From a virus (taxonomy: Duplodnaviria; Heunggongvirae; Uroviricota; Caudoviricetes), in IMG/VR virus record IMGVR_UViG_2718217897_000001, positions 1-45,266 of that record: 45,266 nucleotides of DNA, one strand, 5' to 3'. Numbering within the stretch: position 1 is the stretch's first letter; the number at the start of each line of letters is the position of its first letter. The notes beneath the pieces are model-generated. The model was not told where the DNA came from and made no database searches. It worked only from the letters and a program-made list of their open reading frames with translations. This document shows, one piece after another, positions 1 through 45,266 of the stretch. The position numbers were made by a program, and so were the translations under genes.

Positions 1-897
1 TCATTTTAATACCTCTTTGTTTACTGGGGTTAATATCTGAGATGGTAGTTCTGAAAGATTCTCTTGTTCAAGTATATGTTGAAAGCTTTTATTCATCATT
101 ATGATGTTAAAAATCTCATTTACTATTAGTAGGTTGGTTTTTATGAATTTTGAGTTGTTATAAACAGATTTATGTTCAGCGATACTATTTTCATAAAGCT
201 CAATCAACTCCTCTGCAGTCATCCTTTTTGATGGTTTGTGATAATAAAATCCGGCTGCTTTTGCACCTTTATTTCCAACTGTTCTTTGATTTAGAATGTG
301 TTTTATCTTTATAATGTCCCGACTTTTTATTAATTTTTTATCATATGCTTCGGTAAGAATATCTTGTGCTTCCTCAGTTTCACATCTTGCAAATTGCACT
401 GCGAGATACAGAGGCAAATTACCCCGTTCGACTGCTGAGAGAAGTTTATGCTCTCCCTTATCAAGTAGCATATTAATACTGCTCACCCAGTTCGATGAAT
501 ATCCAGTAATCTCACTTATTTCGGAGTCTGAAAGTCCTCTGATTTTCATGTCTTTAATCACCTGTAATAACTCATTAGAACGTGGTCTTCTCCTTGCAAT
601 GTTTTCAACTAAACTCATAACGTAAGCATCTTCTTCTGATACATCTCTTATAATTGCTGGAATAATAGTTTCACCTAATGCAACGAGAGCCTCTATTCTC
701 CCTTGACCACAAATTAAAGCATATTTGAAATCGCCTTCATCAATAGCTCTTACGCTTATAGGCTTGCTTAATCCTCTTTTTTTTATGCTTTCCTTTATTT
801 CTTCATGCACTACCTTATTTCTTGTTCGTGGGTTAAGAAATTTTATTTTTGCAATCTCAATTTGAATTATTGGGAATTCATTTTTTTCAGGCAGCAT
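1..897 (-). CDS. ParB-like protein (ParB/Srx N-terminal domain followed by HTH)
   Basis: Complete 298-aa ORF with stop at 1-3. Contains a GxxRxxA-type ParB box (ICGQGRIEAL) and a downstream HTH-like segment. Overlaps the upstream recombinase gene by 11 nt, so likely co-transcribed. AT-rich by eye. Confidence 0.55.
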   Translation of the reverse strand: MLPEKNEFPIIQIEIAKIKFLNPRTRNKVVHEEIKESIKKRGLSKPISVRAIDEGDFKYALICGQGRIEALVALGETIIPAIIRDVSEEDAYVMSLVENIARRRPRSNELLQVIKDMKIRGLSDSEISEITGYSSNWVSSINMLLDKGEHKLLSAVERGNLPLYLAVQFARCETEEAQDILTEAYDKKLIKSRDIIKIKHILNQRTVGNKGAKAAGFYYHKPSKRMTAEELIELYENSIAEHKSVYNNSKFIKTNLLIVNEIFNIIMMNKSFQHILEQENLSELPSQILTPVNKEVLK

Positions 898-2443
898 ATA
901 GTTCCCTCACTTTCATGCGAGTAATAATTTGTAGAAGTTTATCAAGATTATCAAATCTATAGAGATCTAATCGAATGTTGTTTGTTTCCGTCATGCACAT
1001 TTTATTATATTCGTTTTCAATCTTTGGTATGATATAAAAATCAAGAGGTGAAATATTTTGTGAATTCATTCGTATAACAATTGTTATGTCTGCTTTCTGT
1101 GAGTTATCAAACCGGACTTTCCATCTAAGTTTACCTGATTTCATATGTATGCATTTAGTAACAAGGACGGAAATTAAAAACTCATCATTGATGTAAAGCA
1201 TTGGGGCATATTTATACTCGTCTATATGACAGTTGCTTTTTAAAATTTCACCCTTAAAATCCTCAATTATCTCTGAGTAAAATGATCTTAGTGCTTCATT
1301 TATTTTGAGATAGCTGTAATCATGTTCTGGCTTATAACCAATCAAAGTATATGCTCTTAAAAGACCACCAAATCGGGTTCTATAAACAGAAGATGAAGGG
1401 CCTGTATCATCTTCATCAATGATAAAGCCTGATAGTTTTCCATTAGATTCTAATTTTTGTTTTAGTTTTTCTAATAGATCTTCATTAGTCAAATGAATGG
1501 ATCGGAGCTGAATTATTTCTTGAGCTTTATTGTATTTTTTCTTTGAAATAATAGGTTTATATGCCTTGTCACATCTAACCCATTCATGTTTGGGGTTTTT
1601 TACAAGCCTACTTTTTAATTTAGATGAGGTTTTGTTATATATGTTGTTTCCAATATATTTTTCATTTGTCAAAATTTGATGTATTTTTGCACGAGTCCAT
1701 AATGTACCATTTTCTGCAGGTATGTTCTGTTCATTTAATCTCTCAGCAATAATGAATTCTGGGACGTTATTATCTATAAAGAGATCATATATTCTATTTA
1801 CAATTTTTATTTCATTTTTTGGTCCCGGAATTAATATTACCCTATCTGTTTGAATACTCTTTCTTTTGCGGAAACTCAATATTTCTTTAGCTATGCCATT
1901 TTCGTCTACTAAAAGACGTCTCAGCCCATAACCAGCCATACCGCCTTGATGATAACCAAGCTTTATTAAATTTACTTGCCCTATAAATACCTTTTCAGAT
2001 AGATTCCTGCTGTGATATGCAGCACTAGATCTTTTTATATTCAGTATAACAGAGGACTCTAAAGGGAAATCTTTAGTGGGTATAGGTTCGGAACAATATA
2101 TAAGATCTACACCATTTCTCTCAAATAGAAAGGAATAATATGCCGCTTCATCACTATTTTGAAAACGACCAAAACGGCTCACATCATAAAATAATACAGC
2201 CTGTATATCTATTTTCTTTTGTTCTACATCGCTAAGTAACTGCTGCAAAGAATGCCTGCCTACGATACTGACTCCGCTCTTACCTGAATCATCGTAGGTA
2301 TAAGCGATTTCCATATTGTTCTTTTCAGCATAATCTTTGATATATTCGGACTGATTATGTAAAGAATATTGCTGATGGTCGGTAGACATCCTCAAGTACT
2401 GCGCGACCCTAACTCTATGATTTTTGTCATTTTCGCTAGCCAT
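887..2443 (-). CDS. large serine recombinase (resolvase-type catalytic domain plus recombinase domain)
   Basis: 518-aa ORF. N-terminus has the resolvase signature (YLRMSTDHQ with catalytic Ser, later DVSRFGR). Long C-terminal extension typical of large serine recombinases. AT-rich codon usage. Confidence 0.7.
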   Translation of the reverse strand: MASENDKNHRVRVAQYLRMSTDHQQYSLHNQSEYIKDYAEKNNMEIAYTYDDSGKSGVSIVGRHSLQQLLSDVEQKKIDIQAVLFYDVSRFGRFQNSDEAAYYSFLFERNGVDLIYCSEPIPTKDFPLESSVILNIKRSSAAYHSRNLSEKVFIGQVNLIKLGYHQGGMAGYGLRRLLVDENGIAKEILSFRKRKSIQTDRVILIPGPKNEIKIVNRIYDLFIDNNVPEFIIAERLNEQNIPAENGTLWTRAKIHQILTNEKYIGNNIYNKTSSKLKSRLVKNPKHEWVRCDKAYKPIISKKKYNKAQEIIQLRSIHLTNEDLLEKLKQKLESNGKLSGFIIDEDDTGPSSSVYRTRFGGLLRAYTLIGYKPEHDYSYLKINEALRSFYSEIIEDFKGEILKSNCHIDEYKYAPMLYINDEFLISVLVTKCIHMKSGKLRWKVRFDNSQKADITIVIRMNSQNISPLDFYIIPKIENEYNKMCMTETNNIRLDLYRFDNLDKLLQIITRMKVRELYAA

Positions 2444-2725
2444 GCACGAAACCTCATGGATGATTCAATACAATGTAGTGGATAAAATTGATCAAATTTT
2501 AACCGAATTCAACTGTTTTATCATTGATTAGAGCGAATTTGGTAGATCTTCGAGGTGTATGATAATCGAGAAGAGATGTGAATTATTTAGCTGATATGAC
2601 CGACAGCTTTCGTTATGTGGACTCAATGTCCCCATTTGTAAATGGCTATGCTTAGTCCACATAGGTTAATGGTGTGATTATTAATTCTTTAACTAAATCA
2701 AGATAGTTAATCCATCATGGGAGAG

Positions 2726-3955
2726 TTATGCGGCAATAACTTTGCATTTTTGAGACGAAACATAGTCACTCCACCATTGCATGAGAACCACCCGTTCAGT
2801 GAGATACTCTGCACGATTGTAGGCTGCAATTATTTCATCTTTCTTCGAGTGGGCAAGGGCGGCTTCTAAGACATCAGTCCTAAACTTGCCAGACTCCTCA
2901 GCAGCCGTTCTAGCAATGGATCGCATACCGTGAGCTACAAGCTCACCTCCGAAACCCATACGGATTATGGCCGCATTAGCTGTTTGTTCATGCATGTGAT
3001 TGAGTGGAGCTTTGATACTGGGGAACACCCACTCTCTATGCCCGCTGATGACTTTCATTAAATCCAAAACTCGCAAAGCTTCTTTGCTCAGTGGAACTTT
3101 GTGAGGCTTCTTCATTTTCATAAACTCCGCCGGGATGTTCCACATGCCAGTTTCAATATCAATATCTGACCATCTTGTGCGAACAGCTTCACCTGGGCGA
3201 ACCCATGTGAGAAGTTGCCACTCAATCAGTAGCCTTGTTTCCAAACGGATAGAAGCATTGTTTAGAGCAACCAAGAAGCGAGGGAGTTCGGAAGGGGGTA
3301 ATGCTGGCATATTCTGTTTTTTTGGCTTGCTGAACCGTTGCCCCAGGTTGTCTGCCGGGTTGAATTCTATGAGTTCTTCTGTTGCTGCATAGCGGAAAAT
3401 TTCATTCAGGCGGGATATGATGCGGCGAAGTGTTTCAAGGACACCTCGTTTTTCTATGGGTTCTAAATGCTGTTTAAGCATTTTAGGGCGAATCTCCTTA
3501 ATTGGGGTATCACCCAATGTGGAAAAGATATTTCTCTCTAGGCTTCGCCAGATGTCGTTAGCATGATCTTGGGAGATGCCTGACGTTTTGACTTTCTCAT
3601 CAAGCCACTTCTTGGCTACTGCTTGAAATGTATGTTCCGTGGCATCTTTCAGTGCATTGGCTTTTTGGTTGTTATGAACTTGGGGGTCTATACCATTTGT
3701 AAGCAACGACAAGTATTCATCACGTAAAGCTCGTGCCTTCGCAAGTGTAAGGTGAGGATAGGTTCCTAAGCTCACCTTAGTTCGCTTTTTGGTCACAGGC
3801 ACTGCATATCTGAAATACCAATTTTTCTTCCCTCCCTTCGCCAGGGGAGCGATTCGCAACAGCAAACCATCGCCGTCAAAAAGGTTAACCTCTTTTTCGG
3901 CAGGTTTGGTGCTTTTGATTTCAGTGTCAGTGAGCTTCTTAGCGATTTTGGCCAT
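2726..3955 (-). CDS. intA: tyrosine integrase, P4/IntA (CP4-57) family
   Basis: Translation from MAKIAKKLTDTEIK resembles the N-terminus of E. coli IntA/SlpA, with C-terminal HGxRS and AYNR motifs. The ORF track extends to 4036, but the ATG at 3955 is the likelier start. Lies ~165 bp downstream of a displaced ssrA 3'-end copy, as intA does relative to ssrA in K-12. Confidence 0.8.
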   Translation of the reverse strand: MAKIAKKLTDTEIKSTKPAEKEVNLFDGDGLLLRIAPLAKGGKKNWYFRYAVPVTKKRTKVSLGTYPHLTLAKARALRDEYLSLLTNGIDPQVHNNQKANALKDATEHTFQAVAKKWLDEKVKTSGISQDHANDIWRSLERNIFSTLGDTPIKEIRPKMLKQHLEPIEKRGVLETLRRIISRLNEIFRYAATEELIEFNPADNLGQRFSKPKKQNMPALPPSELPRFLVALNNASIRLETRLLIEWQLLTWVRPGEAVRTRWSDIDIETGMWNIPAEFMKMKKPHKVPLSKEALRVLDLMKVISGHREWVFPSIKAPLNHMHEQTANAAIIRMGFGGELVAHGMRSIARTAAEESGKFRTDVLEAALAHSKKDEIIAAYNRAEYLTERVVLMQWWSDYVSSQKCKVIAA

Positions 3956-4052
3956 GTTTGGGACCCTCGATTTTAGGACCCATCTTCGTGGGTCCCATTC
4001 AGGGTGCCATAACTCGTAGTTCTCAGCAATTCTCACTAGACTACAATAGACG

Positions 4053-4086
4053 TAAAAAAGCCCGCAGAGCTTGTGCTGTGCGGGCT
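4053..4086 (-). terminator. rho-independent terminator downstream of the displaced ssrA 3' fragment
   Basis: Stem agcccgca / tgcgggct with an A-run on the plus strand, which is a U-run for a minus-strand transcript. Confidence 0.5.
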
Positions 4087-4121
4087 TAGTAGACTTTACT
4101 GAACTTCAGTACATCAATATT

Positions 4122-4157
4122 TGGTGGAGCTGGCGGGAGTTGAACCCGTGTCTGAAA
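4122..4157 (-). repeat. displaced ssrA 3'-end copy; prophage attachment-site repeat (attR)
   Basis: tggtggagctggcgggagttgaacccgTgtcTgaaa matches the ssrA 3' end at 44865-44900 with 2 mismatches over ~36 nt. Confidence 0.85.
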
Positions 4158-4186
4158 AATATTAACCTGTTGTTTTAATTATATAT

Positions 4187-4966
4187 TTATCTGAACATGG
4201 CGTTTGCGGCGCTTTTGCGTATCTTCTCTAGACCTTTTGTAGTCCATTTCTCTGGTACAGGTGTAAACCGTAGTGCAAAATCTGCCTCCATATTATCACC
4301 ACTGAAACGTGCCACTCCACGTTCCAATTTTGTTTGCCAAGTGACTTTTTTAGTTTTACCCTCTATATCTTGATATTCAATAATTAATTTTGGACCAGTG
4401 AATGATGAAGAACCGACTAATTTAAGTCTATGTGAAAGATATGCTATATTCAATAGAATATCAATTGCCGCGGTTGGTACAAAAATGTTTTTTGACTTCT
4501 TATCTATACTATATGGTAACGAAAAATCAATATCGTAAGGTGTCGATAAAGTATTGTACATATATACTTTTCTTTCTTTTATTATTTTGAACATTCCATA
4601 CTGGGAGTCGGTTGTAAAAGATTTATCTTCTTTTTTGAATTTTTTCGAAAACAACTCTAAATATAGATTTATGTTTTTTTTATAATTAAAATCCCAATGA
4701 TATCTAAGTGAAATTGCCGCCCCCAATCCTATGTTTGAAAATTTTGTTTGTGGAAGCGTAGGGGCTTGTAAGATATCAACATGAAAACCGTTGAAATCGT
4801 TAACATTCATCTTGATATTTAAAGTGTCTATCACTAAATTGGGTTTATAAGAGAGCCTTCTTTGAAATATCGTTAACCATATTGCATATAATGCAGCAAT
4901 TGCTGAAATGAAAGTACCAACTGAAGATATGTAGGTGATTAGTTTGTCGAATGTAATTGTAATCAA
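4187..4966 (-). CDS. hypothetical membrane-anchored protein (cargo between attR and int)
   Basis: 259-aa ORF with a TTG start and a plausible GGGGA Shine-Dalgarno. One N-terminal hydrophobic helix (ISSVGTFISAIAALYAIWLTIF). Strongly AT-rich versus neighbours. No family recognised. Confidence 0.55.
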   Translation of the reverse strand: MITITFDKLITYISSVGTFISAIAALYAIWLTIFQRRLSYKPNLVIDTLNIKMNVNDFNGFHVDILQAPTLPQTKFSNIGLGAAISLRYHWDFNYKKNINLYLELFSKKFKKEDKSFTTDSQYGMFKIIKERKVYMYNTLSTPYDIDFSLPYSIDKKSKNIFVPTAAIDILLNIAYLSHRLKLVGSSSFTGPKLIIEYQDIEGKTKKVTWQTKLERGVARFSGDNMEADFALRFTPVPEKWTTKGLEKIRKSAANAMFR

Positions 4967-5007
4967 CTTTAAATCCCCGATTTTAAAAATGCGGGGATTA
5001 TTAAATA

Positions 5008-6180
5008 TTAATTATGATTATGCAAATGATTTATCGATGTAAAGTTATCATACTCTTTAAGATACGAACCATAGTGCCTGAAAAGCATCTCCGGCCCTTT
5101 ATGCCCCATTTGAGCTGCAAGCCAAAACAGGTTTGCTCCTCGGCTGATATGGCTGGTGGCGAATGTATGCCTGGTTTGATATGGGTTTCTGTAACGAATA
5201 CCTGCTTTTCGCAATGTTGGCACCCATGCTTTTTTCCTAATTGCATCAGCACTTGCCCAAGGCTTATTGGTCTTTGGATCTTCAAAGACAGTAGCATCCT
5301 TCATGAATGTAAATGGCTTCTGATTTATCAGCGCCAACATTGCCTCTTCTGTCAGTTCAACTTTCCGAGTACCTGCTTTTGTCTTTGTCCCTTTGATAAC
5401 ACCGACAACACTTGCGCTCTGGACATGGGCAGTTTTTCCAACAAAGTCGATATCACGCCATCGAAGGGCACATAATTCAGAACTACGCAGGCCTGTATGT
5501 ATAGCGAACCGGAACAGATTTTCCCATTGTTTGTTTCCGGCTGCTGCTAGTAATGCATCAACTTCTGCTGGTGATAGCGGATCAACTACGTAGCTGCTTT
5601 CTGCTTCTGACTTATCACTTTGGTAGCGCGAAGCTGTTACTAACGATACGGGGTTAATTTGAAGTACCCCATCGGTCACGGCTTCATCAAGTGCTGACCG
5701 CAGGAAAGATAACTGGTTGCGAATGGTTTTTAAGGTCGTTTTCTGGCTTTGAATCCACGCTTTCAGGGTTGCTGGTGTTAATTCACTTGCAGGGCAAATG
5801 TGAAGTGAGGCTAACGCACTACGGCATTTTTTATAACCACCGATCGTGGATGGTGAAAGTTTCCTCGTTTCGCAGATTTCAAGGTATTCGTCCAGGTACA
5901 TTTTTACCGTTTTGCCTGCAGCAGCATTACCAAAAATTTTCAAACGAGCAGAACGGGGAAAATATTCCGCATAAATGAATGTTCCCCTTTCGATCTTATT
6001 ATGAATTTCGCCGAGTGTGCGCTCAGCGTATTTAATGTTCTTTGGTGTTACTTCCAGATTGGAAAGAGGCTCACGACATTTAACTCCTTTGTAGGTGAAA
6101 GTTATATTGATCGTTTCGCCCTGGCGGTGTTTCCTGATTGTTACGCCGCGCGGTAGTTTGAGCAGTTTTGTCTGGCCCAT
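5008..6180 (-). CDS. int: phage tyrosine integrase
   Basis: 390 aa. C-terminal catalytic region has R...HxxR...Y-type motifs (YQTRHTFAT, GHKGPEMLFRHYGSY). Adjacent to attR and an excisionase gene. Confidence 0.85.
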   Translation of the reverse strand: MGQTKLLKLPRGVTIRKHRQGETINITFTYKGVKCREPLSNLEVTPKNIKYAERTLGEIHNKIERGTFIYAEYFPRSARLKIFGNAAAGKTVKMYLDEYLEICETRKLSPSTIGGYKKCRSALASLHICPASELTPATLKAWIQSQKTTLKTIRNQLSFLRSALDEAVTDGVLQINPVSLVTASRYQSDKSEAESSYVVDPLSPAEVDALLAAAGNKQWENLFRFAIHTGLRSSELCALRWRDIDFVGKTAHVQSASVVGVIKGTKTKAGTRKVELTEEAMLALINQKPFTFMKDATVFEDPKTNKPWASADAIRKKAWVPTLRKAGIRYRNPYQTRHTFATSHISRGANLFWLAAQMGHKGPEMLFRHYGSYLKEYDNFTSINHLHNHN

Positions 6181-6359
6181 TTTGCAACCTCACTAAGATC
6201 AATCCACCTCTCCTTAACGCCTTCAACCTTTAAAACCTGAACACCTTCACGCCAAACACCGCGCTGTACACGTTTGTTTATTGCTTCAGGAGTTTCGCCA
6301 GTTTCTTTGCAATAAGTTGAGATTGGAACACAATCGAGGTTCAGCATATGTTTCTCCAC
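6141..6359 (-). CDS. xis: excisionase-like DNA-binding protein
   Basis: 72-aa ORF immediately upstream of and overlapping int. Small basic winged-helix-like sequence. Confidence 0.5.
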   Translation of the reverse strand: MEKHMLNLDCVPISTYCKETGETPEAINKRVQRGVWREGVQVLKVEGVKERWIDLSEVAKWARQNCSNYRAA

Positions 6360-6406
6360 TTAGCCCGCTGCACACGGGCAGTAATATCAAATTCCAGTCC
6401 TGATAA

Positions 6407-6622
6407 TTAATTTTGTTCCCTGGTTGCTACCTGTTTTATTGGCCTGATGCTGTCCAGTAGCAGACGGCGACGCATGTTAGGTGCACCCCAACGGTAACCA
6501 GTCTTTTTGTCGTAGGATTCACAACGTCCGGCAACCCAGGACGTTTCAGTGGAATGTAATTTCATCCGCTTTTCACCGTCTCGGGTGATAACAATTCCTG
6601 TATGAGTTTTTATCACGCTCAT
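6407..6622 (-). CDS. hypothetical early protein
   Basis: 71-aa ORF, translationally coupled to the upstream gene (ATGA overlap at 6619-6622). Confidence 0.4.
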   Translation of the reverse strand: MSVIKTHTGIVITRDGEKRMKLHSTETSWVAGRCESYDKKTGYRWGAPNMRRRLLLDSIRPIKQVATREQN

Positions 6623-6981
6623 TTCTTAGTCTCCGGTGCTTTCGGTATTACTGCCCAGTGAGTGATATTGACGTTTTCAAGGTCCCCGACTTGAAATGTC
6701 CACTGCCATTCTCCGGTTTCTTTTTGCCCCCATGTGTACCAGAGAGAACGCCAGCCAATCAGCCAGCCTTCTCCGTTAGCATCAAATAACAGAACACTTT
6801 CATTTGCTGGCGGCAGTTCAGCTGACACTGGTATTACTTTGTTTTCCAGTGCTGCACATTTAGCTTCAAGCGCATCAAATTTACGCACCAGGTATTCAGC
6901 ATCCGTTTCATTCACTTTCAGATCTCGCGGTACACATTTCCCGCGCAGAAACCCTTCCATTTCGAAAACATTCATGCGCAT
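6619..6981 (-). CDS. hypothetical early protein (YfdS-like size and position)
   Basis: 120-aa ORF in the early-left operon. Confidence 0.45.
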   Translation of the reverse strand: MRMNVFEMEGFLRGKCVPRDLKVNETDAEYLVRKFDALEAKCAALENKVIPVSAELPPANESVLLFDANGEGWLIGWRSLWYTWGQKETGEWQWTFQVGDLENVNITHWAVIPKAPETKK

Positions 6982-7535
6982 TTGTGTAACTCCGATAATT
7001 CGTTAAAGCGTTCCATAAACATCCCGTAGGCATGGCCTGGAGCCAGTGGAATCACGTTGAACATCTCTGTTGCCGGGATGCCTTCCAGTACAGGCCAGAA
7101 AGAGCCATCATCAAGCCCGAGATCGCGGCGTTCGGTTGCCAGCATGATGAGATCGGCATATTTCACGGGCGTACTCATAACTGGGGGTAATCCGTATTTC
7201 TCACGGATTACGGAGTCTATTTTTTCTTCCATTTGTTTATAGTCAGGAAGAAGGCGTTTCAGTGGTGTGGGAATGTCCTGGCAATACGCTTCTGTTGCAT
7301 CATGCATTAACGCTTCAAAAGCAAATTCCTGCGGCACCAGCTGGCTGCAAAGAACCGCATGTTGGGCGACGCTGTAGAAGTGCGAAAGATGACCGGCAAA
7401 GCGACAGATATTTGAAAGGGAAACCGCGATATCGTTAATATCGATGTCGTCTTTATTTATCCTGTCATAATAAAAATGCTTCCCGGAAAAAGTTTTAATA
7501 AATGACATTTTGTTCTCCACGTATATGCGCTGCAC
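6972..7535 (-). CDS. HD-domain phosphohydrolase (YfdR-like)
   Basis: H...HD motif spacing (HLSHFYSVAQHAV ... LMHDATEAY). Confidence 0.55.
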   Translation of the reverse strand: MQRIYVENKMSFIKTFSGKHFYYDRINKDDIDINDIAVSLSNICRFAGHLSHFYSVAQHAVLCSQLVPQEFAFEALMHDATEAYCQDIPTPLKRLLPDYKQMEEKIDSVIREKYGLPPVMSTPVKYADLIMLATERRDLGLDDGSFWPVLEGIPATEMFNVIPLAPGHAYGMFMERFNELSELHKCA

Positions 7536-7635
7536 CGCGCTGAATTCTGGTAAAAAGAATCCCTCACCATCCGGCGATTATTGAGTAAATTACGTTTCCA
7601 TAAATGCCCCCGCAGGGGCATTTGCAGTAATGAAA

Positions 7636-8460
7636 TCAGGCGGTGAAAGTACCAATAAAGGTTTCTACTTTGCTGTCCTTGAATTTCTCAACAAGCAGAT
7701 CACGAAATTCGTTAGCCATTTCTTCCTGCACCGCCTCCAGCTGAATAATGCGCAGAACCAGTACCGGACGATCGCCAGTGATAATGCTGAGGCGTAATTT
7801 AAACGGACGTTCTTTCAGACCTTCAAACGGAATGCATTTAAATTCAAATGCCACTGGCATAATGTCTTTGGTCTTCGCTTCGACAGACTCCATCAGGGAG
7901 CGTTTGCCGCTGAAGTCATTATCTTCAAAATCAGCGGTCTGGTTTGCTTCAATCGTGATTTTACGGACCGCCGCAGCCGCTTTTGTTGCCTGAATGGTGT
8001 CACCATTAGCATCAAAGCCCACAAGGTAGTCGGCCCAGTCTTCAATCCATTCTGCCAGTGATTTCTGGGAGTTACGCTCGCCATTAACAGACAACAGAGC
8101 AGAGAACGGTGCTGTCTTTTTCAGTTTGAGAGTGGCGGTGTTATCTGCGTGACCTGGTTCATCAATAGTACCCAGGTTAAGCACACTGACGGCACGCATA
8201 TTATCAGCATCGATAAAGCAGCGGGTGCCTTCATCTGCAAGATCTTTAGAATAACGGGTAAAGTCATCGATGCTGGCAGTGGAAAGCGCACCACGGAAAC
8301 GGAAGCGATTTAAATTAAATTTTTCCAGATCATGAATGCGGAAATTCTCAGGCAATGCCACAGCATCGGCACCAATCTTACTGATAATTTCATTAACACC
8401 CTGAGCAGAAATAAGGGCATGGATTTGATTAATTGCGGTTGCGTCTAAGTTCTGAGACAT
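7636..8460 (-). CDS. DUF2303/YfdQ-like phage protein
   Basis: 274 aa; length and position match YfdQ of the CPS-53 prophage. Family assignment is from memory. Confidence 0.5.
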
Positions 8461-8525
8461 AATAAGTCCTCACTATATAAAGATATTCAGTGATGAGATA
8501 AATAATCAGTTAATTAAGAACGATA

Positions 8526-8888
8526 TTAATGACCTGCTGCGCGGAGTTTTCCGTCAGGTTCACCGGCAAGAGTCAGTAATTGTCCCTGGTCTTCCTGCAG
8601 AATAGTCAGGCGACCACCGCGATTGACATACATCGGCGTTTCGGTGGTGTCTTCTTCGGAAATTTTCCCGCGGTTAGTCGGGCGAACATATGAGAGTTTG
8701 TGTTTGATTTTCACACGGTTCTCATCAAATGGTTCGATTTCCAGGTTGAGTGAGACCTTACCTTTGGTTTTCGTGTTCATCACACCGGAAGCGACTTCAC
8801 TGAGAACTGCGCCGATTTTGGTTTCAAATACGCCGCCGTCCAGCTCCCCGATAAATGCCTGCACATCAGTACTGCGTTCGCTAGCCAT
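8526..8888 (-). CDS. hypothetical early protein (YfdP-like, 120 aa)
   Basis: ATG at 8888 preceded by GAGGAG. The longer track ORF to 9206 runs through a GC-rich non-coding region and is rejected. Confidence 0.5.
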   Translation of the reverse strand: MASERSTDVQAFIGELDGGVFETKIGAVLSEVASGVMNTKTKGKVSLNLEIEPFDENRVKIKHKLSYVRPTNRGKISEEDTTETPMYVNRGGRLTILQEDQGQLLTLAGEPDGKLRAAGH

Positions 8889-8899
8889 TTTGCTGCTCC

Positions 8900-9320
8900 T
8901 CATCATATCGACCCTGCAAGGCCGATTAGTTTCTCCACAAAACAGAGAAGAACACCTGCGGTAGCAGCCGCCCGGATGGATTGGGTTATGAGCCCGTCGT
9001 CCGGTGATGCTCTTCTCTGTTTTGTAAAAAGGACGGTACCAGCCGGAAGCAAGGGTACAAACTGGTACCGCCAGGACTACACACAGCATAAAGTTGTGGT
9101 GCCGGGTGCCTCCCGGTGCCTGGCGAAGGTTGCACACCAGACGGGTGGGTATCCACAGAAGGTCGACTGTCAGCCTCAACCTTAACCCGCGTGCGCTGAG
9201 CCGCATTCACCACAACGCTAAGGATTCTCTTTGGTTGAAAATACTTAGCTGTTATGTGCCTGTCTTTTCACCACTTCAGGCTCGGTGGTATCCTTTTAAG
9301 CCCGTATACATAAAAGGAAA
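8900..9320 (-). other. GC-rich structured non-coding region inside the early-left operon (candidate ncRNA, antitermination or terminator cluster)
   Basis: No credible ORF. Contains an ~18-bp inverted repeat (acaaaacagagaagaaca ... tgctcttctctgttttgt) and further GC-rich palindromic segments. Confidence 0.3.
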
Positions 9321-9325
9321 ATCAA

Positions 9326-9571
9326 ATGACTTTTGATGAAAAAGAACTTGATAATGCAATTAATAAAATCATCGTAACGTCGCTCTTTTCCTGTCTCAGC
9401 GACACTCAGCAGAAACAGTTCTACGAATCGGCTTTCAACATGATCGAGCGTTGTTGTTTCTGCGATGCCGACGAGTTACCTGAAAAAATCAGGAAACAGT
9501 TGGCTGATGCTCTTCGAGTGCGACTTTCTGACCAATTTTCTGAAATGTGCTCTCCGAATTTGGACAAATAG
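9326..9571 (+). CDS. hypothetical small acidic protein
   Basis: 81-aa ORF with a strong AAAGGA Shine-Dalgarno 8 nt upstream. Antisense to the early-left operon. Confidence 0.4.
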   Translation: MTFDEKELDNAINKIIVTSLFSCLSDTQQKQFYESAFNMIERCCFCDADELPEKIRKQLADALRVRLSDQFSEMCSPNLDK

Positions 9572-9764
9572 AAAAAGGCCATTTCCATTCAGGGTCTGAT
9601 GGAAATACTTCAGCCTGTTCCAAAGCACGGCGTAAAGAGAACACAACTCCAGCCATAATCTGATGTTTCCCATTGGTCCAGCTATCGCCGCTCTGATCTA
9701 CAGGGGCGGCTATGTCGTATGACCAAACGACTTCACAGTTATTGTTTAAAATCTGGACTTTCAT
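9489..9764 (-). CDS. hypothetical protein, first gene downstream of the OL/PL region
   Basis: ATG at 9764 with an AGGTG Shine-Dalgarno. Its 3' end overlaps the convergent ORF 9326-9571, so one of the two may be spurious. Confidence 0.35.
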   Translation of the reverse strand: MKVQILNNNCEVVWSYDIAAPVDQSGDSWTNGKHQIMAGVVFSLRRALEQAEVFPSDPEWKWPFSICPNSESTFQKIGQKVALEEHQPTVS

Positions 9765-9806
9765 TTCATACACCTGCTTTAACATGAGTGCCTGGTGGCA
9801 CAACAT

Positions 9807-9970
9807 GACTCAACGAATCATCCTGGACTTCATATGCCCCAGGCGGCTACTTCGTGGGCGTCCTGCCTGTTCGTTATCTTTGATATAAAATCTAACTTAA
9901 CTTAGTTATTATGGCAAGAGAAAACACCAAACTTTTCTTAGTTCGGTGCCTTAGTTAGAGAAGAGAGGTC
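9807..9970. promoter_or_regulatory. left operator/promoter region (OL/PL-like)
   Basis: Three copies of the CTTAGTT motif that also occurs in the cI-cro intergenic region. Confidence 0.45.
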
Positions 9971-10597
9971 TTAGAGTTCGTATTGAACTCCTTTGACTAC
10001 ACCAATGATAAGGCAATTACCATTGATAGGGATGTTGGGATACCGAGGATTTAATGGCACTAAAAACTTTTGAGGGCCATCGATGACTAATTTTTTTACT
10101 GTAGCTTCGTTTGTTCCATCAAGTCGAGCGATGACTATTTTTCCATGACGAGGTTCTGCATCTGGATCTACAATCACTGTTGCGCCTTCTGGTATTGTTG
10201 GGAGGCCATTAGGGTTAGTCATGGAGTCACCTTTAACCTCTAATGCAAATGAGTTATCACCAATCTTTAATGATGTATCTACCCACTTGTCCACTTCACT
10301 AAACACTTCTGCTGCCCTGCACTCAGTAAACTGCCCAGCCTGAACCCACGATATTACAGGAACTCTGCGCATGTTTGTGACGAGTTTGCCTTCAAACTCA
10401 GCACCATAAAGAATGTAATCTATTGACGTATTGAAGAACTTCGCTAATTTCGAAAGTGCCTCCCCACCAGGGGTATTGATGTCTTTCTCCCAGTACCCCA
10501 CAGCAACGTCGCTTACTCCACAAAATTTACCCAATTCTTTCTGGGACGTTCCGGTAACTCTTCTCAGAGCTTTTATACGCTGACCAACCGTTTCCAT
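9971..10597 (-). CDS. cI: CI-like prophage repressor (HTH N-terminus, S24/LexA-type peptidase C-terminus)
   Basis: 208 aa. N-terminal HTH (SQKELGKFCGVSDVAVGYWE) and C-terminal autocleavage-type domain (GDSM ... K). Divergent from a cro-like gene. Confidence 0.85.
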   Translation of the reverse strand: METVGQRIKALRRVTGTSQKELGKFCGVSDVAVGYWEKDINTPGGEALSKLAKFFNTSIDYILYGAEFEGKLVTNMRRVPVISWVQAGQFTECRAAEVFSEVDKWVDTSLKIGDNSFALEVKGDSMTNPNGLPTIPEGATVIVDPDAEPRHGKIVIARLDGTNEATVKKLVIDGPQKFLVPLNPRYPNIPINGNCLIIGVVKGVQYEL

Positions 10598-10694
10598 AGG
10601 AGCACCATTTCTTGAATTGCTAAGTAATCTTAGTTTTTATTGACCAAAGATAGATTTGTAATTAGCATCTAATAAAACTTAGTTTGGAGGGCGT
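10598..10694. promoter_or_regulatory. right operator/promoter region (OR with PRM/PR-like divergent promoters)
   Basis: Divergent intergenic region with CTTAGTT repeats (tcttagttttt, aaacttagtttgg). Confidence 0.55.
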
Positions 10695-10895
10695 ATGACA
10701 ACTGACGATATCGAAAGCTACTTCGGCAGTATTGAGAAAGTTGCTGCTTTTTTCGGCATAACAACTGAAGCCGTTTATCAGTGGCGAAACCGTCCGGGCC
10801 AGTTAATTCCAAAAGGACGTGCAGCAGAAGCTGCATATAGAACTTGCGGACGGTTGCCATTTAAACCTGAGCTTTATGAAAAATCTAATGGATAA
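10695..10895 (+). CDS. cro: Cro/YdaS-like HTH regulator
   Basis: 66 aa, divergent from cI. HTH-like segment (AAFFGITTEAVYQWRNR). Confidence 0.7.
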   Translation: MTTDDIESYFGSIEKVAAFFGITTEAVYQWRNRPGQLIPKGRAAEAAYRTCGRLPFKPELYEKSNG

Positions 10896-11484
10896 ATCGA
10901 TTAACAGAAACCACAGAACGATGAGGCTAACCGTGGGTAAGCATCACTGGAAAGTAGAAAAACAGCCTGAGTGGTACGTGAAAGCTGTCAGAAAAACTAT
11001 CGCAGCGTTGCCGGGTGGTTACGCTGAAGCAGCTGACTGGCTGGATGTAACAGAAAACGCATTATTTAACCGCCTTCGTGCCGATGGCGATCAGATTTTC
11101 CCGCTGGGATGGGCAATGATTTTGCAACGTGCTGGTGGAACTCACTTCATTGCTGACGCTGTGGCGCAGTCTGCAAATGGCGTCTTTGTGTCTCTTCCTG
11201 ACGTCGAGGATGTGGACAACGCCGATATTAACCAGCGCCTGCTGGAAGTCATTGAACAGATTGGCAGTTATTCCAGACAGATTCGTTCGGCAATCGAAGA
11301 CGGTGTGGTGGAACCGCATGAGAAGACAGCAATTAACGACGAGCTGTATCTCTCAATTTCGAAGCTGCAGGAGCATGCAGCACTGGTCTACAAAATCTTT
11401 TGCATTTCAGAAAGTAATGACGCCCGCGAGTGTGCAGCTCCGGGCGCCGTGGCGTGTCGTGACTGTGGAGAAACTAACGCATGA
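10888..11484 (+). CDS. YdaT-like protein (CII-analogue position)
   Basis: Follows cro. The ATG at 10888 overlaps the cro stop. Family call from memory is tentative. Confidence 0.4.
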
Positions 11485-11819
11485 ACAGTTTAACAACACA
11501 CTACCGTCGCTCGCAACTGATTGCGCTTCCTGTACCGGGTGGAAAAGCGAAGGTGGAGTATTGCTATGCAGTTAATGTACCAGGTGACAGGGAAATTGTA
11601 ACCCACAGCTTTGCTGAGTGGGCTGTGGGTGATTTCAACCGGCAGAAGGAGACAGTCCTTTGCGACAAGTTAACCGCTGGTTCAAAGATCACTACGGAGT
11701 GCCCGTCAGAGTCATTCGTTGGGAGCCGGAAACACAACGAGTTATCTACCTCCGCGAAGGCTATGAGCATGAGTGCTTCAGCCCGCTCGAACAGTTTCGT
11801 CGTAAATTCAGGGAAATAG
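11481..11819 (+). CDS. hypothetical protein; reading frame suspect in the 3' half
   Basis: N-terminal 60 aa look protein-like, the C-terminal tail is low-complexity. A -1 frame from ~11633 encodes a more natural sequence, with a possible TTG start at 11660 after AAGGAG. Confidence 0.3.
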
Positions 11820-11828
11820 AGGTCGGTC

Positions 11829-12770
11829 ATGAGCACTAAATTAACCGGCTATGTATGGGATGGTTGCGCTGCATCAGGCATGAAATTATCCAGCGTGGCA
11901 ATTATGGCCCGCCTGGCTGATTTCAGTAATGACGAAGGTGTGTGCTGGCCATCAATTGAAACTATTGCCCGTCAGATTGGCGCGGGGATGAGTACCGTCA
12001 GGACGGCTATCGCACGGCTGGAAGCAGAAGGCTGGTTAACGCGTAAGGCGCGTCGCCAGGGTAACCGCAATGCGTCGAATGTTTATCAGCTTAACGTTGC
12101 GAAGCTTCAGGCAGCGGCATTTTCTCAACTGTCAGATTCTGACCCGTCAAAATCTGACGCATCAAAATCTGACCCGTCAAAATTTGATGCGTCGAAATCT
12201 GGCAAAAAAGCGGGTTTTCACCCGTCAGAATCTGGCGGGGATCCGTCAGTAAAATCAAAACATGATCCGTCAGATAAAAAACCTTCTCGTCCGGACGCTT
12301 CGCAACCGGACACGCAGACGGATGAACAGGATTTTTTAACTCGCCATCCTGATGCGGTTGTATTCAGCCCTAAAAAGCGCCAGTGGGGAACGCAGGATGA
12401 TTTGACCTGCGCACAGTGGCTCTGGAAAAAAATCATCGCCCTGTACGAGCAAGCCGCCGAATGTGACGGCGAGGTGGTTCGTCCCAAAGAACCGAACTGG
12501 ACAGCCTGGGCAAACGAAATTCGCCTGATGTGTGTGCAGGATGGTCGTACTCACAAACAAATCTGCGAGATGTACAGCCGCGTCAGCCGCGATCCGTTCT
12601 GGTGCCGTAACGTGCTCAGCCCGTCGAAGTTGCGGGAAAAATGGGATGAGCTTTCCCTGCGCTTATCACCGTCCGTCAGCACGTACACCGAAAAACGCGA
12701 AGACCCGTACTTCAAATCCAGTTACGACAACGTGGACTACAGCCAGATCCCGGCAGGATTCAGGGGGTGA
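11829..12770 (+). CDS. replication initiator (lambda O-like; N-terminal winged HTH) with internal origin iterons
   Basis: 313 aa. N-terminal HTH, then a repeat-encoded SDSDPSKSDASKSDPSKFDASKS segment matching the DNA iterons. Confidence 0.65.
   Translation: MSTKLTGYVWDGCAASGMKLSSVAIMARLADFSNDEGVCWPSIETIARQIGAGMSTVRTAIARLEAEGWLTRKARRQGNRNASNVYQLNVAKLQAAAFSQLSDSDPSKSDASKSDPSKFDASKSGKKAGFHPSESGGDPSVKSKHDPSDKKPSRPDASQPDTQTDEQDFLTRHPDAVVFSPKKRQWGTQDDLTCAQWLWKKIIALYEQAAECDGEVVRPKEPNWTAWANEIRLMCVQDGRTHKQICEMYSRVSRDPFWCRNVLSPSKLREKWDELSLRLSPSVSTYTEKREDPYFKSSYDNVDYSQIPAGFRG
12129..12275. repeat. origin iterons (about 7-8 direct repeats of a CCGTCA(A/G)AATCTG-like unit)
   Basis: Tandem direct repeats visible at 12129-12275 inside the initiator gene, as in lambda ori within O. 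Confidence 0.7.
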
Positions 12771-13261
12771 TCATGAGTCTGTTAAATGACGTTCAGAAAT
12801 TCATTGAAGCCCATCCGGGGTGTACTTCCGGAGACATTGCGGATGCTTTTGCAGGTTACTCACGGCAGCGCGTTCTGCAGTCTGCAAGCAAGTTACGTCA
12901 GAGTGGGCGTGTGGCTCACCGTTGTGAAGGAGATACACGCAGACATTTCCCGCGCCTGACTGAGAGAGCGCAGGAGCCGGAACCACAACCAGTTCGTGAA
13001 ACCAGACCTGTGCGCAATTTCTATGTCGGCACTAACGATCCCCGGGTGATTTTGTGCCTGACCCGCCAGGCGGAAGAACTGGAGTCCAGGGGCTTATACC
13101 GTCGTGCTGCAACGGTGTGGATGGCGGCATTCCGTGAAAGCCACTCCCAGCCAGAACGAAACAATTTTCTGGCGCGTCGTGAGCAGTGTTTACGGAAAAG
13201 CAGCAAGCGCGCTGTATCGAGTGATGAGTGGTATCTGTCAGGGAATTACGTGGGGGCTTAA
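12767..13261 (+). CDS. hypothetical DNA-binding or replication-associated protein
   Basis: 164-aa ORF, translationally coupled. No confident family. Confidence 0.4.
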   Translation: MIMSLLNDVQKFIEAHPGCTSGDIADAFAGYSRQRVLQSASKLRQSGRVAHRCEGDTRRHFPRLTERAQEPEPQPVRETRPVRNFYVGTNDPRVILCLTRQAEELESRGLYRRAATVWMAAFRESHSQPERNNFLARREQCLRKSSKRAVSSDEWYLSGNYVGA

Positions 13262-13914
13262 TGAGTAATAAATATTGCCAGGCGCTGGTGGAACTACGGA
13301 ACAAACCAGCCCATGAACTGAAGGAAGTGGGCGATCAGTGGCGCACGCCGGATAACATTTTCTGGGGAATTAACACTCTGTTTGGCCCGTTTGTTCTGGA
13401 TCTTTTTACTGACGGTGATAACGCCAAATGTGCCGCGTATTACACGGCGGAAGACAACGCGCTGGCGCATGACTGGTCAGAACGTCTTGCGGAGCTTAAA
13501 GGTGCTGCCTTTGGTAATCCCCCATACAGCCGCGCCAGTCAGCATGAGGGGCAATACATCACCGGCATGCGTTACATCATGAAGCATGCCAGTGCCATGC
13601 GTGATAAAGGCGGGCGCTATGTTTTCCTGATCAAAGCTGCCACCAGCGAAGTGTGGTGGCCGGAAGATGCAGATCATATTGCTTTTATTCGCGGGCGTAT
13701 TGGTTTTGAACTGCCTGTCTGGTTTATCCCGAAAGACGAGAAGCAGGTGCCGACAGGCGCTTTCTTCGCTGGTGCTATTGCTGTTTTCGATAAGACCTGG
13801 AAGGGACCGGCAATCAGCTACATCGGGCGCGATGAACTTGAGGCATGTGGTGAGGCGTTTCTGGCGCAGGTTCGCCAGCAGGCGGAAAAACTGGTCAGGG
13901 AGATGGCGGCATGA
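13261..13914 (+). CDS. phage N6-adenine DNA methyltransferase (Dam-type, DPPY family)
   Basis: FGNPPYS motif. ATG at 13261 (MSNKYCQ). Confidence 0.7.
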   Translation: MSNKYCQALVELRNKPAHELKEVGDQWRTPDNIFWGINTLFGPFVLDLFTDGDNAKCAAYYTAEDNALAHDWSERLAELKGAAFGNPPYSRASQHEGQYITGMRYIMKHASAMRDKGGRYVFLIKAATSEVWWPEDADHIAFIRGRIGFELPVWFIPKDEKQVPTGAFFAGAIAVFDKTWKGPAISYIGRDELEACGEAFLAQVRQQAEKLVREMAA

Positions 13915-14237
13915 CGACGTTAACTCAATGCCAGCAGCAGGTGCTGGATATGCTGATTTCTTACCAGAAAGAACGTGGCTTCCCGCCAACCAATCAGGAG
14001 GTGGCAACCATGCTGGGATACCGTTCAGTGAATGCAGCGGTGGAACATCTTCGCGCACTGGAGAAAAAAGGCGTCATCACGATAAAGCGTGGCGTGGCCC
14101 GGGGTATCACTCTTCATACCGCGGTGAAGGACGACGACAGCGAGGCGGTCGGGATTATCCGCTCACTGCTTGCCGGTGAGGAAAACGCCAGGCTGCGTGC
14201 AACCCACTGGTTACATGAGAGAGGCCTGAAAGTATGA
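13911..14237 (+). CDS. LexA-DNA-binding-domain-like winged-helix protein
   Basis: 108 aa. N-terminal segment resembles the LexA DNA-binding domain (QQQVLDMLISYQKERGFPPTNQEVA). Confidence 0.45.
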   Translation: MTTLTQCQQQVLDMLISYQKERGFPPTNQEVATMLGYRSVNAAVEHLRALEKKGVITIKRGVARGITLHTAVKDDDSEAVGIIRSLLAGEENARLRATHWLHERGLKV

Positions 14238-14623
14238 AGCTGATCCTGCCTTTCCCGCCCAGCGTGAACACGTACTGGCGACACCCCAACAAAGGGGCAT
14301 TTGCTGGTAAGAGCCTGATAAGCGCGGCGGGGCGAAAATTTCAGAGCGCGGCGTGCGCAGCAATAGTTGAGCAGTTACGTCGTCTGCCAAAACCAACGTC
14401 GGCACCTGCTTCAGTGGAGATCGTGTTGTTTCCTCCGGATAACCGGATCCGCGATCTGGACAACTATAACAAGGCGCTGTTTGACGCGTTGACCCACGCG
14501 GGTGTGTGGGAAGACGACAGACAGGTGAAAAGAATGCTGGTGGAGTGGGGACCGGTTATCCCGAAAGGGAAGGTCGAGATCACCATCAGTAAGTACGAGA
14601 AAACGGCGGGTGCAGCCGCCTGA
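14234..14623 (+). CDS. rusA: RusA-family Holliday junction resolvase
   Basis: LPFPPSVNTYW N-terminal signature and conserved acidic residues. Confidence 0.8.
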   Translation: MKLILPFPPSVNTYWRHPNKGAFAGKSLISAAGRKFQSAACAAIVEQLRRLPKPTSAPASVEIVLFPPDNRIRDLDNYNKALFDALTHAGVWEDDRQVKRMLVEWGPVIPKGKVEITISKYEKTAGAAA

Positions 14624-14642
14624 TCAAGAGGAGAAACGAAGT

Positions 14643-15440
14643 ATGAATAATCTGATGGTCATTGATGGTATTGAAGTTCGTCGTGATGCTTATGGTCGTT
14701 ACAGCCTGAACGATCTGCACAGGGCTGCCGGTTCTCTGGATAAGCATAAGCCTGCATTCTGGCTCCGCAATGAGCAAACTGAACGTTTAATAAGCGAGTT
14801 GCAGATTTGCAACTCGGTCAATATAGAGCCAGTTAACGTTATTCGTGGCGGAAATAACCAGGGGACGTATGTCTGCAAAGAACTGGTGTATGCCTATGCA
14901 ATGTGGATAAGCCCGTCATTCCATCTGAAGGTGATCCGTACTTTCGACATGGTAACCAGCGCACCGGAAAAATTATCCGGACAGGCTGCTGACAAGATGC
15001 AGGCTGGCGTGATTCTGCTGGACTTTATGCGCCGGGAATTAAACCTGTCTAACTCATCAGTGCTTGGTGCCTGTCAGAAACTCCAGGAGGCTGTTGGCTT
15101 ACCGAATCTGGCACCGCGCTATGCCATTGATGCTCCTGCTGACGCGCCTGATGGCTCAAGTCGCCCCACGCTGTCGCTGAGTGCACTGCTGAAACAGTAT
15201 GGTATCCGCCTGACGGCTAATCAGGCATATCACCAGATGGTGAAGCTGGGGATCGTCGAGCAGCGCGAACGATACAGCCGTACCGCGATTAACAACATCA
15301 AAAAATTCTGGTCGCTGACAGCGAAAGGCTGCATGTTCGGCAAGAACATCACCAGTCCCGCAAATCCGCGCGAGACGCAGCCGCATTTCTTCGAATCCCG
15401 ATTCCCTGAGCTGTTAAAGCTGCTCGATACCGTTCATTGA
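14643..15440 (+). CDS. KilA-N domain protein (antirepressor-like)
   Basis: N-terminal KilA-N-like region (MNNLMVIDGIEVRRDAYGRYSLNDLHRAAG). ATG at 14643 with AGGAG upstream. Confidence 0.55.
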   Translation: MNNLMVIDGIEVRRDAYGRYSLNDLHRAAGSLDKHKPAFWLRNEQTERLISELQICNSVNIEPVNVIRGGNNQGTYVCKELVYAYAMWISPSFHLKVIRTFDMVTSAPEKLSGQAADKMQAGVILLDFMRRELNLSNSSVLGACQKLQEAVGLPNLAPRYAIDAPADAPDGSSRPTLSLSALLKQYGIRLTANQAYHQMVKLGIVEQRERYSRTAINNIKKFWSLTAKGCMFGKNITSPANPRETQPHFFESRFPELLKLLDTVH

Positions 15441-15441
15441 G

Positions 15442-16437
15442 GTGACCGTGAGAGCACTACTGACTCCTGAAATTGCCCCGCGTATGGGGATCGTATTGTT
15501 CAGGCCAGGTTCAGAGCTGATGCCCCTGTTTATGCAGGGGCGTGTCCTGCTGGAGCCTGAGCCGGAACGTTATTCATCTTTTGCCAGTGGTGCCGTTCCG
15601 GCGGTATCACAACCGCTGGCGGATGATCCTGCCGTTCGGGGCGTGTTCCGCAATGAGGCAGTGATCCGTCGTGCTGGTGGCGTGGAATGTCTTGAAAGCT
15701 GGTTACTTCGTGAAAAGGGCTGTCAGTGGCCTCATTCCGACTGGCACAGCGAGAACATGACCACAATGCGGCACGCGCCGGGCGCAATCCGTCTGTGCTG
15801 GCACTGCGATAACCAGTTGCGCGATCAGTTCACGGAACGGCTGGAATCAATGGCAACGGATAACTGTGCCCGCTGGGTATTGTCTGTTGTGCGTCGGGAT
15901 CTCGGTTTTGATGATAGTCACGTTGTGACAATGCCGGAACTGTGCTGGTGGCTGGTTCGTAATGACCTGGCGGATGCCTTACCGGAAAGTGCAGCCCGTA
16001 AGGCACTGAGATTACCGAAGCCTGTTGTGCCGTCTGTCACCCGGGAAAGTGACCTTGTGCCTTCGGTTCCTGCCACCAGCATCATCCAGGATAAAGCGAA
16101 AAAGGTGCTGGCGCTGAAAGTGGATCCGGAGTCGCCGGAGTCTTTTATGTTACGCCCAAAAAGCCGCCGCTGGGTTAATGAAAAGTACACGCGCTGGGTT
16201 AAGACACAGCCGTGTGCATGTTGTGGAAAGCCTGCTGATGATCCCCACCATCTGATAGGCCACGGTCAGGGTGGAATGGGTACAAAAGCGCATGACCTCT
16301 TTGTGTTGCCTTTGTGCAGAAAGCATCACGACGAGCTGCATGCGGATACCGTGGCATTTGAAGAGAAGTATGGCTCTCAGCTGGAGCTGATATTTCGTTT
16401 TATCGATCGTGCGCTGGCAATTGGCGTACTGGCCTGA
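15442..16437 (+). CDS. DUF968-like protein (C-terminal Cys/His-rich nuclease-like region)
   Basis: C-terminal CACCGKPADDPHHLIGHGQGGMGTKAHD ... CRKHHDELH pattern. Confidence 0.5.
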   Translation: MTVRALLTPEIAPRMGIVLFRPGSELMPLFMQGRVLLEPEPERYSSFASGAVPAVSQPLADDPAVRGVFRNEAVIRRAGGVECLESWLLREKGCQWPHSDWHSENMTTMRHAPGAIRLCWHCDNQLRDQFTERLESMATDNCARWVLSVVRRDLGFDDSHVVTMPELCWWLVRNDLADALPESAARKALRLPKPVVPSVTRESDLVPSVPATSIIQDKAKKVLALKVDPESPESFMLRPKSRRWVNEKYTRWVKTQPCACCGKPADDPHHLIGHGQGGMGTKAHDLFVLPLCRKHHDELHADTVAFEEKYGSQLELIFRFIDRALAIGVLA

Positions 16438-16439
16438 TT

Positions 16440-16802
16440 TTGTGGAGAAAGTTGATGCGTGATATGTATGAAGTGATGGATCGTTGGGGAGCTTGGGCTG
16501 CTTCAGACAATAGCGGAGTGGACTGGCAACCGGTAGCCGCTGGCTTCAAGGGGCTTTTACCTCATGGCAAAAAGTCCCGGATTCAGTGTGATGATGATGA
16601 GGGGCTCATGATCGATGGGTGCGTAGCTAGATTAAGAAAGTACAAACCAGAAGAGTATGAGTTAGTTATAGCCCATTTTGTGGTAGGGATTTCATTGCGA
16701 GCCATTGCTAAGAAGAGAAAGTGTTCGGATGGGACTATCAGGAAAGAGTTGCAAACATCGCTTGGTTTCATTGAAGGCATTGTTTGCACTCTTGCCTGTT
16801 AA
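16440..16802 (+). CDS. Q: late-gene antiterminator Q (QuuD-like)
   Basis: RWGAWAA, AAGFKGL, QCDDDE, GCVARL, CSDGTIRK motifs shared with E. coli QuuD. Start possibly at 16455. Confidence 0.8.
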   Translation: MWRKLMRDMYEVMDRWGAWAASDNSGVDWQPVAAGFKGLLPHGKKSRIQCDDDEGLMIDGCVARLRKYKPEEYELVIAHFVVGISLRAIAKKRKCSDGTIRKELQTSLGFIEGIVCTLAC

Positions 16803-16823
16803 CTATTCTTAACTGTCTTCTAG

Positions 16824-17708
16824 TTATATTGGGCGCTTTGAATTCGATTTAAAGCGTCTTCCACTTATTCCAGAAACCCAAATGTCTTCCTCAAGAAAGT
16901 CAAGAAGGGCTTTTATTTCTTTTTTTGATGAAGGCATGACAATTTTCTCAACACCGCCAACTATTATGGTTTGTAAGGGGAAATTAACTTTAGCAGCTTC
17001 GGATTTAAACTTTGACATATTTTGGGGTGTTAGCATCCCAGTCTGATTTATTAGTGTTACTTTATTTCTTATCACTGTATCTGCAACGGATTTTAGATCA
17101 AAACCTTGGGGAGTAGAAAATACACTAAGTTGACTAAATGCATTAAGTTCTTGGTCAGTAGCAGCAGAAAAATAGGACGACATGTCAAAAATGCTTCTTA
17201 GATTAAAGAAACTCTTAAATCGTATTGTATCATTGATAATTATTGCAACTAGTTTATCATCAACATTAAAACCGATGCTATTAGCTTTACTAAAGGTAGT
17301 TTTGCTTGCAAAAAGCTTTCCAAAGAATGATTTTGAGGTATCTAAGATTTGTTTTTTGTTGAAAGTTTGTAGTGCAATAATATTGGGGTTTGCTGGCGCG
17401 TCAACACCAACAAATAATGCTTTAATATAACCAATATCAATTTGGCTAGGATCCCAGATAGGCACGGCGGTAGGCCTATTGACTGCGTCAATCAGGCGTG
17501 CAGAATCAGTAAAGTTTTGTATTTCAAAACACTCACTATGTTTTGGTGTATAACCGGCATAGAATGGTATCATATTGTTATGATGACTTTCAAAATATTG
17601 ACGCTGTTGTTGGAAAATGGCCGTAACAGAAGTACTTGCTGTTGCATCAAGTTCGACTCTAACAATTCTCGTTGCAATTGTATTATCTATTACTGCAAAA
17701 AGTGCCAT
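16824..17708 (-). CDS. hypothetical 294-aa protein, second gene of the opposite-strand cargo operon
   Basis: Starts 5 bp after the stop of the upstream membrane-protein gene, with an AAAGGA Shine-Dalgarno. AT-rich. No family recognised. Confidence 0.6.
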   Translation of the reverse strand: MALFAVIDNTIATRIVRVELDATASTSVTAIFQQQRQYFESHHNNMIPFYAGYTPKHSECFEIQNFTDSARLIDAVNRPTAVPIWDPSQIDIGYIKALFVGVDAPANPNIIALQTFNKKQILDTSKSFFGKLFASKTTFSKANSIGFNVDDKLVAIIINDTIRFKSFFNLRSIFDMSSYFSAATDQELNAFSQLSVFSTPQGFDLKSVADTVIRNKVTLINQTGMLTPQNMSKFKSEAAKVNFPLQTIIVGGVEKIVMPSSKKEIKALLDFLEEDIWVSGISGRRFKSNSKRPI

Positions 17709-17713
17709 GGTTA

Positions 17714-18235
17714 TTATCCTTTAACATGTAGAAATGTGTAGTCTGTTAATTGAATAACTGTAAATTTGATATCTTTAATATCAGTAATAACTGATTTAGA
17801 AATCAATACAAAACCTACGCCGGTGTCATCTTCAGCTTCGTAAAATTTATAACCGATAAGTGACAATACTGGGTTAAAGTTATAGTTCTCGGAAAAGCTG
17901 ATGTAAAATAACAATGATAAATAAAAGAATAACGCATATGCTTTATTTTCAGCAATAGAATCTGTTCCTAGGAGAGGGAATAAATAGCTTAAGAAATAAT
18001 TAGTTACTTCTTTGTTAGCGGGAGAAACTGAACTAATATTTTTTGTCAGAGGTTCAAGTTGTTTCTCAGCATATTGAATCAGGCCTATTGCTAATAACCA
18101 ACTTGCTATGCCAACGCATAAGCTATATTGCATCAGCCAAACCGTATCTTTTACATATCCAATAAAAAATAGAGTTGCGCAAACAGGTGCAATTGAGCTG
18201 GCTGTTAATAATAAGCGTGCTAATTTGTTCATCAT
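17714..18235 (-). CDS. hypothetical multi-pass membrane protein (3-4 predicted TM helices), first gene of the cargo operon
   Basis: 173 aa. Hydrophobic segments at about residues 8-28, 35-55, 78-92 and 99-115. ATG at 18235 with an AAAGGA Shine-Dalgarno. AT-rich. Confidence 0.6.
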   Translation of the reverse strand: MMNKLARLLLTASSIAPVCATLFFIGYVKDTVWLMQYSLCVGIASWLLAIGLIQYAEKQLEPLTKNISSVSPANKEVTNYFLSYLFPLLGTDSIAENKAYALFFYLSLLFYISFSENYNFNPVLSLIGYKFYEAEDDTGVGFVLISKSVITDIKDIKFTVIQLTDYTFLHVKG

Positions 18236-18392
18236 GATATCCTTTGTACTGTTTATGCATACAGCACTTTACATCATGTACTCCAAAGTATCTATCTTGT
18301 GAAGAATCTTACACTAAATACTACAGAAAAAGTTAACGCGTACGCAAAAAGTATTATATCGTGTTAAGAGTGGTTACTTTGCCACACAGCTT

Positions 18393-18418
18393 AAACCCGC
18401 CGTCGAGCGGGTTTTGTC
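18393..18418 (+). terminator. tR'-like terminator after the late promoter (Q antitermination target)
   Basis: aacccgc ... gcgggtt stem followed by a T-run, between Q and the holin gene. Confidence 0.5.
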
Positions 18419-18566
18419 ATTTCTGGGCCTTGGTATTCGTTGGGCTTGGTCTATCTAGTACTTATCCATTGGCTCGGCTTCTTTTACGTTTCCGCTTCTG
18501 GTTTGCGGTTCGTGGTACTCCCTCAATTTGCACCTCCTGTATCGGCGAGGTGAGAGATAACTACAA

Positions 18567-18893
18567 ATGCCTCATAACCCAAATACCTGGCTGGAGTTGG
18601 TCCAGAGCTGGTGGCGTGGAGACACACCACTGGGCGCAGTGATTATGTCGATCGTTATGGCTGGCTTGCGCATTGCCTATTTTGGCGGTGGTGGTGGCTG
18701 GAAGCGAAAAACACTCGAAATTCTACTCTGTGGCGCTCTGACGCTGACTTTTGCATCCGCTCTTGAGTATGTCGGATGGCCTAAATCGCTTTCTGTTGCC
18801 ATTGGTGGTGGGGTGGGGCTGATCGGTGTCGATGCTATTCGTGGGGCTGCAATGAGAGTAATCGGTAATAAGTTTGGTGGCTCTAAGGAGTAA
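18567..18893 (+). CDS. S: holin (lambda S-like)
   Basis: 108 aa, hydrophobic helices and a charged C-terminus. Immediately upstream of the endolysin. Confidence 0.7.
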   Translation: MPHNPNTWLELVQSWWRGDTPLGAVIMSIVMAGLRIAYFGGGGGWKRKTLEILLCGALTLTFASALEYVGWPKSLSVAIGGGVGLIGVDAIRGAAMRVIGNKFGGSKE

Positions 18894-18896
18894 TTT

Positions 18897-19373
18897 ATGC
18901 AGGTACTAAATTCCCAGCGTAAAGCTTTCCTCGATATGGTGGCATGGTCAGAAGGAACGGATAACGGGCGACAACCGACACGTAACCACGGTTATGATGT
19001 TATTGTTGGTGGTGAACTGTTCACTGATTACTCCGATCACCCTCGCAAACTTGTCACGCTAAACCCCAAACTCAAATCAACAGCCGCCGGACGTTACCAG
19101 CTTCTTTCACGCTGGTGGGATGCTTACCGTAAACAGCTTGGCCTGAAAGATTTTTCTCCAGAAAGCCAGGACGCTGTAGCTCTGCAGCAGATTAAAGAGC
19201 GTGGCGCTTTACCGATGATTGACCGTGGCAATATTCGTCAGGCAATCGACCGTTGCAGCAATATTTGGGCTTCATTGCCCGGTGCTGGCTACGGTCAGTA
19301 TGAACACAAGATCGATAGTCTGATTGCCAAATTCAAAGAAGCTGGCGGGGTGGTTAATGAAACTTCGCTATAA
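18897..19373 (+). CDS. R: endolysin, lambda R-type lytic transglycosylase
   Basis: NQRKAFLDMVAWSEGTDNGRQ ... NHGYDVIVGGELFTDYSDHP matches lambda R closely. Confidence 0.9.
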   Translation: MQVLNSQRKAFLDMVAWSEGTDNGRQPTRNHGYDVIVGGELFTDYSDHPRKLVTLNPKLKSTAAGRYQLLSRWWDAYRKQLGLKDFSPESQDAVALQQIKERGALPMIDRGNIRQAIDRCSNIWASLPGAGYGQYEHKIDSLIAKFKEAGGVVNETSL

Positions 19374-19749
19374 GCTGGTTATTTCTGCTTTCCTCCTGAC
19401 TTTATTCGGTTCTCTCGTCTGGTCAGCTAACCACTACCACAGCAAATACCAGCGCGAAAAGAAACGTGCTGATGAGGCTGTACAAAATGCCGAATCGGCA
19501 ACCGCTATTACCAATAACGTCCTGCAATCACTGCAAATCGTCAATACAGTTCTGGAGGCTAACCAGCATGCAAAACAGCAGATCGCACTGGAGTCACAGA
19601 GAACCCAGGCTGATATCAAAGTGGCTGTTGCGGATGATGATTGTGCTGTACGCCCTGTGCCTGCTGCCGCTGCTGACCGGTTGCGGAAGTACGCGAACAG
19701 TTTACGTGAGCATTCCGAAGACTCCACTACCAGTCAGCTTGACTTCTGA
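19357..19749 (+). CDS. Rz: i-spanin (Rz)
   Basis: N-terminal TM helix and coiled-coil-like remainder. ATG at 19357. Confidence 0.7.
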   Translation: MKLRYKLVISAFLLTLFGSLVWSANHYHSKYQREKKRADEAVQNAESATAITNNVLQSLQIVNTVLEANQHAKQQIALESQRTQADIKVAVADDDCAVRPVPAAAADRLRKYANSLREHSEDSTTSQLDF

Positions 19750-19882
19750 TACACCTGTACCGTTTATACCCAACCCACTGACGTATGGTGCAAGTCTTGA
19801 TTTGAATGTAAGTTTGTTATCCGCGTTGGCTCAATGTAATAGGGATAAGTCAGATATCAGAATCATTGATAATCAAAATTGA
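19634..19882 (+). CDS. Rz1: o-spanin lipoprotein (Rz1), +1 frame, overlapping and extending beyond Rz
   Basis: Lipobox LLTGC after ATG at 19634. Pro-rich mature region. Confidence 0.55.
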   Translation: MMIVLYALCLLPLLTGCGSTRTVYVSIPKTPLPVSLTSDTPVPFIPNPLTYGASLDLNVSLLSALAQCNRDKSDIRIIDNQN

Positions 19883-20086
19883 TGTATATTTTTATCGTCA
19901 TGTAGATAACGAACAAGGTATTCCTCTGATACGTATTCGTTGAATACAGGTCATGGGTAGGCATTGCAATATCGCTTCGAAATTATCTGTGATAATGCTC
20001 TTAATTTTGAATGTATGTATTTGGGAAAAGAGATAAAGTAATAGTCTAATTAATGGAGATATCCACAAAACACAAAAGGGATTATT

Positions 20087-20593
20087 ATGAGACCAGATCA
20101 ATTTTTCTATCCAGATACTTTTACCTTTAATTCATCCACCTATTATGGTCAACGTGACTCATCTAAAGGCCGATTGTATATTCCTATTGAAAGTGACTTA
20201 TGCCCATTTAATATCGGCGATATCATTGTGCAAAAAATGGTCGACAGGGAAAGGCTATTTGAAGTGCTTGATTACGAGGTGCAAATTAGTCTCGAGGTTG
20301 GTTGCCCTGGCTACTCACATTTGGCGGTATTGATAGTGAAGGCATTGGATGTAAAAGAGAAGCCGAAGCAGATTACGACCCATTTGACGTTTAACGGTGC
20401 TATTAATGCTGGTGGTGATTTTCAAGCCGGTAATGATAATTCGATCACAAAGAATATAACCATTCAACAACTACATGATGCTATAGAGCATTGCAATGAT
20501 CCAGAGGTTAAAAGCCTTTGGCAAAAGCTATTGGAAAATCCGACGTTTGCTTCAATTGCTTCAATATTGGCAAAAAGTGCTTTAGGACAGTAA
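20087..20593 (+). CDS. hypothetical protein (self-contained cargo gene)
   Basis: 168-aa ORF after a ~200-bp AT-rich spacer, with its own Shine-Dalgarno, followed by a hairpin terminator. Confidence 0.5.
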   Translation: MRPDQFFYPDTFTFNSSTYYGQRDSSKGRLYIPIESDLCPFNIGDIIVQKMVDRERLFEVLDYEVQISLEVGCPGYSHLAVLIVKALDVKEKPKQITTHLTFNGAINAGGDFQAGNDNSITKNITIQQLHDAIEHCNDPEVKSLWQKLLENPTFASIASILAKSALGQ

Positions 20594-20600
20594 TTCATCA

Positions 20601-20626
20601 AGCCCCATTCAATATGGGGTTTTTAT
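20601..20626 (+). terminator. rho-independent terminator
   Basis: ccccat tcaat atgggg stem-loop followed by TTTTT. Confidence 0.6.
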
Positions 20627-20650
20627 GCTTATTACAAAGAGTTTTCTTCA

Positions 20651-21001
20651 ATGCCACCACGAATCCCAAAATCCTGCCGCGTTCGCGGCTGCCGCCATAC
20701 CACTACTGACCCGTCAGGCTACTGCGAAAGCCACAAAAGCGAAGGCTGGAAGCAATACAAGCCAGGACAATCCCGTCATCAGCGCGGCTACGGTTCGAAA
20801 TGGGATGCTATCCGTGAACGTGTACTGAAACGTGACAAAGGTTTATGTCAGTTATGTCTGCGTGCCGGTGTGGTGCGTGAAGCGAAAACCGTTGACCACA
20901 TCATCCCTAAAGCGCATGGCGGCACTGATGCCGACTGTAATCTGCAGAGTCTGTGCTGGCCGTGTCATAAGGCGAAGACGGCCCGTGAACGGTTGAAGTG
21001 A
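20651..21001 (+). CDS. HNH endonuclease (terminase-associated)
   Basis: Cys/His zinc-binding pattern (CQLC ... DHIIPKAHGG ... CWPCH). Immediately upstream of the terminase genes. Confidence 0.8.
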   Translation: MPPRIPKSCRVRGCRHTTTDPSGYCESHKSEGWKQYKPGQSRHQRGYGSKWDAIRERVLKRDKGLCQLCLRAGVVREAKTVDHIIPKAHGGTDADCNLQSLCWPCHKAKTARERLK

Positions 21002-21027
21002 TAATGATTCTCAACTTCCTGAGGGGA

Positions 21028-21088
21028 GGGGCGGGTCAAATCCCTGCGGCCTGACGTCTTCCGGACTGCCCGCCCCATCGTTTTTTTA
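21028..21088 (+). other. GC-rich hairpin or candidate cos/packaging region between HNH and terS
   Basis: ggggcggg ... cccgcccc inverted repeat followed by a T-run. Confidence 0.25.
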
Positions 21089-21126
21089 TACCCGCGAAAA
21101 ATGAAATTTAACCAGGAGTGCCGCAT

Positions 21127-21621
21127 ATGGCTGGAACGGCGGGGCGTTCCGGGTGTCGCCCCAAGCCAACGGCGCGCAAGGCGCTGGCCGGAAACCCCGG
21201 CAAGCGAGCCCTGAACAAAGATGAACCTGTTTTTACGCCCATCAAAGGTGTTGAGCCACCGGAGTGGTTCGCTGAAGAAGAGCTCCCTCTCGCCACGATC
21301 ATGTGGCAACTGACAACCAAAGAACTCTGCGGTCAGGGCCTGCTGTGCGTGACTGACCTCGCAGTGCTTGAGCGGTGGTGCGTGGCCTATGAGTTCTGGC
21401 GACGTGCTGTGAAAAATATTGCCAGACAGGGCAACACCATCACCGGTGCAATGGGCGGCATGGTCAAAAATCCGGAGCTGACCGCCAAAAAAGAACAGGA
21501 GTCCGAGATGAGCAGTACGGGGGCAATGCTCGGACTCGACCCCAGCAGCCGCCAGCGTCTGATTGGCCTGGCGGGGCAGAAGAAAGCCACTAACCCGTTT
21601 CTGAAAATTATCGAATCATGA
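21127..21621 (+). CDS. terminase small subunit
   Basis: ATG at 21127 after AGGAG. Sits between HNH and the large terminase. Confidence 0.65.
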
Positions 21622-23351
21622 GCCGGAAATCTTACCCCAACGTAAATGCTGCAAATCAGTATGCCCGGGATGTCGTGCGCGGAAAGATTGTTGCCTGCCA
21701 GTTTGTGATTCAGGCCTGCCAGCGCCATCTTGATGACCTGATGGCGGAAAAAAGTAAGTCGTTTCGTTACCGCTTCGACAAGGACCTGGCTGAACGGGCC
21801 GCGAAATTTATTCAGCTGTTGCCGCACACCAAGGGTGAGTGGGCATTTAAGAGGATGCCCATCACGCTGGAGCCGTGGCAGCTCTTTGTGATCTGCTGCG
21901 CGTTTGGCTGGGTCAATAAAGGCTCCCGGCTGCGCCGCTTCCGTGAGGTGTATACCGAAATCCCCCGTAAGAACGGCAAATCGGCAATCTCTGCCGGTGT
22001 CGCCCTGTATTGTTTTGCCTGTGATAACGAGTTCGGCGCGGAAGTGTATTCCGGTGCCACGACGGAGAAACAGGCATGGGAAGTCTTTCGTCCGGCAAGA
22101 CTGATGTGTAAACGCACACCCATGCTGATGGAAGCGTTCGGGATTGAGGTTAACGCCTCAAACATGAACCGTCCGGAGGATGGTGCGCGTTTTGAACCGC
22201 TGATCGGTAACCCCGGTGATGGTTCATCACCCCACTGTGCGGTGGTGGATGAATATCACGAGCACGCCACAGATGCGCTTTACACCACGATGCTTACCGG
22301 GATGGGGGCGCGACGTCAGCCACTGATGTGGGCTATCACTACCGCCGGGTACAACATTGAGGGGCCGTGCTACGACAAACGGCGGGAAGTCATCGAGATG
22401 CTCAACGGCTCGGTGCCTAACGATGAACTGTTCGGGATCATCTATACCGTTGATGAAGGTGACGACTGGACCGACCCGCAGGTGCTGGAAAAAGCCAATC
22501 CAAATATTGGCGTGTCGGTTTATCGCGAATTTTTGTTAAGTCAGCAGCAGCGTGCGAAAAATAACGCCCGTCTGGCAAACGTCTTTAAAACAAAACACCT
22601 CAATATCTGGGTGTCGGCGCGTTCGGCGTATTTCAACCTGGTGAGCTGGCAGAGCTGCGAGGATAAATCACTGACCCTTGAGCAGTTCGAGGGGCAGCCG
22701 TGCATTCTGGCCTTTGACCTGGCGCGTAAACTGGATATGAACAGCATGGCGCGACTTTATACCCGCGAGATTGACGGTAAAACGCATTACTACAGTGTGG
22801 CCCCGCGTTTCTGGGTACCGTATGACACGGTGTACAGCGTCGAGAAAAATGAAGATCGACGGACAGCCGAACGCTTTCAGAAATGGGTGGAAATGGGCGT
22901 TCTGACCGTTACCGATGGTGCGGAGGTGGATTATCGCTACATCCTCGAGGAGGCCAAAGCGGCGAACAAAATCAGTCCGGTCAGTGAGTCACCCATCGAC
23001 CCCTTCGGGGCGACCGGGTTGTCACATGACCTTGCTGATGAAGACCTGAACCCCATCACTATCATTCAGAACTACACCAACATGTCCGACCCGATGAAAG
23101 AGCTGGAAGCGGCAATTGAATCGGGGCGCTTTCATCATGATGGCAATCCCATCATGACCTGGTGTATCGGCAACGTGGTCGGCAAAACCATTCCGGGTAA
23201 CGATGATGTGGTGAAGCCCGTCAAAGAGCAGGCGGAAAACAAAATTGACGGTGCAGTTGCGCTGATTATGGCGGTTGGCAGAGCCATGCTGTACGAGAAA
23301 GAAGACACGCTGTCTGACCACATTGAGTCCTATGGGATCCGCTCGCTTTAA
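21618..23351 (+). CDS. terminase large subunit
   Basis: 577 aa. ATPase-like N-terminus and nuclease-like C-terminus. Directly upstream of portal. Confidence 0.85.
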
Positions 23352-23362
23352 CTGAGGTAATT

Positions 23363-23545
23363 ATGATCATGCTGATTCTCGCGCCTCTGGTGGGCGTGCT
23401 GGGGGCGCTTTTGCTGGCGTATGGTGCCTGGCTGATTTATCCCCCGGCGGGGTTTGTTGTTGCCGGGGCGTTGTGCCTGTTCTGGTCGTGGCTGGTGGCG
23501 CGATATCTCGACCGTACACAGTCGTCTGTCGGCGGAGGTAAATAG
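23363..23545 (+). CDS. small hydrophobic protein
   Basis: 60-aa ORF with two hydrophobic segments. Confidence 0.35.
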
Positions 23546-24786
23546 TGTTCTTTTCGGGATTATTTCAACGAAAAAGTGACGCACCGGTGACCACGCCAGC
23601 AGAGCTGGCGGATGCTATCGGGTTGTCCTACGACACCTATACCGGAAAGCAGATCAGCAGCCAGCGGGCTATGCGACTGACGGCGGTTTTTTCCTGTGTC
23701 AGGGTGCTGGCGGAGTCGGTCGGGATGTTGCCCTGCAACCTGTATCACCTGAACGGCAGCCTGAAGCAGAGAGCCACTAGCGAACGTCTGCATAAGCTGA
23801 TCTCCACGCATCCCAATGGCTATATGACGCCGCAGGAGTTCTGGGAGCTGGTGGTCACCTGTCTGTGCCTGCGGGGAAACTTTTACGCCTACAAAGTGAA
23901 AGCATTTGGCGAAGTGGCTGAACTGCTGCCCGTCGATCCCGGTTGTGTGGTACCGAAGCTTAACAGTCGCTGGGAACCGGTTTACCAGGTCACATTCCCG
24001 GACGGCTCCACGGATGTACTGAGCCAGGAAGATATCTGGCATGTGCGCACGCTGACGCTGGACGGTCTGGTGGGACTGAATCCCGTCGCCTATGCCCGCG
24101 AGGCAATATCGCTGGCAGCTGCGACCGAAGAGCACGGGGCCAGACTGTTCAGCAATGGCGCGGTGACGTCGGGTGTGTTGCGTACAGAACAGACGCTGTC
24201 GGATCAGGCTTATGAGCGCCTGAAGAAAGATTTTGAGGAGCGTCACACCGGGCTTGGCAATGCTCACCGCCCGATGATCCTTGAGATGGGGCTGGACTGG
24301 AAGTCGATGGCGCTGAACGCCGAGGACAGCCAGTTCCTGGAAACCCGCAAGTTTCAGCTTGAAGAAATCTGTCGTCTGTTCCGGGTACCGTTGCACATGG
24401 TGCAGAACACCGATCGCGCCACCTTCAACAATATCGAAGAACTGGGGCTCGGATTTATCAACTATTCACTGGTGCCGTATCTGACCCGCATCGAACAGCG
24501 GATCAACACCGGACTGGTACGAAAAAGTAAGCAGGGCGTTTATTACGCCAAATTTAACGCCGGGGCGTTACTGCGCGGGGATATGAAGTCCCGTTTTGAA
24601 GCCTACGCCACCGGGATTAACTGGGGAATTTACTCTCCCAATGACTGCCGCGACCTGGAAGATATGAATCCGCGTCCCGGTGGGGATGTCTATCTCACAC
24701 CAATGAACATGACCACGAAACCCTCCGATGGCAGTAAAGCCGGTAAGCAGAAGGATAACGCTAATGCAGACGAAACAACGTCTTGA
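23545..24786 (+). CDS. portal protein (HK97 type)
   Basis: 413 aa, GTG start. Order terminase, portal, protease, capsid. Confidence 0.8.
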   Translation: MFFSGLFQRKSDAPVTTPAELADAIGLSYDTYTGKQISSQRAMRLTAVFSCVRVLAESVGMLPCNLYHLNGSLKQRATSERLHKLISTHPNGYMTPQEFWELVVTCLCLRGNFYAYKVKAFGEVAELLPVDPGCVVPKLNSRWEPVYQVTFPDGSTDVLSQEDIWHVRTLTLDGLVGLNPVAYAREAISLAAATEEHGARLFSNGAVTSGVLRTEQTLSDQAYERLKKDFEERHTGLGNAHRPMILEMGLDWKSMALNAEDSQFLETRKFQLEEICRLFRVPLHMVQNTDRATFNNIEELGLGFINYSLVPYLTRIEQRINTGLVRKSKQGVYYAKFNAGALLRGDMKSRFEAYATGINWGIYSPNDCRDLEDMNPRPGGDVYLTPMNMTTKPSDGSKAGKQKDNANADETTS

Positions 24787-25414
24787 TGTACCGCTGAGTC
24801 TGAAATCTGTCAGTGACTCCGGTGAGTTTGAAGGGTATGGCTCCGTCTTTGGTGTAAAGGACAGCCACGATGATGTGGTGATGTCCGGGGCATTTGCTGC
24901 TTCCCTGCGGGCGTGGAGTGACAGAAAAGCGTTACCTGCGCTGCTCTGGCAGCACCGCATGGATGAGCCCATCGGTGTTTACACCGAAATGAAGGAAGAC
25001 GATGTCGGGCTTTACGTCAGGGGGCGGTTGCTCATTGATGATGATCCCCTGGCAAAACGCGCACATGCACACATGAAGGCCGGTTCGTTAACCGGCCTTT
25101 CTATTGGGTACGTCCTGAAAGACTGGGAATACGACCGGAGCAAAGAAGCCTTTCTGCTGAAAGAAATCGACCTCTGGGAAGTCAGTCTGGTGACGTTCCC
25201 GTCTAACGACGAGGCGCGGATCAGCGACGTCAAGAACTCGCTGGCCCGCGGGGAAATCCCCGAACAAAAAAAAATCGAAAGAGTCCTGCGTGATGTCGGA
25301 CTCTCCCGTACCCAGGCCAAAGCATTCATGGCCGGGGGCTATGGCGCACTGTCCCTGCGCGACGCTGAGGATGTGGGCTCTGCACTGAATGCACTGAAAA
25401 ATCTGAACTTCTAA
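24764..25414 (+). CDS. prohead protease (HK97 type)
   Basis: ATG at 24764 with AAGGA upstream. Positioned between portal and capsid. Confidence 0.75.
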   Translation: MQTKQRLDVPLSLKSVSDSGEFEGYGSVFGVKDSHDDVVMSGAFAASLRAWSDRKALPALLWQHRMDEPIGVYTEMKEDDVGLYVRGRLLIDDDPLAKRAHAHMKAGSLTGLSIGYVLKDWEYDRSKEAFLLKEIDLWEVSLVTFPSNDEARISDVKNSLARGEIPEQKKIERVLRDVGLSRTQAKAFMAGGYGALSLRDAEDVGSALNALKNLNF

Positions 25415-25428
25415 TCAGGAGAAATACG

Positions 25429-26634
25429 ATGGCGGTTGATATTAAAGATGTCGAACAGGTCGCGCAGGAGCTGCAGCAGAAGTTTGACGACTTCAAAGCA
25501 AAGAACGACAAGCGCGTGGATGCGATTGAGCAGGAAAAAGGCAAGCTTGCCGGGCAGGTGGAAACCCTGAACGGGAAACTCAGCGAGCTGGAAAATCTCA
25601 AAAGCGACCTTGAAAAAGAGCTGCTTGAGCTGAAACGTCCGGCAGGTGGAGCGCAAAATAAACTGGCCACCGAGCATAAAGAGGCGTTTGTGGGCTTCCT
25701 GCGTAAAGGCCGTGAAGACGGTCTGCGCGATCTGGAGCGTAAGGCATTGCAGGTGGGTACCGATGAAGACGGTGGCTACGCTGTGCCGGAAGAACTGGAT
25801 CGCAACATTCTTAACCTGCTGAAAGATGAAGTGGTGATGCGTCAGGAAGCCACGGTGATCACCGTTGGCGGTTCCGACTACAAAAAACTGGTGAATCTGG
25901 GCGGTACGGCTTCCGGATGGGTGGGGGAAACGGATACGCGATCCCAGACTGCCACCTCCAGACTGGAGCTGATTGAACCTCTCATGGGGGAAATCTACGG
26001 CAACCCGCAGGCCACCCAGAAAATGCTGGACGATGCCTTCTTCAACGTGGAGGCCTGGATCAACAGCGAGCTGGCAACCGAATTTGCCGAACAGGAAGAA
26101 ATTGCCTTTACCTCAGGCGATGGCACCAAGAAGCCGAAAGGGTTCCTGGCGTATGAATCCACTGATGAAACCGACAAGGTCCGGGCGTTCGGCAAACTTC
26201 AGCATATTGTATCCGGCGAAGCGACCGCGGTGACCGCAGACGCCATTATCAAACTGATTTACACGCTGCGTAAGGCACACCGCACTGGCGCGAAGTTCAT
26301 GATGAACAACAACAGCCTGTTTGCCATCCGTCTGCTGAAAGACAGCGAGGGTAACTATCTGTGGCGTCCGGGGCTGGAACTGGGGCAGCCGTCCTCTCTG
26401 GCGGGTTACGGTATCGCTGAAAACGAACAGATGCCGGATATCGCCGCTGATGCGAAAGCCATTGCATTTGGTAACTTCAAACGGGGTTACACCATCGTTG
26501 ACCGTATCGGCACCCGCATTCTGCGTGACCCGTACACCAATAAACCGTTTGTCGGTTTTTATACCACCAAGCGCACCGGCGGGATGCTGGTCGATTCGCA
26601 GGCCATCAAACTGCTGAAGATTGCAGCGGCGTAA
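25429..26634 (+). CDS. major capsid protein (HK97 fold)
   Basis: 401 aa, follows the protease. N-terminal coiled-coil scaffold-like delta region. Confidence 0.85.
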   Translation: MAVDIKDVEQVAQELQQKFDDFKAKNDKRVDAIEQEKGKLAGQVETLNGKLSELENLKSDLEKELLELKRPAGGAQNKLATEHKEAFVGFLRKGREDGLRDLERKALQVGTDEDGGYAVPEELDRNILNLLKDEVVMRQEATVITVGGSDYKKLVNLGGTASGWVGETDTRSQTATSRLELIEPLMGEIYGNPQATQKMLDDAFFNVEAWINSELATEFAEQEEIAFTSGDGTKKPKGFLAYESTDETDKVRAFGKLQHIVSGEATAVTADAIIKLIYTLRKAHRTGAKFMMNNNSLFAIRLLKDSEGNYLWRPGLELGQPSSLAGYGIAENEQMPDIAADAKAIAFGNFKRGYTIVDRIGTRILRDPYTNKPFVGFYTTKRTGGMLVDSQAIKLLKIAAA

Positions 26635-26683
26635 TCACTCAGGGGCGCGGAACCACGCCCCCTGTTCTGACGGGTGAAGAATC

Positions 26684-26884
26684 ATGATCCTGAAACAAGA
26701 TCTGAAATGGTCACCGGACGGTATGCGTGTTGAGGTCATTCGGGCCGGTGAGTATGACGACGGGGCGCTTCCTGCCCGGGTGCAGGAGATTGCACTTCAG
26801 GCCGGGTTAGCAGAGCGCGGAACCAGTGCAAAAAGCAGTAAAGCGACAAAAGAGAAAAAAGCCACGACCAGTAAAGAGGGCTGA
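26684..26884 (+). CDS. hypothetical small head-module protein
   Basis: 66-aa ORF with a Lys/Thr-rich tail. Confidence 0.35.
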   Translation: MILKQDLKWSPDGMRVEVIRAGEYDDGALPARVQEIALQAGLAERGTSAKSSKATKEKKATTSKEG

Positions 26885-26886
26885 GT

Positions 26887-27210
26887 ATGCTTCTGACAAT
26901 GGAAGAGATTAAAGCCCAACTCCGGCTGGATGAGGATTTCGATGCTGATGACCGCCATCTGCAACTGCTGGCCTGTGCGGCGCAAAAGCGGACGGAAACG
27001 TATCTGAACCGGAAGCTCTATGCACCGGATGAAACCATTCCGGACAGCGACCCGGACGGACTGCACCTGCCGGATGATATTCGTCTGGGGATGCTGATGC
27101 TTATCAGCCATTTTTACGAAAACCGCTCGTCGGTTACGGAAGTGGAGAAACTCGACATGCCGCAGAGTTTTGGCTGGCTTGTCGGCCCGTACAGGTACTT
27201 TCCGCAATGA
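26887..27210 (+). CDS. head-tail connector (gp6-like)
   Basis: Position and size. LTMEEIKAQLRLD motif typical of this family. Confidence 0.65.
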   Translation: MLLTMEEIKAQLRLDEDFDADDRHLQLLACAAQKRTETYLNRKLYAPDETIPDSDPDGLHLPDDIRLGMLMLISHFYENRSSVTEVEKLDMPQSFGWLVGPYRYFPQ

Positions 27211-27617
27211 AAATTCGTCAGGCGCAGACCAGCGCAACCTACATTCTGCCGGACCCCGGTGAACTGAATAAACGCGTCCTGATCCGCCTGCGGGTGGATA
27301 TGCCCGCGGATAACTTTGGCGTGGAGCCTCAATACCCGGTTACGTTCCGGACATGGGCGAAGGTTATCCAGACCAGTGCCACCACCTGGCAGGAAACCGC
27401 GCAGACCGGGGACGCCATCACCCATTACATCACCATTCGTTACCGCCGGGGGATCACCGCTGATTATGAGGTGGTCTGCGGTGACAGTGTGTACCGGGTG
27501 AAACGTCAGCGCGATCTGAACGGGGCGCGGCGCTTTCTGCTGCTGGAGTGTACGGAGCTGGGCGAATGTAGGCAGAGTCACGGAGGCAGCAATGGCGACT
27601 CCCTTTTTTCACGTTGA
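27207..27617 (+). CDS. head closure / head-tail adaptor protein
   Basis: Position and size, overlapping start. Confidence 0.55.
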   Translation: MKIRQAQTSATYILPDPGELNKRVLIRLRVDMPADNFGVEPQYPVTFRTWAKVIQTSATTWQETAQTGDAITHYITIRYRRGITADYEVVCGDSVYRVKRQRDLNGARRFLLLECTELGECRQSHGGSNGDSLFSR

Positions 27618-28098
27618 TGTTCAGCAGCCCGCCGAGATGCGCTTTAACCGCGCCCGTGTCCGGCGGGCGTTTGTCACGATTGGGCAGCGTCATATGCGTG
27701 ATGCCCGTCGGCTGGTGATGCGCCGTGCGCGGTCGGCACCGGGTGAAAACCCCGGTTATCAGACCGGACGCCTGGCTCGTTCGATTGGTTATATGGTGCC
27801 GAGAGCCAGTAAAAAGCGAGCCGGTTTTATGACACGCATTGCCCCTAACCAGCGCAACGGGAAGGGGAACCGGATGATCTCTGGTGACTTCTATCCGGCG
27901 TTTCTGTTTTTTGGTGTCCGGGGAGGAGCAAAACGTCGTCGTAGTCATCATCGTGGTGCATCCGGTGGCAGCGGCTGGCGACTGGCTCCACGTAATAACT
28001 TCATGGTGGAAACGCTTGAAAAGAACCGCAGCTGGACACGCTATTTTCTGGCGCGGGAATTGCGTAAATCACTGAAGCCGGAGCGACGACACAGATGA
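27592..28098 (+). CDS. HK97 gp10-like virion protein
   Basis: Position. Basic protein. Confidence 0.5.
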   Translation: MATPFFHVDVQQPAEMRFNRARVRRAFVTIGQRHMRDARRLVMRRARSAPGENPGYQTGRLARSIGYMVPRASKKRAGFMTRIAPNQRNGKGNRMISGDFYPAFLFFGVRGGAKRRRSHHRGASGGSGWRLAPRNNFMVETLEKNRSWTRYFLARELRKSLKPERRHR

Positions 28099-28655
28099 AA
28101 CTGACGCCTGTTATTGCTGCGCTGCGTGCCCGCTGCCCGTATTTTGAAAACCGGGTGGCAGGCGCGGCACAGTTCAAAAATCTGCCGGAGGTCGGAAAGC
28201 TGAGACTCCCGGCGGCGTATGTGGTACCGGGTGATGACTCTCCGGGAGAAAACAAAAGCCAGACCGACTACTGGCAGGAGCTGAAAGAGGGCTTCTCCGT
28301 GGTTGTCATACTGAGTAACGGGCGTGATGAGCGCGGTCAGTTTGCCTCGTATGATGTGGTGGACGATGTCCGGCAGATGCTCTTTAAGGCTCTGCTGGGC
28401 TGGAACCCGGAAGCGTGCGGTAACCCGATTACCTATGACGGCGGCACGCTGCTGGATCTGAATCGTCATGAGCTGATTTATCAGTTCGATTTTTCGGTCA
28501 TCAGCGAGCTGACTGAAGACGATACCCGCCAGCAGGATGATCTGAACAGTCTGGATGAACTGCAAACGCTGGCGATTGATGTTGATTATCTCGAGCCCGG
28601 TAACGGGCCTGACGGCGATATCGAACATCACACCGAAATAACCCTTCCTTCCTGA
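28095..28655 (+). CDS. tail-associated structural protein (tail terminator or completion candidate)
   Basis: Position immediately upstream of the sheath module. Confidence 0.45.
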   Translation: MKLTPVIAALRARCPYFENRVAGAAQFKNLPEVGKLRLPAAYVVPGDDSPGENKSQTDYWQELKEGFSVVVILSNGRDERGQFASYDVVDDVRQMLFKALLGWNPEACGNPITYDGGTLLDLNRHELIYQFDFSVISELTEDDTRQQDDLNSLDELQTLAIDVDYLEPGNGPDGDIEHHTEITLPS

Positions 28656-28663
28656 GGATCCTC

Positions 28664-28831
28664 ATGTTTGTCAAACCTGTTAAAGGGCGGTCAGTTCCTG
28701 ATCCTGCCCGCGGCGACCTTTTGCCCGCCGAAGGGCGAAATGTTGACGAGAACAACTACTGGCTGCGCCGTGAAGCAGCGGGTGATATCCGGCGCGTGAA
28801 TAAAAAGGTGAATACCGATGACGATAAGCTT
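28664..28831 (+). CDS. small protein upstream of the sheath gene (DUF2635-like)
   Basis: 55-aa ORF, below the track cutoff. The family call is from memory. Confidence 0.35.
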
Positions 28832-30314
28832 TAACACCATTCCGTCGAATACGCTGGTTCCGTTGTTTTATGCGGAAATGGATAACCAGGCGGCGAATAC
28901 TGCACAGGACAGCGGAGCATCGCTGCTGATTGGTCATGCCAATAACGGTGCAGAGATTGTTGCCAACAGTCTGGTACTGATGCCGTCGGCAGACTATGCA
29001 CGCCAGATTTGTGGTGCGGGAAGTCAGCTGGCGCGTATGGTCGAGGCTTATCGCCAGACTGACCCGTTTGGCGAGCTGTATGTGATTGCCGTTCCGGAAG
29101 CCACAGGCGCGGCGGCAACGGTTACGCTGACGGTGACCGGGGCGGCAACCGAAACCGGCACGGTGAATGTTTATGTGGGACGTACCCGCGTGCAGGCACC
29201 GGTGACCAATGGCGATAACGTCGCGACGATTGCCGGCAGTATCCAGGATGCCATCAATGCCGTTCCGGCCCTGCCGTTTACGGCCTCATCTTCGGCTGGC
29301 GTGGTCACACTGACCGCGCGTCATAAGGGGCTTTGCGGGAATGAAATTCCTGTCAGCCTCAATTACTACGGCTTCGGTGGGGGAGAAGTGCTGCCTGCGG
29401 GCGTACAGATTGCCGTGGCGGCGGGGACCGCCGGAACGGGGGCTCCTGTTCTCACCGGCGCGGTGGCTGCAATGGCGGATGAGCCGTTTGATTATATCGG
29501 TCTTCCGTTCAACGACACGGCCTCCGTTAACACGCTGGTGACCGAGATGAACGATACCAGCGGTCGCTGGAGCTATGCGCGTCAGCTGTATGGTCATGTG
29601 TATACGGCAAAGATCGGCACGCTGTCAGAACTGGTGACCGCAGGTGACCAGTTTAACCAGCAGCACATTACCCTGGCGGGGTACGAAAAAGAGACCCAGA
29701 CGCCTGCCGACGAGCTGGCGGCAAGCCGTGCCGCCCGCGCAGCGGTGTTTATTCGCAACGATCCGGCACGTCCCACGCAGACCGGTGAGCTGGTGGGTAT
29801 GCTGCCTGCGCCGAAGGGGAAACGGTTCACGATGACCGAACAACAGACTCTGCTGTCTCATGGCGTGGCAACGGCGTATGTCGAAAGCGGGGTGCTGCGC
29901 ATTCAGCGTGATGTCACCACGTACAGGAAAAATGCTTACGGGGTTGCGGATAACAGCTACCTCGACAGCGAGACGCTGCATACCAGTGCGTATGTACTGC
30001 GCAAACTGAAATCCGTCATTACCAGTAAGTACGGGCGTCACAAGCTTGCCAGTGACGGTACCCGCTTTGGTCCCGGTCAGGCGATTGTCACCCCGGCGGT
30101 GATCAAAGGGGAACTGCTGGCAACCTACCGTCAGCTCGAGCGTGCGGGGATCGTGGAAAACTACGAACTGTTCAAGCAGTACCTGGTTGTAGAGCGTGAT
30201 GCCAGCGATCCGAACCGCCTGAACACGCTGTTCCCGCCTGACTATGTTAACCAGTTGCGTGTCTTTGCCGTGGTTAACCAGTTCCGTCTTCAGTATTCAG
30301 AGGAGTCTGCATAA
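28818..30314 (+). CDS. contractile tail sheath protein (Mu L-like)
   Basis: 498 aa, followed by a 118-aa tube gene, as in Mu. Confidence 0.8.
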   Translation: MTISFNTIPSNTLVPLFYAEMDNQAANTAQDSGASLLIGHANNGAEIVANSLVLMPSADYARQICGAGSQLARMVEAYRQTDPFGELYVIAVPEATGAAATVTLTVTGAATETGTVNVYVGRTRVQAPVTNGDNVATIAGSIQDAINAVPALPFTASSSAGVVTLTARHKGLCGNEIPVSLNYYGFGGGEVLPAGVQIAVAAGTAGTGAPVLTGAVAAMADEPFDYIGLPFNDTASVNTLVTEMNDTSGRWSYARQLYGHVYTAKIGTLSELVTAGDQFNQQHITLAGYEKETQTPADELAASRAARAAVFIRNDPARPTQTGELVGMLPAPKGKRFTMTEQQTLLSHGVATAYVESGVLRIQRDVTTYRKNAYGVADNSYLDSETLHTSAYVLRKLKSVITSKYGRHKLASDGTRFGPGQAIVTPAVIKGELLATYRQLERAGIVENYELFKQYLVVERDASDPNRLNTLFPPDYVNQLRVFAVVNQFRLQYSEESA

Positions 30315-30670
30315 TGGCCCGTATCGGGGGAACCTGTTATTTCAAAATTGACGGTCAGCAGCTATCGCTGACCGGCGGCATTGAGGTGCCCATGAACAGG
30401 ACGGTCAATGATGACATCATCGGCCTGGACGGCTCAGTGGACCGCAAGGAAACTCACCGTGCGCCTTATGTCAAAGGGACCTTCAAGGTGCCGAAGAATT
30501 TTCCGGTGAACAAAATCACCTCGTCTGATGAGATGACAATCACTGCCGAGCTGGCGAACGGTCAGGTCTATGTACTGTCGTCTGCCTGGCTGCACGGCGA
30601 AGCGAACCATAATGCCGAAGAAGGCACGGTTGATCTTGAGTTCCACGGTGAAGAAGGGGATTACCAGTAA
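30314..30670 (+). CDS. tail tube protein (Mu M-like)
   Basis: 118 aa, directly after the sheath. Confidence 0.8.
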   Translation: MARIGGTCYFKIDGQQLSLTGGIEVPMNRTVNDDIIGLDGSVDRKETHRAPYVKGTFKVPKNFPVNKITSSDEMTITAELANGQVYVLSSAWLHGEANHNAEEGTVDLEFHGEEGDYQ

Positions 30671-30939
30671 TGAAAGAGCTTGAGTTAAAGAAACCGATTA
30701 CCGCTCATGGCGAGACACTCTCCGTACTGGAGTTTGATGAGCCCACCGGGAAAGATGTCCGCGAGCTGGGATATCCCTACCAGATGAATCAGGATGAGTC
30801 CGTCAGACTTCTGGCGCATGTGGTATCGAAATACATCGTGCGGCTGGCGAAAGTGCCGCAAAGCTCTGTCGACCAGATGTCTCCGGCAGACCTGAATGCA
30901 GCGGCGTGGCTTGTGGCCGGTTTTTTCCTCCAGGCCTGA
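30670..30939 (+). CDS. tail assembly chaperone
   Basis: Small ORF between the tube and tape measure genes. Confidence 0.55.
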   Translation: MKELELKKPITAHGETLSVLEFDEPTGKDVRELGYPYQMNQDESVRLLAHVVSKYIVRLAKVPQSSVDQMSPADLNAAAWLVAGFFLQA

Positions 30940-31088
30940 CGGCTGAATACCTCACTGATCGCTTCTTTGACTGCGCCAGCTACTGGCGCATTAATCCTTT
31001 CGAATTGCTGAATATGCCGATCAGTGAAATTCCCTTACTGGTCAGTCAGGCAAACAGGATAGAGCAGGAGAAACGCACACATGGCTGA
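30906..31088 (+). CDS. second tail-chaperone ORF, overlapping (possible frameshift partner)
   Basis: Overlaps the previous ORF in another frame, immediately before the tape measure gene. Confidence 0.35.
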   Translation: MACGRFFPPGLTAEYLTDRFFDCASYWRINPFELLNMPISEIPLLVSQANRIEQEKRTHG

Positions 31089-32916
31089 ATTTGAGCTTAA
31101 GGCGTTGATCACCGGTGTCGACAGGCTTTCTCCGGCGCTGTCGAAAATGCAAAAGAAAATCCGGGGATTTAAACGCCAGGCGGAAGAAGCGTCACAGGGT
31201 GGGCTGGCGCTTGGTGGCGGACTGGCAGCGGGTCTGACGCTTTCCCTGAAATCTTATGCCGATCAGGAAAACGCCGCCACCGGGCTGAAAGTCGCCATGA
31301 TGGATGCGAACGGCGAGGTTGGAAAGAGCTTTCAGGACATCAATAAACTGGCTATTGGCCTGGGTAACCAGCTACCCGGTACAACGGCTGATTTCCAGAA
31401 CATGATGCAGATGCTGGTGCGTCAGGGGATCCCGGTAGAAAACATTCTGGGTGGTGTGGGTAAAGCGACAGCTTATCTTGCGGTACAACTGAAAAAAACA
31501 CCGGAAGCGGCTGCTGAGTTTGCTGCAAAGATGCAGGATGCTACCGGAACGGCGTCAGAAGACATGATGGGGCTGTTCGACACTATCCAGAAGGCGTTTT
31601 ATCTGGGCGTTGACGATACCAACATGTTGTCCTTCTTCACTAAAACCAGTTCTGTTCTGAAGATGGTGAACAAGGACGGTCTTCAGGCTGCACAGAGCCT
31701 TGCCCCCATCAGCGTCATGATGGATCAGATGGGGATGAACGGGGAGTCGGCAGGTAATGCCCTGCGAAAAGTTATCCAGTCCGGATTAAGCGTTAAGAAA
31801 ATCAGGGACGTTAATAAAGTTATGGCCCGCCAGAAACTCGGAGTGCAGCTCGATTTTACTGACGGCAAAGGGAGTTTTGGCGGTCTTGATAACATGTTTA
31901 AGCAACTGGCAAAGCTGCGAAAACTGACCGACGTTAAGCGAACAGGTGTACTTAAGGCAATATTTGGTGATGATGCCGAAACCCTTCAGGTGGTCAATGC
32001 ACTAATCGATAAAGGAAAGGATGGCTACGATCAGATCCAGCAGAAGATGAATAAACAGGCCAGCCTGAATAAACGTGTTCAGGCACAGCTTGGTACGCTG
32101 TCCAACCTGTGGGAGGCAATGACAGGGACCGCAACTAACGGCCTTGCGGCTATTGGCGGCGCATTTTCTGGTGACGCTAAAAATATCACGCAATGGCTGG
32201 GGGAGTTGGGGGAGAAATTCACGAAGTTTGCGGATAAAAATCCCCGGGTTATTCGCGGCGTCGTCGGGCTTGCTGCCGGTCTTGCGATTCTGAAACTGGG
32301 ATTGATGGGCGTTGGCGGTGCCATCAGTATTGTCAGCAGGATCATGTCGATGACGCCGATTGGCATGATTGCGACGGCGATAGCCCTGGCTGCGGGATTA
32401 ATTATCACTAACTGGGATGTTGTCGGACCTTATTTTAAGAAACTCTGGGAAACCATTGGTCCTTATTTTGAGACTGGCTGGGAACTTCTTAAGAAGGTTT
32501 TTGCCTGGTCGCCGCTGGGGATGGTGATCAATAACTGGGGACCGGTTGTTAAGTGGTTTCAGGATATGTGGGACAAGCTGAAGCCAATTATTGAGTGGTT
32601 TACCGACAGTTCCGGTGACACGGTCGATGCCATTAACTCTGCGCAGTGGGGCGCGGGTGCTTATGATGCTTATGGGACGGGAATACCGGCGCGGGGATAC
32701 ACACCTTATCAGGCGGTAGATCCGGCTCAGTCAAACAACGCCTCCGGTGCCACAGGCCCGAATCCCTTCATGATTAACAAAGCTTCTGCGCCAAAAGTTG
32801 ATGGTGAGATCAAGGTCTCTTTTGTGAATTCGCCTCCGGGTATGCGGGTTATGGAAACGCGATCCAGCGGTTTTGATGTCAGCCATGATGTTGGCTATAC
32901 GCGCTTTGGCAGGTAA
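31081..32916 (+). CDS. tail tape measure protein
   Basis: 611 aa, Ala/Gly-rich with hydrophobic segments. Confidence 0.85.
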   Translation: MAEFELKALITGVDRLSPALSKMQKKIRGFKRQAEEASQGGLALGGGLAAGLTLSLKSYADQENAATGLKVAMMDANGEVGKSFQDINKLAIGLGNQLPGTTADFQNMMQMLVRQGIPVENILGGVGKATAYLAVQLKKTPEAAAEFAAKMQDATGTASEDMMGLFDTIQKAFYLGVDDTNMLSFFTKTSSVLKMVNKDGLQAAQSLAPISVMMDQMGMNGESAGNALRKVIQSGLSVKKIRDVNKVMARQKLGVQLDFTDGKGSFGGLDNMFKQLAKLRKLTDVKRTGVLKAIFGDDAETLQVVNALIDKGKDGYDQIQQKMNKQASLNKRVQAQLGTLSNLWEAMTGTATNGLAAIGGAFSGDAKNITQWLGELGEKFTKFADKNPRVIRGVVGLAAGLAILKLGLMGVGGAISIVSRIMSMTPIGMIATAIALAAGLIITNWDVVGPYFKKLWETIGPYFETGWELLKKVFAWSPLGMVINNWGPVVKWFQDMWDKLKPIIEWFTDSSGDTVDAINSAQWGAGAYDAYGTGIPARGYTPYQAVDPAQSNNASGATGPNPFMINKASAPKVDGEIKVSFVNSPPGMRVMETRSSGFDVSHDVGYTRFGR

Positions 32917-32976
32917 TGAAAAATTAATCTGTTAATGAGTCCCACTCCGGTGGGATTTTTTATGTACGGAGTTTAT

Positions 32977-34305
32977 ATGACGTGGAAAGACAGACTTCAG
33001 GACGCGTCATTTCGCGGTGTGCCGTTTAAGGTTGAAGAAGAAAGTGCGGGAACCGGTCGTCGTGTGGAAACGCACGAATACCCGAACCGCGACAAACCCT
33101 ATACCGAAGACCTGGGGAAAATCACTTTCCGCCCGTCCATCACAGCTTATGTGGTGGGAGATGACTGCTTTGACCAGCGCGATCGCCTGATTGACGCGCT
33201 GAATAAACCCGGTCCCGGCACGCTTGTCCATCCGACTTACGGTGAGCTGAAAGTCTGTGTTGACGGGGAAGTTCGGGTCAGCACATCGAAGAGTGAAGGG
33301 CGTATTGTCCGCTTTGACCTGAAGTTTGTCGAAGCGGGAGAACTCTCTTACCCCACTTCAGGTGCGGCGACGGCGCAGACGCTGATGTCATCCTGTTCTG
33401 CACTGGATGACTGCATCAGTGACAGCTTCAGTGGTTTCAGTATCGATGGCGTGGCAGATTTTGTGCAGAACGACGTCGTCGGTAATGCCAGCACAATGCT
33501 TGGGTATGTTTCTGATGCGATGAAAGTGGTGGATTCTGCCGTATCGGATGCCGCCAGGCTGTTGCAGGGGGATATCTCGGTACTTCTGCCGCCACCATCG
33601 TCAGGCAAAAATTTCGTTGAGCAGGTGCAGAAAATGTGGCGTACCGGGAAACGCCTTTATGGTAACGCCAGCGACCTGGTCACCATGATCAAAACGCTTT
33701 CCGGTGTCAGCCTCGGCAGCGATCTGCAACCGCGCGGCGTCTGGAAAACGGACAGTAAAACTACCGCCACGGCGACGCAGCAGCGTAACGTGGTTGCCAG
33801 CACCCTTCGTACAACCGCAATCAGCGAAGCGGCGTATGCCGTCACACGATTGCCTGCGCCCACAACTTCCGCGGTGATGCAGAATGCCACAGTAGGGCAG
33901 TCAACAACACCCGCGCAGAGCACCGGCTGGCCTTCTGTCACGCATCCGGCACTGAACAATGCACCGGCGGTGAAAAACACGGTTGACCTGCCAACGTGGG
34001 AAGAACTGACCGACATTCGCGACACACTGAATACGGCAATTGATAAGGAGTTGTCCCGTACAACCAGTGATGCGCTGTTTCTGGCGCTGCGCCGGGTGAA
34101 AGCAGATCTGAATGCGGATATCAACACGCGCCTTGAACAGTCTGCACGGATCATTCAGCGCACACCGGATGAGGTTTTACCCGCGCTGGTGCTGGCGGCG
34201 ACCTGGTTTGATAACGCGGCGCGTGACGCGGACATTATCCGGCGTAATGCCATTACGCATCCCGGCTTTGTGCCGGTGATCCCTCTGAAGGTGCCAGTGC
34301 AATGA
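32977..34305 (+). CDS. DNA circularization protein (Mu N-like)
   Basis: N-terminus MTWKDRLQDASFRGVPF typical of this family. ATG at 32977. Confidence 0.7.
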   Translation: MTWKDRLQDASFRGVPFKVEEESAGTGRRVETHEYPNRDKPYTEDLGKITFRPSITAYVVGDDCFDQRDRLIDALNKPGPGTLVHPTYGELKVCVDGEVRVSTSKSEGRIVRFDLKFVEAGELSYPTSGAATAQTLMSSCSALDDCISDSFSGFSIDGVADFVQNDVVGNASTMLGYVSDAMKVVDSAVSDAARLLQGDISVLLPPPSSGKNFVEQVQKMWRTGKRLYGNASDLVTMIKTLSGVSLGSDLQPRGVWKTDSKTTATATQQRNVVASTLRTTAISEAAYAVTRLPAPTTSAVMQNATVGQSTTPAQSTGWPSVTHPALNNAPAVKNTVDLPTWEELTDIRDTLNTAIDKELSRTTSDALFLALRRVKADLNADINTRLEQSARIIQRTPDEVLPALVLAATWFDNAARDADIIRRNAITHPGFVPVIPLKVPVQ

Positions 34306-35381
34306 ACGATAACGTCACGCTACGGGTAAATGGCCGGGAGTGGAATGGCTGGACATCGGTGCGCATCGGTGCCGGTATTGAACGGCTGGCGCGGGATTTC
34401 AGTGTGGAGATCACCCGCCAGTGGCCGGGAGATGAGGGTATCACCACGCTTCAGCCGCGCATTAAAAACGGTTCAAAAGTGGAAGTGCTGATTGGTGATG
34501 AGCTGGTGATCACCGGCTGGGTGGAGGCGACGCCCGTTCGTTACGATTCCCGTTCGGTCAGCACCGGTATTGCCGGACGCAGTCTGACGGCTGACCTGAT
34601 TGACTGTGCAGCCGAACCGACACAGTTTAACGGACGCTCGCTGGTGCAGATTGCGCAGGCGCTTGCTGCGCCTTTCGGCATTGAGGTGGTGAACAGCGGT
34701 GCGCCGTCGGGTGTTATTCCTGATGTTCAGCCTGATCACGGTGAAACGGTGATTGAGGTAATCAACAAAATACTCGGTCAGCAGCAGGCACTGGCTTACG
34801 ACGACCCGCACGGCAGGCTGGTGATTGGCGGTATTGGCTCAACGCGGGCACATACTGCGCTGGTACTCGGGGAAAACATCCTTTCCTGCGATACGGAGAA
34901 GAGTATCCGGGAGCGATTTTCTGTTTACCAGGTGGCGGGGCAGCGTGCCGGAAACGACGATGATTTCGGTGAGGCCACCACCACCGCGCTGCGGGCCCGC
35001 ACAGAGGACGCATTTATTGCCCGTTACCGTCCGATGTATATCAGGCAGACAGGGCAGGCCACGGGGGCAGGCTGTATTGCGCGTGCTGACTTTGAAGCCC
35101 GACAACGGGCGGCGCGGACGGATGAAACCACCTATGTGGTGCAGGGCTGGCGACAGGGTAACGGTACGCTGTGGCAGCCCAACCAGCGGGTGATTGTCTT
35201 CGATCCGGTCTGTGGTTTCGACAATACCGAACTGCTTGTCTCGGAAGTCACGTTTACTCAGGACCAGAACGGCACCCTGACGGAAATCCGTGTCGGCCCG
35301 CCTGATGCTTATCTGCCTGAACCCGAAGCCCCCGGCGCGCGGAAAAAGAAAAAAGCCAGAGTACAGGAGGACCCGTTCTGA
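34302..35381 (+). CDS. baseplate hub protein (Mu P-like)
   Basis: Order and size as in the Mu tail module. Confidence 0.7.
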   Translation: MNDNVTLRVNGREWNGWTSVRIGAGIERLARDFSVEITRQWPGDEGITTLQPRIKNGSKVEVLIGDELVITGWVEATPVRYDSRSVSTGIAGRSLTADLIDCAAEPTQFNGRSLVQIAQALAAPFGIEVVNSGAPSGVIPDVQPDHGETVIEVINKILGQQQALAYDDPHGRLVIGGIGSTRAHTALVLGENILSCDTEKSIRERFSVYQVAGQRAGNDDDFGEATTTALRARTEDAFIARYRPMYIRQTGQATGAGCIARADFEARQRAARTDETTYVVQGWRQGNGTLWQPNQRVIVFDPVCGFDNTELLVSEVTFTQDQNGTLTEIRVGPPDAYLPEPEAPGARKKKKARVQEDPF

Positions 35382-35929
35382 TGAGGACGATTGAAGCCAT
35401 GCAGCGACAACTTCTCGGCCTGATTGGGCGGGCAGTGGTGAAAAGCATCAGTGCCGCCACGAAATGTCAGACCGTGGATGTGTCCCTGATTGCCGGTGAA
35501 CCCAAAGCCGGGGTTGAACATCTTGAACCCTACGGTTTTACCGCAAGGGCAAACAGCGGTGCGGAAGCGGTGGTGTTGTTTCCGGATGGCGACCGTTCTC
35601 ATGCGGTGGTTGTTACGGTGTCGGACCGGCGCTACCGCCTGAAAGGGCTGCAAACGGGTGAGGTGGCTGTCTATGACGATCAGGGGCAGTCTGTGACGCT
35701 GACCCGGGAGGGGATCGTGGTGGACGGTGCAGGGAAAACGATCACGTTTCGCAATGCACCTGAAGCACGTTTTGAAATGGATCTGGAAGTGACCGGACAG
35801 GTGAAAGACCTGTGCGACTCCGGCGGCACCACCATGTCAGCGATGCGGCTTGCCTATAACGGGCATCGTCACAGAGAGAACGGTCAGGGCAGTAACACCG
35901 ACAAACCTGATAAAGCGATGGAGGCATGA
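35381..35929 (+). CDS. baseplate spike / assembly protein V (Mu gp45-like)
   Basis: 182 aa, in order. Confidence 0.7.
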   Translation: MRTIEAMQRQLLGLIGRAVVKSISAATKCQTVDVSLIAGEPKAGVEHLEPYGFTARANSGAEAVVLFPDGDRSHAVVVTVSDRRYRLKGLQTGEVAVYDDQGQSVTLTREGIVVDGAGKTITFRNAPEARFEMDLEVTGQVKDLCDSGGTTMSAMRLAYNGHRHRENGQGSNTDKPDKAMEA

Positions 35930-36354
35930 TGGAACTGTGGCTGACGGTGAACGGTAAACGCACCTGCGCCAGCGCACCGCTGGATCCGCTGACCCGCGCC
36001 GTGGTGATTTCCCTGTTCACCTGGCGGCGGGCGGAGCCTGATGACAATGCCGACGTCCCGATGGGATGGTGGGGGGATACCTGGCCTGCGGTACAGAATG
36101 ACCGTTACGGCTCCCGACTGTGGTTGCTTCAGCGCAGCAAACTGACCAATCAGCTGGTGCAGACGGTAAGGGGATATATCCGCGAATGCCTGCAATGGAT
36201 GACTGATGACGGCGTGGTGTTCCGTATTGATCTGGATATCCGCCGCACCGGGATTAATGAGCTGGGTAACAGTATCACCCTCTGGCGTCGTGATGGACCA
36301 GTAATGATTTCTTTTGATGATCTGTGGAGTGCGATAACGCATGGCGGACAGTGA
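35926..36354 (+). CDS. GP46-family baseplate protein
   Basis: 142 aa, in order. Confidence 0.65.
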   Translation: MMELWLTVNGKRTCASAPLDPLTRAVVISLFTWRRAEPDDNADVPMGWWGDTWPAVQNDRYGSRLWLLQRSKLTNQLVQTVRGYIRECLQWMTDDGVVFRIDLDIRRTGINELGNSITLWRRDGPVMISFDDLWSAITHGGQ

Positions 36355-37399
36355 ATTTCAGCGCCCGACGCTGGCAGAAAATATCAGTATGCTCCGTAAC
36401 GATTTATTCGCCAGGCTGGACGTCAGCGACACGCTCCGGCGCATGGATGAAGACGTGCGGGCAAAGGTGTATGCGGCGGCGCTGCATACGGTCTACGGTT
36501 ACATCGATTATCTGGCAATGAATATGCTGCCTGACCTGTGCGATGAGTCCTGGCTGGCGCGACATGCTGCGATGAAACGGTGTCCGCGCAAGGGAGCCAC
36601 GGTTGCCAGCGGGTATATGCGCTGGGAAGGTGTCAGCGATGGCCTGAAGGTGACTGCCGGGAGTGTTATTCAGCGCGATGACCTGGTGCAGTACACGACA
36701 ACTGACGATGCAATCAGCTCCGGTGGTGTCCTGCGCGTGCCGATCGCCTGCTCAAGTGCAGGTGCGGTCGGTAACGCTGACGACGGTACGGCATTAATCC
36801 TGGTCACGCCGGTGAATGGTCTGCCGTCTTCCGGTGTGGCTGACACCCTGACAGGCGGATTTGATACTGAAGAGCTGGAAACGTGGCGCGCCCGCGTCAT
36901 TGAGCGGTATTACTGGACGCCGCAGGGCGGGGCTGACGGGGACTATGTCGTCTGGGCTAAAGAAGTGCCTGGCATTACCCGCGCATGGACATACCGACAC
37001 TGGATGGGAACGGGGACTGTCGGTGTGATGATTGCCAGCAGTGACCTGATTAATCCCATTCCGGAAGAATCAACGGAAACGGCGGCAAGACAACATATCG
37101 GGCCACTGGCCCCGGTGGCAGGCTCTGATTTGTATGTGTTCAGGCCGGTGGCACATACGGTGGATTTTCATATCCGTGTGACGCCGGACACACCGGAAAT
37201 ACGGGCTGCCATCACCGCGGAGTTGCGTTCGTTCCTGCTGCGTGATGGTTATCCGCAGGGAGAACTGAAGGTGTCACGTATCAGTGAAGCGATTTCCGGT
37301 GCGAACGGGGAATACAGCCATCAGTTGCTTGCACCGGCGGACAATATCACCATTACGAAAAATGAACTGGCGGTTCTGGGGGCGATTTCATGGACGTGA
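36341..37399 (+). CDS. baseplate J-like protein (Mu gp47-like)
   Basis: 352 aa, in order. Confidence 0.75.
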
Positions 37400-37974
37400 C
37401 AAACGATGATTACATCCGTCTGTTGTCAGCACTGTTGCCGCCCGGTCCGGCGTGGTCAGCCAGCGATCCGGCGATTGCCGGTGCGGCACCGTCATTAACC
37501 CGTGTTCATCAGCGTGCGGATGCCCTGATGCAGGAGCTGGATCCGCGCACCACCACCGAACTGATAAACCGCTGGGAGCGTCTGTGCGGCCTGCCGGATG
37601 AATGTATTCCGGCAGGGACGCAGACTCTTCGCCAGCGTCAGCAACGGCTGGATGCGAAGGTTAACCTGGCGGGCGGCATCAACGAGGATTTTTATCTTGC
37701 ACAGCTTGCTGCCCTGGGCAGGCCAGATGCCACCATCACGCGATACGACAAAAGCACCTTCACCTGCTCATCGGCCTGTACTGACGCGGTGAATGCGCCG
37801 GAATGGCGGTATTACTGGCAGATCAACATGCCAGCCGCCACCAACACCACCTGGATGACATGTGGCGATCCCTGTGATTCCGCACTGCGTATATGGGGCG
37901 ACACCGTTGTCGAGTGTGTGCTTAACAAACTCTGCCCGTCGCATACCTACGTAATTTTTAAATATCCGGAGTAA
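37390..37974 (+). CDS. baseplate/tail protein (Mu gp48 / YmfQ-like)
   Basis: 194 aa, in order, immediately before the tail fibre gene. Confidence 0.65.
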
Positions 37975-37977
37975 TCC

Positions 37978-38577
37978 ATGCATCGCATAGACACTAAAAC
38001 CGCGCAGAAGGATAAGTTCGGCGCGGGTAAGAACGGTTTTACTCGTGGTAACCCCCAGACCGGCACACCTGCCACCGATCTGGATGATGACTACTTTGAT
38101 ATGTTGCAGGAAGAACTCTGCAGCGTGGTGGAGGCATCCGGTGCCAGCCTGGAGAAGGCGCGGCACGACCAGTTGCTTACCGCGCTTCGTGCGCTGCTGT
38201 TAAGCCGCAAGAATCCGTTTGGCGATATCAAATCGGATGGCACGGTGAAAACGGCTCTCGAAAACCTTGGTTTAAGAGCAAGCGGGCAGTACACCGATAA
38301 TTTGTTATTTACAGGTCCTGATGGTCTTAAGATTCAGGTGTTTCGCCGGACGCTCGCAAATTTGACTACTGTCGGTGTAGTAAATTCTGTGCCAGTGACT
38401 TTCCCTGTCCCGTTCCCTGTTAATTGCTGGGGCGTTTTTTCTACCAAATTAACATGGGTTCAGATAACTAACTCATGCGAGTGGGTAAGCAATACAGGAT
38501 TTACCGCTCAGGTCATGATGAATATTGCTGTAAATACAAACACCTCAGACGCTATGTTTTTAGCTATAGGATATTAA
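37978..38577 (+). CDS. tail fibre protein (constant N-terminus fused to the currently expressed variable C-terminus)
   Basis: N-terminus [26 protein letters not shown] typical of e14/Mu/P2 tail fibres. The crossover site lies inside the gene at ~38255-38280. Confidence 0.8.
38255..38280. repeat. invertase crossover site, left (gix/pix-like)
   Basis: Near-palindromic ctctcgaaaacc-tt-ggtttaagagc resembling Din-invertase recombination sites. Confidence 0.6.
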
Positions 38578-38578
38578 T

Positions 38579-39019
38579 ATGAATCGTTTTGTGTTCAGTC
38601 CATCTGAGTCCCGTTTTTATGCCATCGAGTGGCAGGCTGATTATGTTGATAATAATTGTTGGCCACATGATGCCATTAACGTTAGTGACAGCATTTATTA
38701 TGAGTTTTCCGGCACTCCCCCTACAGGTAAGCAACTTATAACTTTAAATAACATGCCAGCATGGGGTGATATTCCTCCACCTACACGAGAAGAATTAATT
38801 GTCGCTGCTGATGTGGAGAAGCAAAAAAGAATAGATTTAGCCAATGATTACATGAACGGTAAGCAATGGCCTGGTAAAGCAGCTATTGGTCGTCTGAAAG
38901 GTGAGGAACTGGCACAATATAATTTGTGGCTGGATTATCTGGACGCACTGGAGCTGGTCGATACCGCCAGTGCGCCAGATATTGAATGGCCTACGCCTCC
39001 GGCAGTTCAGGCCAGATGA
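38579..39019 (+). CDS. tail fibre assembly protein
   Basis: 146 aa, conserved C-terminal WPTPP-type motif. Confidence 0.7.
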   Translation: MNRFVFSPSESRFYAIEWQADYVDNNCWPHDAINVSDSIYYEFSGTPPTGKQLITLNNMPAWGDIPPPTREELIVAADVEKQKRIDLANDYMNGKQWPGKAAIGRLKGEELAQYNLWLDYLDALELVDTASAPDIEWPTPPAVQAR

Positions 39020-39593
39020 CATCCGGCGCGGTGCTGGTATCTGTTGCCGTCACCGCGTCAATGTAATCCAGCACAGTGTTAAGGCTGGTTGTTTCTGCCT
39101 GCGTCAGTTTACGTCCGGCCTGCAATTTCAGCTGAATCAGACTGATTGAAGCCATTGCAGTATCAATCAGTGACTGGCGCTGTGCTTCTGCTGCATCTAC
39201 TGCGGCGCTATGCTGTGCTTCGGTATCCGTCACCCATTTCTCACCATCCCATTTATCGTATGGCGTTAACGGGGCGATAGTGGTTGTATTATCAGGGTAA
39301 TCACCCGGAACTGTGATTTCTTTTGATTCTCCTGTTTCGGTGCTAAAGACGATTTCACCGCGATGGTCTGGCACATATTCCCATGAGTTAAAATCTACAG
39401 ATCGGCAGATTGCATAACCAGCTTTGTATGTGCCAGGGGCATCTAAACAGGAATATGCAGGGATACCGACACCAACGGCAAGATATTCAGTTGATGTGGA
39501 AATATATTCCCGTGTTTCGCCATCATAGTTATAGACGGTAATATTCCCCGCCTTTGTAGCAATAAACTCGCTATTTAATACAGCGTTATCCAT
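38991..39593 (-). CDS. alternative tail fibre assembly protein (inverted set)
   Basis: 200 aa, C-terminal VIWPELP motif. Confidence 0.7.
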   Translation of the reverse strand: MDNAVLNSEFIATKAGNITVYNYDGETREYISTSTEYLAVGVGIPAYSCLDAPGTYKAGYAICRSVDFNSWEYVPDHRGEIVFSTETGESKEITVPGDYPDNTTTIAPLTPYDKWDGEKWVTDTEAQHSAAVDAAEAQRQSLIDTAMASISLIQLKLQAGRKLTQAETTSLNTVLDYIDAVTATDTSTAPDVIWPELPEA

Positions 39594-40093
39594 TATGCAG
39601 CCCTCACGATATAGTTAAATGCAATATTCCGTGGACGGGTTTCATTTATCCCATATGCTGTTGTTCTCTGATTCCCGACAAAATATCCATTTGGATTAGA
39701 AGATACAGAATAATCATCAAAATCAAGTGGGCTATCAGCACCCGGCGTCAGGCTTGCAATATATCCTCTTCCCATAACTTCTGATGCTGGTATTTCTTTT
39801 GTACGATAATCACTAACTCTGAAGAGCTGCCCTTGGTGGGTGTGTGATTCCACTCCTCCATTCTGAAGACTTAGCAAGGCACGTACAGCATCAATACCAC
39901 GCCCGTCATCCCAGCCACGAATAAACTCACCACGTAAATCAGGCAATTTATTTGTCGGATAAGCCTTTGCCAGTTCCGGGTATTCTTCAGCAGAAAAAGC
40001 GGCACCGTTGCATTTCAGCCAGCCTGTTGGCGGAGTGGCTGAAGGCCACGGAACAGGCACCCCAACCGGTAATGCAGAGCCTTCTCCCAAACC
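39593..40093 (-). CDS. alternative tail fibre C-terminal segment, silent in this orientation
   Basis: ORF runs up to the right crossover site and has no independent start. Contains the receptor-binding-tip-like PVGVPVPWP ... GWLKCNG motif. The NVGLGEGS junction is compatible with fusion after ENLGL of the constant part. Confidence 0.65.
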   Translation of the reverse strand, partial: GLGEGSALPVGVPVPWPSATPPTGWLKCNGAAFSAEEYPELAKAYPTNKLPDLRGEFIRGWDDGRGIDAVRALLSLQNGGVESHTHQGQLFRVSDYRTKEIPASEVMGRGYIASLTPGADSPLDFDDYSVSSNPNGYFVGNQRTTAYGINETRPRNIAFNYIVRAA

Positions 40094-40106
40094 AACGTTT
40101 ATGAAA
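40081..40106. repeat. invertase crossover site, right
   Basis: ttctcccaaacc-aa-cgtttatgaaa, in inverted orientation relative to the left site. Confidence 0.55.
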
Positions 40107-40161
40107 ATGCAGAAATAACGAGCAAATGGCATCATTCCTGCTTTTGTCAGAGGGATCCACT

Positions 40162-40716
40162 ATGCTTATTGGCTATGTACGCGTATCAACAAATGACCAG
40201 AACACCGATCTACAACGTAATGCGTTGAACTGTGCAGGATGTGAGCTGATTTTTGAAGACAAGATAAGCGGTACAAAGTCCGACAGACCAGGACTGAAAA
40301 AGCTGCTCAGGACATTATCGGCAGGTGACACGCTGGTGGTCTGGAAACTGGACCGACTGGGACGCAGTATGCGGCATCTTGTCGTGCTGGTGGAGGAGTT
40401 GCGCGAACGAGGCATCAACTTTCGTAGTCTGACGGATTCAATTGATACCAGTACCCCAATGGGGCGCTTTTTCTTTCATGTGATGGGTGCCCTGGCTGAA
40501 ATGGAGCGTGAACTGATTGTTGAACGAACAAAAGCTGGACTGGAAGCAGCTCGCGCACAGGGACGAATTGGTGGACGTCGCCCCAAACTTACACCAGAAC
40601 AATGGGAGCAGGCCGGACGATTAATTGCATCAGGCGTTCCTCGCCAGAAGGTGGCGATCATCTATGATGTTGGTATATCGACACTGTATAAGAAGTTTCC
40701 GGTCGGAGATAAATGA
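40162..40716 (+). CDS. pin: Pin/Gin/Hin-family serine DNA invertase
   Basis: MLIGYVRVSTNDQ N-terminus with catalytic Ser. 184 aa from the ATG at 40162. C-terminal HTH. Confidence 0.9.
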   Translation: MLIGYVRVSTNDQNTDLQRNALNCAGCELIFEDKISGTKSDRPGLKKLLRTLSAGDTLVVWKLDRLGRSMRHLVVLVEELRERGINFRSLTDSIDTSTPMGRFFFHVMGALAEMERELIVERTKAGLEAARAQGRIGGRRPKLTPEQWEQAGRLIASGVPRQKVAIIYDVGISTLYKKFPVGDK

Positions 40717-40736
40717 AACCGTAGCACGTCGTATGC
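40715..40736. repeat. direct repeat copy 1 flanking the GIY-YIG gene
   Basis: gaaaccgtagcacgtcgtatgc, compared with gaaaaccgtaggcacgtagtatgc at 41738-41761. Confidence 0.5.
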
Positions 40737-40776
40737 AAGAAGATCGTGCTGCGGTTTATGCTTATCACTTAAAGAC

Positions 40777-41646
<870 letters not shown>

Positions 41647-41737
41647 CTAAGCCTTTGAATTTATATAGTACAAAAAAGATACTTTTCCTCATAATGTGAA
41701 TTAATTTTATGTTTCGTTTGATGATTGGACCGGTCTC

Positions 41738-41761
41738 GAAAACCGTAGGCACGTAGTATGC
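41738..41761. repeat. direct repeat copy 2 flanking the GIY-YIG gene
   Basis: See copy 1; about 21 of 24 positions shared. Confidence 0.5.
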
Positions 41762-41953
41762 GTTAATTTATGAGCAAACTACTTGTCTGCTGTTTTTCTG
41801 TCATTAGTCGTATATAGAATGATTCTCTATGCCTAACAAAGCATCACTAGTGCTAGATTACGTTGTAGTCACTGTTTAAATATCCAGACAAAACATTTCC
41901 TTCTGGGTTGAATGAGTGATAGAGTTTCACCCATTAGACCCCTTGGAGGAATT

Positions 41954-43387
41954 ATGTCTGAATTTGAAGTGTTGGCACAGCATCTGCTGAAGGAAGCCGA
42001 GGCGGAAGAAAAGCTGCGACAGGAAAATGATAAAAAGCTTATCGAGAAAGTGCTGGAAATCTATGATCAGAAGTATGTGGCTGAATTACTGAGAAAAGTC
42101 GGAAAAAATGAGTGGAGCCGTGAAACCATTAACCGCTGGATTAATGGCAAGTGTTTACCAAAATCGTTGACGTCAGTAGAAGAGTCTCTTCTGCGTAAGA
42201 TGCTACCAGAACCACCTGCAAACCATCCGGAATATGCTTTCCGCTTCATTGACTTATTTGCTGGAATTGGAGGGATACGAAAAGGTTTTGAGGCTATTGG
42301 AGGCCAGTGTGTTTTTACCAGTGAATGGAATAAAGATGCTGTGCGTACATACAAGGCCAACTGGTTTAACGATGAACAGGTGCATAAATTCAATCTCGAT
42401 ATTCGGGAAGTCACGTTGAGTGATAAAACCGATGTATTGGAAACGGATGCTTATGCATATATTGATGAGCATGTGCCGGATCATGATGTGCTTCTTGCGG
42501 GGTTCCCGTGCCAGCCATTTAGTCTTGCTGGTGTTAGTAAGAAAAACTCACTTGGCCGTGCGCATGGTTTTGAATGTGAAGCACAAGGAACACTTTTTTT
42601 TGACGTGGCACGTATTATACGAGCAAAAAAACCGGCAATTTTTGTGCTGGAAAATGTCAAAAATCTGAAGAGCCATGATAAGGGTAAAACTTTCAAAGTC
42701 ATTATGGAGACCCTTGACGAGCTGGGCTACGAAGTTGCCGATGCTGCAGAAATGGGAAAAAACGATCCAAAGATTATCGATGGGAAGCATTTTTTGCCTC
42801 AGCATCGTGAACGCATTGTTCTGGTCGGATTTAGACGAGATCTGAATATTCACAAGGGGTTTACCTTGCGTGATATCAGTCGTTTTTATCCGGAACACCG
42901 CCCATCATTTGGTGAATTGCTGGAGCCTGTAGTCGACAGTAAATATATACTTACGCCAAAACTATGGGAGTACCTTTATAACTACGCCAAAAAGCATGCA
43001 GCCAAGGGGAATGGTTTTGGCTTTGGGTTGGTCAATCCTGAGAATAAGGAAAGCATTGCACGCACACTTTCTGCCAGATATCACAAAGACGGATCAGAAA
43101 TTCTTATTGATCGTGGTTGGGATATGGCAACGGGAGAGGCTGACTTTATGAATGAGAGTAATCAGGCTCGTCGACCACGCAGGCTGACTCCCCGAGAGTG
43201 CGCACGCCTTATGGGATTTGAAAAACCTGGAGGGAAACCATTCCGTATTCCGGTTTCAGATACTCAGTCATATCGGCAGTTCGGTAACTCAGTTGTGGTG
43301 CCAGTATTTGAAGCTGTTGCCAGACTTCTGGAACCCTATATCCTCAAAGCTGTTTCTGCTGATGCTGGTAAGACTGGGCAGCCTTGA
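41954..43387 (+). CDS. DNA cytosine-5 methyltransferase, Dcm/M.EcoRII-like (CCWGG specificity inferred)
   Basis: Motif [18 protein letters not shown], motif [13 protein letters not shown], motif [11 protein letters not shown], motif [12 protein letters not shown]. Near-collinear with E. coli Dcm as recalled. ATG at 41954 after GGAGGA; the track ORF starts at 41912. Confidence 0.85.
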
Positions 43388-43421
43388 GAACACCTCCCGG
43401 CCTTTTAAGCCGGGAGTCAGC

Positions 43422-44636
43422 CTATGATAGTTCAGCGTAAAGCTCTATCAGCTCAGTAATGAATGCTCCGAGCGTTATTAATTCTTCTCTAACTGCTTCT
43501 GGGTATTTTTTATGTAAAGTTGATGGTACAACGAGTCTGACACCCGCATCTTTCATTTCTCGGTATTGTGCTGAAGAAACACCTTCTTGCAGTGTAAATA
43601 AATGTACCTGATGGATTTTATCTGCTTCATTCAGTATCTGACGCCAGCGATCTTTGCAGGTGGTCTTTACTGCCAGCATACGTAAGTTTTCTACAGGAAA
43701 TTCAACGTTATGATATGCCTCTGCTGAAGGAAACAGGAAATCTGGTTTTTTATTACCTTCAGTAACTGCCTGAGTGGAGAAATGCCGTAGTCCGTGCTCG
43801 ATAAAAAGCTTCTCTAGGTGAAGTTCAAGTGATTTGCCTGCCCTTGATTTACGTCGATTACTGACAGAGTTGGCTAATGCAATAAACTCATCTACAGAAT
43901 CGAATCCTTTCTTAATAATATCAAGAACATGTAATTCCTCGACGAGTAGAAAAATATCATACTCGACACGCCGACGGTCAATCAGTTGCTCATCTGGATC
44001 CTTGGAGTTTTTAGCATAATGGCCAGCAGCATATTGAATAATTTCGTTTCCAGAAGGAAAACGCTTCTTCCAGTCTTCAGGAATAACATATTTATGATTT
44101 ACTGGAGTTTGCTGAAGAGATAATCCGCCCAAAATTTGTCCGGCAGGGCCGGAAATTAGGGTTCCAGGTATGATTTCGCCAATAGCAGACTCGATGATAT
44201 CCTCTTCATCGGGATTGACGCAGACCCATATATCTACCTCGGAACAGTCAGTGTTCTGTTCGTTTAACCTGAAAGCAAGAATTGTGAGAGCTCCTGTATT
44301 TTCAGGGTTCTGTAATGGACTTCCTCTCCCCCAGCGCGTAATTCTTTTTTCGTTTCGGGTCTTACCAAAATAACGGTTGTTGTAATAAATTGCGCGTGCT
44401 TGGGTATCTGGGCAATCATGGGATGATACATGCGCAGTAAGGAAGACTGAAGGGTTCAGTTCGCGAGTATGATTGATAGATGGAAAAAGCTTTTCAACGA
44501 TATTTGAGGGGATATAAAGTCCGACCTGATGGCCACCTGTTGCGCCAGTGTCGTTTGCAGAAAGGCGTTTGATGTAGATAAAGTAATTCCCGCTTGCGAT
44601 ATCAAGCAGCCAGTTATGAAAAACCGACATATACAT
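43422..44636 (-). CDS. EcoRII-like type IIE restriction endonuclease
   Basis: 404 aa, convergent with a Dcm-like methyltransferase, which is the known EcoRII R-M arrangement. Sequence resembles EcoRII as recalled. Confidence 0.7.
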   Translation of the reverse strand: MYMSVFHNWLLDIASGNYFIYIKRLSANDTGATGGHQVGLYIPSNIVEKLFPSINHTRELNPSVFLTAHVSSHDCPDTQARAIYYNNRYFGKTRNEKRITRWGRGSPLQNPENTGALTILAFRLNEQNTDCSEVDIWVCVNPDEEDIIESAIGEIIPGTLISGPAGQILGGLSLQQTPVNHKYVIPEDWKKRFPSGNEIIQYAAGHYAKNSKDPDEQLIDRRRVEYDIFLLVEELHVLDIIKKGFDSVDEFIALANSVSNRRKSRAGKSLELHLEKLFIEHGLRHFSTQAVTEGNKKPDFLFPSAEAYHNVEFPVENLRMLAVKTTCKDRWRQILNEADKIHQVHLFTLQEGVSSAQYREMKDAGVRLVVPSTLHKKYPEAVREELITLGAFITELIELYAELS

Positions 44637-44710
44637 CCCTTTGTTAGCATACAGTCAGGGTTAACATTTTTCCATAGTTATAGATAAGCGGCTAGGAACT
44701 TAAGGGAAAA

Positions 44711-44740
44711 ACAAAAAGCCCGCATAAGCGGGCTTTTGTG
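44711..44740 (-). terminator. bidirectional rho-independent terminator between ssrA and the prophage
   Basis: agcccgc ataa gcgggct stem-loop with T-runs on both sides. Confidence 0.6.
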
Positions 44741-44864
44741 TCACTCGGGAGCCGCGGCTCCTTTGCGTATCCTTTTTTGTCTCCTCACCGTCTGGTCAGT
44801 GTCCTGCTGAGACTGCTAACTTCCTGTTTTTGTTGGTGTTGTCCTTACACCGTCCAATCATGAT

Positions 44865-44900
44865 TGGTGGAGCTGGCGGGAGTTGAACCCGCGTCCGAAA
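44865..44900 (-). repeat. attachment-site repeat within the ssrA 3' end (attL)
   Basis: Matches 4122-4157. Confidence 0.85.
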
Positions 44901-45227
44901 TTCCTACATCCTCGGTACTACATGCTTAGTCAGTCTTTATATTCGCTTGCCAGCTGCGGACGGACACGCCACTAACAAACTAGCCTGATTAAGTTTTAAC
45001 GCTTCAACCCCAGGCAGGGCTTCCACGCGATCTCTTTTGGGTTTGACCTCTCTTGATCCCCGTCCTAAGAGCGGAGGCTAGGGAGAGAGGGCTCTAAGCA
45101 GGTTATTAAGCTGCTAAAGCGTAGTTTTCGTCGTTTGCGACTATTTTTTGCGGCTTTTTACGAGGCCAACCGCCCCTCGGCATGCACCTTGGGTTTCGCA
45201 AATCCCGTCGAATCCAGAATCAGCCCC
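44865..45227 (-). ncRNA. ssrA: tmRNA (SsrA), intact, 363 nt
   Basis: Reverse complement begins GGGGCTGATTCTGGATTCGACGGG and ends CCCGCCAGCTCCACCA. Encodes the ANDENYALAA tag region (gcaaacgacgaaaactacgctttagcagcttaa). Confidence 0.97.
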
Positions 45228-45266
45228 AATGTGTAAAGGTAAGTATACCAGATTTATGAGCGCCAT

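Follow-up and report, generated by a model that had tools for sequence, protein, structure and literature searches.

What does a large serine recombinase do beside a ParB-like protein, in an island that is already provided with a tyrosine integrase? The question is raised by the left end of the window, that is, the whole 45,266-nt stretch of the Caudoviricetes record IMGVR_UViG_2718217897_000001 analysed here. The two genes turn out to belong to a compact operon with the order serine recombinase, ParB1 and ParB2, of which only the first two lie inside the window.

Layout of the Three-Gene Operon

The large serine recombinase (LSR, 518 aa; 887..2443, minus strand), recognised from its ORF and Pfam domains, and ParB1 (298 aa; 1..897, minus strand, with the stop codon at 1-3) are encoded by ORFs which overlap by 11 nt at positions 887-897. 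The gene pair and its overlap are as described in the initial annotation, and the co-transcription proposed there is judged correct. The AT-richness was also borne out, the GC content being 0.334 and 0.306 in the first two kilobases versus ~0.5 elsewhere in the window; both genes have 31–33% GC. Since the edge of the window is exactly the stop codon of ParB1, the third gene is hidden. Leftward extension in the E. coli B genome revealed ParB2 (298 aa) just left of the window, overlapping ParB1 by 4 nt, followed by IS1 and then by core genes. All three genes are under purifying selection, with dN/dS of 0.05–0.11.

The ssrA Island

A tmRNA gene (ssrA) was predicted at 44865-45227 on the minus strand. 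Its 3′ end (44864-44900) is repeated at 4121..4157 as a 37-nt, 95% identical copy, the att core, and a prophage of ~40.7 kb therefore separates ssrA from an older island. This copy marks the junction between island and prophage, the latter having been inserted later at ssrA. The layout with an older island at ssrA, assumed at the outset, is thus real. The IntA-type integrase upstream of the triad was confirmed as a P4/IntA-type tyrosine integrase (2726..3955/4036, minus strand; NF007246, 3e-133), and the earlier view that it already accounts for integration is judged correct.

In E. coli, Enterobacter and Salmonella, the integrase and the triad are found together at ssrA with variable distal cargo. 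Among Enterobacteriaceae the integrase always accompanies the triad, whose conserved unit does not include it elsewhere; overall, just 17 of 134 loci have a tyrosine recombinase at a distance of up to 3 kb from the triad.

The Serine Recombinase

Domain searches, which the initial annotation had recommended for both proteins, gave Resolvase (PF00239, 9e-22) and Recombinase (PF07508, 6e-22, residues 210-312) for the LSR. The catalytic domain contains the nucleophile S20 within YLRMST, as well as DVSRFGR, and is followed by the recombinase domain. Residues S20, R18, D87, R90 and R93 are invariant in alignments of 30 and of 101 sequences. The best NCBIfam match is CcrB. Profile matches to PDB entries end at about residue 317, and the AF2 model (pLDDT 77) behaves alike in Foldseek, where the alignment with the SPbeta, Bxb1 and PhiC31 integrases is limited to ~318 residues (E of 1e-15 for SPbeta SprA).

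Past residue 312 no Pfam match was obtained at E 0.01, neither zinc ribbon nor coiled coil was found, and CxxC pairs are absent from the sequence. In place of the zinc-ribbon/coiled-coil module, the protein carries a conserved, family-specific C-terminal domain of ~220 aa (~296-518), which is predicted to consist of a helical part and an 8-stranded beta domain. The model of this domain has weak PDB matches to the N-terminal domain of Eco15I and to PvuII (E 0.02–0.05). A restriction-endonuclease-like fold was considered and not adopted, the PDB similarity being weak and the BFVD matches being uncharacterised proteins.

The Two ParB-Family Proteins

ParB1, assigned by Pfam (ParB_N 1.6e-13, RepB 8.5e-8), NCBIfam and alignment, scores above the cutoff for NCBIfam parB_part (TIGR00180) and likewise for ParB_N. 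It has the ParB/Srx N-terminal (CTPase-type) fold followed by an HTH/RepB-like region, and its boxes are GLSKPISV (I), a modified GQGR (II) and ENIARR (III, E98-N-I-A-R102). The GxxRxxA box and HTH noted initially correspond to G64-Q-G-R67-x-x-A70 and to a region through which ParB1 aligns with Spo0J, Noc and KorB. The motifs GLKxPITV, CGQGRxEA and ENxARR are kept across 80 ParB1 orthologues. ParB2 is a DGHxR-type ParB/RepB protein, and the RepB Pfam model matches both ParBs. The two form separate orthologous groups with ~30% identity over 60 aa, each having its own conserved motifs.

A ParA partner was sought as an ORF with KGGxGK[ST] within ~8 kb of the operon, and none was found in 94 loci or in the annotated loci. 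The initial annotation had pointed out that leftward sequence might disclose an ordinary maintenance module of an ICE or plasmid, complete with its ParA and parS, which would have told against its reading; what lies there is ParB2, IS1 and core genes.

Distribution and Genomic Context

The triad order recurs across phyla at ~45% identity, in unrelated contexts and in hundreds of bacterial species. Recombinase, ParB1 and ParB2 follow each other with overlapping stop and start codons in all four annotated plasmid loci, and the same order was found in 70 of 80 species-representative loci, the ten exceptions being contig ends or visible truncations. At least 595 matches were obtained in GTDB species genomes, and 1351 clusters (50% identity) at E<1e-30. 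The recombinase operon is carried by 654 of 5426 complete E. coli genomes (~12%), BL21 and REL606 included. A phage origin of the triad was considered and rejected: a single full-length match, in an unverified scaffold, was obtained among 50,697 GenBank phage records, and 169 of 2.9 million IMG/VR contigs had a match, often at contig edges.

The triad is located in flexible regions, with flanks unrelated between loci and often occupied by defence, toxin-antitoxin or mobile-element genes. In this qualitative listing, Tn7-like cargo, AbiE, Fic/SoFic, type I restriction-modification, methyltransferases and AriA appear, together with mad genes, DarTG, dCTP deaminase, AbiL, NACHT, Hxs and PARIS; mobile-element genes equal defence genes in frequency. 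In many relatives a divergent XRE-like regulator gene is added.

The Leader Region and Candidate DNA Sites

The intergenic operon leader (2444..2725, minus strand) was examined by sequence inspection and promoter scan. A sigma-70-like promoter candidate, by consensus match only, has its −35 element at 2524-2519 and its −10 element TAAAAT at 2501-2496. The latter is overlapped by a conserved inverted repeat, TAAAATT-N5-AATTTTA at 2483-2501, which is a candidate operator, and the promoter-proximal 170 nt of the leader are conserved among variants. A 50-bp dyad at 2614-2663 has the top dyad score among all loci (z=5.6). It was rejected as a recombinase crossover site, as the sequence of its arms differs between the E. 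coli and Salmonella variants with no compensating changes, and going by the sequences it is probably not a conserved site.

The search for parS near the operon turned up nothing but short inverted repeats within the leader, and no parS-like, very highly conserved DNA window was found within the coding region of 35 cassettes.

Function of the Triad

The reading that we tentatively favour, as possible rather than probable, is that of a self-contained three-gene accessory operon, carried as cargo by mobile elements, with a ParB pair that guides or licenses the recombinase, probably in the course of conflict or defence. In its favour stand, as points that are shown, the three-gene unit and its conservation, the intact catalytic residues, the lack of the zinc-ribbon/coiled-coil module, the purifying selection, the missing ParA and the location in flexible regions with unrelated flanks, along with the near absence from sequenced phages and from E. 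coli plasmids. The carrier here would be the P4-type integrase island at ssrA, the triad itself neither moving the island nor partitioning. The mechanism that we infer is as follows. The two ParB paralogues would form a DNA-bound, nucleotide-switched complex supplying site recognition and licensing, the role played by the zinc-ribbon/coiled-coil module in ordinary LSRs, and the recombinase would cut or recombine DNA only where this complex is loaded. The likeliest role would lie in conflicts among mobile elements, or else in warding off or excluding incoming DNA, and in many relatives the divergent XRE-type repressor may regulate the operon. A DNA-conflict machine in which a clamp-like ParB and a DGHxR enzyme-like ParB/Srx partner replace the control module of the LSR, so as to target or license the cleavage or recombination of DNA that is foreign or linked in cis, is a proposal that we consider unlikely; in alphaproteobacteria, a structured 3′ RNA would take part.

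Several points stand against the conflict or defence reading. No homology links the triad to a validated defence system, and a PADLOC 2.0 search with the LSR and ParB1 as queries (E 0.01) gave no match; E. coli B, which carries the triad, is a classic phage-sensitive host; and a recombinase that acts covalently and for a single turnover would be unusual as an effector. As regards cargo, the enterobacterial triad is always attached to the integrase, much as would be expected of a gene from the backbone of this island family. No recombination site was identified either.

The main rival is resolution or stabilisation, in which the recombinase acts as a resolvase at a site inside the cassette and resolves multimers or cointegrates of plasmids or excised islands, with the ParBs acting at accessory sites, sensing topology or providing stability without ParA. 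We regard such a maintenance module as somewhat unlikely. Serine recombinases without zinc ribbon and coiled coil normally need accessory proteins or sites, as in Tn3, Sin and Hin, and the LSR of the triad likewise lacks this module. The triad adjoins transposition or integration modules, keeps the integrase as its constant partner in the enterobacterial ssrA islands with their variable distal cargo, and has the conserved inverted repeat in its promoter region. Its full-length presence in PLSDB speaks for maintenance in so far as 65 plasmids carry it, and against enrichment in that these are ~0.09% of 72,556 records and mostly megaplasmids. (A 13-kb record of 'L. plantarum' was discarded as a small-plasmid example; it is almost certainly mis-assigned because of its GC content of 63–70%.) In E. 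coli, none of 655 matching places is plasmid-borne, and most loci in the GTDB species genomes lie on large chromosomal contigs. Furthermore, repeated subsites of a res-like array adjoining the recombinase gene were not detected, and the scarcity of tyrosine recombinases within 3 kb of the triad counts against maintenance as well.

That the LSR is the integrase or transposase of a small self-mobile cassette of 3.5–4.5 kb, with the ParBs as accessory or directionality factors, appears quite improbable. In the alphaproteobacterial group homology indeed stops sharply at about −500 nt from the catalytic YxRMST motif, itself ~45 nt into the LSR gene, and at +150 to +290 nt. Near-identical cassettes also occur in two E. 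coli contexts, and the E. coli B triad lies between two copies of a 12-nt direct repeat, the downstream one past ParB2. However, both E. coli contexts share 558 nt of the 3′ end of the integrase gene, from which it follows that the cassette moved with neighbouring DNA. The predicted excision junction was found in none of the 5426 E. coli genomes, and these carry 1 to 2 copies with a median of 1. Shared flanking 11-mers were direct in 8 of 72 loci and inverted in 4, with ~3.6 expected by chance, and the 50-bp dyad is probably not conserved. Still more remote is a DNA-inversion or phase-variation switch, in which the recombinase would invert a promoter or a gene segment in its vicinity. Some sources label the protein a 'Pin-like DNA invertase' and its catalytic domain is related to invertases, but no inverted-repeat pair bracketing a plausible invertible segment was found, and the 30 E. 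coli matches listed in full all align colinearly as a single piece. As the neighbours of the triad are not conserved, there is no common target gene for such a switch.

The plasmid-like partition remnant put forward initially, a decaying piece of a module that once served partition and resolution on a plasmid or ICE, could draw on the AT-rich foreign DNA beside IS1 in E. coli B and on the RepB and ParB annotations. It is hardly credible now, being refuted by the purifying selection on all three genes and by an operon conserved across phyla. In addition, the ORFs are intact among the E. coli matches listed, 623 E. coli genomes match at ≥80% coverage, and the obligate synteny is accompanied by ParA nowhere in the 94 loci. 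Of the initial interpretation, then, the domains, the co-transcription, the AT-richness and the role of the integrase stood, the remnant did not, and the autonomous three-gene unit had been missed.

Comparison with Known Systems

The recombinase shares its Ser-nucleophile resolvase domain and Recombinase domain with LSRs such as SPbeta SprA, Bxb1, PhiC31, TnpX and CcrB. It differs from them in having the ~220-aa conserved C-terminal domain instead of zinc ribbon and coiled coil, and in that no att sites were found, flanking repeats in the 72 loci being not above chance. In contrast to LSRs of phages and transposons, two ParB-family genes obligately follow that of the recombinase, and the family is practically absent from phage genomes. 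The N-terminal fold of ParB1, boxes I and III, the HTH and the RepB match of both ParBs are reminiscent of ParABS/RepAB and of Spo0J, Noc and KorB. In contrast to ParABS, there is no ParA, two divergent paralogues replace a single ParB, box II, otherwise GERR, reads GQGR in ParB1 and DGHxR in ParB2, and the ParBs are translationally coupled to a recombinase and mostly chromosomal.

In concept, accessory DNA-binding proteins or sites that set the activity and directionality of a recombinase are familiar from the Tn3/gamma-delta resolvase-res, Sin-Hbsu, Hin-Fis and RK2 parCBA systems, and the triad resembles these as a compact autonomous cassette carried by mobile elements. It departs from them in that the accessory proteins would be of ParB/Srx fold, with neither a res-type array nor plasmid enrichment; we know of no precedent for ParB/Srx-fold proteins as accessory factors of a serine recombinase. 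With multi-gene anti-phage or anti-plasmid systems of defence islands (Wadjet, Lamassu, and the ParB/Srx-like DndB and DUF262 components) the triad has in common a compact operon, sporadic distribution, integrase-proximal hot spots, Tn7 cargo, often an XRE-type regulator, and neighbours such as SoFic, AbiE, restriction-modification, PARIS and DarTG, whereas it matches none of the PADLOC 2.0 models by its LSR or ParB1. To our knowledge, no serine recombinase has been described as an effector of defence.

Full-text literature searches gave no description of the LSR-ParB1-ParB2 triad, and the obligate, phylum-spanning coupling of ParBs to an LSR is undescribed in the literature searched. Both the CTP switches of the ParB family and large serine recombinases have been studied intensively, the latter for their use in genome engineering. 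Should the place or timing of recombinase action be under the control of the ParB pair, serine recombinases would have a principle of regulation that is new for them, and ParB proteins a new function outside segregation; if the triad is a defence or exclusion system, it would represent a new effector class. As the 3.9-kb operon is intact in BL21(DE3) and REL606, these proposals can be tested directly by standard genetics. The BL21 lineage is the most widely used expression host, and the triad could matter for plasmid behaviour in BL21(DE3).

Structured 3′ RNA

In an alphaproteobacterial clade, the 3′ UTR of the operon contains a very highly conserved structured RNA. A tRNA, a tmRNA or an att fragment was considered and dismissed, as ARAGORN finds nothing at this position, and Rfam gave no match at gathering or permissive thresholds. 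A covariance model detected no divergent version in E. coli, pAtC58 or the beta/gamma loci. In its own right, this motif may represent a new RNA family.

Organization of the locus

The initial annotation of this region described a serine recombinase gene overlapping a ParB-like gene by 11 nt, both markedly AT-rich, and this description holds at the level of ORFs and Pfam domains. The large serine recombinase (LSR) is encoded by a 518-aa ORF at 887-2443(-) with Resolvase and Recombinase domains, while ParB1 is a 298-aa ORF at 1-897(-) with ParB_N and RepB domains; the 11-nt overlap is present and the GC content of the pair is 0.31-0.33 vs ~0.5 over most of the window. The P4/IntA-type integrase of the older island (2726-3955) reads into the LSR gene. 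The tmRNA gene lies at 44865-45227(-), and its 3' end is duplicated at 4121-4157 (att copy), which places a ~40.7-kb prophage between ssrA and the older island.

E. coli B (REL606, BL21) and strain C match window positions 1-4100 at 100% identity. The island of REL606 has the order ssrA, integrase, LSR, ParB1, ParB2, where ParB2 is a second gene of 298 aa with ParB_N and RepB domains and a 4-nt overlap with ParB1. A standard maintenance module with ParA and parS, which the initial annotation had named as the upstream finding that would refute its reading, is not what was found there: ParB2 is followed by ~400 nt, then IS1 and the core gene glaH, and the REL606 island has no ParA.

Two features of the prophage are recorded here. 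At 4187-4966(-), flanked by the att copy (4121-4157) on one side and the prophage integrase (5008-6180) on the other, lies a 259-aa ORF whose product has a hydrophobic N-terminal helix and matches nothing in Pfam, NCBIfam or PADLOC; this slot is typical of prophage morons or defence genes. Six tandem 15-nt iteron-like repeats (TCAAAATCTGACCCG) at 12117-12239 probably mark a lambda-type replication origin.

Conservation and distribution of the triad

Full-length LSR relatives of ~45% identity were found on plasmids of Agrobacterium (pAtC58), Piscinibacter, Pseudomonas aeruginosa and Burkholderia, and two overlapping ParB/RepB genes follow the recombinase in all four. Profile scanning of GTDB, with one genome for each species, returned at least 600 matches, at least 595 of them confirmed relatives, and gene order was checked in the 80 best of these loci, with ORFs called by a simple longest-ORF heuristic. 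The complete order of LSR, ParB1-type and ParB2-type genes was present in 70 of the 80, the remaining 10 being contig ends or visibly truncated copies. The 80 loci span alpha-, beta- and gamma-proteobacteria, Acidobacteriota, Planctomycetota, Myxococcota, Bdellovibrionota and one Clostridia MAG, and the recombinase family comprises 1351 clusters (50% identity) at E<1e-30. One further locus, L102 (NZ_CP110863.1, labelled as a Lactiplantibacillus plantarum plasmid), has 63-70% GC and a proteobacterial-type triad, and is almost certainly a contaminant or mis-assigned PLSDB contig.

Carriage in E. coli amounts to 654 of 5426 complete genomes, with none of the 655 matching places on a plasmid. Among sequenced phages the triad is all but missing, and in IMG/VR it is rare. 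Comparison of two E. coli variants differing by 6% in DNA gave dN/dS values of 0.11, 0.07 and 0.05 for the three genes in order.

Genomic neighbourhood

Neither identity nor orientation of the immediate neighbours is conserved. Defence and toxin-antitoxin genes recur (type I restriction-modification, methyltransferases, AbiE, ParE, Fic/SoFic, AriA and mad genes), with Fic encoded by 6 of the 10 upstream genes sampled and found on pAtC58 too. Mobile-element genes recur as well (TniQ, DDE transposases, resolvases), and the Piscinibacter triad comes straight after tnsA-tnsB-tniB-tniQ. Of 134 loci, 17 have a tyrosine recombinase within 3 kb. We judge this enriched against general expectation, neighbourhood enrichment being assessed with no matched control; the tyrosine recombinase is plainly not an obligate neighbour. 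A SoFic-like Fic_N+Fic gene was repeatedly seen next to the cassette (L139, L140, L144, L160, L143, L068, L002), and in several Rhodobacterales-type loci it adjoins tRNA-Met at a contig or provirus edge.

In Enterobacteriaceae the integrase and triad form a constant head at ssrA, and the distal cargo varies: E. coli B has IS1, strain 300709 has NACHT, RelA/SpoT and relaxase genes, Enterobacter has UvrA-like and ThiF genes, and Salmonella has HNH_5 and DUF5677. A DarTG or dCTP-deaminase gene occupies the opposite side of the integrase. In a second E. coli context (locus L086) the triad lies amid AbiL, DUF6119 and Hxs genes, where 558 nt of the 3' end of the ssrA-island integrase are retained at L086:7175-7735 (94% identity to the window copy), indicating that the triad moved together with adjacent DNA. 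A second integrase 3' fragment follows the triad (L086:11434-11677, 244 nt, 82% identity), and the bracketing fragments suggest recombination between integrase genes of tandem islands.

Protein architecture

The recombinase keeps all catalytic residues (Y16, R18, S20, D87, R90, R93). In the SPbeta, Bxb1 and PhiC31 integrases a zinc-ribbon/coiled-coil module reads the outer half-site and controls directionality. In contrast, Pfam, PDB profile and Foldseek matches to the LSR all end near residue 318 and reveal neither zinc ribbon nor coiled coil; residues 296-518 instead form a family-conserved region with motifs including PSSxxYxxRFGSLxRAY and PDITxAxRMD. Its predicted model comprises a helical segment and an eight-stranded beta domain, for which the sole structural likenesses are weak ones, at E 0.02-0.05 to the Eco15I N-terminal domain and PvuII, and to uncharacterised viral proteins. 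A restriction-endonuclease-like fold may be considered as a lead from this model, not a result. Precomputed Pfam assignments place PF18780 in two recombinase homologues (P0280, P0354), possibly in the conserved C-terminal region.

ParB1 carries the motifs G64-Q-G-R67-x-x-A70 and E98-N-I-A-R102, and its alignment to Spo0J, Noc and KorB extends through the HTH region. Its orthologues keep GLKxPITV, CGQGRxEA and ENxARR, and those of ParB2 keep LDGHxR and DDExFTYN. The two proteins share only ~30% identity over 60 residues, and ParB2 is similar both to Noc and to the ParB/Srx-fold serine kinase SerK. These motifs and likenesses point to a pair of clamp-like and enzyme-like ParB/Srx proteins.

Leader and upstream regulator

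A 50-bp dyad in the E. coli leader (2614-2663), with a 12-nt copy beyond ParB2, was considered as the serine-recombinase site and rejected: its sequence varies among variants without compensation, the predicted excision junction occurs in 0 of 5426 genomes, and flanking repeats are not enriched across loci. The promoter-proximal 170 nt of the leader are conserved, and an inverted repeat there (2483-2501) overlaps a -10-like hexamer and is plausibly an operator.

In 49 loci a divergent XRE-like HTH gene of ~115-130 aa lies immediately upstream of the recombinase, for example at L002:5535-5939(-), L004:5489-5839(-) and L027:847-1230(-). The protein has the core motif KTxMRWTGAxERTVKNW...GPSGxHL and no Pfam match, and the E. 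coli version lacks the gene. The intergenic region common to both genes contains tandem palindromic repeats, GCACAnnTGTGCCCATYTT, that look like candidate operators of this protein.

Possible function

It is firmly supported that the triad is an autonomous three-gene unit under purifying selection, that it is cargo of flexible genome regions, and that it is neither a partition system nor the integration module of the older island. The LSR is devoid of the outer-site/directionality module and, contig ends and truncations aside, always accompanied by both ParBs, which argues for targeting or licensing by the ParB pair. In the most economical model the pair would supply DNA targeting and nucleotide-dependent licensing to the recombinase.

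A role in conflict, defence or exclusion is tentatively ranked first, owing to the hot-spot, defence-island-style distribution, the lack of plasmid enrichment and the XRE regulator. Resolution or stabilisation of mobile elements ranks second and is rather unlikely, though the constant integrase linkage in enterobacteria speaks for it. That the genes form a self-mobile cassette appears improbable, and that they act as an inversion switch more improbable still. The remnant reading raised by the initial annotation is effectively ruled out by the low dN/dS and conserved order, as these are functional genes under purifying selection. Neither the recombinase nor ParB1 was matched by PADLOC 2.0 (2023). 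The trio was not found described in the full-text literature, whose coverage is incomplete so that an earlier description is possible, and a published ParB-fold survey does not mention the recombinase linkage.

A structured RNA candidate downstream of ParB2

Downstream of the ParB2 stop codon, 36 of 74 loci have a GC-rich element of ~115 nt; all 36 are alphaproteobacterial-type (e.g., L044:9375-9492, L027:4726-4843, L010:11329-11446). Its mean identity between cassettes is 86% vs 60% for coding DNA. The fold has five helices and 26 pairs, with 98% of cells paired vs only 26-43% in slid-partner controls; nine pairs show compensatory changes and many G-U pairs occur on the operon strand. There is no Rfam match. 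Metagenomes scanned independently gave 90 testable copies. Of these, 77 have a ParB2-like gene upstream at a median distance of 35 nt and 13 come after short or unrelated ORFs, which means that the triad may not be the only setting of the element. No copy is detectable in E. coli, and the element is therefore an accessory component rather than part of the core. Variable hairpins and an intrinsic terminator lie downstream, and homology between alphaproteobacterial-type cassettes ends sharply at the XRE stop codon and past this terminator.

Follow-up and report, generated by a model that had tools for sequence, protein, structure and literature searches.

Two independent integrative elements with different integrases very probably lie in tandem at the 3' end of the ssrA (tmRNA) gene in the window (the whole stretch of DNA analyzed here, 45,266 nucleotides). 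Read in the direction of ssrA, the order appears to be an intact ssrA, a 40.7-kb prophage, a 36-nt leftover from the 3' end of ssrA, and an island remnant. A tandem of two elements with different integrases had been proposed from an inspection of the letters alone (hereafter, the sequence-only reading), and it is borne out by genomes in which each element is seen without the other and by an attachment site, rebuilt from the prophage ends, that matches the free phage LLS. We infer that the island most likely came first and the phage second.

Junctions and the two elements

ARAGORN found a single tmRNA gene in the window (tag ANDENYALAA), at the coordinates already given for it by the sequence-only reading, and a 36-nt sequence that is the reverse complement of its 3' end (TGGTGGAGCTGGCGGGAGTTGAACCCGCGTCCGAAA) recurs once, as a partial copy with two mismatches (ssrA'; T for C at 4149 and at 4153). 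The copies are spaced by 40,743 bp, start to start. Zero matches to such a repeat are expected by chance (100 shuffles), and at up to three mismatches there was no further match to TGGTGGAGCTGGCGGGAGTTGAACCCGCGTCCGAAA in the window and no third ssrA-type att site splitting the prophage within 4158-44864. The sequence-only reading had thus placed the partial copy, its two mismatches, and its 40.7-kb distance from ssrA correctly, and its figure of about 165 bp between the copy and an IntA-like integrase agrees with the 166 bp measured from the integrase ATG at 3955 (minus strand). The ssrA' copy has a double role, as the att junction at the prophage end away from ssrA and as the junction at the island end facing ssrA. 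Crossover by the phage integrase has to fall inside the 27-bp block that is identical in both copies, which encloses the 25-bp attP/attB core published for phage PhiNP (TGGTGGAGCTGGCGGGAGTTGAACC; PMC6456863). With these junctions mapped, the prophage borders are known with single-base precision (4158-44864 and one core copy), the functional ssrA copy is identified, and the exact attP and repaired-attB sequences become predictable.

Table 1. Coordinates of mapped and candidate features in the window
Feature	Position	Strand	Basis or detail
ParB/RepB-like protein	1-897	-	reaches window edge
Rest of island visible in window	1..2443	-	
Large serine recombinase	887-2443	-	
IntA/P4-family tyrosine integrase of second element (island), 409 aa	2726..3955	-	Arm-DNA-bind_3 + Phage_int_M + catalytic domain
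Hairpin in island arm	4046..4085	-	37-76 nt past ssrA' end; scan hit 4072-4058
27-bp block identical in both copies	4122..4148	.	alignment of the copies
ssrA', distal partial ssrA 3' copy, 36 nt	4122..4157	-	repeat search
Low-GC cargo ORF, 259 aa, between attP and int	4187..4966	-	phrog_7259, function unknown
Candidate arm-type motif GCGGCGCTTTTGCGTATC, P side	4206..4223	+	pattern match
Prophage tyrosine integrase	5008..6180	-	Pfam; Arm-DNA-bind_2/DUF3596 type
Excisionase, 68 aa	6141..6347	-	phrog_2917, E = 8e-44
Body of SfV/e14-like myovirus prophage	6348..40716	.	DNA comparison, Pfam, phrog, annotation of GPEC1209 copy
cI-like repressor, early region	9971-10597	-	
O-like replication gene	11829-12770		iterons at 12117-12239
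Q antiterminator and lysis genes	in body 6348..40716		
Kiwa defense pair (KwaB 16824-17708, KwaA 17714-18235)	16824..18235	-	PADLOC, 2e-150 and 2e-83
Head genes	terminase 21618-23351		plus portal, protease, capsid
Tail genes	sheath 28818-30314		plus tube, tape measure, baseplate, invertible tail fibers
Pin invertase	40126-40716		Pfam hit
Cargo slot adjoining attP, three genes	40777..44636	.	
PD-T4-3 GIY-YIG protein	40777-41601	-	
C5 cytosine methyltransferase	41912-43387	+	
EcoRII-type restriction endonuclease	43422-44636	-	
Phage P' arm adjoining ssrA	44713..44864	-	sequence comparison
Candidate arm-type motif GCGGCTCCTTTGCGTATC, P' side	44754..44771	+	pattern match
Proximal att copy of prophage (ssrA 3' 36 nt, TGGTGGAGCTGGCGGGAGTTGAACCCGCGTCCGAAA)	44865-44900		attL-type junction, ssrA body + phage P' arm
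Intact ssrA (tmRNA) gene	44865..45227	-	ARAGORN + repeat search

The comparisons in Table 1 support the view that the 40.7 kb between the ssrA copies is one complete-looking SfV/e14-like myovirus prophage. It has the HK97-type head, contractile Mu-like tail, Pin-invertible fibers, and lambdoid early region of that class, and it looks complete from its gene content and from its 99.5% identity to another copy. Its cargo makes it a carrier of three defense systems: Kiwa, in a low-GC (33%) slot between Q and holin, PD-T4-3, and an EcoRII-type restriction-modification pair. We rejected the EcoRII/PD-T4-3 block as a separate third element; no att copy lies between the block and the tail genes, and in other genomes, at a different locus too, the block stays linked to the pin/tail-fiber end.

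At the end distal to ssrA the prophage has its own integrase, as the sequence-only reading had said, and an excisionase. The further statement that the two integrases of the window are unrelated does not hold: both belong to the tyrosine recombinases, with 25% identity across 133 aa and differing arm-binding domains, and are by sequence distant relatives. The rebuilt attP (44300-44864 joined to 4122-6400) is collinear with the free phage LLS; a single 92%-identical block of 179 bp spans the junction, the int-xis region follows at the expected spacing (76% identity), and the LLS record annotates a tmRNA pseudogene and an attP exactly at the rebuilt junction. A candidate arm-type motif has just two matches in the window, one per arm, and a chance expectation of zero, which is no independent test since the pattern was defined after both sites had been seen; in PhiNP and Kp4866-6, motifs resembling GCGGCGCTTTTGCGTATC are equally far from the core.

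The island integrase has the P4-type architecture (Arm-DNA-bind_3/DUF4102; Pfam hits of 5.6e-23, 3.4e-24, and 8.1e-20) and is 48% identical to K-12 IntA over 401 aa. The visible cargo is without CP4-57/P4-like content (alpA-type regulator, primase, toxin-antitoxin genes), and the element is of the integrase family of CP4-57, yet it is not CP4-57. In REL606 the serine recombinase and ParB-like genes of the island stand directly at ssrA. A distal ssrA repeat that would close the island was found neither in the window, outside of which its far end lies, nor in REL606 and TB06052 (up to three mismatches); the GPEC1209 locus that spans a P4-like satellite (L003) likewise has no ssrA-type repeat. 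Because the island is interrupted by IS1/IS3 in its relatives REL606/TB06052, it is probably a decayed remnant that is no longer mobile, and it is its family resemblance that suggests an original integration at this site.

States of the site among genomes and order of insertion

We surveyed 5426 complete Escherichia coli genomes. The ssrA site was empty in 709 of them, and in 956 the island lay directly at an intact ssrA (synthetic junction covered to at least 80%); this junction is 100% identical over 1224 nt in E. coli B, BL21, REL606, and C, and the phage-free junction that we predict is therefore one that exists in other strains (E. coli B/BL21/C). The phage end was found in 49 genomes and the phage in tandem with the same island in 32, which are of mixed source (dog, cat, chicken, and water isolates among them) and include EAEC 042. 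Strain 21515 has the phage alone at ssrA, and GPEC1209 carries the same phage, at approximately 99.5% identity over most of its length, beside a different, P4-like satellite. Overall, the phage end (ssrA' with the same two mismatches, ORF, integrase) was seen beside three different left neighbors, and in TB06052 the same left end is followed by another prophage body. The variant bases at 4149 and 4153 always accompany the phage arm, and island-only strains have wild-type ssrA there; the two mismatched bases evidently travel with the phage. Every intermediate state can be found in public genomes.

In the mechanism that we propose, the phage attP would contain an ssrA 3' end that differs from the host gene by two phage-specific substitutions toward its 5' side, joined to some 150 bp that resemble the native flank beyond ssrA, terminator included. 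Int would cross over inside the 27-bp identical block, a position shown for the PhiNP 25-bp core and one that we infer here. Integration would then rebuild ssrA from wild-type sequence and a phage-supplied terminator, and the old 3' end, fused to the phage variant bases, would be pushed 40.7 kb away, still abutting its former downstream neighbor (here, the terminator and integrase of the island). Excision by Int and Xis between 4122-4148 and 44865-44891 would yield the ssrA-island junction as it stands in E. coli B.

The sequence-only reading took the arrangement to imply that the prophage entered an ssrA that was already occupied. We favor that order, given that the island alone is commoner and that the phage stands beside three neighbors, but it is not implied, since by att algebra either order should leave the same sequence. 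Were the phage to have entered an empty ssrA first (a phage-only state is known from strain 21515), the island could later have used the distal ssrA' copy, which keeps the 27-nt perfect core and the native downstream flank; a crossover of the CP4-57 family involves no more than roughly the final 15 nt of ssrA, and these are intact there. We judge this reverse order quite improbable, however, because genomes with the island at an intact ssrA outnumber those with the phage end about 20-fold (956 versus 49), because the island looks decayed (cut by IS elements and without a distal repeat in relatives), and because PhiNP integrates into a K-12 ssrA that is already occupied. Near-identical phage copies beside three neighbors, moreover, are explained more economically by a recently spreading phage that enters variously occupied sites.

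Import of the ready-made tandem by transduction or homologous recombination, with the conserved smpB-ssrA and gab/glaH flanks as the sites of exchange, is possible, if on the unlikely side; the same tandem occurs in 32 genomes of varied origin, EAEC 042 included, and the TB06052 left end with its different prophage body shows that recombination has taken place in the region, but such an import concerns only the acquisition by this strain, and two site-specific insertions are still needed earlier. An array of three direct repeats could in principle permit joint excision of phage and island as a single composite element, running from ssrA to an unseen distal repeat, with the copy at 4122 as an internal relic. 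This is hardly credible when each part is found alone, the phage is also found with other partners, each part has its own integrase beside its own junction, and the island relatives REL606 and TB06052 have no distal repeat. A chance match or an assembly artifact has a negligible probability, with zero matches expected and the same junction present in many independent complete genomes.

Terminators supplied to ssrA

Terminator-like hairpins with GCCCGC/GCGGGC stems lie 3' of each ssrA copy in the ssrA direction, one in the island arm and one at 44737-44714, downstream of the intact gene, in agreement with the sequence-only reading that similar hairpins follow both copies. The island hairpin is homologous to those in the K-12 ssrA-intA spacer and in the GPEC1209 P4-like satellite; the other is the replacement ssrA terminator (44714-44737) within the phage P' arm, which shares 92% identity with the LLS arm and also with the flank natively found downstream of E. 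coli ssrA. Sequence comparison indicates that each element supplies its own terminator for ssrA: for the island, the homolog of the K-12 hairpin between ssrA and intA, and for the phage, a copy of the native ssrA terminator region. The resemblance to the native flank (empty-site E. coli and K-12) amounts to approximately 92% over approximately 150 bp and takes in the terminator and a motif seen again on the opposite phage arm. It is conceivable, although we consider it doubtful, that the 'native' flank is itself the fossil junction of an ancient PhiNP-type phage, in which case the tmRNA precursor terminator and 3' context would be mobile-element-supplied in every E. coli lineage and elements would compete via interchangeable ssrA 3'-end cassettes. 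The ordinary alternative is that the phage once took up host flank through imprecise excision.

Comparison with known elements

Phages SfV, SfII, SfIV, and vB_EcoM-689R6 match the prophage at the DNA level (early and structural genes 95-98% identical over long stretches), and the PGAP annotation of the GPEC1209 twin copy uses e14-type gene names (ymfK/T/L/Q/R, pinE, tfaE). SfV-type phages use thrW as their integration site and e14 uses icd; unlike them, the prophage described here carries an ssrA-type int/att module. As a separate observation, an SfV-like prophage at thrW retains a fossil half of an ssrA-type attP. Matches ending at 44892, which had hinted at another tandem layer, were traced to this thrW prophage.

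Strain K-12 carries CP4-57 at ssrA, and its IntA shares the domain architecture of the island integrase and is also transcribed away from ssrA, directly downstream of it. The spacer between integrase and ssrA is 203 bp in CP4-57, as against 166 bp for the island, and CP4-57 has genes of its own where the island has serine recombinase and ParB-like cargo. CP4-57 adjoins an intact ssrA and retains a distal repeat (psaA), whereas the island adjoins a partial copy here and its relatives are without a distal repeat.

Escherichia phage LLS (PQ299149) has the same order of P' arm with terminator, ssrA 3' pseudogene, ORF of approximately 0.8 kb, int, and xis, and, besides the 92%-identical P' arm, an Int 86% identical to that of the prophage. 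It differs in that the two substitutions of its ssrA copy sit at other positions, its attP-adjacent ORF (gene 31, the positional counterpart of ORF 4187..4966) is 26% identical, and the EcoRII module is absent from that end. The Citrobacter rodentium phage PhiNP (OR565852) is likewise a myovirus, with a 92%-identical Int and an adjacent xis; its integration rebuilds ssrA and duplicates the core, and it lysogenizes K-12 at the CP4-57-occupied ssrA. It has an AAA ATPase gene beside int in place of phrog_7259, its identity to ssrA stops after 25 nt (27 plus 9 here), and its body and cargo are different, the comparison having covered the int region. Lysogens of C. rodentium and of E. coli K-12 carry PhiNP at the 25-bp ssrA 3' end, from which it excises spontaneously (PMC6456863, PMC3072379); neither paper discusses the resulting PhiNP/CP4-57 tandem in K-12.

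Tandem arrays at tRNA and tmRNA genes are the same in kind as the one described here, which is a further instance with a particular partner pair. In such arrays, elements that share one attB stack in tandem and each leaves behind part of the gene (Bobay et al. 2013; Nakamura et al. 2021; reportedly also Williams 2003, 'Traffic at the tmRNA gene', as cited in PMC3603311). The tmRNA site is one of two E. coli sites with extreme prophage and element diversity (Bobay et al. 2013; PMC3603311), and tandem integration via a shared att is the traditional view (Nakamura et al. 2021; PMC8112680). That ssrA can be occupied in tandem is not new, and the arrangement is real but ordinary and documented; it opens no new question and adds a well-documented case of competition for a site at the busiest E. 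coli integration hotspot.

Two elements in tandem at ssrA

The locus carries two elements in tandem at E. coli ssrA, a 40.7-kb SfV/e14-like prophage and, at the left end of the window, a second element (the island), each with its own integrase beside its own junction and with a core, the ssrA 3' end, common to both. ARAGORN located ssrA and a repeat search the partial copy of its 3' end at the prophage/island junction (ssrA'); these and the other features of the sequence-only reading, the integrase included, lie where that reading had put them. Read on the plus strand, the ssrA 3' end is TGGTGGAGCTGGCGGGAGTTGAACCCGCGTCCGAAA; at a tolerance of three mismatches its 36 nt match the window in just two places, and 100 dinucleotide-preserving shuffles of the window give no match. 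The two matches are direct repeats 40,743 bp apart. The distal copy has T for C at 4149 and at 4153, and the 27-bp block 4122-4148, identical between both copies, encloses the 25-mer target of the Citrobacter rodentium phage PhiNP. The two integrases, initially described as unrelated, are indeed different (only 25% identity over 133 residues) but are distant members of one superfamily.

Features of the ssrA locus (window coordinates unless a comparison locus is named)
Feature	Position	Strand	Remarks
tmRNA gene ssrA	44865-45227	minus	ARAGORN, sole tmRNA call; tag peptide ANDENYALAA
ssrA', partial ssrA copy	4157-4122	minus	36 nt; 2 substitutions relative to ssrA end
Terminator hairpin after intact ssrA	44737-44714	minus	strong; in phage arm
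Terminator hairpin after ssrA'	within 4085-4046	minus	in island's arm
Phage arm after ssrA CCA end	44864 down to 44713	minus direction	150 bp
Stretches matching phage arm	L008 8860-9009; L011 270-440
Island integrase	3955-2726	minus	P4/IntA-type: Arm-DNA-bind_3, central domain, catalytic domain
Large serine recombinase	2443-887	minus	518 aa
ParB-like gene	reaches window edge	minus
Low-GC ORF	4187-4966		no assigned function; last phage gene
Prophage tyrosine integrase	5008-6180		Arm-DNA-bind_2 N-terminus
Excisionase	6141-6347		phrog_2917, 8e-44
Kiwa pair, KwaB (294 aa) and KwaA (173 aa)	16824-18235	minus	PADLOC 2e-150, 2e-83
Pin-type invertase	40126-40716
GIY-YIG protein, PD-T4-3	40777-41601		cargo block; PADLOC 3e-140
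C5 methyltransferase	41912-43387		cargo block
EcoRII-type endonuclease	43422-44636		cargo block

From right to left, the prophage body holds invertible tail fibres, baseplate, tape measure, tube, sheath, head genes, terminase and lysis genes, and the early part a Q antiterminator, a replication gene with iterons, cro/cI and early genes; a copy in strain GPEC1209, with about 99.5% identity along most of its length, bears out this gene content in its PGAP annotation. Six tandem 15-bp units resembling TCAAAATCTGACCCG lie at 12117-12239 within the O-like replication initiator gene (11829-12770), origin iterons inside the O gene being the usual lambdoid layout. The Kiwa pair occupies a 33%-GC slot with the Q antiterminator on one side and a holin on the other, where the near-identical GPEC1209 prophage has a KAP-family NTPase, so that this cargo position is exchangeable. 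PD-T4-3 and the EcoRII endonuclease/C5 methyltransferase fill a second slot, between the Pin invertase and attP (40777-44636), and 22 genomes or more have this block on the ends of related prophages.

The IntA-family island (window 1-2443; in REL606, comparison locus L010, 15809-20656) is made up of an integrase, a large serine recombinase and a pair of ParB/RepB-like genes, to which an AAA ATPase and an adenine methylase are added in strain 042 relatives. IS1 cuts it in REL606 and IS3 does so in TB06052, and no distal ssrA repeat closing it was found in these two relatives. The island thus has the look of a decayed remnant.

Prophage ends and the rebuilt attachment site

We rebuilt attP in silico by joining window 44300-44864, the phage side of the ssrA junction, to 4122-6400. 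The product is collinear with the genome of the free Escherichia phage LLS, with a 179-bp block of 92% identity that spans the joint and an int-xis region of 76% identity and agreeing spacing, and at exactly the matching place the LLS record is annotated 'tmRNA pseudogene' and 'attP'; the prophage ends thus rebuild a free-phage attP. As in the window prophage, attP in LLS has next to it a roughly 0.8-kb ORF and the genes for an integrase and an excisionase, the ORFs sharing 26% identity and the integrases 86%. The prophage integrase is 92% identical to that of PhiNP, which excises spontaneously, forms myovirus particles and targets the 25-bp TGGTGGAGCTGGCGGGAGTTGAACC at the ssrA 3' end in its own host and in E. 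coli K-12, rebuilding ssrA (PMC3072379, PMC6456863). By analogy, an Int-mediated crossover would fall inside the 27-bp block. A window search (up to three mismatches) found no further ssrA-type site inside the prophage, and in other genomes the EcoRII block goes along with the tail-fibre end, so that the 40.7-kb interval is a single prophage; we infer that it would still be excisable. The predicted circle would join 44840-44864 through one core copy to 4158-4180, and the junction expected to remain (4100-4121, wild-type core, 44901 onwards) equals REL606 2676888-2677450.

Similar hairpins follow both ssrA copies, as first noted. The one on the ssrA' side aligns as a homologue of the hairpins in the K-12 ssrA-intA spacer and in the GPEC1209 satellite, indicating that IntA-family elements bring a common replacement terminator. 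The phage arm, terminator included, shares about 92% identity with the native sequence downstream of ssrA in empty-site strains, and it also matches the native flank kept beyond CP4-57 (the K-12 cryptic prophage at ssrA, with integrase IntA). The phage attP therefore holds a host-like cassette of about 185 bp (ssrA end plus native terminator region), and a lysogen with the phage alone would have direct repeats of about 185 bp instead of 36 bp on either side of its prophage. This 150-bp homology, the only mildly unusual point of the locus, could mean that the phage captured host flank or that the host keeps a fossil phage junction. An 18-nt motif, GCGGC(G/T)C(C/T)TTTGCGTATC, has just two occurrences in the window, one per arm and both in the same orientation (4206-4223 and 44754-44771), and PhiNP and the Klebsiella record Kp4866-6 have related versions at equal distance from the core; defined post hoc, it may be an integrase arm-type binding site and is offered as a lead only.

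Site states and order of insertion

Among 5426 complete E. coli genomes, 956 cover at least 80% of a synthetic island-ssrA junction (window 3300-4121 joined to 44865-45266) in one piece, placing the island directly at intact ssrA; REL606, BL21(DE3) and E. coli C are among those that match 1224 nt of it at 100% identity. The site is empty in 709 genomes (glaH follows ssrA after about 650 bp of native flank); the phage end (ssrA', ORF and int) is found in 49, and its tandem with the window's island in 32, including EAEC 042. Single-element strains, which the sequence-only reading had proposed for comparison, thus exist in both forms, the phage-only state being strain 21515, in which native flank follows ssrA'. 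GPEC1209 combines nearly the same phage with another P4-like satellite (primase, Icd-like, Psu, Ogr/Delta and a DUF262/HEPN hotspot; integrase 50% identical to the island's), and TB06052 has the same island and phage integrase end with a different, degraded prophage body. Every intermediate state is therefore present in public genomes. The distal copy has the identical two substitutions and identical phage sequence on its inner side in every case compared, and ssrA is wild-type in island-only strains, which assigns the variant bases to the phage attP and puts the crossover on their 3' side, in agreement with the integration model.

That the prophage entered an ssrA already occupied by the island is favoured, although the initial word 'implies' was too strong, because either order gives the same product. 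With the prophage resident first and the island inserting later into its distal copy, the result would be identical base for base, and about the last 15 nt of ssrA suffice for a crossover of the CP4-57 type; we consider this order less favoured. The island at ssrA outnumbers the phage end roughly twentyfold, near-identical phage copies adjoin three different neighbours, the island is apparently a decayed remnant lacking a distal repeat, and PhiNP demonstrably enters a K-12 ssrA that already holds CP4-57; on these grounds the island probably came first and the phage second. Import of a ready-made tandem by homologous recombination is possible, but would leave the architecture unchanged.

Related loci and known tandems

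E. coli Z1323PEC0011 (NZ_CP148277.1; L002 12150-12830) has an SfV-like prophage remnant, another tandem, at the thrW/CP4-6 locus, with the same tail-fibre/pin/PD-T4-3/EcoRII end and ssrA-type arm as the window. Only 23 nt of the ssrA core are kept; beyond them, after other sequence of about 400 nt, lie a 3' fragment of thrW and the stub of a CP4-6-like integrase; the remnant looks like a fossil half attP from an int/att module swap. The integrase of the Klebsiella 'phage' Kp4866-6 (OK490421, an unverified record) is 88% identical to the prophage's, and on the outer side of its ssrA core lie an IntA-family terminator and spacer (L006 ~2190-2400, minus orientation), so that a tandem of phage and IntA-island seems to exist in Klebsiella pneumoniae too and the record to include host or island flank.

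The tmRNA gene is a recognised hotspot, and traffic there is said to have been treated by Williams in 2003. Bobay et al. name tRNA-Thr and tmRNA as the two sites in E. coli where prophages and other elements are extremely diverse (PMC3603311), and Nakamura et al. describe tandem integration via a shared att site as the 'traditional view' (PMC8112680). At least 32 complete genomes, among them that of the reference EAEC strain 042, have the very same tandem; the reading of the locus as a tandem at ssrA is right and can be resolved cleanly, but arrangements of this kind are already known.

What the first reader, a model, noticed from the sequence alone, without database searches (positions are those of the whole stretch)
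4187..4966. AT-rich membrane-anchored orphan gene between attR and the phage integrase
A 259-aa protein with a single N-terminal TM helix and an unassigned soluble domain occupies the short segment between the attachment site and int, a common site for lysogenic-conversion and defence cargo. Its composition is much more AT-rich than int or the neighbouring island. It uses a TTG start and has no recognisable partner gene, which fits single-gene abortive-infection or exclusion proteins.
Basis: partly seen in the sequence, partly recalled or inferred. Interest (0 to 1): 0.6.

Follow-up and report, generated by a model that had tools for sequence, protein, structure and literature searches.

The report
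Membrane-anchored prophage cargo gene, likely antiviral
A real but uncharacterised gene for a small membrane-anchored protein sits in the slot of an E. coli prophage where sister prophages carry known anti-virus systems, so it is a credible but untested candidate for a new single-protein defence against other phages.

Summary
Window 4187-4966 (-) encodes a 259-aa protein with a TTG start, one N-terminal membrane helix and 32% GC. It lies between the integrase (5008-6180) and the attR copy of the ssrA 3' end (4121-4148) of a ~40.7-kb E. coli prophage.

The gene is real. It belongs to PHROG 7259 and has 123 diverged representatives, all hypothetical. Its dN/dS is about 0.2. The AlphaFold model is confident (pLDDT 95.7).

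The defence reading rests on context only.
- About 400 E. coli genomes share the integrase but only 49 carry this gene. Others carry DarT-NADAR, ATPase+RloB or Septu/Gabija-like ATPases in the same slot.
- The gene stays intact beside decayed integrases in other genera.
- The identical protein (WP_127490476.1) is listed as an untested "predicted novel defense gene" by DefensePredictor.

No experiment supports a function. It is a good candidate, not a surprise.

The parts
4187..4966 (-). Coding sequence of the 259-aa protein (called X here), TTG start; identical to RefSeq WP_127490476.1
   Evidence: Family membership: PHROG 7259, E=5e-86. 123 representatives at 50% identity. dN/dS about 0.2.
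4868..4942 (-). N-terminal transmembrane helix (about residues 9-33) with a conserved small-residue pattern (S14, G17/T18, S21/A22, A24/A25, A28)
   Evidence: AlphaFold helix 6-39. Column conservation. Synonymous sites have diverged while the amino acids are kept.
4841..4864 (-). Juxtamembrane motif Q35-R36-R-L-S39-Y40-K41-P42, the most conserved stretch of the family
   Evidence: Q35 is invariant in 61/61 sequences and R36 is present in 58/61. The cluster of positive charges after the helix implies a cytoplasmic C-terminal domain; 122 of 130 members show this bias.
4190..4840 (-). Fast-diverging soluble domain (residues 43-259): beta-sandwich with two inserted helices and a basic C-terminal helix
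4972..4999 (-). Hairpin in the int-X spacer (AATCCCCG...CGGGGATT). Its 3' arm contains the Shine-Dalgarno-like GGGGA (4974-4978), 7 nt before the TTG.
   Evidence: Conserved in 10 alleles, with compensatory changes in 5 of 10 pairs. Folding energies are -12 to -22 kcal/mol in nine alleles and -4.8 in the decayed Cedecea copy. The hairpin is specific to the X cassette.
4997..5026 (-). Promoter-like site (TTTGCA, 18 nt, AATAAT) in the last codons of int, abutting the hairpin
   Evidence: Consensus scan only. A similar arrangement is visible in other alleles. Not shown to function.
4121..4148 (-). attR core: 28-nt exact copy of the ssrA 3' end
4058..4072 (-). Terminator-like hairpin of the displaced original ssrA 3' end; would end read-through from X
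5008..6180 (-). Prophage tyrosine integrase, upstream of X and co-directional with it
   Evidence: 84-88% identical to the integrases of loci whose X is only 25-46% identical.
6141..6359 (-). Excisionase-like small gene overlapping the int start
   Evidence: Annotated as excisionase in L027 and in phage LLS.
44865..45227 (-). tmRNA gene (ssrA), whose 3' end is attL of the prophage

Best explanation
X is accessory cargo of an ssrA-integrating temperate phage. It occupies a swappable slot between int and the attachment site, and it most likely protects the lysogen against other phages.

Proposed mechanism:
1. The protein is made at a low level. It has a TTG start and its ribosome-binding site sits in a hairpin. 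It may be transcribed from its own promoter at the end of int.
2. It inserts in the inner membrane with a short N-terminus outside and the 215-residue domain in the cytoplasm.
3. The conserved small-residue helix and the QR..SYKP collar make it self-associate or dock on a membrane partner.
4. The fast-diverging beta-sandwich domain recognises an allele-specific phage component at the inner face of the membrane.
5. Recognition then either perturbs the membrane and aborts the infection, as in PdpSau and AbiP, or blocks or intercepts genome entry.

Shown: the gene, the family, the predicted topology bias, the conservation pattern, the hotspot, and retention after prophage decay. Inferred: expression in the lysogen, oligomerisation, the trigger, and any antiviral effect. 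The stated confidence of 0.5 is for the defence role as a whole. About 0.3 of it is for abortive membrane action and about 0.2 for a block at entry.
For: Hotspot in E. coli:
- 411 of 5426 complete genomes carry this integrase at >=90% nucleotide identity; only 49 carry X.
- Homology breaks 40-62 nt inside the int 3' end.
- The slot holds DarT+NADAR, ATPase+RloB, a PtuA/GajA/AriA-like AAA_15/AAA_21 ATPase with Dam, HATPase_c+DUF4325, ParA-like plus two genes, and other unknown pairs.
- Phage phiNP carries an AAA ATPase there.

Retention: X stays intact next to truncated int remnants in Enterobacter hormaechei, Cedecea and Citrobacter. In Enterobacter the remnant lies between two ssrA cores. In Cedecea it sits beside AbiTii and near a SymE toxin gene.

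Selection: dN/dS is about 0.2, so the gene is under purifying selection, yet X is 25-46% identical where Int is 84-88% identical.

Protein features:
- The helix is the most constrained region.
- Cytoplasmic orientation is predicted in 122 of 130 members.
- All alleles are 31-36% GC.

Published prediction: the identical protein scores a mean log-odds of 8.59 (cut-off 4) as a 'predicted novel defense gene' in DefensePredictor Table S10.

Architectural precedents: PdpSau/AbiP and SNIPE.
Against: - There is no homology to any PADLOC, Pfam or NCBIfam family.
- There is no solved relative, and only weak generic fold matches.
- No conserved catalytic-looking residue set is evident.
- X always follows this one integrase lineage at a fixed 40-41-nt spacing, with its ribosome-binding site in a hairpin. 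This could equally mean a function tied to int expression rather than to the lysogenic state.
- The DefensePredictor entry is a prediction. Only 45% of the 94 units the authors tested protected, and this one was not among them.
- Hotspot slots also carry non-defence cargo.
Confidence: 0.5

Rival explanations
1. X is a phage-serving function co-expressed with integrase during establishment of lysogeny or induction. It could be a membrane protein that modulates host physiology or envelope at those moments, rather than an immunity protein of the lysogen.
For: - X is found only behind this integrase lineage or its remnants, always 40-41 nt after the int stop.
- The Shine-Dalgarno-like purines lie in the 3' arm of a hairpin that starts about 10 nt after the int stop. 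This would suit translational coupling or repression on int transcripts.
- The TTG start is conserved.
Against: - X remains intact in several genera where int is reduced to its last 70-110 codons.
- In about 350 E. coli prophages with the same integrase, X is replaced by unrelated cargo, so it is dispensable for integration and excision.
- X and int have discordant synonymous divergence: X dS is 0.25-0.62 beside int dS of 1.6-2.0.
Confidence: 0.2
2. X is a lysogenic-conversion factor unrelated to phages. It could be a membrane protein affecting stress tolerance, colonisation or another host trait, carried as a moron.
For: - It has a terminal position in the prophage and AT-rich composition.
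- The exact protein is found on at least 999 contigs, including ST131 lineages.
- It is retained after prophage decay.
Against: - The recognisable cargos in the slot are mostly defence-type, and none is a recognisable virulence or metabolic gene.
- Extreme allelic divergence within one genus-level host range, with 22-30% identical alleles in E. coli, Salmonella and Citrobacter, is more typical of arms-race genes.
- The ML defence score is high.
Confidence: 0.12
3. The ORF is a chance or decaying reading frame in AT-rich spacer DNA and makes no functional protein.
For: - It has a non-ATG start and no family annotation.
- Some older annotations call only a 215-aa version.
Against: - 123 diverged full-length relatives of 216-324 aa exist.
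- dN/dS is about 0.2.
- Residues stay conserved while synonymous sites are saturated.
- The AlphaFold model has pLDDT 95.7.
Confidence: 0.02

Closest known systems
PHROG 7259 (phage protein family of unknown function)
   Same: Full-length profile match, E=5e-86; gene 31 of phage LLS matches the same PHROG at E=4.9e-43.
   Different: The PHROG carries no function, so membership says nothing about mechanism.
DefensePredictor cluster WP_127490476.1 (Science 2026, PMC13092281, Table S10)
   Same: Identical 259-aa sequence. Listed as predicted defensive with mean log-odds 8.59 and no meaningful homology to known systems.
   Different: It is a prediction only. It does not appear in Table S6, which lists the 94 tested units. 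The family motifs are absent from all supplementary files held as text, which include the validated-protein sequences of Table S8.
PdpSau (S. aureus prophages) and lactococcal AbiP: single-protein, membrane-anchored abortive-infection proteins
   Same: Similar size (PdpSau 278 aa). N-terminal membrane helix and a positively charged cytoplasmic C-terminal domain. Prophage accessory gene acting alone, with a membrane-potential effect on infection (PMC10127798).
   Different: - No sequence similarity was found, though PdpSau and AbiP were not compared with X directly.
- Those proteins have an OB-fold-like nucleic-acid-binding region, whereas X is an Ig-like beta-sandwich.
- PdpSau sits next to the lysis module, not next to int.
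- The phenotype of X is untested.
SNIPE, a membrane-bound nuclease that cuts phage DNA during injection (PMC13190303)
   Same: The concept is the same: a constitutively membrane-localised defence protein placed where phage genomes enter.
   Different: X has no nuclease domain or motif and no detectable homology to any defence family. Association with entry machinery is untested.
Variable defence hotspots of temperate phages and satellites (P2/P4 hotspots, PMC9122126)
   Same: A fixed slot flanked by conserved phage genes, in which unrelated antiviral systems replace one another. Here the slot lies between int and attP.
   Different: This is a different phage lineage (ssrA-integrating, with yfdP/Q/R-type early genes and an invertible tail-fibre region) and a different slot. 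I found no published description of it. The P2/P4 comparison rests on that paper's abstract and my own knowledge.
Cytoplasmic Ig-like domain of inward-rectifier K+ channels (KirBac3.1, 1xl4)

Membership tests
PHROG 7259 | Significant full-length match to the family profile | tested here: met
   E=5.3e-86, residues 7-259 against profile positions 6-270 of 277
Any known or candidate defence family in PADLOC-DB 2.0 | Profile match to a defence protein model | tested here: not met
   0 families at E<=1. DefensePredictor's own HHblits comparison gives 6% coverage to drt1b.
Any Pfam or NCBIfam family | Profile match | tested here: not met
   0 families for X. No family is shared by more than one of 61 relatives.
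PdpSau/AbiP-type membrane-anchored abortive-infection proteins | N-terminal transmembrane helix with a cytoplasmic C-terminal domain | tested here: met
   Helix 6-39. Mean K+R is 3.6 after the helix and 0.55 before it; 122 of 130 members show the bias. This is a prediction by the positive-inside rule, not an experiment.
PdpSau/AbiP-type membrane-anchored abortive-infection proteins | OB-fold-like nucleic-acid-binding domain | tested here: not met
PdpSau/AbiP-type membrane-anchored abortive-infection proteins | Infection-triggered loss of membrane potential and abortive phenotype | not testable with these tools
   Needs phage challenge and membrane-potential dyes.
Prophage defence-hotspot cargo | Occupies a slot between conserved phage genes in which recognised defence systems alternate | tested here: met
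   DarT-NADAR, ATPase+RloB and PtuA/GajA-like ATPase sit at the same int-attR slot of prophages with 93-99% identical int DNA.
Periplasm-facing superinfection-exclusion proteins (lipoprotein or signal-peptide type) | Signal peptide or lipobox with an exported domain | tested here: not met
   No positive n-region and no lipobox cysteine; the protein has 0 Cys. Positive charges follow the helix.
Type IV pilin / archaellin-like proteins | Class III signal peptide before the hydrophobic helix | tested here: not met
Inward-rectifier K+ channel family | Two transmembrane helices with a pore loop and selectivity filter | tested here: not met
   Only one hydrophobic helix and no IRK Pfam match.

The most novel reading that the evidence does not exclude
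X founds a new class of one-protein immune sensors. In this reading, a single-pass helix bundle held shut by a ring of cytoplasmic Ig-like domains, loosely like the cytoplasmic gate of Kir channels, opens when the allele-specific domain binds a phage protein or the incoming genome. This depolarises the cell. The dozens of 22-45% identical alleles in Enterobacteriaceae would then be a specificity repertoire, exchanged as cassettes at the int-attP junction.
Probability: 0.1. Interest if true: 0.7.

Novelty: new member of a known kind. Interest (0 to 1): 0.45.

Why it matters
If X protects against phages, it would add a compact, single-gene, membrane-based defence family with no relation to known systems. 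It is present on at least 999 public contigs carrying the identical protein, including the pandemic ST131 lineage.

It would also define the int-attP junction of ssrA-integrating enterobacterial phages as a defence hotspot that can be mined systematically. At least four of the alternative cargos seen here are themselves uncharacterised.

The family is easy to test. The gene is small, an isolated K-12 phage (LLS) carries an allele, and natural allelic diversity offers ready-made specificity swaps.

Tried and rejected
**Searches that gave nothing**
- Pfam, NCBIfam and PADLOC scans of X gave no match. Pfam on 61 relatives gave no shared family.
- A PDB sequence-profile search gave nothing.
- BFVD Foldseek gave nothing credible: the best TM-score was 0.22.
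- AFDB50 was not available.

**Searches that failed or added little**
- The profile search of the 5.8-billion-protein set with alignment A4 returned only the close subfamily, because of the candidate cap.
- With A1 it found nothing in one-genome-per-species contigs. In IMG/VR it found only prophage ends.
- Literature searches by accession, PHROG id or hotspot terms found no description of the gene.

**Ideas considered and dropped**
- That the conserved helix reflects recent DNA-level recombination. Rejected because only about half of the conserved residues share a codon, the same as elsewhere in the gene.
- That the hairpin belongs to int. Rejected because other cargos bring different int tails and different hairpins.
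- That X is under gene-wide positive selection. Rejected because dN/dS is about 0.2.

Full report
**1. What is in the sequence**

The window is an E. coli chromosome segment around ssrA.
- The tmRNA gene lies at 44865-45227 on the minus strand.
- Its last 28 nt recur exactly at 4121-4148. The roughly 40.7 kb in between is therefore a prophage bounded by attL and attR.
- Read on the minus strand, the prophage runs as follows:
  - It begins with an EcoRII-type restriction enzyme and a Dcm-like methylase, a GIY-YIG protein, an invertase and tail-fibre genes.
  - It continues through structural and early genes (yfdQ- and yfdR-like).
  - It ends with xis (6141-6359), a tyrosine integrase (5008-6180) and the ORF in question (4187-4966).
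- Beyond attR lies the displaced ssrA terminator (4058-4072). After it comes a second island that opens with a P4-type integrase (2726-4036) followed by a serine recombinase and ParB-like genes.

- The protein is 259 aa with a TTG start and one N-terminal hydrophobic helix.
- It has no partner gene in the segment.
- Its GC is 32%, against 44% for int and 50% for the prophage.
- One detail is off: the neighbouring island's cargo (1-2443) is about as AT-rich as the ORF.

**2. It is a real gene and a real family**

- RefSeq annotates the same 259-aa product as hypothetical.
- The protein matches PHROG 7259 (unknown function) at E=5e-86.
- An exhaustive HMMER scan of 1.84 billion representatives found 123 relatives at E<=0.001. 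Nearly all are full-length; the 130 family proteins over 200 aa span 216-324 aa.
- Named members are all "hypothetical" and come from E. coli, Salmonella, Citrobacter, Cronobacter, Enterobacter, Klebsiella and Cedecea.
- Against two close alleles, dN/dS is about 0.2.
- In distant alleles the conserved residues use different codons about half the time, so conservation acts on the protein, not on the DNA.
- With 61 diverse relatives, AlphaFold gives pLDDT 95.7 and pTM 0.86.
- The N-terminal residues are conserved and most alleles also start with TTG, which supports the annotated start.

**3. What the protein looks like**

- A long helix (residues 6-39) is followed by a beta-rich domain. That domain has two inserted helices and a basic C-terminal helix.
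- The hydrophobic part of the helix carries a small-residue pattern at positions 14, 17/18, 21/22, 24/25 and 28.
- It is followed by the most conserved stretch of the family, Q35-R36-x-x-S-Y-K-P. Q35 is invariant in 61 of 61 sequences.
- Small-residue patterns of this kind typically mediate helix-helix packing in membranes. This is established knowledge, not tested here.
- Across 130 members, the 15 residues after the helix hold 3.6 Lys+Arg on average, against 0.55 before it; 122 of 130 show this bias. By the positive-inside rule the soluble domain is cytoplasmic.
- No Pfam, NCBIfam or PADLOC model matches X. No Pfam family is shared by more than one of 61 relatives.
- No PDB sequence matches.
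- The few invariant residues of the soluble domain (N78-x-G-x-G-x-A84, W91, Y198-x-D200) look like turn and core positions. That is inference.
- The fold therefore says "binding module on a membrane tether" and no more.

**4. The conserved module and its regulation**

- Wherever I could see context, X follows this integrase lineage or a remnant of it, with a 40-41-nt gap. This holds for phage LLS, where X is followed by attP. It also holds for prophages of Klebsiella, Enterobacter and Citrobacter.
- Int is 84-88% identical among these loci and Xis is 88-93% identical, but X is only 25-46% identical.
- The gap holds a hairpin whose stem changes by compensatory substitutions in 5 of 10 pairs. 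Folding energies are -12 to -22 kcal/mol in nine alleles and -4.8 in the decayed Cedecea copy.
- The 3' arm of the hairpin contains the Shine-Dalgarno-like purines, 6-10 nt before the start codon.
- A promoter-like TTTGCA-18-AATAAT sits in the last int codons and ends at the foot of the hairpin.
- One inference follows. A transcript started there would lack the 5' arm and have a free ribosome-binding site, whereas read-through from int would hide it. This is untested.
- The hairpin belongs to the X cassette. Prophages with other cargo have different int C-terminal tails and different hairpins.

**5. The slot is a cargo hotspot rich in defence systems**

- 411 of 5426 complete E. coli genomes carry this integrase at >=90% DNA identity. 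Only 49 carry X.
- Alignments break 40-62 nt inside the int 3' end.
- I sampled 12 of the 40 evenly spaced hits. The cargo between int and attR was:

| Cargo in the slot | Calls |
|---|---|
| DarT plus NADAR antitoxin, seen three times | 56, 91, 92; confirmed by Pfam and PADLOC in 63, 64 |
| ATP/GTP-binding protein plus RloB | 90 |
| AAA_15/AAA_21 ATPase matching PtuA, GajA and AriA models, followed by Dam | 54, 63, 64, 89 |
| HATPase_c plus DUF4325 plus an unknown gene | 57, 61, 64 |
| ParA-like ATPase plus two unknowns | 60 |
| Two further unknown pairs | 55, 59 |
| Another X allele split by ISVsa5 | 58, 62 |

- Citrobacter phage phiNP has an AAA ATPase in the slot.
- X and int also have discordant histories: X dS is 0.25-0.62 next to int dS of 1.6-2.0. 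The junction is therefore a recombination breakpoint.

**6. Retention without the phage**

- In Enterobacter hormaechei, an intact X sits after a truncated int (last ~73 codons) between two ssrA cores.
- In Cedecea neteri, ssrA is followed by AbiTii, a decayed int fragment and an intact X, with a SymE toxin gene nearby.
- A 272-aa allele that is common in E. coli was seen in Citrobacter freundii contigs. There it follows a 74-aa ORF, probably an int fragment though I did not check this, at the same 39-40-nt spacing.
- X therefore survives loss of integrase function. This argues that it works independently of int and is useful, or at least harmless, to the host.

**7. Prior knowledge**

- The window protein is 100% identical to WP_127490476.1.
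- That accession is a cluster representative in Table S10 of DefensePredictor (Science 2026, PMC13092281). Its mean log-odds is 8.59, against a stringent cut-off of 4. It is labelled "Predicted novel defense gene". Its best hit to a known system covers 6% of the query.
- The authors tested 94 transcription units from 69 strains and validated 42. This protein was not found in Table S6, which the paper cites for the 94 selected units. The family motifs do not occur in any of the supplementary files held as text.
- The defence idea is therefore already on record as a prediction, and it is unvalidated.
- The closest functional analogues I could read about are PdpSau and AbiP and the membrane-bound nuclease SNIPE.
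  - PdpSau and AbiP are single membrane-anchored proteins with a cytoplasmic domain. PdpSau causes abortive infection with loss of membrane integrity.
  - I found no sequence similarity to either. X lacks their OB-fold and nuclease features.

**8. Verdict**

- I put 0.5 on an antiviral role. About 0.3 of that is for an abortive, membrane-acting mechanism and 0.2 for a block at genome entry.
- I put 0.2 on an int-coupled phage function, 0.12 on another conversion trait, and about 0.02 on a spurious ORF. The remainder is unassigned.
- It is a new, uncharacterised member of a familiar kind of thing: prophage hotspot cargo. It is a good wet-lab candidate rather than a surprise.

Noticed in passing
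window 41912-44636: The attL end of the same prophage carries a complete EcoRII-type restriction enzyme (43422-44636, -) and a Dcm-like C5 methylase (41912-43387, +). A GIY-YIG protein (40777-41601, -) lies next to them, so both prophage ends carry defence-type cargo.
   Followed up: partly
window 4967-5007 and the same spacer in L003, L005, L009, L011, L020, L022, L023, L029: The hairpin between int and X is conserved by compensatory changes, and the Shine-Dalgarno-like purines of X sit in its 3' arm. Most alleles use TTG as the start codon. The hairpin moves with the X cassette and not with int.
   Followed up: yes
window 4149-4186; L009, L011, L003 downstream of X: X ends only 5-37 nt from the ssrA-identical att core, and that spacer is not conserved between alleles. 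Any arm-type Int binding sites on this side would have to lie inside variable cargo, or all lie on the other side of the core. This is odd for an integrase with an arm-binding domain.
   Followed up: no
window 1-4036: A second island lies in tandem at the displaced ssrA end. It has a P4-type integrase (2726-4036), a 518-aa serine recombinase (887-2443) and ParB/RepB-like genes (1-897, and one more in L001). The cargo is 29-37% GC and of unknown function.
   Followed up: no
L025-L032, L039-L043 (E. coli and Citrobacter prophages with the same integrase): The int-attR slot holds at least nine different cargos. Several are uncharacterised: pairs of 271+127 aa and 82+272 aa, HATPase_c+DUF4325+199 aa, and ParA-like+137+221 aa. 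They would be defence candidates by the same logic.
   Followed up: partly
L004, L005-L008, L033-L034: Truncated-int plus intact-X remnants occur at ssrA in Enterobacter and Cedecea. In Citrobacter (L033-L034) the remnant was seen but its position relative to ssrA was not checked. In Cedecea, AbiTii lies directly upstream. In E. hormaechei a 272-aa unknown gene lies upstream and a 191-aa unknown gene downstream.
   Followed up: partly
L019, L020 against the window: Closely related X alleles (78-89% aa identity, dS 0.25-0.62) sit beside integrases whose synonymous sites are saturated (dS 1.6-2.0). This shows recombination between int and X.
   Followed up: partly
L011 7033-11162; L036 6068-9418: The P4-type islands that follow attR in other genera carry SIR2_2 plus DUF87 in Enterobacter, and an STM3845-family protein plus a reverse transcriptase in Citrobacter. 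The ssrA locus therefore stacks two defence-bearing elements side by side.
   Followed up: no
window 8526-9206: There is a local GC peak of about 55% over a 226-aa ORF on the minus strand within the early region. It was not examined.
   Followed up: no

Follow-up and report, generated by a model that had tools for sequence, protein, structure and literature searches.

A divergent STnc100/PasD-type RNA domain and tandem terminator-like hairpins in the early-left leader of an SfV-like prophage

The early-left operon and its non-coding gap

The window analysed here is the whole 45,266-nucleotide stretch of the IMG/VR record IMGVR_UViG_2718217897_000001. Judged by its sequence, the prophage of the window is SfV-like, and positions 8880-9330 are 99.8% identical to phage SfV. 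The prophage adjoins ssrA: the full tmRNA gene occupies 44865-45227, where the window ends on the right, and a 3' fragment of tmRNA (about 4122-4197, 18 bits) lies, with a partial IsrM match, in the stretch 4054-4197. A complete tmRNA gene with such a fragment is what typically results when a prophage integrated at ssrA has duplicated its attachment site, and the prophage would then span approximately 4.2-44.9 kb.

The early-left (PL) operon is read from the minus strand, where the features in and beside it are ordered as follows.

9971-10597, minus strand: gene of a cI-like S24/HTH repressor; its terminator precedes the PL-like promoter
9917-9889, minus strand: PL-like sigma-70 promoter, TTGCCA-17-TAGATT, just 3' of the repressor-gene terminator
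9489-9806, minus strand: ymfJ-like ORF, between the PL-like promoter and the gap
8886-8901, minus strand: Shine-Dalgarno sequence and start codon of yfdP, GAGGAGCAGCAAAAUG
8526-8888, minus strand: yfdP, the first gene behind the putative hairpin barrier described below

The gap at 8890-9325 separates yfdP from the ymfJ-like ORF and lies about 670 nt downstream of the PL-like promoter. Past the gap the minus-strand order is yfdP, yfdQ (DUF2303) and yfdR, then xis and int (SfV annotation). The position of the PL-like promoter (9917-9889) is equivalent to that of the promoter region beside the repressor genes of phages ST64B and mEp460, and the transcript with the element in it probably starts from this promoter. 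There is no N-like gene at PL, the ORFs between the repressor gene and the structured domain being without the Arg-richness of N.

On the repressor side of the gap, a plus-strand ORF (9326-9571) converges with the ymfJ-like ORF and overlaps it by 83 nt. Each matches a separate PHROG family of unknown function (phrog_3311 and phrog_3195), and only the minus-strand member is annotated in RefSeq and in the SfV record. The plus-strand ORF has a good Shine-Dalgarno sequence; no promoter was found for it. A 46-nt segment at 9249-9294 recurs with about 95% identity in several Klebsiella phages, where its flanks are unrelated.

An earlier note on this DNA had described the gap as GC-rich, highly structured and free of any credible ORF. 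The GC enrichment is real, but moderate (0.52-0.57 over 8800-9300 versus 0.38-0.49 in the flanks). Structure is pronounced on the minus strand (sense for the early-left operon), where the 436 nt fold with -175.8 kcal/mol (z -6.1, equalled by 0 of 100 shuffles); for the same 436 nt of the plus strand the values are -156.1 kcal/mol and z -3.8. The absence of a credible ORF holds as well. Two minus-strand ORFs of 75 aa (8986-9213) and 49 aa (8903-9052) have no Pfam match, the shorter one matches a small PHROG family of unknown function, and PGAP annotates a 'frameshifted hypothetical protein' over approximately 8903-9213. Reading frames are not kept across relatives because the alignment with ST64B (77% identity) contains indels of 1, 1 and 20 nt and the mEp460 counterpart has stop codons in all three frames; the note had named a conserved frame brought out by frameshift correction as grounds for refutation, and no such frame emerges. 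A frameshifted coding gene was rejected on these grounds, and the PGAP and PHROG calls are best read as ORF calls over structured RNA. ARAGORN detected no tRNA or tRNA-like gene in the element. The gap is the untranslated minus-strand leader portion of the early-left operon.

A pseudoknotted domain and its downstream hairpins

Folding and comparison with relatives divide the gap into the following elements, ordered as they would be transcribed from PL, with one plus-strand feature placed first.

9270-9289, plus strand: short hairpin followed by ATCCTTTTAA, terminator-like for antisense transcription, inside the 46-nt segment 9249-9294
9217-9249, minus strand: hairpin P0, -10.4 kcal/mol, directly upstream of the domain
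9093-9216, minus strand: structured RNA domain of 124 nt with P1, P2, P4, P5 and a pseudoknot
9216-9208 paired with 9101-9093, minus strand: P1, which closes the domain; the junction AAU is next
9204-9187, minus strand: P2 region
9183-9177, minus strand: 5' strand of the pseudoknot, AAGGUUG, whose partner is the P4 loop; variable hairpins come after it
9142-9118, minus strand: P4, whose loop CAACCUU (9132-9126) pairs with AAGGUUG
9116-9102, minus strand: P5, CCGGG[AGGCA]CCCGG
9073-9092, minus strand: single-stranded linker of 20 nt, UUUAUGCUGUGUGUAGUCCU
9024-9072, minus strand: T1, a predicted intrinsic terminator with a 13-bp stem, -20.5 kcal/mol, then CUUUUUAC (U5 tract)
8937-9025, minus strand: T2, a hairpin of 89 nt, -45.5 kcal/mol
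8924-8938, minus strand: motif before H3, GUGGAGAAACUAAUC (also written GUGGAGAAAC)
8907-8926, minus strand: H3, a small hairpin of -9.4 kcal/mol that follows T2 and precedes the yfdP ribosome-binding site

The domain has an aptamer-like form, a multi-helix junction closed by P1 with a pseudoknot and near-invariant loops; the predicted terminator T1 lies downstream. In the minimum-energy fold of the window a local hairpin competes with the pseudoknot; in ST64B this competing hairpin is broken and the pseudoknot is intact. On inspection, the aligned sequences showed no conserved pairing of the domain with T1 as an alternative. No further copy of the domain was found elsewhere in the window.

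T2 is the inverted repeat that the earlier note had put at approximately 18 bp; the repeat exists but is longer, with arms of 25 nt (8937-8961 and 9001-9025) that are 84% complementary and 39 nt apart. It has an outer stem of about 20 bp with an A-tract at its start and UGUUUUGU at its end, the predicted form that strong or bidirectional terminators typically have. Across 12 variants the outer stem persists; one change from G-C to A-U is compensatory, and one of its pairs occurs as G-U, G-C and A-U among the variants. The place of T1 is occupied by differing stem sequences in ST64B and in subtype D (subtypes are defined below), and the linker motif GUGUGNAGU recurs in subtypes A, C and D when the aligned downstream sequences are compared by eye. 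Terminator elements were among the options of the note, and T1 and T2 form such a terminator-like pair. No promoter-like site was found between T2 and yfdP.

At the gathering threshold, Rfam models identify only the tmRNA in the whole window and give no match at the gap. The Rfam/Infernal scan that the note had proposed is thus empty in its default form, but a permissive Infernal scan places STnc100 (RF02076) at 9238-9023 on the minus strand with 39.5 bits against a cut-off of 47. The note had named no RNA family; the match now found is sub-threshold, significant (E-value 5e-7 for 801 nt searched, 3e-5 for the whole window) and full-length, covering model positions 1-206 of 206. Relatives of the window domain likewise have sub-threshold STnc100 scores, of 29-41 bits.

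Viral contigs were searched with two exact-pattern scans, one for the 3' motif CACCGGGAGGCACCCGGCACCA and one for a subtype-specific 5' motif, each of which retrieved at least 120 loci. When one genome per species was scanned, the motif turned up throughout Enterobacterales, in genera that include Escherichia, Salmonella, Klebsiella, Enterobacter, Kosakonia, Raoultella, Pantoea, Erwinia and Rahnella; the few matches outside this order are probably due to chance. Hundreds of relatives have a common architecture. In all copies P1 is followed by the AAU junction, P2 (a short hairpin with GCG in its loop), the pseudoknot strand and variable hairpins, and in the 3' half by P4 (7-10 bp), a single A, P5 (CCGGG[AGGCA]CCCGG) and the 3' strand of P1. 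The 5' segment of the pseudoknot, which pairs with the P4 loop, measures 6-11 nt across copies.

The helices are retained while their sequences change. P1 occurs as GUUGUGGUG/CACCACAAC, GCAUGGUG/CACCAUGC and UGAUGCGGUG/CACCGCAUCA, and P5 has a compensatory change from CCGGG/CCCGG to CCUGG/CCAGG. The pseudoknot is AAGGUUG/CAACCUU in the window and CAGUUAA/UUAACUG, AGACUGACA/UGUCAGUCU, CCAGUC/GACUGG, AUCAGC/GCUGAU or CUGGUG/CACCGG in other copies. Plain MAFFT mis-registered P4 and the pseudoknot in subtypes C and D; helices were registered per sequence from fixed landmarks in an N-padded alignment. The 100% pairing in this alignment is by construction, a result of the landmark registration, whereas the covariation and swap controls are not circular. 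Covariation across relatives, another check proposed in the note, gave a score of 0.569 for 47 distinct sequences, versus 0.128 for shuffled alignments (0 of 500 reached the native score) and at most 0.072 when the partner strand was slid; among the same 47 sequences, 25 of 37 pairs change on both sides. Covariation is strong in P1, P4 and the pseudoknot. With the 5' strand limited to the 14 nt after P2, the pseudoknot helix has a mean length of 6.66 bp in native pairs, compared to 4.14 bp when strands are swapped between unrelated types and 4.15 +/- 0.12 bp with shuffled loops, and it reaches at least 6 bp in 85% of native versus 14% of swapped pairs. It should be noted that the search patterns force invariance of their own motif. 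The 5'-motif scan recovered P5 independently, its compensatory variant included.

G-U pairs occur in the minus-strand reading only, and the conserved entity is therefore RNA of the operon's sense strand. This bears out the structured non-coding RNA among the options of the note and lends no support to its option of a protein-binding locus in DNA. We conclude that the domain belongs, as a divergent member, to the STnc100/PasD superfamily of prophage RNAs. The element represents a pseudoknotted variant, below the Rfam cut-off, of a family already known from prophages, here in a new operon setting and with terminator hairpins in tandem behind it.

Relatives, subtypes and genomic contexts

The named relatives are STnc100, PasD1 and PasD2 of EPEC, and EcOnc27/sRNA103 of O157. 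They have the same core of P1, P2, pseudoknot, P4 and P5 as the window, share with it the near-identical motifs UGGUGAAU and CACCGGGAGGCACCCGGCACCA, carry a linker and an intrinsic terminator 3' of the core, and are all prophage-borne in Enterobacterales. The window copy likewise has the covarying core fold (P1, P4, P5 and pseudoknot) and, in T1, a predicted 3' intrinsic terminator. It differs in P2, which is GCG[GCUCAGCGCA]CGC in the window and CCCC[..GCGG.]GGGG in STnc100, and in having extra hairpins. The contexts also differ: STnc100 types are stand-alone late-region units after Q or stxB and before lysis or nanS-p genes, whereas the window copy lies in the early-left leader of the PL operon and has no promoter of its own.

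PasD1 and PasD2 have been detected by northern blot, depend on Hfq for stability and have many RIL-seq partners (PMC8550237). EcOnc27/sRNA103, located downstream of stx2B, binds Hfq and overlaps an STnc100 prediction (PMC12711010). A 2026 preprint, in its accessible portion, links PasD with STnc100 and states that the function is not established. In the accessible portions of this literature we found no placement of an STnc100/PasD member in an early-left operon and no mention of a pseudoknot in the one study that models the fold. In a literal search of the accessible literature no paper printed the conserved motif, and a search for published small-RNA data on ST64B returned nothing useful.

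The main-type STnc100 copies in our dataset follow Q, tRNA genes or stxB and precede nanS-p or holin genes. Of 35 distinct main-type upstream regions, 6 contain a near-consensus sigma-70 promoter, with the end of its -10 element 5-6 nt ahead of P1. Among 34 distinct upstream regions of the window's subtype, none has a promoter matching at 9/12 or better ahead of the domain.

The window's subtype is recognized by the 5' half GGUGAAUGCGGC(U)CAGCGCRCGCGG and has four forms, A-D. Subtypes A (SfV, ST64B), C and D lie on the same strand as a cI-like repressor gene and 200-800 nt downstream of it, and none of the ORFs between repressor gene and domain is N-like in these three subtypes. The first gene of ST64B is separated from PL by about 700 nt in which no ORF is annotated. 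After the domain, subtypes A and D have the linker, an intrinsic terminator and a second long hairpin, with stem sequences that differ between the two. Some subtype C copies are placed ahead of a moron between the portal and terminase genes. In subtype B the terminator is absent, and the domain stands at a fixed distance of about 36-41 nt before at least three different ORFs, including dicB.

The subtype B copy ahead of dicB lies directly between DicF (Rfam, 77 bits) and dicB, and the dicF-dicB spacer of the Qin prophage in E. coli K-12 is a copy of the same domain subtype (locus L348, 2453-2586; approximately 1649452-1649585 in the MG1655 sequence NC_000913). It matches STnc100 with 34.4 bits (E 6e-5), adjoins the DicF terminator on the 3' side of the latter and stops about 25 nt short of the dicB Shine-Dalgarno sequence. 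The Qin and window copies have an identical 5' half, GGUGAAUGCGGCUGAGCGCACGCGG, with covarying P1, P5 and pseudoknot, and both belong to an early-left operon under a cI-like repressor. The arrangement is reversed, however. Qin has the DicF terminator ahead of the domain, which forms the direct 5' leader of dicB and has no terminator on its own 3' side; the window has the domain ahead of a DicF-like terminator. RefSeq annotates nothing at the Qin domain, and in the accessible portion of the literature we found no description of the dicF-dicB spacer as an RNA element. [quoted passage not shown]

T1 is similar in its 5' arm and loop, UGGCGGUACCAGUUUGUACCC, to the central part of DicF, UGGCGGUAUCAGUUUUACUCC, with 18 of 21 positions matching (window 9031-9085 region), and both RNAs end in a U-tract; the DicF model (RF00039) scores 15.7 bits on the window against a cut-off of 48. 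The duplex energy of linker plus T1 with ftsZ falls within the shuffle distribution, whereas DicF beats 98% of shuffles, and DicF-like targeting of ftsZ by linker plus T1 was rejected since the complementarity is no better than that of shuffles. The motif that follows T2, GGAGAAACUA (8924-8938), resembles the ftsZ ribosome-binding site, GGAGAGAAACUA, which is the target of DicF.

Several further copies extend the range of contexts. At the same position in phage mEp460 (locus L224, 2720-2845, minus strand) the core is more divergent: P1, the AAU junction and a hairpin like P2 persist, P5 is changed to CCGG[AGAUCAGCA]CCGG, and the same T1/T2 module comes next; cores of this class were missed by both BLAST and motif scans. 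Two to three domains stand head to tail before a single terminator on the Pantoea plasmid pAPP145_2 (locus L284, 900-2150), one of them with a fully different P1. In Superficieibacter (locus L281, 6150-7150) three units, each with a terminator, lie directly upstream of a holin gene. Three members of one main-type cluster (loci L007, L032 and L100) have a second conserved segment, ..CCUGGUAAAUCGGUAGCUCGGACUAUUAGG.., at about +60 to +210 after the domain and ahead of the terminator; this segment may be a further structured domain. In phage HK639 (locus L226, 44775-44981) a main-type STnc100 unit, complete with promoter-like site and terminator, is placed between the Q and tRNA genes on one side and a holin gene on the other; no RNA is annotated for it in the phage record. 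An RNA match of another kind, to isrK (C4-type), lies in the right-hand operon of ST64B (locus L225, 5231-5307) and at 64.3 bits exceeds the Rfam cut-off.

Among complete E. coli genomes, 1813 of 5426 (about one third) carry most of the leader and approximately half carry at least part of it. The earlier note had suggested looking for conservation in CPS-53-like prophages; CPS-53 of K-12 has yfdP but lacks the element, the upstream DNA having been replaced.

Possible roles of the leader RNA

We tentatively favour a model in which PL yields a terminated RNA of the STnc100/PasD type and the T1/T2 pair also serves as a barrier before yfdP-xis-int. Upon loss of the repressor, transcription from PL would run through the ymfJ-like ORF into the domain, most polymerases would stop at T1, and T2 would act as a back-up. 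In build the released RNA would resemble STnc100, PasD and EcOnc27: a compact domain at the 5' end, then a single-stranded linker, then a terminator hairpin ending in a U-tail. A 3' end consisting of a terminator hairpin and a U-tail is the usual Hfq-binding module. The conserved linker would then be the likely pairing region, and the compact domain would shield the 5' side and may bind a partner. Only read-through of the T1/T2 barrier would carry transcription on into the delayed-early genes, from yfdP to xis and int.

We prefer a terminated RNA because the STnc100 match is full-length, the fold covaries, and stable T1 and T2 hairpins recur with differing sequences; because no promoter of 9/12 or better lies directly ahead of the domain in its subtype and no promoter-like site between T2 and yfdP; because the gap is non-coding; and because the relatives are discrete RNAs that are Hfq-dependent or Hfq-binding (PMC8550237, PMC12711010). 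Several observations argue against it. The fixed-distance, terminator-free leaders of subtype B resemble cis-acting 5'-UTR modules more than they do small-RNA genes, the complex fold with its near-invariant loops exceeds the needs of a base-pairing small RNA, the complementarity to ftsZ is no better than that of shuffles and the Rfam score is below the cut-off.

By analogy with the put RNAs, the domain could instead be a cis-acting regulator of elongation or termination, through put-like binding of polymerase or as a ligand- or protein-sensing aptamer, that would gate passage through T1/T2 into yfdP-xis-int; we regard this as somewhat unlikely. [quoted passage not shown] The window domain shares the niche of these RNAs: in lambdoid phages that lack N, it comes after PL and right before tandem terminators. 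This position, as for putL, the missing N-like gene, the ORF-free leader in ST64B, the aptamer-like form of the domain and its use by subtype B as a leader of three different ORFs are all consistent with control in cis, as is the presence of xis and int downstream with no promoter-like site behind T2. Nevertheless, the PL-PR region of HK022 has none of the domain's motifs, the annotated putL-like RNA of HK639 is unrelated in sequence and structure, and homology to the put RNAs of both phages was accordingly rejected, there being no detectable relationship. The missing alternative pairing with T1 and the position of the K-12 Qin domain, which is after and not before the DicF terminator, also count against such a regulator. 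Constitutive antitermination before lysis genes would be lethal, and some main-type relatives with their own promoter stop at their own terminator before lysis genes (PMC8550237).

Quite unlikely, in our estimation, is that the domain is a portable 5' module that stabilizes or processes whatever RNA follows it, either a small-RNA seed with its terminator or an mRNA. Such a module might give the following RNA a 5' end that is tightly folded, perhaps once a nuclease has cut a little ahead of it, or might be a decoy for a host protein. It would fit all genomic contexts: in promoter-bearing copies the spacing of the -10 element places the P1 helix at the RNA 5' end, embedded copies precede ORFs, small-RNA-like tails and moron genes, and tandem arrays of two to three domains exist. 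A simple protective hairpin, however, needs neither a pseudoknot nor invariant loop sequences, and ARAGORN finds nothing tRNA-like. A degraded or frameshifted coding gene, to which the PGAP call, the PHROG match of the 49-aa ORF and the one frame open across the whole stretch in ST64B could point, or a DNA-level protein-binding site, is very improbable given the frames that are not kept, the lack of Pfam matches, the compensatory helix substitutions and the G-U pairs on one strand only.

A broader possibility, which we also consider unlikely, is that the STnc100-type core is an unrecognized class of cis-acting structured RNA in Enterobacterales prophages and not merely the 5' part of base-pairing small RNAs. 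If so, the core would be a metabolite or protein aptamer or an RNA polymerase-binding element, it would gate delayed-early genes (yfdP-xis-int), toxic genes (dicB in K-12) and lysis cassettes, and STnc100, PasD and EcOnc27 would be the terminated products of its OFF state.

A terminated RNA from PL remains our preferred reading of the leader, which is very common in E. coli, yet a default Rfam scan is silent about it and PGAP makes a pseudogene of it. If the domain instead controls read-through or expression in cis, this would explain how terminators are passed before the recombination and excision genes in the absence of N. The interest of the element rests on its elaborate fold, its high frequency and the unannotated domain ahead of dicB in K-12. 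The superfamily link joins three groups so far considered apart, late-region small RNAs of prophages in pathogenic E. coli and Salmonella with early-left leaders of the SfV, ST64B and mEp460 type and with the dicF-dicB spacer of K-12, and this spacer provides a genetically tractable site for asking what role the conserved fold has.

Follow-up and report, generated by a model that had tools for sequence, protein, structure and literature searches.

The window analysed here, a stretch of 45,266 nucleotides, carries a discrete, AT-rich cassette between the antiterminator Q gene and the lysis genes of a prophage, and within it lie two genes of the minus strand that we refer to as kwaA and kwaB. 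The features of the locus are as follows, in coordinates of the window.

16440..16802, plus strand: antiterminator Q (PF06530, 1.5e-45; RefSeq 'antiterminator Q family protein', with the start at 16455), forming the left flank and convergent with kwaB
16803..18335, no strand assigned: swappable cassette of cargo, reaching from the Q stop codon up to where the conserved late-region block begins, delimited by junction alignments and the GC profile
16824..17708, minus strand: kwaB, a soluble protein of 294 aa, with an alpha/beta domain at its N-terminus and DUF4868 at its C-terminus, presumably the effector that binds DNA
17714..18235, minus strand: kwaA, 173 aa from the first ATG, a protein that crosses the inner membrane four times and has a beta-strand domain on the cytoplasmic side
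17717..17722, minus strand: Shine-Dalgarno-like AAAGGA of kwaB, within the final kwaA codons, read from the sequence
18240..18245, minus strand: Shine-Dalgarno-like AAAGGA of kwaA, read from the sequence
18236..18335, minus strand: cargo-specific region of ~100 bp upstream of kwaA, the presumed site of the operon promoter
18336..18566, plus strand: conserved block upstream of the holin, unchanged across six loci with different cargo
18393-18414, plus strand: terminator (hairpin and T-run) inside the conserved block, from the terminator scan
18567..18893, plus strand: holin (PF05106, 5.7e-25; RefSeq 'phage holin, lambda family'), the first lysis gene and right flank

An earlier, sequence-only reading of this DNA had proposed two tightly spaced genes on the strand opposite to the late genes, each with its own AAAGGA Shine-Dalgarno motif. 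Both open reading frames were recovered at the coordinates listed above, on the minus strand and with a 5-bp spacer, and the motifs are found at 17722-17717 before kwaB and at 18245-18240 before kwaA. On the minus strand, kwaA ends in GTT AAA GGA TAA, the stop codon occupying 17716-17714, followed by the spacer TAACC and the kwaB ATG (17708), which stands 8 nt from its AAAGGA. The AAAGGA of kwaA precedes a first ATG (18235) by 4 nt and a second (18232) by 7 nt; as nearly all KwaA homologues start with MNK..., the second is the likelier start, yielding a protein of 172 aa. kwaA is thus directly followed by kwaB in the same orientation, which is the gene order of Kiwa. The AT-richness noticed in that reading is also real: the operon has a GC content of 34.1%, with a GC3 of 0.25-0.26 in its two genes, whereas the window as a whole stands at 48.8% and the neighbouring Q, DUF968 and holin genes at 46-55%. 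Upstream of kwaA, a scan for consensus promoters found none and a looser, home-made scan gave only sigma-70-like matches at chance level; downstream of kwaB, the terminator scan yielded no terminator. We infer that kwaAB is expressed in the lysogen from a promoter within the ~100-bp cargo-specific region.

What do the two genes encode? The sequence-only reading had considered a KwaA/KwaB architecture, as in Kiwa, and had proposed to examine it with Pfam DUF4868 and PADLOC models and with Foldseek; the profile searches and the fold comparison all point to Kiwa. KwaA matches PADLOC model PDLC00216 over residues 1-172 of 173 (1.9e-83), along with 11 more KwaA models, and KwaB matches PDLC00225 from end to end (2.3e-150). 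KwaB further matches Pfam PF16162 (KwaB, formerly DUF4868) over residues 108-281 with 32.0 bits, the gathering score of this family being 26.3, and homologues of KwaA bear the Pfam domain PF28043 KwaA. Against the NCBIfam KwaA equivalog NF041622, our KwaA reaches 46 bits (E 5e-12), below the curated cutoff of 100; judging from this score, it is a relative of a narrow equivalog group yet lies outside it, which bears on the sub-clade and not on the family. In PHROGs, both proteins are present as families of unknown function. Sequence searches of the PDB with each protein, and profile searches built on 41 sequences, returned no Kiwa chain, and the link of the pair to solved Kiwa chains came only through comparison of folds.

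In the AlphaFold2 model of KwaA (pLDDT 78), four transmembrane helices (2-28, 32-59, 76-96, 98-114), where the earlier reading had expected three to four, are combined with C-terminal strands, the strands of the model covering residues 62-72, 130-136, 141-146, 157-162 and 167-170. Model and Foldseek comparison together recover the KwaA architecture of four transmembrane helices and a cytoplasmic beta-barrel built from ICL1 and the C-terminus. The sole Foldseek matches are solved KwaA chains, 9mrx_A, 9mrg and 9mrr, with an E-value of 4e-6 and TM-scores of 0.63-0.69. KwaB, rightly described as soluble-looking, is a cytoplasmic protein devoid of hydrophobic segments and has the two-domain fold of the solved structures; its monomer model contains a low-confidence loop at 122-144 that may, by resemblance only, recall the published flexible DE loop contacting KwaA. 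The predicted periplasmic loops of KwaA measure only ~4 and ~9 residues (residues 28-31 and 89-97), and in a few distant relatives (Avibacterium, metagenomic) the first KwaA loop has an insertion of ~18 residues. With loops this short, the model suggests that details of sensing may differ from those of solved Kiwa. The earlier reading had left the choice between a divergent Kiwa and an undescribed pair. The former holds, with an identity of 10-18% to the solved proteins; the latter, a membrane-associated anti-phage or superinfection-exclusion pair new to science, is ruled out by the HMM and fold evidence.

Could a Kiwa fold have been put to a different use? The pair might have another trigger or outcome, such as a block of DNA entry (superinfection exclusion) or an abortive response through a KwaA channel, instead of replication arrest by KwaB. 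Several features would suit such a departure: the low identity to characterised proteins, a KwaA of 172 in place of ~195 aa with minimal predicted periplasmic loops, the equivalog cutoff that is not reached, and a phage specificity that already varies among the tested Kiwa systems (PMC11785009). However, both folds and domains are kept over essentially their full length, the two-gene architecture and its tight spacing are conserved, and HMM searches of the kwaA and kwaB sequences give no hint of an extra domain with an enzymatic or pore-forming role, so that we regard a different mode of action as quite improbable.

Each protein has ~90 homologues, spread across the Enterobacterales with a few outside. 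Of the differences between two E. coli alleles, 10 are synonymous and 2 non-synonymous; for kwaB, omega lies at 0.09-0.2 with the alleles that allow its computation (those of KSC1031, Cronobacter and Dickeya), dS being saturated towards Proteus, and for kwaA, pN is 0.10-0.22 with pS saturated. As judged from these substitution patterns, the operon is under purifying selection, and the number of homologues together with the predominance of synonymous differences argues that the open reading frames are not products of chance. Adjacency and order of kwaA and kwaB are kept in Cronobacter, Proteus and Dickeya, with a spacing of +4, -11 and +1 bp, respectively, and an overall range of -11 to +5 bp among homologues. 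Identities of KwaA and KwaB are 84/67% in Cronobacter, 73/53% in Proteus and 67/50% in Dickeya, the membrane component being always better conserved than the effector. It is the same body of evidence that speaks to whether the operon is a silent or decaying passenger, unexpressed in the lysogen and currently functionless. Such a state could account for its rarity (33 of 5426 genomes) and for a promoter and terminator of which we found no convincing example, but with both frames intact in each allele examined, substitutions mostly synonymous, and Shine-Dalgarno sites and tight spacing kept across genera, we consider it hardly credible.

The position of the operon is equally informative. It had been placed between the antiterminator Q and the late promoter and lysis cassette, and the Pfam matches of the flanking genes agree; in the RefSeq annotation, the holin is followed by a GH104 endolysin and by genes of the Rz/Rz1 type. 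In alignments of the junctions across the window, Shigella phage SfII and four E. coli prophages with a DUF968-Q left flank and a holin right flank, similarity ends at the Q stop (16802) and returns sharply at 18336 (ACGCGTACGCAAAAA...), from where it is unbroken up to the holin ATG. The edges of the cassette are accordingly sharp, at 16802/16803 and ~18335/18336, and the stretch 18236..18335 shows no similarity to the five relatives with other cargo. The conserved right flank is common to 487 E. coli genomes. The same conserved block is found in an Stx2a phage, where 15 bp separate it from Q and tRNAs and stx2AB follow it, and in the cryptic prophage DLP12 just before essD. As it follows Q and precedes stx2 in the one and essD in the other, and contains a hairpin with a T-run, we read it as the probable late promoter/qut/tR' region.

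With its own base composition (34% GC against ~50%), conserved flanks and other cargo in relatives, the cassette has the makings of a moron, and the sequence-only reading had called its position the classic one of stx and nmpC. This is right for nmpC and wrong for stx, which lies on the sense strand downstream of the late-promoter block and is known to be under the control of pR', downstream of Q. In DLP12 of E. coli K-12, nmpC shares the slot and the antisense orientation, flanked by quuD, the homologue of Q, and by the block preceding essD; unlike the present pair, nmpC stands alone, has an IS5 insertion in K-12, and encodes an outer-membrane porin and not a defence system. That a porin gene can occupy this very slot, and that iss lies in a nearby slot of a relative, might be taken to suggest that our cassette is also a lysogenic-conversion moron with an envelope or virulence function, like nmpC or bor/iss. 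Yet both proteins match Kiwa specifically and nothing else, with no match to a porin, an adhesin or another characterised non-defence function, and KwaB is cytoplasmic and lacks any hydrophobic segment. A non-defence role is therefore very improbable in our estimate.

The earlier reading had also advised looking for different inserts at the Q-lysis junction of related prophages. Besides nmpC, six other cargo sets were found in the slot, and every occupant found is encoded on the minus strand. Coordinates are those of the extracted loci.

Shigella phage SfII, 1345-2959, minus strand: PDC-M53A/B, a PADLOC candidate system
E. coli 3036, 2554-3931, minus strand: a ThsB-like TIR protein and a caspase-family protein
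ECOR29, 1464-3864, minus strand: an MBL-fold hydrolase and two hypothetical genes
WCHEC005784, 2113-3840, minus strand: a TIGR04255-family protein and two hypothetical genes
23CRST030, 2759-3754, minus strand: a lone SDH-family Clp-fold serine protease
mEp460, 2015-2941, minus strand: a 308-aa hypothetical gene
DLP12, minus strand: nmpC

The cassettes of SfII and E. coli 3036 resemble ours in being two-gene antisense cassettes bounded by the same Q and late-region block; they differ in that the proteins they encode belong to families with no relation to KwaA or KwaB, and PDC-M53 is a candidate system. The presence of such defence-type cargo (PDC-M53, ThsB-like TIR with caspase) in the same slot of relatives counts in favour of a defence function of the kwaAB cassette. 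PADLOC 2023 recognised no system in the cargo of WCHEC005784, ECOR29, 23CRST030 and mEp460; by their position, these uncharacterised genes are candidate defence genes. For the MBL set of ECOR29, the PADLOC matches are weak and concern only a DRT-associated MBL and LmuA. The Q/pR' junction of this prophage family can thus be seen as a swappable antisense cargo slot, with its uncharacterised occupants as reasonable candidates for new defence genes. In the literature, of which our coverage is incomplete, we found no prior description of this Q-holin defence hotspot, and we see a mild interest in the recurring antisense Q/pR' placement of the clade in unrelated prophages and in the uncharacterised cassettes that occupy the slot in relatives.

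Three further observations concern other parts of the window. A second AT-rich island (33-41% GC) at 19750-20650, between Rz/Rz1 and the HNH/terminase genes, looks like a second moron slot; it contains an open reading frame (20087-20593, plus strand) whose 168-aa product is matched by neither Pfam nor PADLOC, and relatives have iss/bor-type or other small genes at this position. Beyond the tail genes lies a complete tmRNA gene, ssrA (44865-45227, minus strand; Rfam RF00023, 296.6 bits), suggesting that ssrA is the integration site of the prophage and of the elements next to it. Positions 1-5000 of the window, which precede the prophage integrase, comprise according to RefSeq two genes of the ParB/RepB/Spo0J family, a large gene of a recombinase family, a second gene with an integrase domain and a hypothetical gene, and may represent an integrative element of its own that lies in tandem with the prophage.

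How widely does the operon travel? The antisense position between a Q-type gene and lysis genes recurs in prophages of Cronobacter (identity of KwaB 67%) and of Proteus mirabilis (52%), whose lysis and packaging modules are otherwise different. In Dickeya (KwaB 50%), one genome has two copies of kwaA-kwaB, each adjoining the same DDE_3 transposase gene in different surroundings, one copy by a T4SS coupling protein in an ICE-like context, the other by BrxC-like and helicase genes, which suggests that the module was moved by a transposon. The transposase precedes each copy at equal distance, the region concerned being 4125-6870 in either extracted locus. Megablast against genomes of isolated phages gave matches to the flanks only; with tblastn, distant KwaB genes came up in two phages, a temperate one of Klebsiella (47.5%) and a Pseudomonas Pf phage (33%, already annotated as KwaB), and a search of plasmids gave one match, at 27%. 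Among complete E. coli genomes, the operon occurs at at least 99% identity in 33 of 5426, in every case on the chromosome. None of the 31 named strains among these 33 carriers is one of the strains with experimentally tested Kiwa (O55:H7, ECOR8, ECOR12, ECOR49, D9, Ralstonia).

What, then, does the operon do? Very probably, it is a Kiwa kwaA-kwaB operon by which the prophage defends its lysogen against other phages, probably lowering conjugation as well, with a mechanism that we propose by homology. In the Kiwa systems studied to date, KwaA tetramers bind KwaB dimers to form a fence-like membrane supercomplex, which localises to phage attachment sites and answers perturbation of the membrane; KwaB binds single- and double-stranded DNA through DUF4868 and stalls phage replication and thereby late transcription (PMC11785009; review PMC13434031). 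The defence needs both genes and is non-abortive, the cells surviving, and it is inhibited by lambda Gam, which binds KwaB and for which RecBCD competes (PMC11785009; PMC13434031). By analogy, the present KwaA would tetramerise in the inner membrane, where KwaB dimers would dock on its cytoplasmic beta-barrel; KwaA would sense the membrane perturbation at phage entry, and KwaB would bind the incoming DNA via DUF4868, stalling replication and preventing late transcription without killing the cell. Our confidence that the published scheme applies here is high for its general outline and lower for its details, given that the clade is just 10-18% identical to the solved proteins, with a shorter KwaA and short periplasmic loops. 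On the same grounds of homology, we would expect the present pair to assemble into oligomers, to bind DNA, to have a phage specificity and to be sensitive to Gam. As it appears to be entry through the membrane that activates the system, induction of the resident prophage should leave its own Kiwa untriggered; among its early-left genes, no Pfam match to a Gam-like inhibitor was found.

One elaboration of the Kiwa reading that we consider unlikely, though worth stating, is that the Enterobacterales clade is a functionally distinct variant. As its KwaA has almost no periplasmic exposure, it might sense by bilayer deformation only, and the antisense placement between Q and pR', repeated in unrelated prophages of E. 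coli, Cronobacter and Proteus, might act as an off-switch coupled to induction. If so, early-right transcription reading through Q would silence kwaAB at lytic growth and so spare the replication of the resident prophage.

How does the pair relate to the systems already known? The closest characterised system is the Kiwa of E. coli O55:H7 RM12579 and of ECOR strains (Doron 2018; Zhang, Todeschini et al. 2025), and we know of no experiment on the present Kiwa clade. The solved systems of these strains (PDB 9mrx, 9mrg, 9mrr, 9mtn, 9nyu, 9o0i) have in common with ours the two-gene kwaA-kwaB operon, the plan of KwaA with four transmembrane helices and cytoplasmic beta-strands, and that of KwaB with an alpha/beta and a DUF4868 domain, and the PDB contains no other significant structural match to either protein. 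They differ in sequence, with an identity to the present proteins of just 18% for KwaA and 10-12% for KwaB, and they are longer, KwaA having ~195 aa as compared with 172 here (~23 residues) and KwaB 315 as compared with 294. Being natural and compact, the present cassette of ~1.5 kb is useful for testing the generality of the published mechanism in a clade distant from the structurally studied Kiwa.

Much closer counterparts exist in the databases. Over the 38,450 bases that were compared, the window shows 100% identity to the chromosome of E. coli H1827/12 (NZ_CP013031.1), in which RefSeq labels the 294-aa gene 'Kiwa anti-phage protein KwaB-like domain-containing protein'; the 173-aa gene of the same allele is a 'KwaA family protein' in newer RefSeq records. 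About half of all Kiwa loci reside on mobile elements, including ~198 dereplicated prophages (PMC11785009). With prophage-borne Kiwa thus documented, and with PADLOC and RefSeq covering the exact clade and locus, our finding is already known: on the evidence of these models and records, clade and locus are catalogued Kiwa, which PADLOC would call as such, and not a new discovery. The RefSeq proteins WP_001163087.1 and WP_031617482.1 are the products of the identical locus and hence the same entity as the present pair, and from the PADLOC clade of PDLC00216/PDLC00225 the pair differs in nothing.

Follow-up and report, generated by a model that had tools for sequence, protein, structure and literature searches.

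A moron, in the sense that Juhala and Hendrix are said to have given the word in 2000, is an accessory transcription unit in the late region of a phage. For lambdoid phages, experiments have placed immune genes 'upstream of the packaging module', and for PICIs beside pri (He et al. 2024, PMC11364771); the Tai genes (TaiEcA = phi80 orf63; PMC11364771) are single-gene immune cargo that goes undetected by PADLOC or DefenseFinder. Bab/Agp (BASS11) is an amyloid-motif abortive infection (Abi) system of E. coli prophage hot spots, in which the motif controls cell death and the helical part is membrane-targeting (Ibarlosa et al., bioRxiv 10.1101/2024.11.07.622273). In multicellular bacteria, BASS motifs have been reported in the form of NLR/Bell gene pairs, and a G-phi-Q-phi-G central signature is common to RHIM, PP and BASS3 (Dyrka et al. 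2020). In animals, RHIM is the amyloid-forming motif that acts as a switch in cell-death signalling, and viral RHIM decoys are established (review PMC13506858), as with the herpesvirus RHIM proteins M45 and ICP6.

In the window, by which we mean the whole stretch of 45,266 nucleotides analysed here, an e14/HK97-like lambdoid prophage carries, in the classical bor/iss slot that separates lysis cassette from packaging module, a cassette with the following features.

19858 to 20636, no strand: accessory cassette of about 780 bp, the segment without counterpart in sibling prophages
19858 to 20086, plus strand: AT-rich non-coding leader (69% A+T)
19988 to 19996, plus strand: candidate extended −10 element TGtGATAAT, a putative promoter element
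20076 to 20081, plus strand: Shine-Dalgarno sequence AAGGGA, 5 nt upstream of the ATG of the open reading frame (ORF)
20087 to 20593, plus strand: 168-aa ORF with an ATG start (RefSeq WP_021519683.1, 'hypothetical protein'; phrog_5789)
20600 to 20626, plus strand: intrinsic-terminator-like hairpin and T run (9-bp stem, 5-nt loop)
20651 to 21001: HNH gene, downstream of the hairpin, with the terminase genes next

This layout bears out what the sequence-only reading had described, namely an AT-rich spacer of about 200 bp after Rz/Rz1 (204 bp from the end of Rz1, lysC, at 19882), an ORF with a good Shine-Dalgarno sequence, a hairpin terminator, and the HNH and terminase genes beyond it. The ATG at 20087 is the earliest start past an in-frame stop. 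The hairpin, AAGCCCCAT-tcaat-ATGGGGTTT followed by the T run, folds at −15.8 kcal/mol (z = −3.6 versus shuffles) and is called terminator-like, which is evidence at the level of sequence for the terminator that had been claimed; hairpins that are not homologous likewise follow the stop codons of ORF homologues in L004, L012, L014, L015 and L002. GC content is 0.32−0.41 across 19800−20700 versus 0.47−0.59 in the flanks, and other elements repeat this low-GC deviation at their homologues.

Comparison with sibling prophages, whose flanks are about 88−96% identical to those of the window, delimits the cassette sharply: four sibling E. coli prophages are homologous up to 19841−19857, inside the 3' end of Rz1, and again from 20637−20652, at the start of the HNH gene. 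In one sibling the slot is empty, with 26 bp from lysC to HNH (L008), and in others it holds iss/bor (L010), a DUF6236 gene (L011) or two minus-strand genes (L009). Some part of a 2.7-kb lysozyme-to-terminase query is matched by 2,969 of 5,426 complete E. coli genomes, and the cassette is present in only 28 of the 5,426. Marks of a moron seen here are presence and absence between homologous phages, deviant base composition and a terminator-like hairpin; with the slot empty or refilled in siblings and homologues at unrelated positions and strands, the moron reading that had been offered from the letters alone stands, and we conclude that 19858−20636 is very probably a mobile accessory cassette of one gene. 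Both this slot and the reasoning about morons are textbook matter and form the ordinary part of the finding.

The spacer had also been called promoter-like, a description that holds for its AT-rich composition alone; a consensus scan of the spacer found no sigma-70 site on the plus strand and at least one extended −10 element like the lone one at 19988−19996 is expected by chance in 18% of leader shuffles. Elements of the form TGn(G/A)AT(T/C)AT lie 36−42 nt upstream of each ATG in three homologous cassettes (L004, L005 and L007), and a promoter of the 168-aa gene's own is only plausible. The leaders of the homologous cassettes contain no alignable conserved block and hence no conserved promoter or RNA element, and a search of the leader (19858−20086) against Rfam matched no family. 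Since terminator prediction finds none between Rz1 and the ORF, late-operon read-through must express the ORF too. In a lysogen, the AT-rich leader would supply a weak promoter for the gene, with transcription ending at the hairpin, and during lytic growth Q-modified polymerase would pass through gene and hairpin alike.

Scans of the window protein against Pfam, NCBIfam and PADLOC gave nothing usable, and to that extent the earlier remark that it has no recognisable motifs is correct, but the family to which it belongs has a three-part architecture with an RHIM-like segment. Structure prediction, which the sequence-only reading had proposed along with a remote homology search, recovers the barrel and the helices and gives the conserved segment between them a pLDDT below 50:

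20111 to 20350, plus strand: N-terminal six-stranded beta-barrel, aa 9−88, a putative sensor/binding domain, confident in the AlphaFold model
20387 to 20458, plus strand: conserved segment, aa 101−124, unstructured in the monomer model
20420 to 20440, plus strand: core FQAGNDN, aa 112−118, positional homologue of the (V/I)Q(V/I)GxxN of the wider family
20462 to 20584, plus strand: C-terminal three-helix region, aa 126−166, helices from AlphaFold models

The low pLDDT of aa 101−124 is common to both AlphaFold runs, the deeper alignment used in the second not having ordered the motif, and the column identity of this segment is 0.79 versus 0.65 for the barrel; Q113, A114, G115 and N118 are invariant across the close-family alignment. 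The C-terminal region ends in a small-residue-rich hydrophobic/amphipathic tail, NPTFASIASILAKSALGQ, with a hydropathy (KD17) of 0.7−1.2 in the E. coli/Serratia clade and 1.5−2.0 in sampled wider-family members, and the weakly hydrophobic tail of the window clade makes membrane insertion doubtful. At the N-terminus, MRPDQFFYPDTF, we see no signal peptide or lipobox on reading the sequence by eye rather than with a predictor, and no transmembrane segment by sequence and hydropathy; the product looks cytoplasmic. The barrel resembles the head-closure/stopper (neck) proteins 2kz4, 8vhx_F and 8fwe_AM, with PilZ and FMN-binding split barrels scoring nearly as well, and a Foldseek search of BFVD yielded no specific match for the window protein. 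A relationship to the head-closure protein of this phage was considered and rejected for lack of sequence similarity.

The gene had been taken for an orphan, which it is not: its product matches phrog_5789 at E 1e-79 and has 22 close homologues at 49−99% identity, and 80 cluster representatives are found at E<1e-3 among 1.84 billion proteins. All databases label the family members 'hypothetical'. Across the wider family the module of segment and tail is constant and the N-terminal domain in front of it is exchanged; a search with this module by itself in a set of 5.8 billion proteins returned mostly short fragments, none informatively named. One match to a 4,708-aa protein (P0025, E 1e-27) was discarded as an artefact, being the sum of about 35 matches of 0−6 bits over an adhesin repeat.

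Close homologues come after three different lysis cassettes in L004, L005 and L007, with an intergenic gap of just 92 bp in L005, and a Serratia prophage carries a lone opposite-strand homologue flanked by genes for an SLT virion protein and a primase. Elsewhere they follow tail genes or sit between the portal and terminase genes (L043 and L044). Wider-family genes occur in satellites of seven genera, where they are lone, opposite-strand and low in GC and have the capsid/protease/portal block on one side and the replication gene on the other; the satellites bearing them are capsid-forming-PICI-like. Family members are found in chromosomal non-phage contexts as well, and environmental carriers of relatives include Sulfurimonas, Kiritimatiellales and Pokkaliibacter. 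One lambdoid contig (L042) has two different module-bearing paralogues, one per cargo slot, and in L015 a degenerate paralogue adjoins the family gene.

The conserved segment of the wider family reads (V/I)Q(V/I)GxxN, flanked by N/G/S residues. RHIM (PF12721) is the Pfam family matched by the largest number of members (6 of 36), with alignments that centre on the core tetrad, and the best of them, P0033, scores 18.5 bits on the motif (E 0.0015), below the Pfam gathering threshold of 20 bits. When the motif profile was compared with the PDB, the RHIM fibril cores of RIPK1 (E 0.013) and RIPK3 made up five of the seven hits, so that RHIM is the top match among both 24,736 Pfam models and 177,635 PDB sequences. 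The remote homology search therefore gave RHIM matches at family level, all sub-threshold and confined to the wider family; against Pfam the window protein itself has no RHIM hit at E<=1, and the close-family profile retrieves only designed helical repeats from the PDB sequences. In its strict form, [VIL]Q[VIL]GxxN, the motif is present in 44 of 76 wider-family members and in 0 of 22 members of the close clade, and G-phi-Q-phi-G occurs in 3 of 98 members, the window protein having G-D-F-Q-A-G. A six-frame search of the 45-kb window found no second motif-bearing ORF (next best 3.7 bits). Pfam shows no Bell/HeLo-type effector domain in the family, the effector-like part being the C-terminal helical tail. 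That the motif acts as an assembly switch is, on this evidence, a tentative reading and somewhat unlikely.

The gene's surroundings would fit a role in defence. The window gene and its satellite relatives occupy both of the immune hot-spot positions published for lambdoid phages and PICIs, the other cargo slot of the same prophage holds Kiwa (PADLOC), and at the non-phage locus L017 the PADLOC defence candidate PDC-S21 lies next door to the family gene. At the other non-phage loci most neighbours are without defence annotation, and the coiled-coil matches at L019 are unspecific; none of the 5,027 models of PADLOC-DB 2.0 matches the window protein at E<=1. We regard an anti-phage role for the 168-aa protein as an evenly balanced proposition.

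The reading that we favour, to which we give slightly less than an even chance as a whole, is that the cassette is a cargo moron encoding a single-gene anti-phage protein that acts via motif assembly. The gene would serve the lysogen through abortive infection or assembly interference: the variable N-domain would recognise a phage component, recognition would lead to self-assembly via the conserved segment Q-x-G-x-x-N, RHIM-like among wider-family members, and assembly would deploy the C-terminal helices, probably at the inner membrane. Expression during the phage's own lytic growth, to be expected from co-orientation with the late operon and the lack of an upstream terminator, poses an autoimmunity problem for a defence protein. 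A bolder version, which we think unlikely, takes the whole family for single-polypeptide amyloid-switch immune proteins, the phage-part-triggered one-gene cargo of lambdoid prophages and capsid-forming-PICI-like satellites. Its hosts would be Enterobacterales and other unicellular bacteria, its sensor a beta-barrel or some other domain, and its tail short, helical and membrane-active; a bound phage part, perhaps a head-tail connector mimicked by the barrel, would nucleate motif assembly, which would trigger abortive infection or block virion assembly.

The most conventional account would make the protein a late-operon accessory of the phage, involved in lysis timing, packaging or head-tail joining, expressed by pR' read-through only and not cargo at all. 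In the window as in several other lambdoid contigs the gene does follow the spanin genes immediately and on the same strand; no terminator is predicted between Rz1 and the ORF, the gap in L005 is just 92 bp, and the N-terminal barrel is like those of head-tail stopper proteins. Siblings with the same lysis and packaging genes nevertheless have the slot empty or otherwise filled, just 28 of 5,426 genomes carry the gene, its base composition is deviant, and homologues lie on the opposite strand or in satellites, where the published cf-PICI description is of elements without lysis and tail genes; the phage moreover has its own head-closure protein, dissimilar in sequence. We accordingly hold this account to be highly improbable. 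A component of the lysis cassette proper was rejected, the gene being absent from most sibling cassettes and present in satellite-like and non-lysis contexts; Pfam and PHROG give no lysis annotation for the window protein. A lysogenic-conversion factor altering the host surface (serum resistance, adhesion) in the manner of bor/iss would share the iss/bor slot, and the sequence-only reading had suggested assays of these very phenotypes. The N-terminus, where no signal peptide, lipobox or transmembrane segment was noted, makes serum resistance or adhesion unlikely, and relatives in the environmental Sulfurimonas, Kiritimatiellales and Pokkaliibacter likewise argue against a conversion factor, which we consider a very remote prospect.

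Two further explanations accept the gene as cargo and differ on what the motif does. A counter-defence decoy might protect phage or satellite by blocking a host Abi system, with whose amyloid-type motif it would co-assemble; the motif resembles RHIM, amyloid-motif Abi systems exist in E. coli, and a phage- or satellite-borne gene would be expressed in lytic growth by read-through. Anti-defence genes usually lie in early regions. This one is found in late-region cargo slots, its family is also present in chromosomal non-phage contexts, and a constant helical tail behind swapped N-domains looks like an effector plus sensor rather than a bare decoy, all of which leaves the decoy quite improbable. 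The resemblance to RHIM might, alternatively, be convergent or due to chance, the gene still being cargo and encoding a small toxin, an exclusion protein, or a protein-binding inhibitor working by barrel and helices only. Every RHIM score is sub-threshold, the window clade is without the canonical core, short G/N/Q-rich motifs converge easily, and the segment is unstructured in both AlphaFold runs; against this, few parts of the protein are conserved as strongly as this segment, even though no structure is predicted for it, and two independent libraries, Pfam and the PDB, both give RHIM as their first answer. We deem a chance resemblance somewhat unlikely as well, and return to the single-gene anti-phage protein as the preferred reading.

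The locus is of interest for its protein, which belongs to a family without annotation, about 80 clusters in size, that occupies two immune hot spots validated by experiment in phages and satellites. In this family the N-terminal domains are interchangeable and the module behind them, a RHIM-like segment with a short helical tail, is constant. Were the motif to drive assembly, enterobacterial phage conflicts would include an amyloid-type switch encoded by one gene; were it misleading, the gene would still make a good candidate for a new protein of defence or counter-defence that works as a single gene. The idea is easily tested, with a 0.5-kb gene, obvious key residues (Q113, G115 and N118) plus the C-tail, and E. 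coli phage panels.

Compared with lambda bor and E. coli iss, the window gene shares the slot between Rz/Rz1 and packaging, the single-gene cassette and the presence or absence among siblings; bor/iss, however, is a minus-strand exported lipoprotein for serum survival, whereas the window gene is plus-strand, cytoplasmic-looking and unrelated in sequence. The Tai genes lie at the same positions, upstream of the lambdoid packaging module and next to pri in PICIs. Membership in that group was tried and rejected (hhalign probability versus phi80 orf63 of 1.9% for A1 and 0.3% for A4); unlike the window gene, TaiEcA has 204 aa, is encoded on the strand opposite the late operon and comes with an anti-Tai partner gene. 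With the RHIM of RIPK1/RIPK3 (PF12721), fungal PP and bacterial BASS3, the wider family shares (V/I)Q(V/I)GxxN, but its upstream glycine is displaced, the window clade has FQAG, and the scores are sub-threshold. Bab/Agp is likewise prophage-borne and joins a short conserved G/N/Q-rich motif to a small helical part. It consists of two genes, for an effector bearing the motif C-terminally and a 1094-aa sensor bearing it N-terminally, whereas the window has one gene, with a mid-protein motif, no Bell domain and no partner in the window. Should the amyloid-switch reading be true, RHIM-type signalling would reach beyond animals, fungi and filamentous bacteria into cargo borne by phages, and the family described here would be a one-gene version of the two-gene Bab/Agp.

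The ORF, Shine-Dalgarno sequence, AT-rich spacer, hairpin and HNH-terminase order described in the sequence-only reading are all present where that reading placed them, with the terminase genes following HNH downstream of the ORF and hairpin.

19988-19996 (+), candidate extended -10, TGtGATAAT
20076-20081 (+), Shine-Dalgarno AAGGGA, a good match
20087-20593 (+), 168-codon ORF, its ATG the first start past an in-frame stop
20600-20626 (+), hairpin AAGCCCCAT/ATGGGGTTT plus T run, found by terminator scan
20651-21001, HNH gene (Pfam HNH E 5e-15)

The spacer between the Rz1 (lysC) end at 19882 and the ORF measures 204 bp, A+T reaches 69% over 19858-20086, and GC content is 0.32-0.41 in 19800-20700 versus 0.47-0.59 on either side. 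The hairpin has a folding energy of -15.8 kcal/mol (z = -3.6 versus shuffles), and hairpins of unrelated sequence lie 3' of the stop codon in many homologue loci. The proposed promoter-like character of the spacer is one of composition, and a promoter within it is plausible at most: a consensus scan found no + strand sigma-70 site in it, and the extended -10, the single match in a separate motif scan, is of a type that turns up in 18% of shuffles of the AT-rich leader. Three homologous cassettes carry a TGn(G/A)AT(T/C)AT element 36-42 nt 5' of the ATG; the upstream leaders of homologous cassettes do not align with one another, and Rfam returned no RNA family in the leader.

The window is a complete lambdoid prophage of the e14/HK97-like type; it has a contractile tail and is inserted next to ssrA. 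Over positions 4122-45266 it shares 99.97% identity with E. coli GPEC1035, and phage vB_EcoM-689R6 carries the locus at 99.8% identity. We compared the Rz/Rz1-to-HNH interval, which is the classical lambda bor slot, across four sibling E. coli prophages that share the lysis and packaging genes.

L008: empty, lysC-HNH gap of 26 bp
L009: two hypothetical genes (-)
L010: iss, a bor homologue (-)
L011: one DUF6236 gene

Sibling homology breaks off at 19841-19857, within the last codons of Rz1, and restarts at 20637-20652, at the HNH start, and these breakpoints therefore delimit a unit of ~19858-20636 comprising leader, ORF and terminator. The cassette is found in only 28 of 5,426 complete E. coli genomes, of which 2,969 match some part of a 2.7-kb lysozyme-to-terminase query. 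With the slot empty or differently filled in siblings and the cassette itself low in GC and mobile, the moron interpretation is largely borne out, and we regard the assignment as cargo as highly probable; taken as a bor-slot moron, the gene is ordinary. The left junction (19841-19882) falls in the last 8-14 codons of Rz1, whose C-terminus therefore varies with the cargo behind it. Two other cassette-bearing IMG/VR contigs (L035, 6922-7504; L038, 5172-5523) show the HNH-start region, equivalent to 20637-21219, once more ~1.7 kb past the first copy, which suggests that the packaging region underwent a duplication or an insertion.

The remainder of the window includes further cargo and accessory features:

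4-897 (-), ParB-like protein
887-2443 (-), large serine recombinase
2726-4036 (-), tyrosine integrase
16824-17708 (-), KwaB (PADLOC E 2e-150)
17714-18235 (-), KwaA (PADLOC E 2e-83)
18393-18414 (+), strong terminator-like hairpin (AAACCCGCC...GGCGGGTTT plus Ts), just 5' of the holin
40162-40716 (+), pinE invertase
40777-41550 (-), GIY-YIG protein
41954-43387 (+), m5C methyltransferase
43422-44630 (-), type II restriction endonuclease
44865-45227 (-), ssrA tmRNA

Kiwa (16824-18235, -) is a complete anti-phage system and forms AT-rich cargo with the Q antiterminator (16455-16802) on one side and the holin on the other, a slot that in vB_EcoM-689R6 holds hypotheticals and a DNA adenine methylase instead. 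The hairpin at 18393-18414 may represent the late operon's tR', in which case Kiwa would have Q on one side and the late promoter/terminator region on the other, and late transcription may therefore begin downstream of it. The right end (40162-45227), which adjoins ssrA, holds further cargo, and pinE lies next to tail-fibre and assembly gene sets in opposite orientations (38579-40135), an arrangement that resembles an invertible host-range switch. Positions 1-4121 have no match to the otherwise near-identical GPEC1035 locus: in the source strain the prophage borders there on another integrated element, and GPEC1035 carries at the corresponding end a P4-like island with Psu, DUF262 and HEPN genes.

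The description of the gene as an orphan does not survive database searches, as phrog_5789 matches the protein end to end (E 1e-79), 22 close homologues (49-99% identity) occur in E. coli, Serratia and metagenomes, and 1.84 billion cluster representatives, searched exhaustively with a profile, yielded 80 relatives, all 'hypothetical' and none informatively named. Close homologues lie directly 3' of the spanin genes in lambdoid phages (L004, L005, L007, L041, L042) with three different holin/endolysin/spanin sets, behind tail genes (L043), on the opposite strand between portal and terminase (L044) and, in a Serratia prophage, as a lone opposite-strand gene between an SLT virion protein and primase. 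Distant full-length relatives, from Pluralibacter, Proteus, Kluyvera, Enterobacter, Rosenbergiella, Photorhabdus and the record Klebsiella phage P12620-1, are all lone, opposite-strand, low-GC genes flanked by an HK97-type capsid/S78 protease/portal block on one side and an AAA_25 replication gene on the other, the layout published for capsid-forming PICIs. These satellite contexts and the empty slots contradict the alternative of a late accessory protein intrinsic to the phage. Within the 106-kb record PQ569648.1 ('Klebsiella phage P12620-1'), the capsid/protease/portal block, family gene and replication gene at 97543-105980 (L027) follow the order of capsid-forming-PICI-like satellites; the phage record may include an embedded satellite, or one that was assembled together with it.

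AlphaFold2, run once with 19 and once with 40 sequences, gave the same three parts: a confident six-stranded beta-barrel (aa 9-88, pLDDT 80-92), an unstructured stretch (aa 90-122, pLDDT below 50) and three helices (aa 126-166, pLDDT about 60-76). Within the close family, conservation is highest in the unstructured stretch and the first two helices (column identity 0.79 and 0.83, respectively, versus 0.65 for the barrel), with Q113, A114, G115 and N118 invariant. In the wider family, stretch and helices form a constant module, NIGS(I/V)SGxxVQ(V/I)GNxNxQxxNIT(I/L)QELVEKVAxSxDPEAKSLLKKLLENSTVASI(I/V)GAGASALLGLL, behind interchangeable N-terminal domains (barrel, winged-helix/DUF2513-like, zinc ribbon and others). 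The C-terminal 16-17 residues are hydrophobic and rich in G, A and S, with a KD17 of 1.5-2.0 in sampled wider-family members versus 0.7-1.2 in the window's clade, where the tail contains lysine and is therefore less hydropathic. The locus is a mobile one-gene cargo-slot cassette, and its conserved three-part protein belongs to a modular family in phages and satellites.

The family core, (V/I)Q(V/I)GxxN, recalls the RHIM tetrad, and we therefore tested the resemblance against both Pfam and the PDB. Among 24,736 Pfam models run at a permissive E-value on 36 family members, PF12721 (RHIM) was the one matched by most members (6 of 36, best E 0.0015), exactly on the motif (family members P0033, 107-119, 18.5 bits; P0055, 98-109, 17.3 bits; P0051, 108-117); none of the 36 reached its gathering threshold of 20 bits. 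A 31-column motif profile from 37 members gave seven matches at E<=10 among 177,635 PDB sequences, five of them RIPK1/RIPK3 RHIM fibril cores (RIPK1 E 0.013, RIPK3 E 0.6-0.9) aligned on IQIG/VQVG and the next N, and RIPK1 was still the top PDB match of a 70-column module profile. All Pfam and PDB scores were sub-threshold. Only 3 of 98 members have the full G-phi-Q-phi-G signature common to RHIM, PP and BASS3 (Dyrka et al. 2020), because the upstream glycine is shifted by two residues. The strict core occurs in 44 of the 76 wider-family members versus none of the 22 in the window's clade, whose core is (F/L/I)QAGxxN, and neither the window protein nor the close-family profile matched RHIM. FQAGNDNSITKNITIQQL is unambiguously homologous in position to VQVGNNNSQISNITLQNL, and we therefore read the window copy as a diverged RHIM-like segment and reject it as a true RHIM. 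The earlier statement that the protein has no recognisable motifs is not upheld: the window protein itself lacks a RHIM match, and the family to which it belongs has a constant module that is RHIM-like at sub-threshold scores.

Read-through by Q-modified polymerase is established lambda biology. A lysogen would express the gene from a weak promoter within the AT-rich leader, with the transcript ending at the hairpin; after induction, Q-modified polymerase would pass through both into the packaging genes. The protein would most likely act in phage-phage conflict, its variable N-domain binding a phage component, which would favour self-assembly via the conserved Q-x-G-x-x-N segment, with the helical tail as putative output on the membrane or in the oligomer. 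We consider an anti-phage role about an even prospect and a motif-driven assembly switch rather doubtful; we infer the mechanism from computational, partly sub-threshold evidence, weakest for the window's own clade. Rival explanations are a RHIM-style decoy blocking host amyloid-type Abi and a cargo gene whose mechanism is independent of the motif, while a bor-like surface conversion factor is unlikely, because no export signal was seen on reading the sequence.

BASS motifs are described as pairs in filamentous bacteria, at the C-terminus of a Bell effector and the N-terminus of an NLR, and one system, Bab/Agp (BASS11), functions as an Abi in prophage hot spots of E. coli (bioRxiv 10.1101/2024.11.07.622273). 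Whereas such pairs carry the motif on two proteins, this gene lacks the pair architecture: a six-frame search of the 45-kb window found no second motif-bearing ORF (best other score 3.7 bits), and Pfam no Bell or HeLo domain in the protein or family. Two loci hint at pairing. The Enterobacter soli satellite-like element L015 encodes, at 5159-5923 (+), a 254-aa paralogue with degenerate motif and helices (VQFGTSNN...) directly upstream of the family gene (5998-6510). The IMG/VR lambdoid contig L042 carries two different module-family members (1123-1614, -; 3501-4004, +), one in the Q-holin slot (163 aa, another N-domain, NVQVGNHN and a hydrophobic tail) and a post-Rz member of the barrel type, which could be a motif-sharing pair.

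In lambdoid phages, phi80 among them, experiments by He et al. 2024 (PMC11364771) placed the single-gene Tai immune systems, which escape PADLOC and DefenseFinder, mostly 'upstream of the packaging module'; in PICIs these systems lie in the accessory region adjoining pri. Both positions of our family, upstream of packaging in lambdoid phages and by the replication gene in satellites, are validated immune hot spots. Furthermore, Kiwa occupies the other cargo slot of the same prophage, from Q to holin, and at a Pokkaliibacter locus the PADLOC candidate PDC-S21 adjoins the family gene. Tai identity is rejected, as phi80 orf63 (TaiEcA) scores an hhalign probability below 2% against the family and is unrelated. 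The protein represents an undescribed family whose constant, RHIM-like module is found in validated immune hot spots, a combination that makes a bench test worthwhile; with Tai it shares the same two kinds of slot without a relationship in sequence.

Follow-up and report, generated by a model that had tools for sequence, protein, structure and literature searches.

A window of 45,266 nucleotides, the whole stretch analysed here (IMG/VR record IMGVR_UViG_2718217897_000001, Caudoviricetes), carries beside ssrA a cytosine methyltransferase gene (M) and a second gene (R) that a first-pass annotation had read as a prophage-borne EcoRII-like restriction-modification (R-M) system. This raises the question of whether the pair is complete, whether it belongs to the phage, and what it could do in a species whose chromosomal Dcm belongs to the same methyltransferase family as M and presumably has the same CCWGG target. 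We conclude that the locus is very probably a complete EcoRII-type (CCWGG, type IIE) R-M cassette and accessory cargo of a temperate phage that itself appears complete.

The methyltransferase and endonuclease genes

M and R are convergent, with a stop-to-stop gap of 34 nt, and both open reading frames lie where they were first placed (Table 1). The description of M as a Dcm-like enzyme with canonical motifs holds equally: we found motifs I (FAGIG), IV (PCQ), VI (ENV), VIII (QHRER), IX (RECAR) and X (GNSV), together with matches to Pfam DNA_methylase (E 4e-78) and DNA_meth_N (E 7e-27), to the NCBIfam family PRK10458 DNA cytosine methylase (927 bits) and to the Shigella Dcm structure 3ME5 (E 4e-209). 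M shares 91% amino acid identity with plasmid M.EcoRII, and the stretch between motifs VIII and IX is near invariant. The N-terminal domain of M.EcoRII mediates autorepression (Som & Friedman 1994, according to a summary passage in PMC12707154). By analogy, the N-terminal domain of M would repress the promoter of its own gene, and the conserved region upstream of M, with its inverted repeat, may serve as the operator.

The first-pass annotation had called R an EcoRII from its length and sequence, and profile searches bear this out: R matches Pfam EcoRII-N (PF09217; E 4e-61, profile positions 5-152 of 154) and EcoRII-C (PF09019; E 2e-71, the whole profile, 1-165 of 165), although no NCBIfam family was matched, and aligns without gaps from end to end with the crystallised EcoRII (PDB 1NA6; 347/403 identical residues, 86-87%, E 3e-243). 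A comparison with the residues described for EcoRII (PMC2770665) showed that the following are all identical in R: 1) the catalytic residues E271, D299, K324 and E337, as aligned with 1NA6; 2) the recognition residues of the C-domain, N260, K328, D329 and R330; 3) the N-domain contacts N28, H36, Q37, Y41, R81, Y85, K92, T93, R94, E96, R98, T100 and R101. A check for missing domains or inactivating mutations found both domains present and the frame free of frameshifts and stops. The length of 404 aa given earlier is that of the open reading frame; the start is likely to be the ATG at 44630, a choice favoured by PGAP as well as by the Shine-Dalgarno spacing. Purifying selection on both genes is strong, with a dN/dS of 0.033 for M and 0.047 for R, each over a saturated dS of ~1.7.

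With identities of 87-91%, CCWGG is the probable specificity of both enzymes. M would methylate the inner cytosine of this site and so protect the DNA from R, an effect that in the native strain would be hidden by host Dcm. The gapless 86% identity to 1NA6 points to two-site allosteric cleavage of unmethylated CCWGG by R: R is predicted to be a dimer in which the N-terminal effector domains autoinhibit the C-terminal PD-(D/E)XK core, and binding of a second unmethylated CCWGG would lift the autoinhibition and allow unmethylated CCWGG DNA to be cut.

Table 1. Features of the window that bear on the R-M cassette and its prophage
Feature	Position	Strand	Details
Distal att copy, displaced ssrA 3' fragment, other prophage boundary	4121-4157	.	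35/37 identical to 44864-44900
Prophage tyrosine integrase	5008-6180	-	Pfam Arm-DNA-bind_2 and Phage_integrase; PGAP "site-specific integrase" in the identical GPEC1035 prophage
Phage N6-adenine (Dam-type) methyltransferase, early region, unpaired	13261-13914	+	Pfam Dam E 1e-45; PADLOC MTase_II; PGAP name
Kiwa defence system	16824-18235	-	KwaA 17714-18235, KwaB 16824-17708; Q-to-lysis moron slot
Tail-fibre, tail-fibre-assembly and pin genes	37978-40716		Pfam / PGAP
Pin-type serine invertase of the tail-fibre switch	40126-40716	+	Pfam Resolvase and HTH_7; PGAP pinE
PD-T4-3 / CMoRE, GIY-YIG type IV restriction endonuclease	40777-41550	-	Divergent from M, between pin and M
EcoRII-type R-M cassette (M promoter, M, R, R promoter)	41872-44698	.	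2.8 kb unit homologous to plasmid EcoRII
M promoter and putative operator region	41872-41953	+	Kept relative to plasmid ecoRIIM; inverted repeat CCAGA-N13-TCTGG (alignment)
M, C5 cytosine methyltransferase, M.EcoRII/Dcm family, N-terminal repressor-type domain	41954-43387	+	477 aa
R, EcoRII-type type IIE restriction endonuclease	43422-44636	-	404 aa from the ORF; 402 aa from ATG 44630
GC-rich hairpin and U-tract UUUUUGUUUUU, intrinsic terminator for ssrA read-through	44714-44737	-	Terminator scan
att core, ssrA 3' end, prophage junction beside R-M	44864-44900	.	Direct repeat, 37 nt
ssrA (tmRNA)	44865-45227	-	

The prophage and its cargo slot

The pair had been placed inside the prophage, and it does lie between the att repeats at 4121-4157 and 44864-44900, the former lying between two integrases, that of the prophage and a P4-type one from a second island. 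No third att copy separates R-M from the tail genes, whether searched for with as many as 3 mismatches or with a 12-nt seed. The pair was also tried as a separate island, a reading that was dropped with att repeats found solely at these two places. The junction beside the pair is attL in the chromosomal orientation, as first named; by the lambda convention, in which attL adjoins int, it is attR. The prophage at the ssrA 3' end is apparently complete, with regulatory, lysis, head and tail modules all present among ~60 phage genes, and it is of an e14/SfV-like type; its contractile tail is Mu-like, its head of the HK97 type and its regulation lambdoid. In the identical prophage copy of GPEC1035 a single gene, a hypothetical one, is frameshifted. 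The 259-aa ORF at 4187-4966 has no NCBIfam family match. CCWGG sites in the prophage number 88 against 131 expected, a mild deficit.

The first-pass reading is sound in its R-M and prophage parts, including the phage Dam, which both Pfam and PGAP recognise; it is incomplete in that two defence loci were missed. The pair does follow the tail-fibre and pin genes, with a further gene in between. This gene matches PADLOC PD-T4-3 (E 3e-140, profile 1-255 of 256) and Pfam LEM-3_GIY-YIG, has no NCBIfam family match, and its product is ~98% identical over 258 aa to the crystallised CMoRE of E. coli O157:H7 (9U75; E 2e-172). It combines near identity to a characterised protein with the CMoRE architecture of a GIY-YIG nuclease and a C-terminal domain sensing modified cytosine. 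CMoRE cleaves 5hmC/5ghmC DNA and spares 5mC and C (PMC12923530). The second is Kiwa (PADLOC KwaA E 2e-83 and KwaB E 2e-150; Pfam KwaB).

The cassette is a discrete cargo in a replaceable slot between the tail-fibre/pin module and the attachment site. In a blastn comparison with pCP53-92k the aligned part is exactly 41872-44698, at 79% nucleotide identity. The slot flanks at 41761 and 44696 are shared with a prophage of E. coli A32, in which other cargo sits between them; occupants of the same region in related prophages are an acyltransferase (IAI39, AH02) and an ImmA/IrrE-HTH-BRO-N set (A32). The GC content of the cassette is 43%, against 50% for the entire prophage, and it holds neither vsr nor any further gene, merely short overlapping ORFs lacking support. 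Of the bidirectional terminator said to insulate the pair from ssrA, the hairpin (fold energy -22.3 kcal/mol, z -3.9) and leftward termination stand; bidirectionality does not, since the terminator scan did not report the hairpin on the + strand, and it is a good terminator only for leftward transcription out of ssrA. The segment 44706-44864 also adjoins ssrA in many genomes without R-M; hence the hairpin belongs to the att-proximal phage arm and not to the cassette.

Distribution and likely role

Of 5426 complete E. coli genomes, 260 (~5%) carry the M-R pair, which RefSeq labels as methyltransferase and type II endonuclease; among the carriers are STEC O103:H2 as well as IAI39 and CE10, two ExPEC strains. 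As RefSeq already annotates the pair in these genomes, its novelty had at first been overrated. In the complete-genome set 251 chromosome or plasmid records hold the pair at 99% identity or more, and in just 128 of the 260 carrier genomes is R next to ssrA. A tblastn search of plasmids found R at 80-90% identity on 2039 of them; three phage-like circles were the only ones with the 99% allele. The CMoRE-M-R block is present in 33 IMG/VR viral contigs and in a lambda-like prophage; M is frameshifted in three of the 33 copies and R in one, leaving R intact in 32. In three circular phage-like records of 30-44 kb, the 43.7-kb circles included, the block is joined to an int-DinI module; these circles represent a related phage whose integrase differs. 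The AH02 circular record has no match to the ssrA core, and its junction has a degenerate ssrA-like sequence and, after it, a DinI-int module of a different kind; hence it is not simply the excised prophage, and its reading as the plain excised form was rejected. Among the cultured phages of INPHARED the pair is absent, megablast giving only an 85-nt match to the att arm; the tblastn matches among cultured phages were all distant and comprised KL3 gp45 (for the C-domain alone) and two faecal contigs. Our literature searches turned up no account of EcoRII carried in E. coli by a prophage or at ssrA. Mentions of EcoRII in E. coli methylome papers concern plasmids or Dcm.

Nearly all complete E. 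coli genomes, 5366 of the 5426, have a dcm match; the lysogens AR_0013 and 2 HS-C have two dcm-like places each among the matches listed. As this near-universal host methylase acts on the same site, phage DNA would arrive pre-protected, and lysogenisation could proceed without a dangerous establishment phase. R would then act chiefly on DNA entering without Dcm-type methylation or with incomplete methylation. Together with the neighbouring CMoRE, the cassette would attack invaders with unmodified or hypermodified cytosine (T-even hmC/ghmC) and spare the 5mC-marked DNA of the lysogen. EcoRII restricts conjugating plasmids only if they come from dcm- donors (PMC11602122), and the defensive gain in a Dcm+ species may be small, given that plasmids from dcm+ donors were not restricted in that work. 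Should the frameshifts in the IMG/VR copies prove genuine, the pair would be under less than absolute selection.

A further proposal, which we advance tentatively and consider possible rather than probable, is that CMoRE, M and R form a co-selected mobile "cytosine surveillance" block, with EcoRII directed against unmodified CCWGG, CMoRE against hmC/ghmC, and 5mC as the mark of self. The three genes might pass together from one temperate phage to another at the tail-fibre/attP hotspot, across unrelated kinds (the Mu-like-tailed myoviruses at ssrA and lambda-like siphoviruses integrated elsewhere), with host Dcm making establishment cost-free and M dispensable, which would fit those copies in which M is frameshifted and R is intact. 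At least two phage backbones combine CMoRE with M-R, and it is this co-occurrence that suggests the two may be functionally linked.

The pair could instead be mainly a selfish addiction module: on loss of the prophage M would be diluted, the chromosome would be cut by the R that is left, and this post-segregational killing would stabilise the prophage and explain the survival of R-M beside ssrA after phage decay. Such killing by type II R-M systems, EcoRII among them, is given as established in passages of PMC3874152 and PMC2993543, and M-R does outlast the phage: an IS3-family element cuts the IAI39 prophage short and CMoRE-M-R is still there, and in FAM21845 M-R alone is left, between IS elements and adjoining ssrA, with no phage genes. 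However, mere distance from IS-mediated deletions could explain this survival equally well, chromosomal dcm modifies the same site, and a statement in PMC11602122, made there with a reference, reports that Dcm protects against killing after EcoRII loss. We therefore regard addiction as unlikely and, given the prevalence of dcm, restriction of DNA lacking Dcm methylation as most likely the main role.

Less likely still is that the genes are intact yet silent or decaying cargo, with R unexpressed or inactive and M duplicating Dcm, for instance to methylate fast-replicating phage DNA fully. The R promoter region is only partly conserved relative to plasmid EcoRII, and a promoter scan found no consensus sigma-70 site upstream of R; lone phage methyltransferases are common, this phage having an unpaired Dam of its own, and a few copies of M or R are frameshifted. 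Against this, the low dN/dS of R over a saturated dS speaks for long-term selection on the nuclease itself, all its catalytic and recognition residues are kept, nearly all IMG/VR copies of R are intact, and the pair is almost identical across the 251 records. That R-M is part of a fixed chromosomal island at ssrA, which the prophage just adjoins, is very improbable, for despite the phage-free pair of FAM21845 and the tandem second integrase island at the other end of the window, no att copy lies between the pair and the tail genes, the block recurs in the 43.7-kb circles and in prophages away from ssrA, and the IMG/VR prophage calls stop ~630 nt past R.

As phage-borne cargo, the cassette means that a textbook plasmid system also circulates on temperate coliphages; R-M, a type IV nuclease and Kiwa together give the lysogen a multi-layer defence set. 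Carrier strains may restrict DNA made in dcm- cloning hosts and may, via CMoRE, resist T-even therapeutic phages. They also offer a natural test case for the behaviour of R-M where the host already has an isospecific orphan methylase. Current concepts are left unchanged by an EcoRII-type prophage cassette.

Relation to known systems

The closest relative is the EcoRII system of IncN and other enterobacterial plasmids (R structures PDB 1NA6, 3HQF and 3HQG), with which the cassette shares gene sizes (404/477 aa), the convergent layout with a gap of ~34 nt, the N-terminal repressor domain of M, a two-domain R with identical catalytic, recognition and effector residues, and conserved proximal promoter regions, that of R only in part. 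It differs in sequence (86-87% amino acid identity for R and 91% for M, ~79% at the nucleotide level, dS saturated) and in residing on temperate phages in the E. coli chromosome. Chromosomal Dcm is more remote: M has ~69% nucleotide identity to dcm and is paired with a nuclease, whereas Dcm is an orphan, and in contrast to the association of Dcm with Vsr no vsr follows M, which ends 34 nt from the stop of R. The P2-like Burkholderia phage KL3, with gp45/Dcm, is likewise a temperate phage with an EcoRII-related nuclease, as described in a passage of PMC3091744; however, gp45 aligns with R over the catalytic C-domain alone (39% identity, residues 171-397) and is without the effector domain.

With respect to its position, the locus resembles the attP-side cargo slots of SfV/e14-like and lambdoid phages, being the same kind of variable low-GC module between tail-fibre genes and attachment site, but it holds a classical type II R-M system and a type IV nuclease. 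The gtr/oac loci of SfV and the defence hotspots of P2/P4 may be comparable cargo sites. The locus is thus a new, diverged, phage-borne allele of a well-known system.

Integrity and identity of the gene pair

The first-pass annotation had read the right end of the prophage as carrying a complete EcoRII-type restriction-modification system, made up of a Dcm-like cytosine-5 methyltransferase gene (M) and a gene for the cognate endonuclease (R). Both ORFs are found where it placed them, convergent, with 34 nt separating their stop codons. From the ATG chosen there M has 477 aa, and a longer in-frame ORF begins at 41912 (+). For R, a suitably spaced Shine-Dalgarno sequence (AAAGGGA-5 nt-ATG) and the 1209-nt gene annotated by PGAP both favour a start at the third codon (44630).

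R matches the Pfam domains EcoRII-N (E 4e-61) and EcoRII-C (E 2e-71), both at full length, and a phmmer search against PDB aligned its residues 1-403 to residues 1-403 of EcoRII (1NA6, E 3e-243) with 347 of 403 positions identical and no gaps; the 56 differences include the crystal's engineered R88A, at which the window protein has the wild-type Arg. Comparison with the residues named for EcoRII by Golovenko et al. (PMC2770665) showed that R is identical at: 1) the catalytic Glu271, Asp299, Lys324 and Glu337; 2) Asn260, Lys328, Asp329 and Arg330, used by the C-domain in CC:GG recognition; and 3) the N-domain contacts Asn28, His36, Gln37, Tyr41, Arg81, Tyr85, Lys92, Thr93, Arg94, Glu96, Arg98, Thr100 and Arg101.

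M contains the Pfam domains DNA_methylase (E 4e-78) and DNA_meth_N (E 7e-27), belongs to the NCBIfam subfamily PRK10458 'DNA cytosine methylase' (927 bits; cut-off 710) and matches the Dcm crystal structure 3ME5 (E 4e-209). Its motifs, FAGIG (I), PCQ (IV), ENV (VI), QHRER (VIII), RECAR (IX) and GNSV (X), bear out the canonical set ascribed to it. It aligns without gaps at 91% identity to the 477-aa M.EcoRII of plasmid pCP53-92k, and the interval between motifs VIII and IX, which contains the target-recognition domain, is nearly invariant. Set against the plasmid allele, R has a dN/dS of 0.047 and M one of 0.033, at a dS of about 1.7: purifying selection has been strong across a long divergence, and the pair is therefore no recent copy of the IncN-type genes. 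With the domains full-length, the residues identical and the genes under such selection, neither the missing domains nor the inactivating mutations that would have undone the EcoRII assignment are present.

A discrete cassette near the ssrA junction

The 3' end of ssrA (tmRNA predicted by ARAGORN; tag ANDENYALAA) is repeated directly over 37 nt, 35 of them identical, at the far side of the prophage. As the two copies flank the pair and no further copy occurs in the window, M and R lie inside the prophage, at its late-gene end after the tail-fibre and pin genes and beside the ssrA junction, as had been proposed. The rest of the element encodes CI/Cro-type regulators, replication genes, Q, holin, endolysin, terminase, an HK97-type head, a Mu-like contractile tail with baseplate, and an invertible tail-fibre segment with pin; the Dam methyltransferase previously noted is also confirmed. 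The copy in E. coli GPEC1035 is 100% identical across window 21000-45000, and PGAP marks a single frameshifted gene, a hypothetical one, in that prophage.

Features of the window discussed in the text
Feature	Position	Strand	Remark
ParB/RepB-like gene	1-897		far left of second island
Large serine recombinase	887-2443		next after P4-type integrase
P4-type integrase	2726-4036		adjoins displaced ssrA 3' fragment
Distal att repeat	4121-4157		displaced ssrA 3' fragment
259-aa ORF	4187-4966	-	between prophage integrase and distal att copy
Tyrosine integrase	5008-6180		inside att-bounded prophage
Repeat array	12117-12239		within replication-region gene 11829-12770
Dam methyltransferase	13261-13914		Pfam Dam, E 1e-45
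KwaB (Kiwa)	16824-17708	-	between antiterminator Q and holin gene
KwaA (Kiwa)	17714-18235	-	between antiterminator Q and holin gene
CMoRE (PD-T4-3)	40777-41550	-	GIY-YIG protein, divergent from M
M	41954-43387	+	477 aa
R	43422-44636	-	404 aa
Hairpin	44714-44737		-22 kcal/mol on either strand
ssrA-proximal att repeat	44864-44900		ssrA 3' end
ssrA	44865-45227	-	tmRNA

A blastn alignment with plasmid-borne EcoRII spans exactly 41872-44698 at 79% nucleotide identity, taking in about 85 nt 5' of M, with a conserved inverted repeat CCAGA-N13-TCTGG, and about 60 nt 5' of R, where a TATAAC/TATAAT element is conserved. A related prophage of E. coli A32 has the flanking sequence in common with this one, on the left as far as 41761 and on the right starting at 44696, and carries ImmA/IrrE, HTH and BRO-N genes in the same slot. 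The exact alignment ends and these flanks together show that the system forms a separate module of 2.8 kb, sitting in a slot whose cargo can be exchanged. At 43% GC it lies below the prophage (50%) and the structural genes (56%).

A bidirectional terminator had been suggested to insulate the pair from ssrA. The hairpin exists and folds on both strands (z about -3.5 to -3.9), but a strong U-tract, UUUUUGUUUUU, follows it on the - strand only, the one strand reported by the terminator scan and the direction of transcripts leaving ssrA toward R. Because segment 44706-44864 adjoins ssrA in many genomes lacking the system (blast matches H50-H73), and also accompanies the block in A32 and ECO20, the hairpin is part of the att-proximal phage arm, and we reject a dedicated insulator; plausibly it terminates ssrA transcription once the phage has integrated and keeps read-through from reaching R.

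To the left of the prophage, window 1-4157 (GC 37%) is a second ssrA-type island in tandem; the corresponding GPEC1035 flank differs and has a P4-like satellite that carries HEPN and DUF262 genes. Searches of Pfam, PADLOC and NCBIfam gave no match for the 259-aa ORF, which lies across attP from the R-M genes and may be an additional cargo gene. The repeat array, six TCAAAATCTGACCCG-like repeats at 15-nt spacing, looks like an iteron-type origin. CCWGG is mildly under-represented in the prophage (4121-44900), with 88 sites where a third-order Markov estimate predicts about 131, and only 2 lie within the cassette.

Linked defence genes and distribution

Two further defence systems had escaped the first-pass annotation. 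Directly upstream of M lies a gene matching the PADLOC model PD-T4-3 (E 3e-140), whose product shares about 98% of its residues with E. coli O157:H7 CMoRE (crystal structure 9U75), a type IV restriction endonuclease that degrades 5hmC and glucosyl-5hmC DNA, spares 5mC and unmodified cytosine, and blocks T2, T4 and T6 (PMC12923530). Since CMoRE ignores 5mC, it is compatible with an EcoRII-type R within one cell, and on their predicted specificities the two are complementary in target range; their pairing may be selected or simply positional. The second system, Kiwa, occupies a moron slot; the related circular phage record AH02 has a serine protease at this place.

Counting the pair as present where 80% or more of a 3-kb query was covered, we recovered it from 260 of 5426 complete E. 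coli genomes, 243 of which have the whole CMoRE-M-R block (as do about 29 of 33 IMG/VR loci). R directly adjoins full-length ssrA in 128 genomes, and in 110 the pair comes with 80% or more of the 24-kb late region; in 251 chromosome or plasmid records the pair is at least 99% identical. In IAI39 an IS3-family element truncates the prophage, leaving baseplate genes, an acyltransferase, CMoRE and the pair, and in FAM21845 the pair is the sole remnant, between IS elements and ssrA. The block also travels on other backbones: in ECO20 (locus L008, 6059-10177) it ends, with a 200-nt terminator arm, a lambda-like prophage (J, Lom, side tail fibre) situated near vat and not beside ssrA, and three circular 'plasmid' records of 30-44 kb are related phage genomes in which another DinI-integrase module adjoins it, the junction in AH02 (43.7 kb) being a degenerate ssrA-like core, TGGTGGGGGACGGAGTTGAGACCGC.

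IMG/VR contains 33 viral contigs in which the R allele is at least 95% identical, on two types of backbone, one marked by pin and baseplate J, the other by a divergent gene for tail-fibre assembly. M is frameshifted with R intact in three copies (L106, L113, L122) and R in one (L123). These may be draft-assembly errors; if true, loss of M would fit redundancy with host Dcm, which modifies the same site. A tblastn search of plasmids gave 2039 records in which R is 80-90% identical, most of them conjugative plasmids from Klebsiella and Escherichia. The match in E. coli plasmid CP088867.1 (23252-24449, 77.6% nucleotide identity) covers the R gene only, with no methyltransferase under it, and may be a solitary EcoRII-like nuclease relying on chromosomal Dcm. 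Among GTDB species representatives the family is spread through Enterobacterales, with identities reaching 88%, and less similar members occur far outside that order; the 99% allele was found in no other representative.

Host Dcm and relation to known systems

By analogy with characterised homologues, M would methylate the inner C of CCWGG and regulate its own expression through an N-terminal repressor domain, as summarised for M.EcoRII in PMC12707154 (Som and Friedman 1994), and R would rest in an autoinhibited state, cleaving unmethylated CCWGG once a second site is bound by its effector domain. In 5366 of the 5426 genomes a dcm homologue of about 69% nucleotide identity is detected; some lysogens, AR_0013 among them, show two dcm-like places. 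In published experiments EcoRII restricts conjugating plasmids only from donors without dcm, and Dcm is stated to protect cells from killing after EcoRII loss (PMC11602122). It follows that a phage-borne system can establish in E. coli without risk, that a role as an addiction module is unlikely, and that the pair should act on DNA arriving unmethylated or under-methylated at CCWGG.

The intact genes, conserved residues, purifying selection, cassette boundaries and prophage linkage are shown directly, and the reading of a complete, phage-borne EcoRII-type system is real and correct. The pair is already known to RefSeq under generic annotation in hundreds of genomes, and our literature searches returned no paper describing a prophage- or ssrA-borne EcoRII pair in E. 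coli; the present analysis adds how the cassette is built, its association with CMoRE across phage backbones and the load of several defence systems borne by the prophage. No cultured phage in INPHARED carries the pair, the nearest protein there, Burkholderia phage KL3 gp45, having the catalytic domain only, in contrast to the two-domain R of the window. The pair is a diverged, phage-borne allele of the textbook system.
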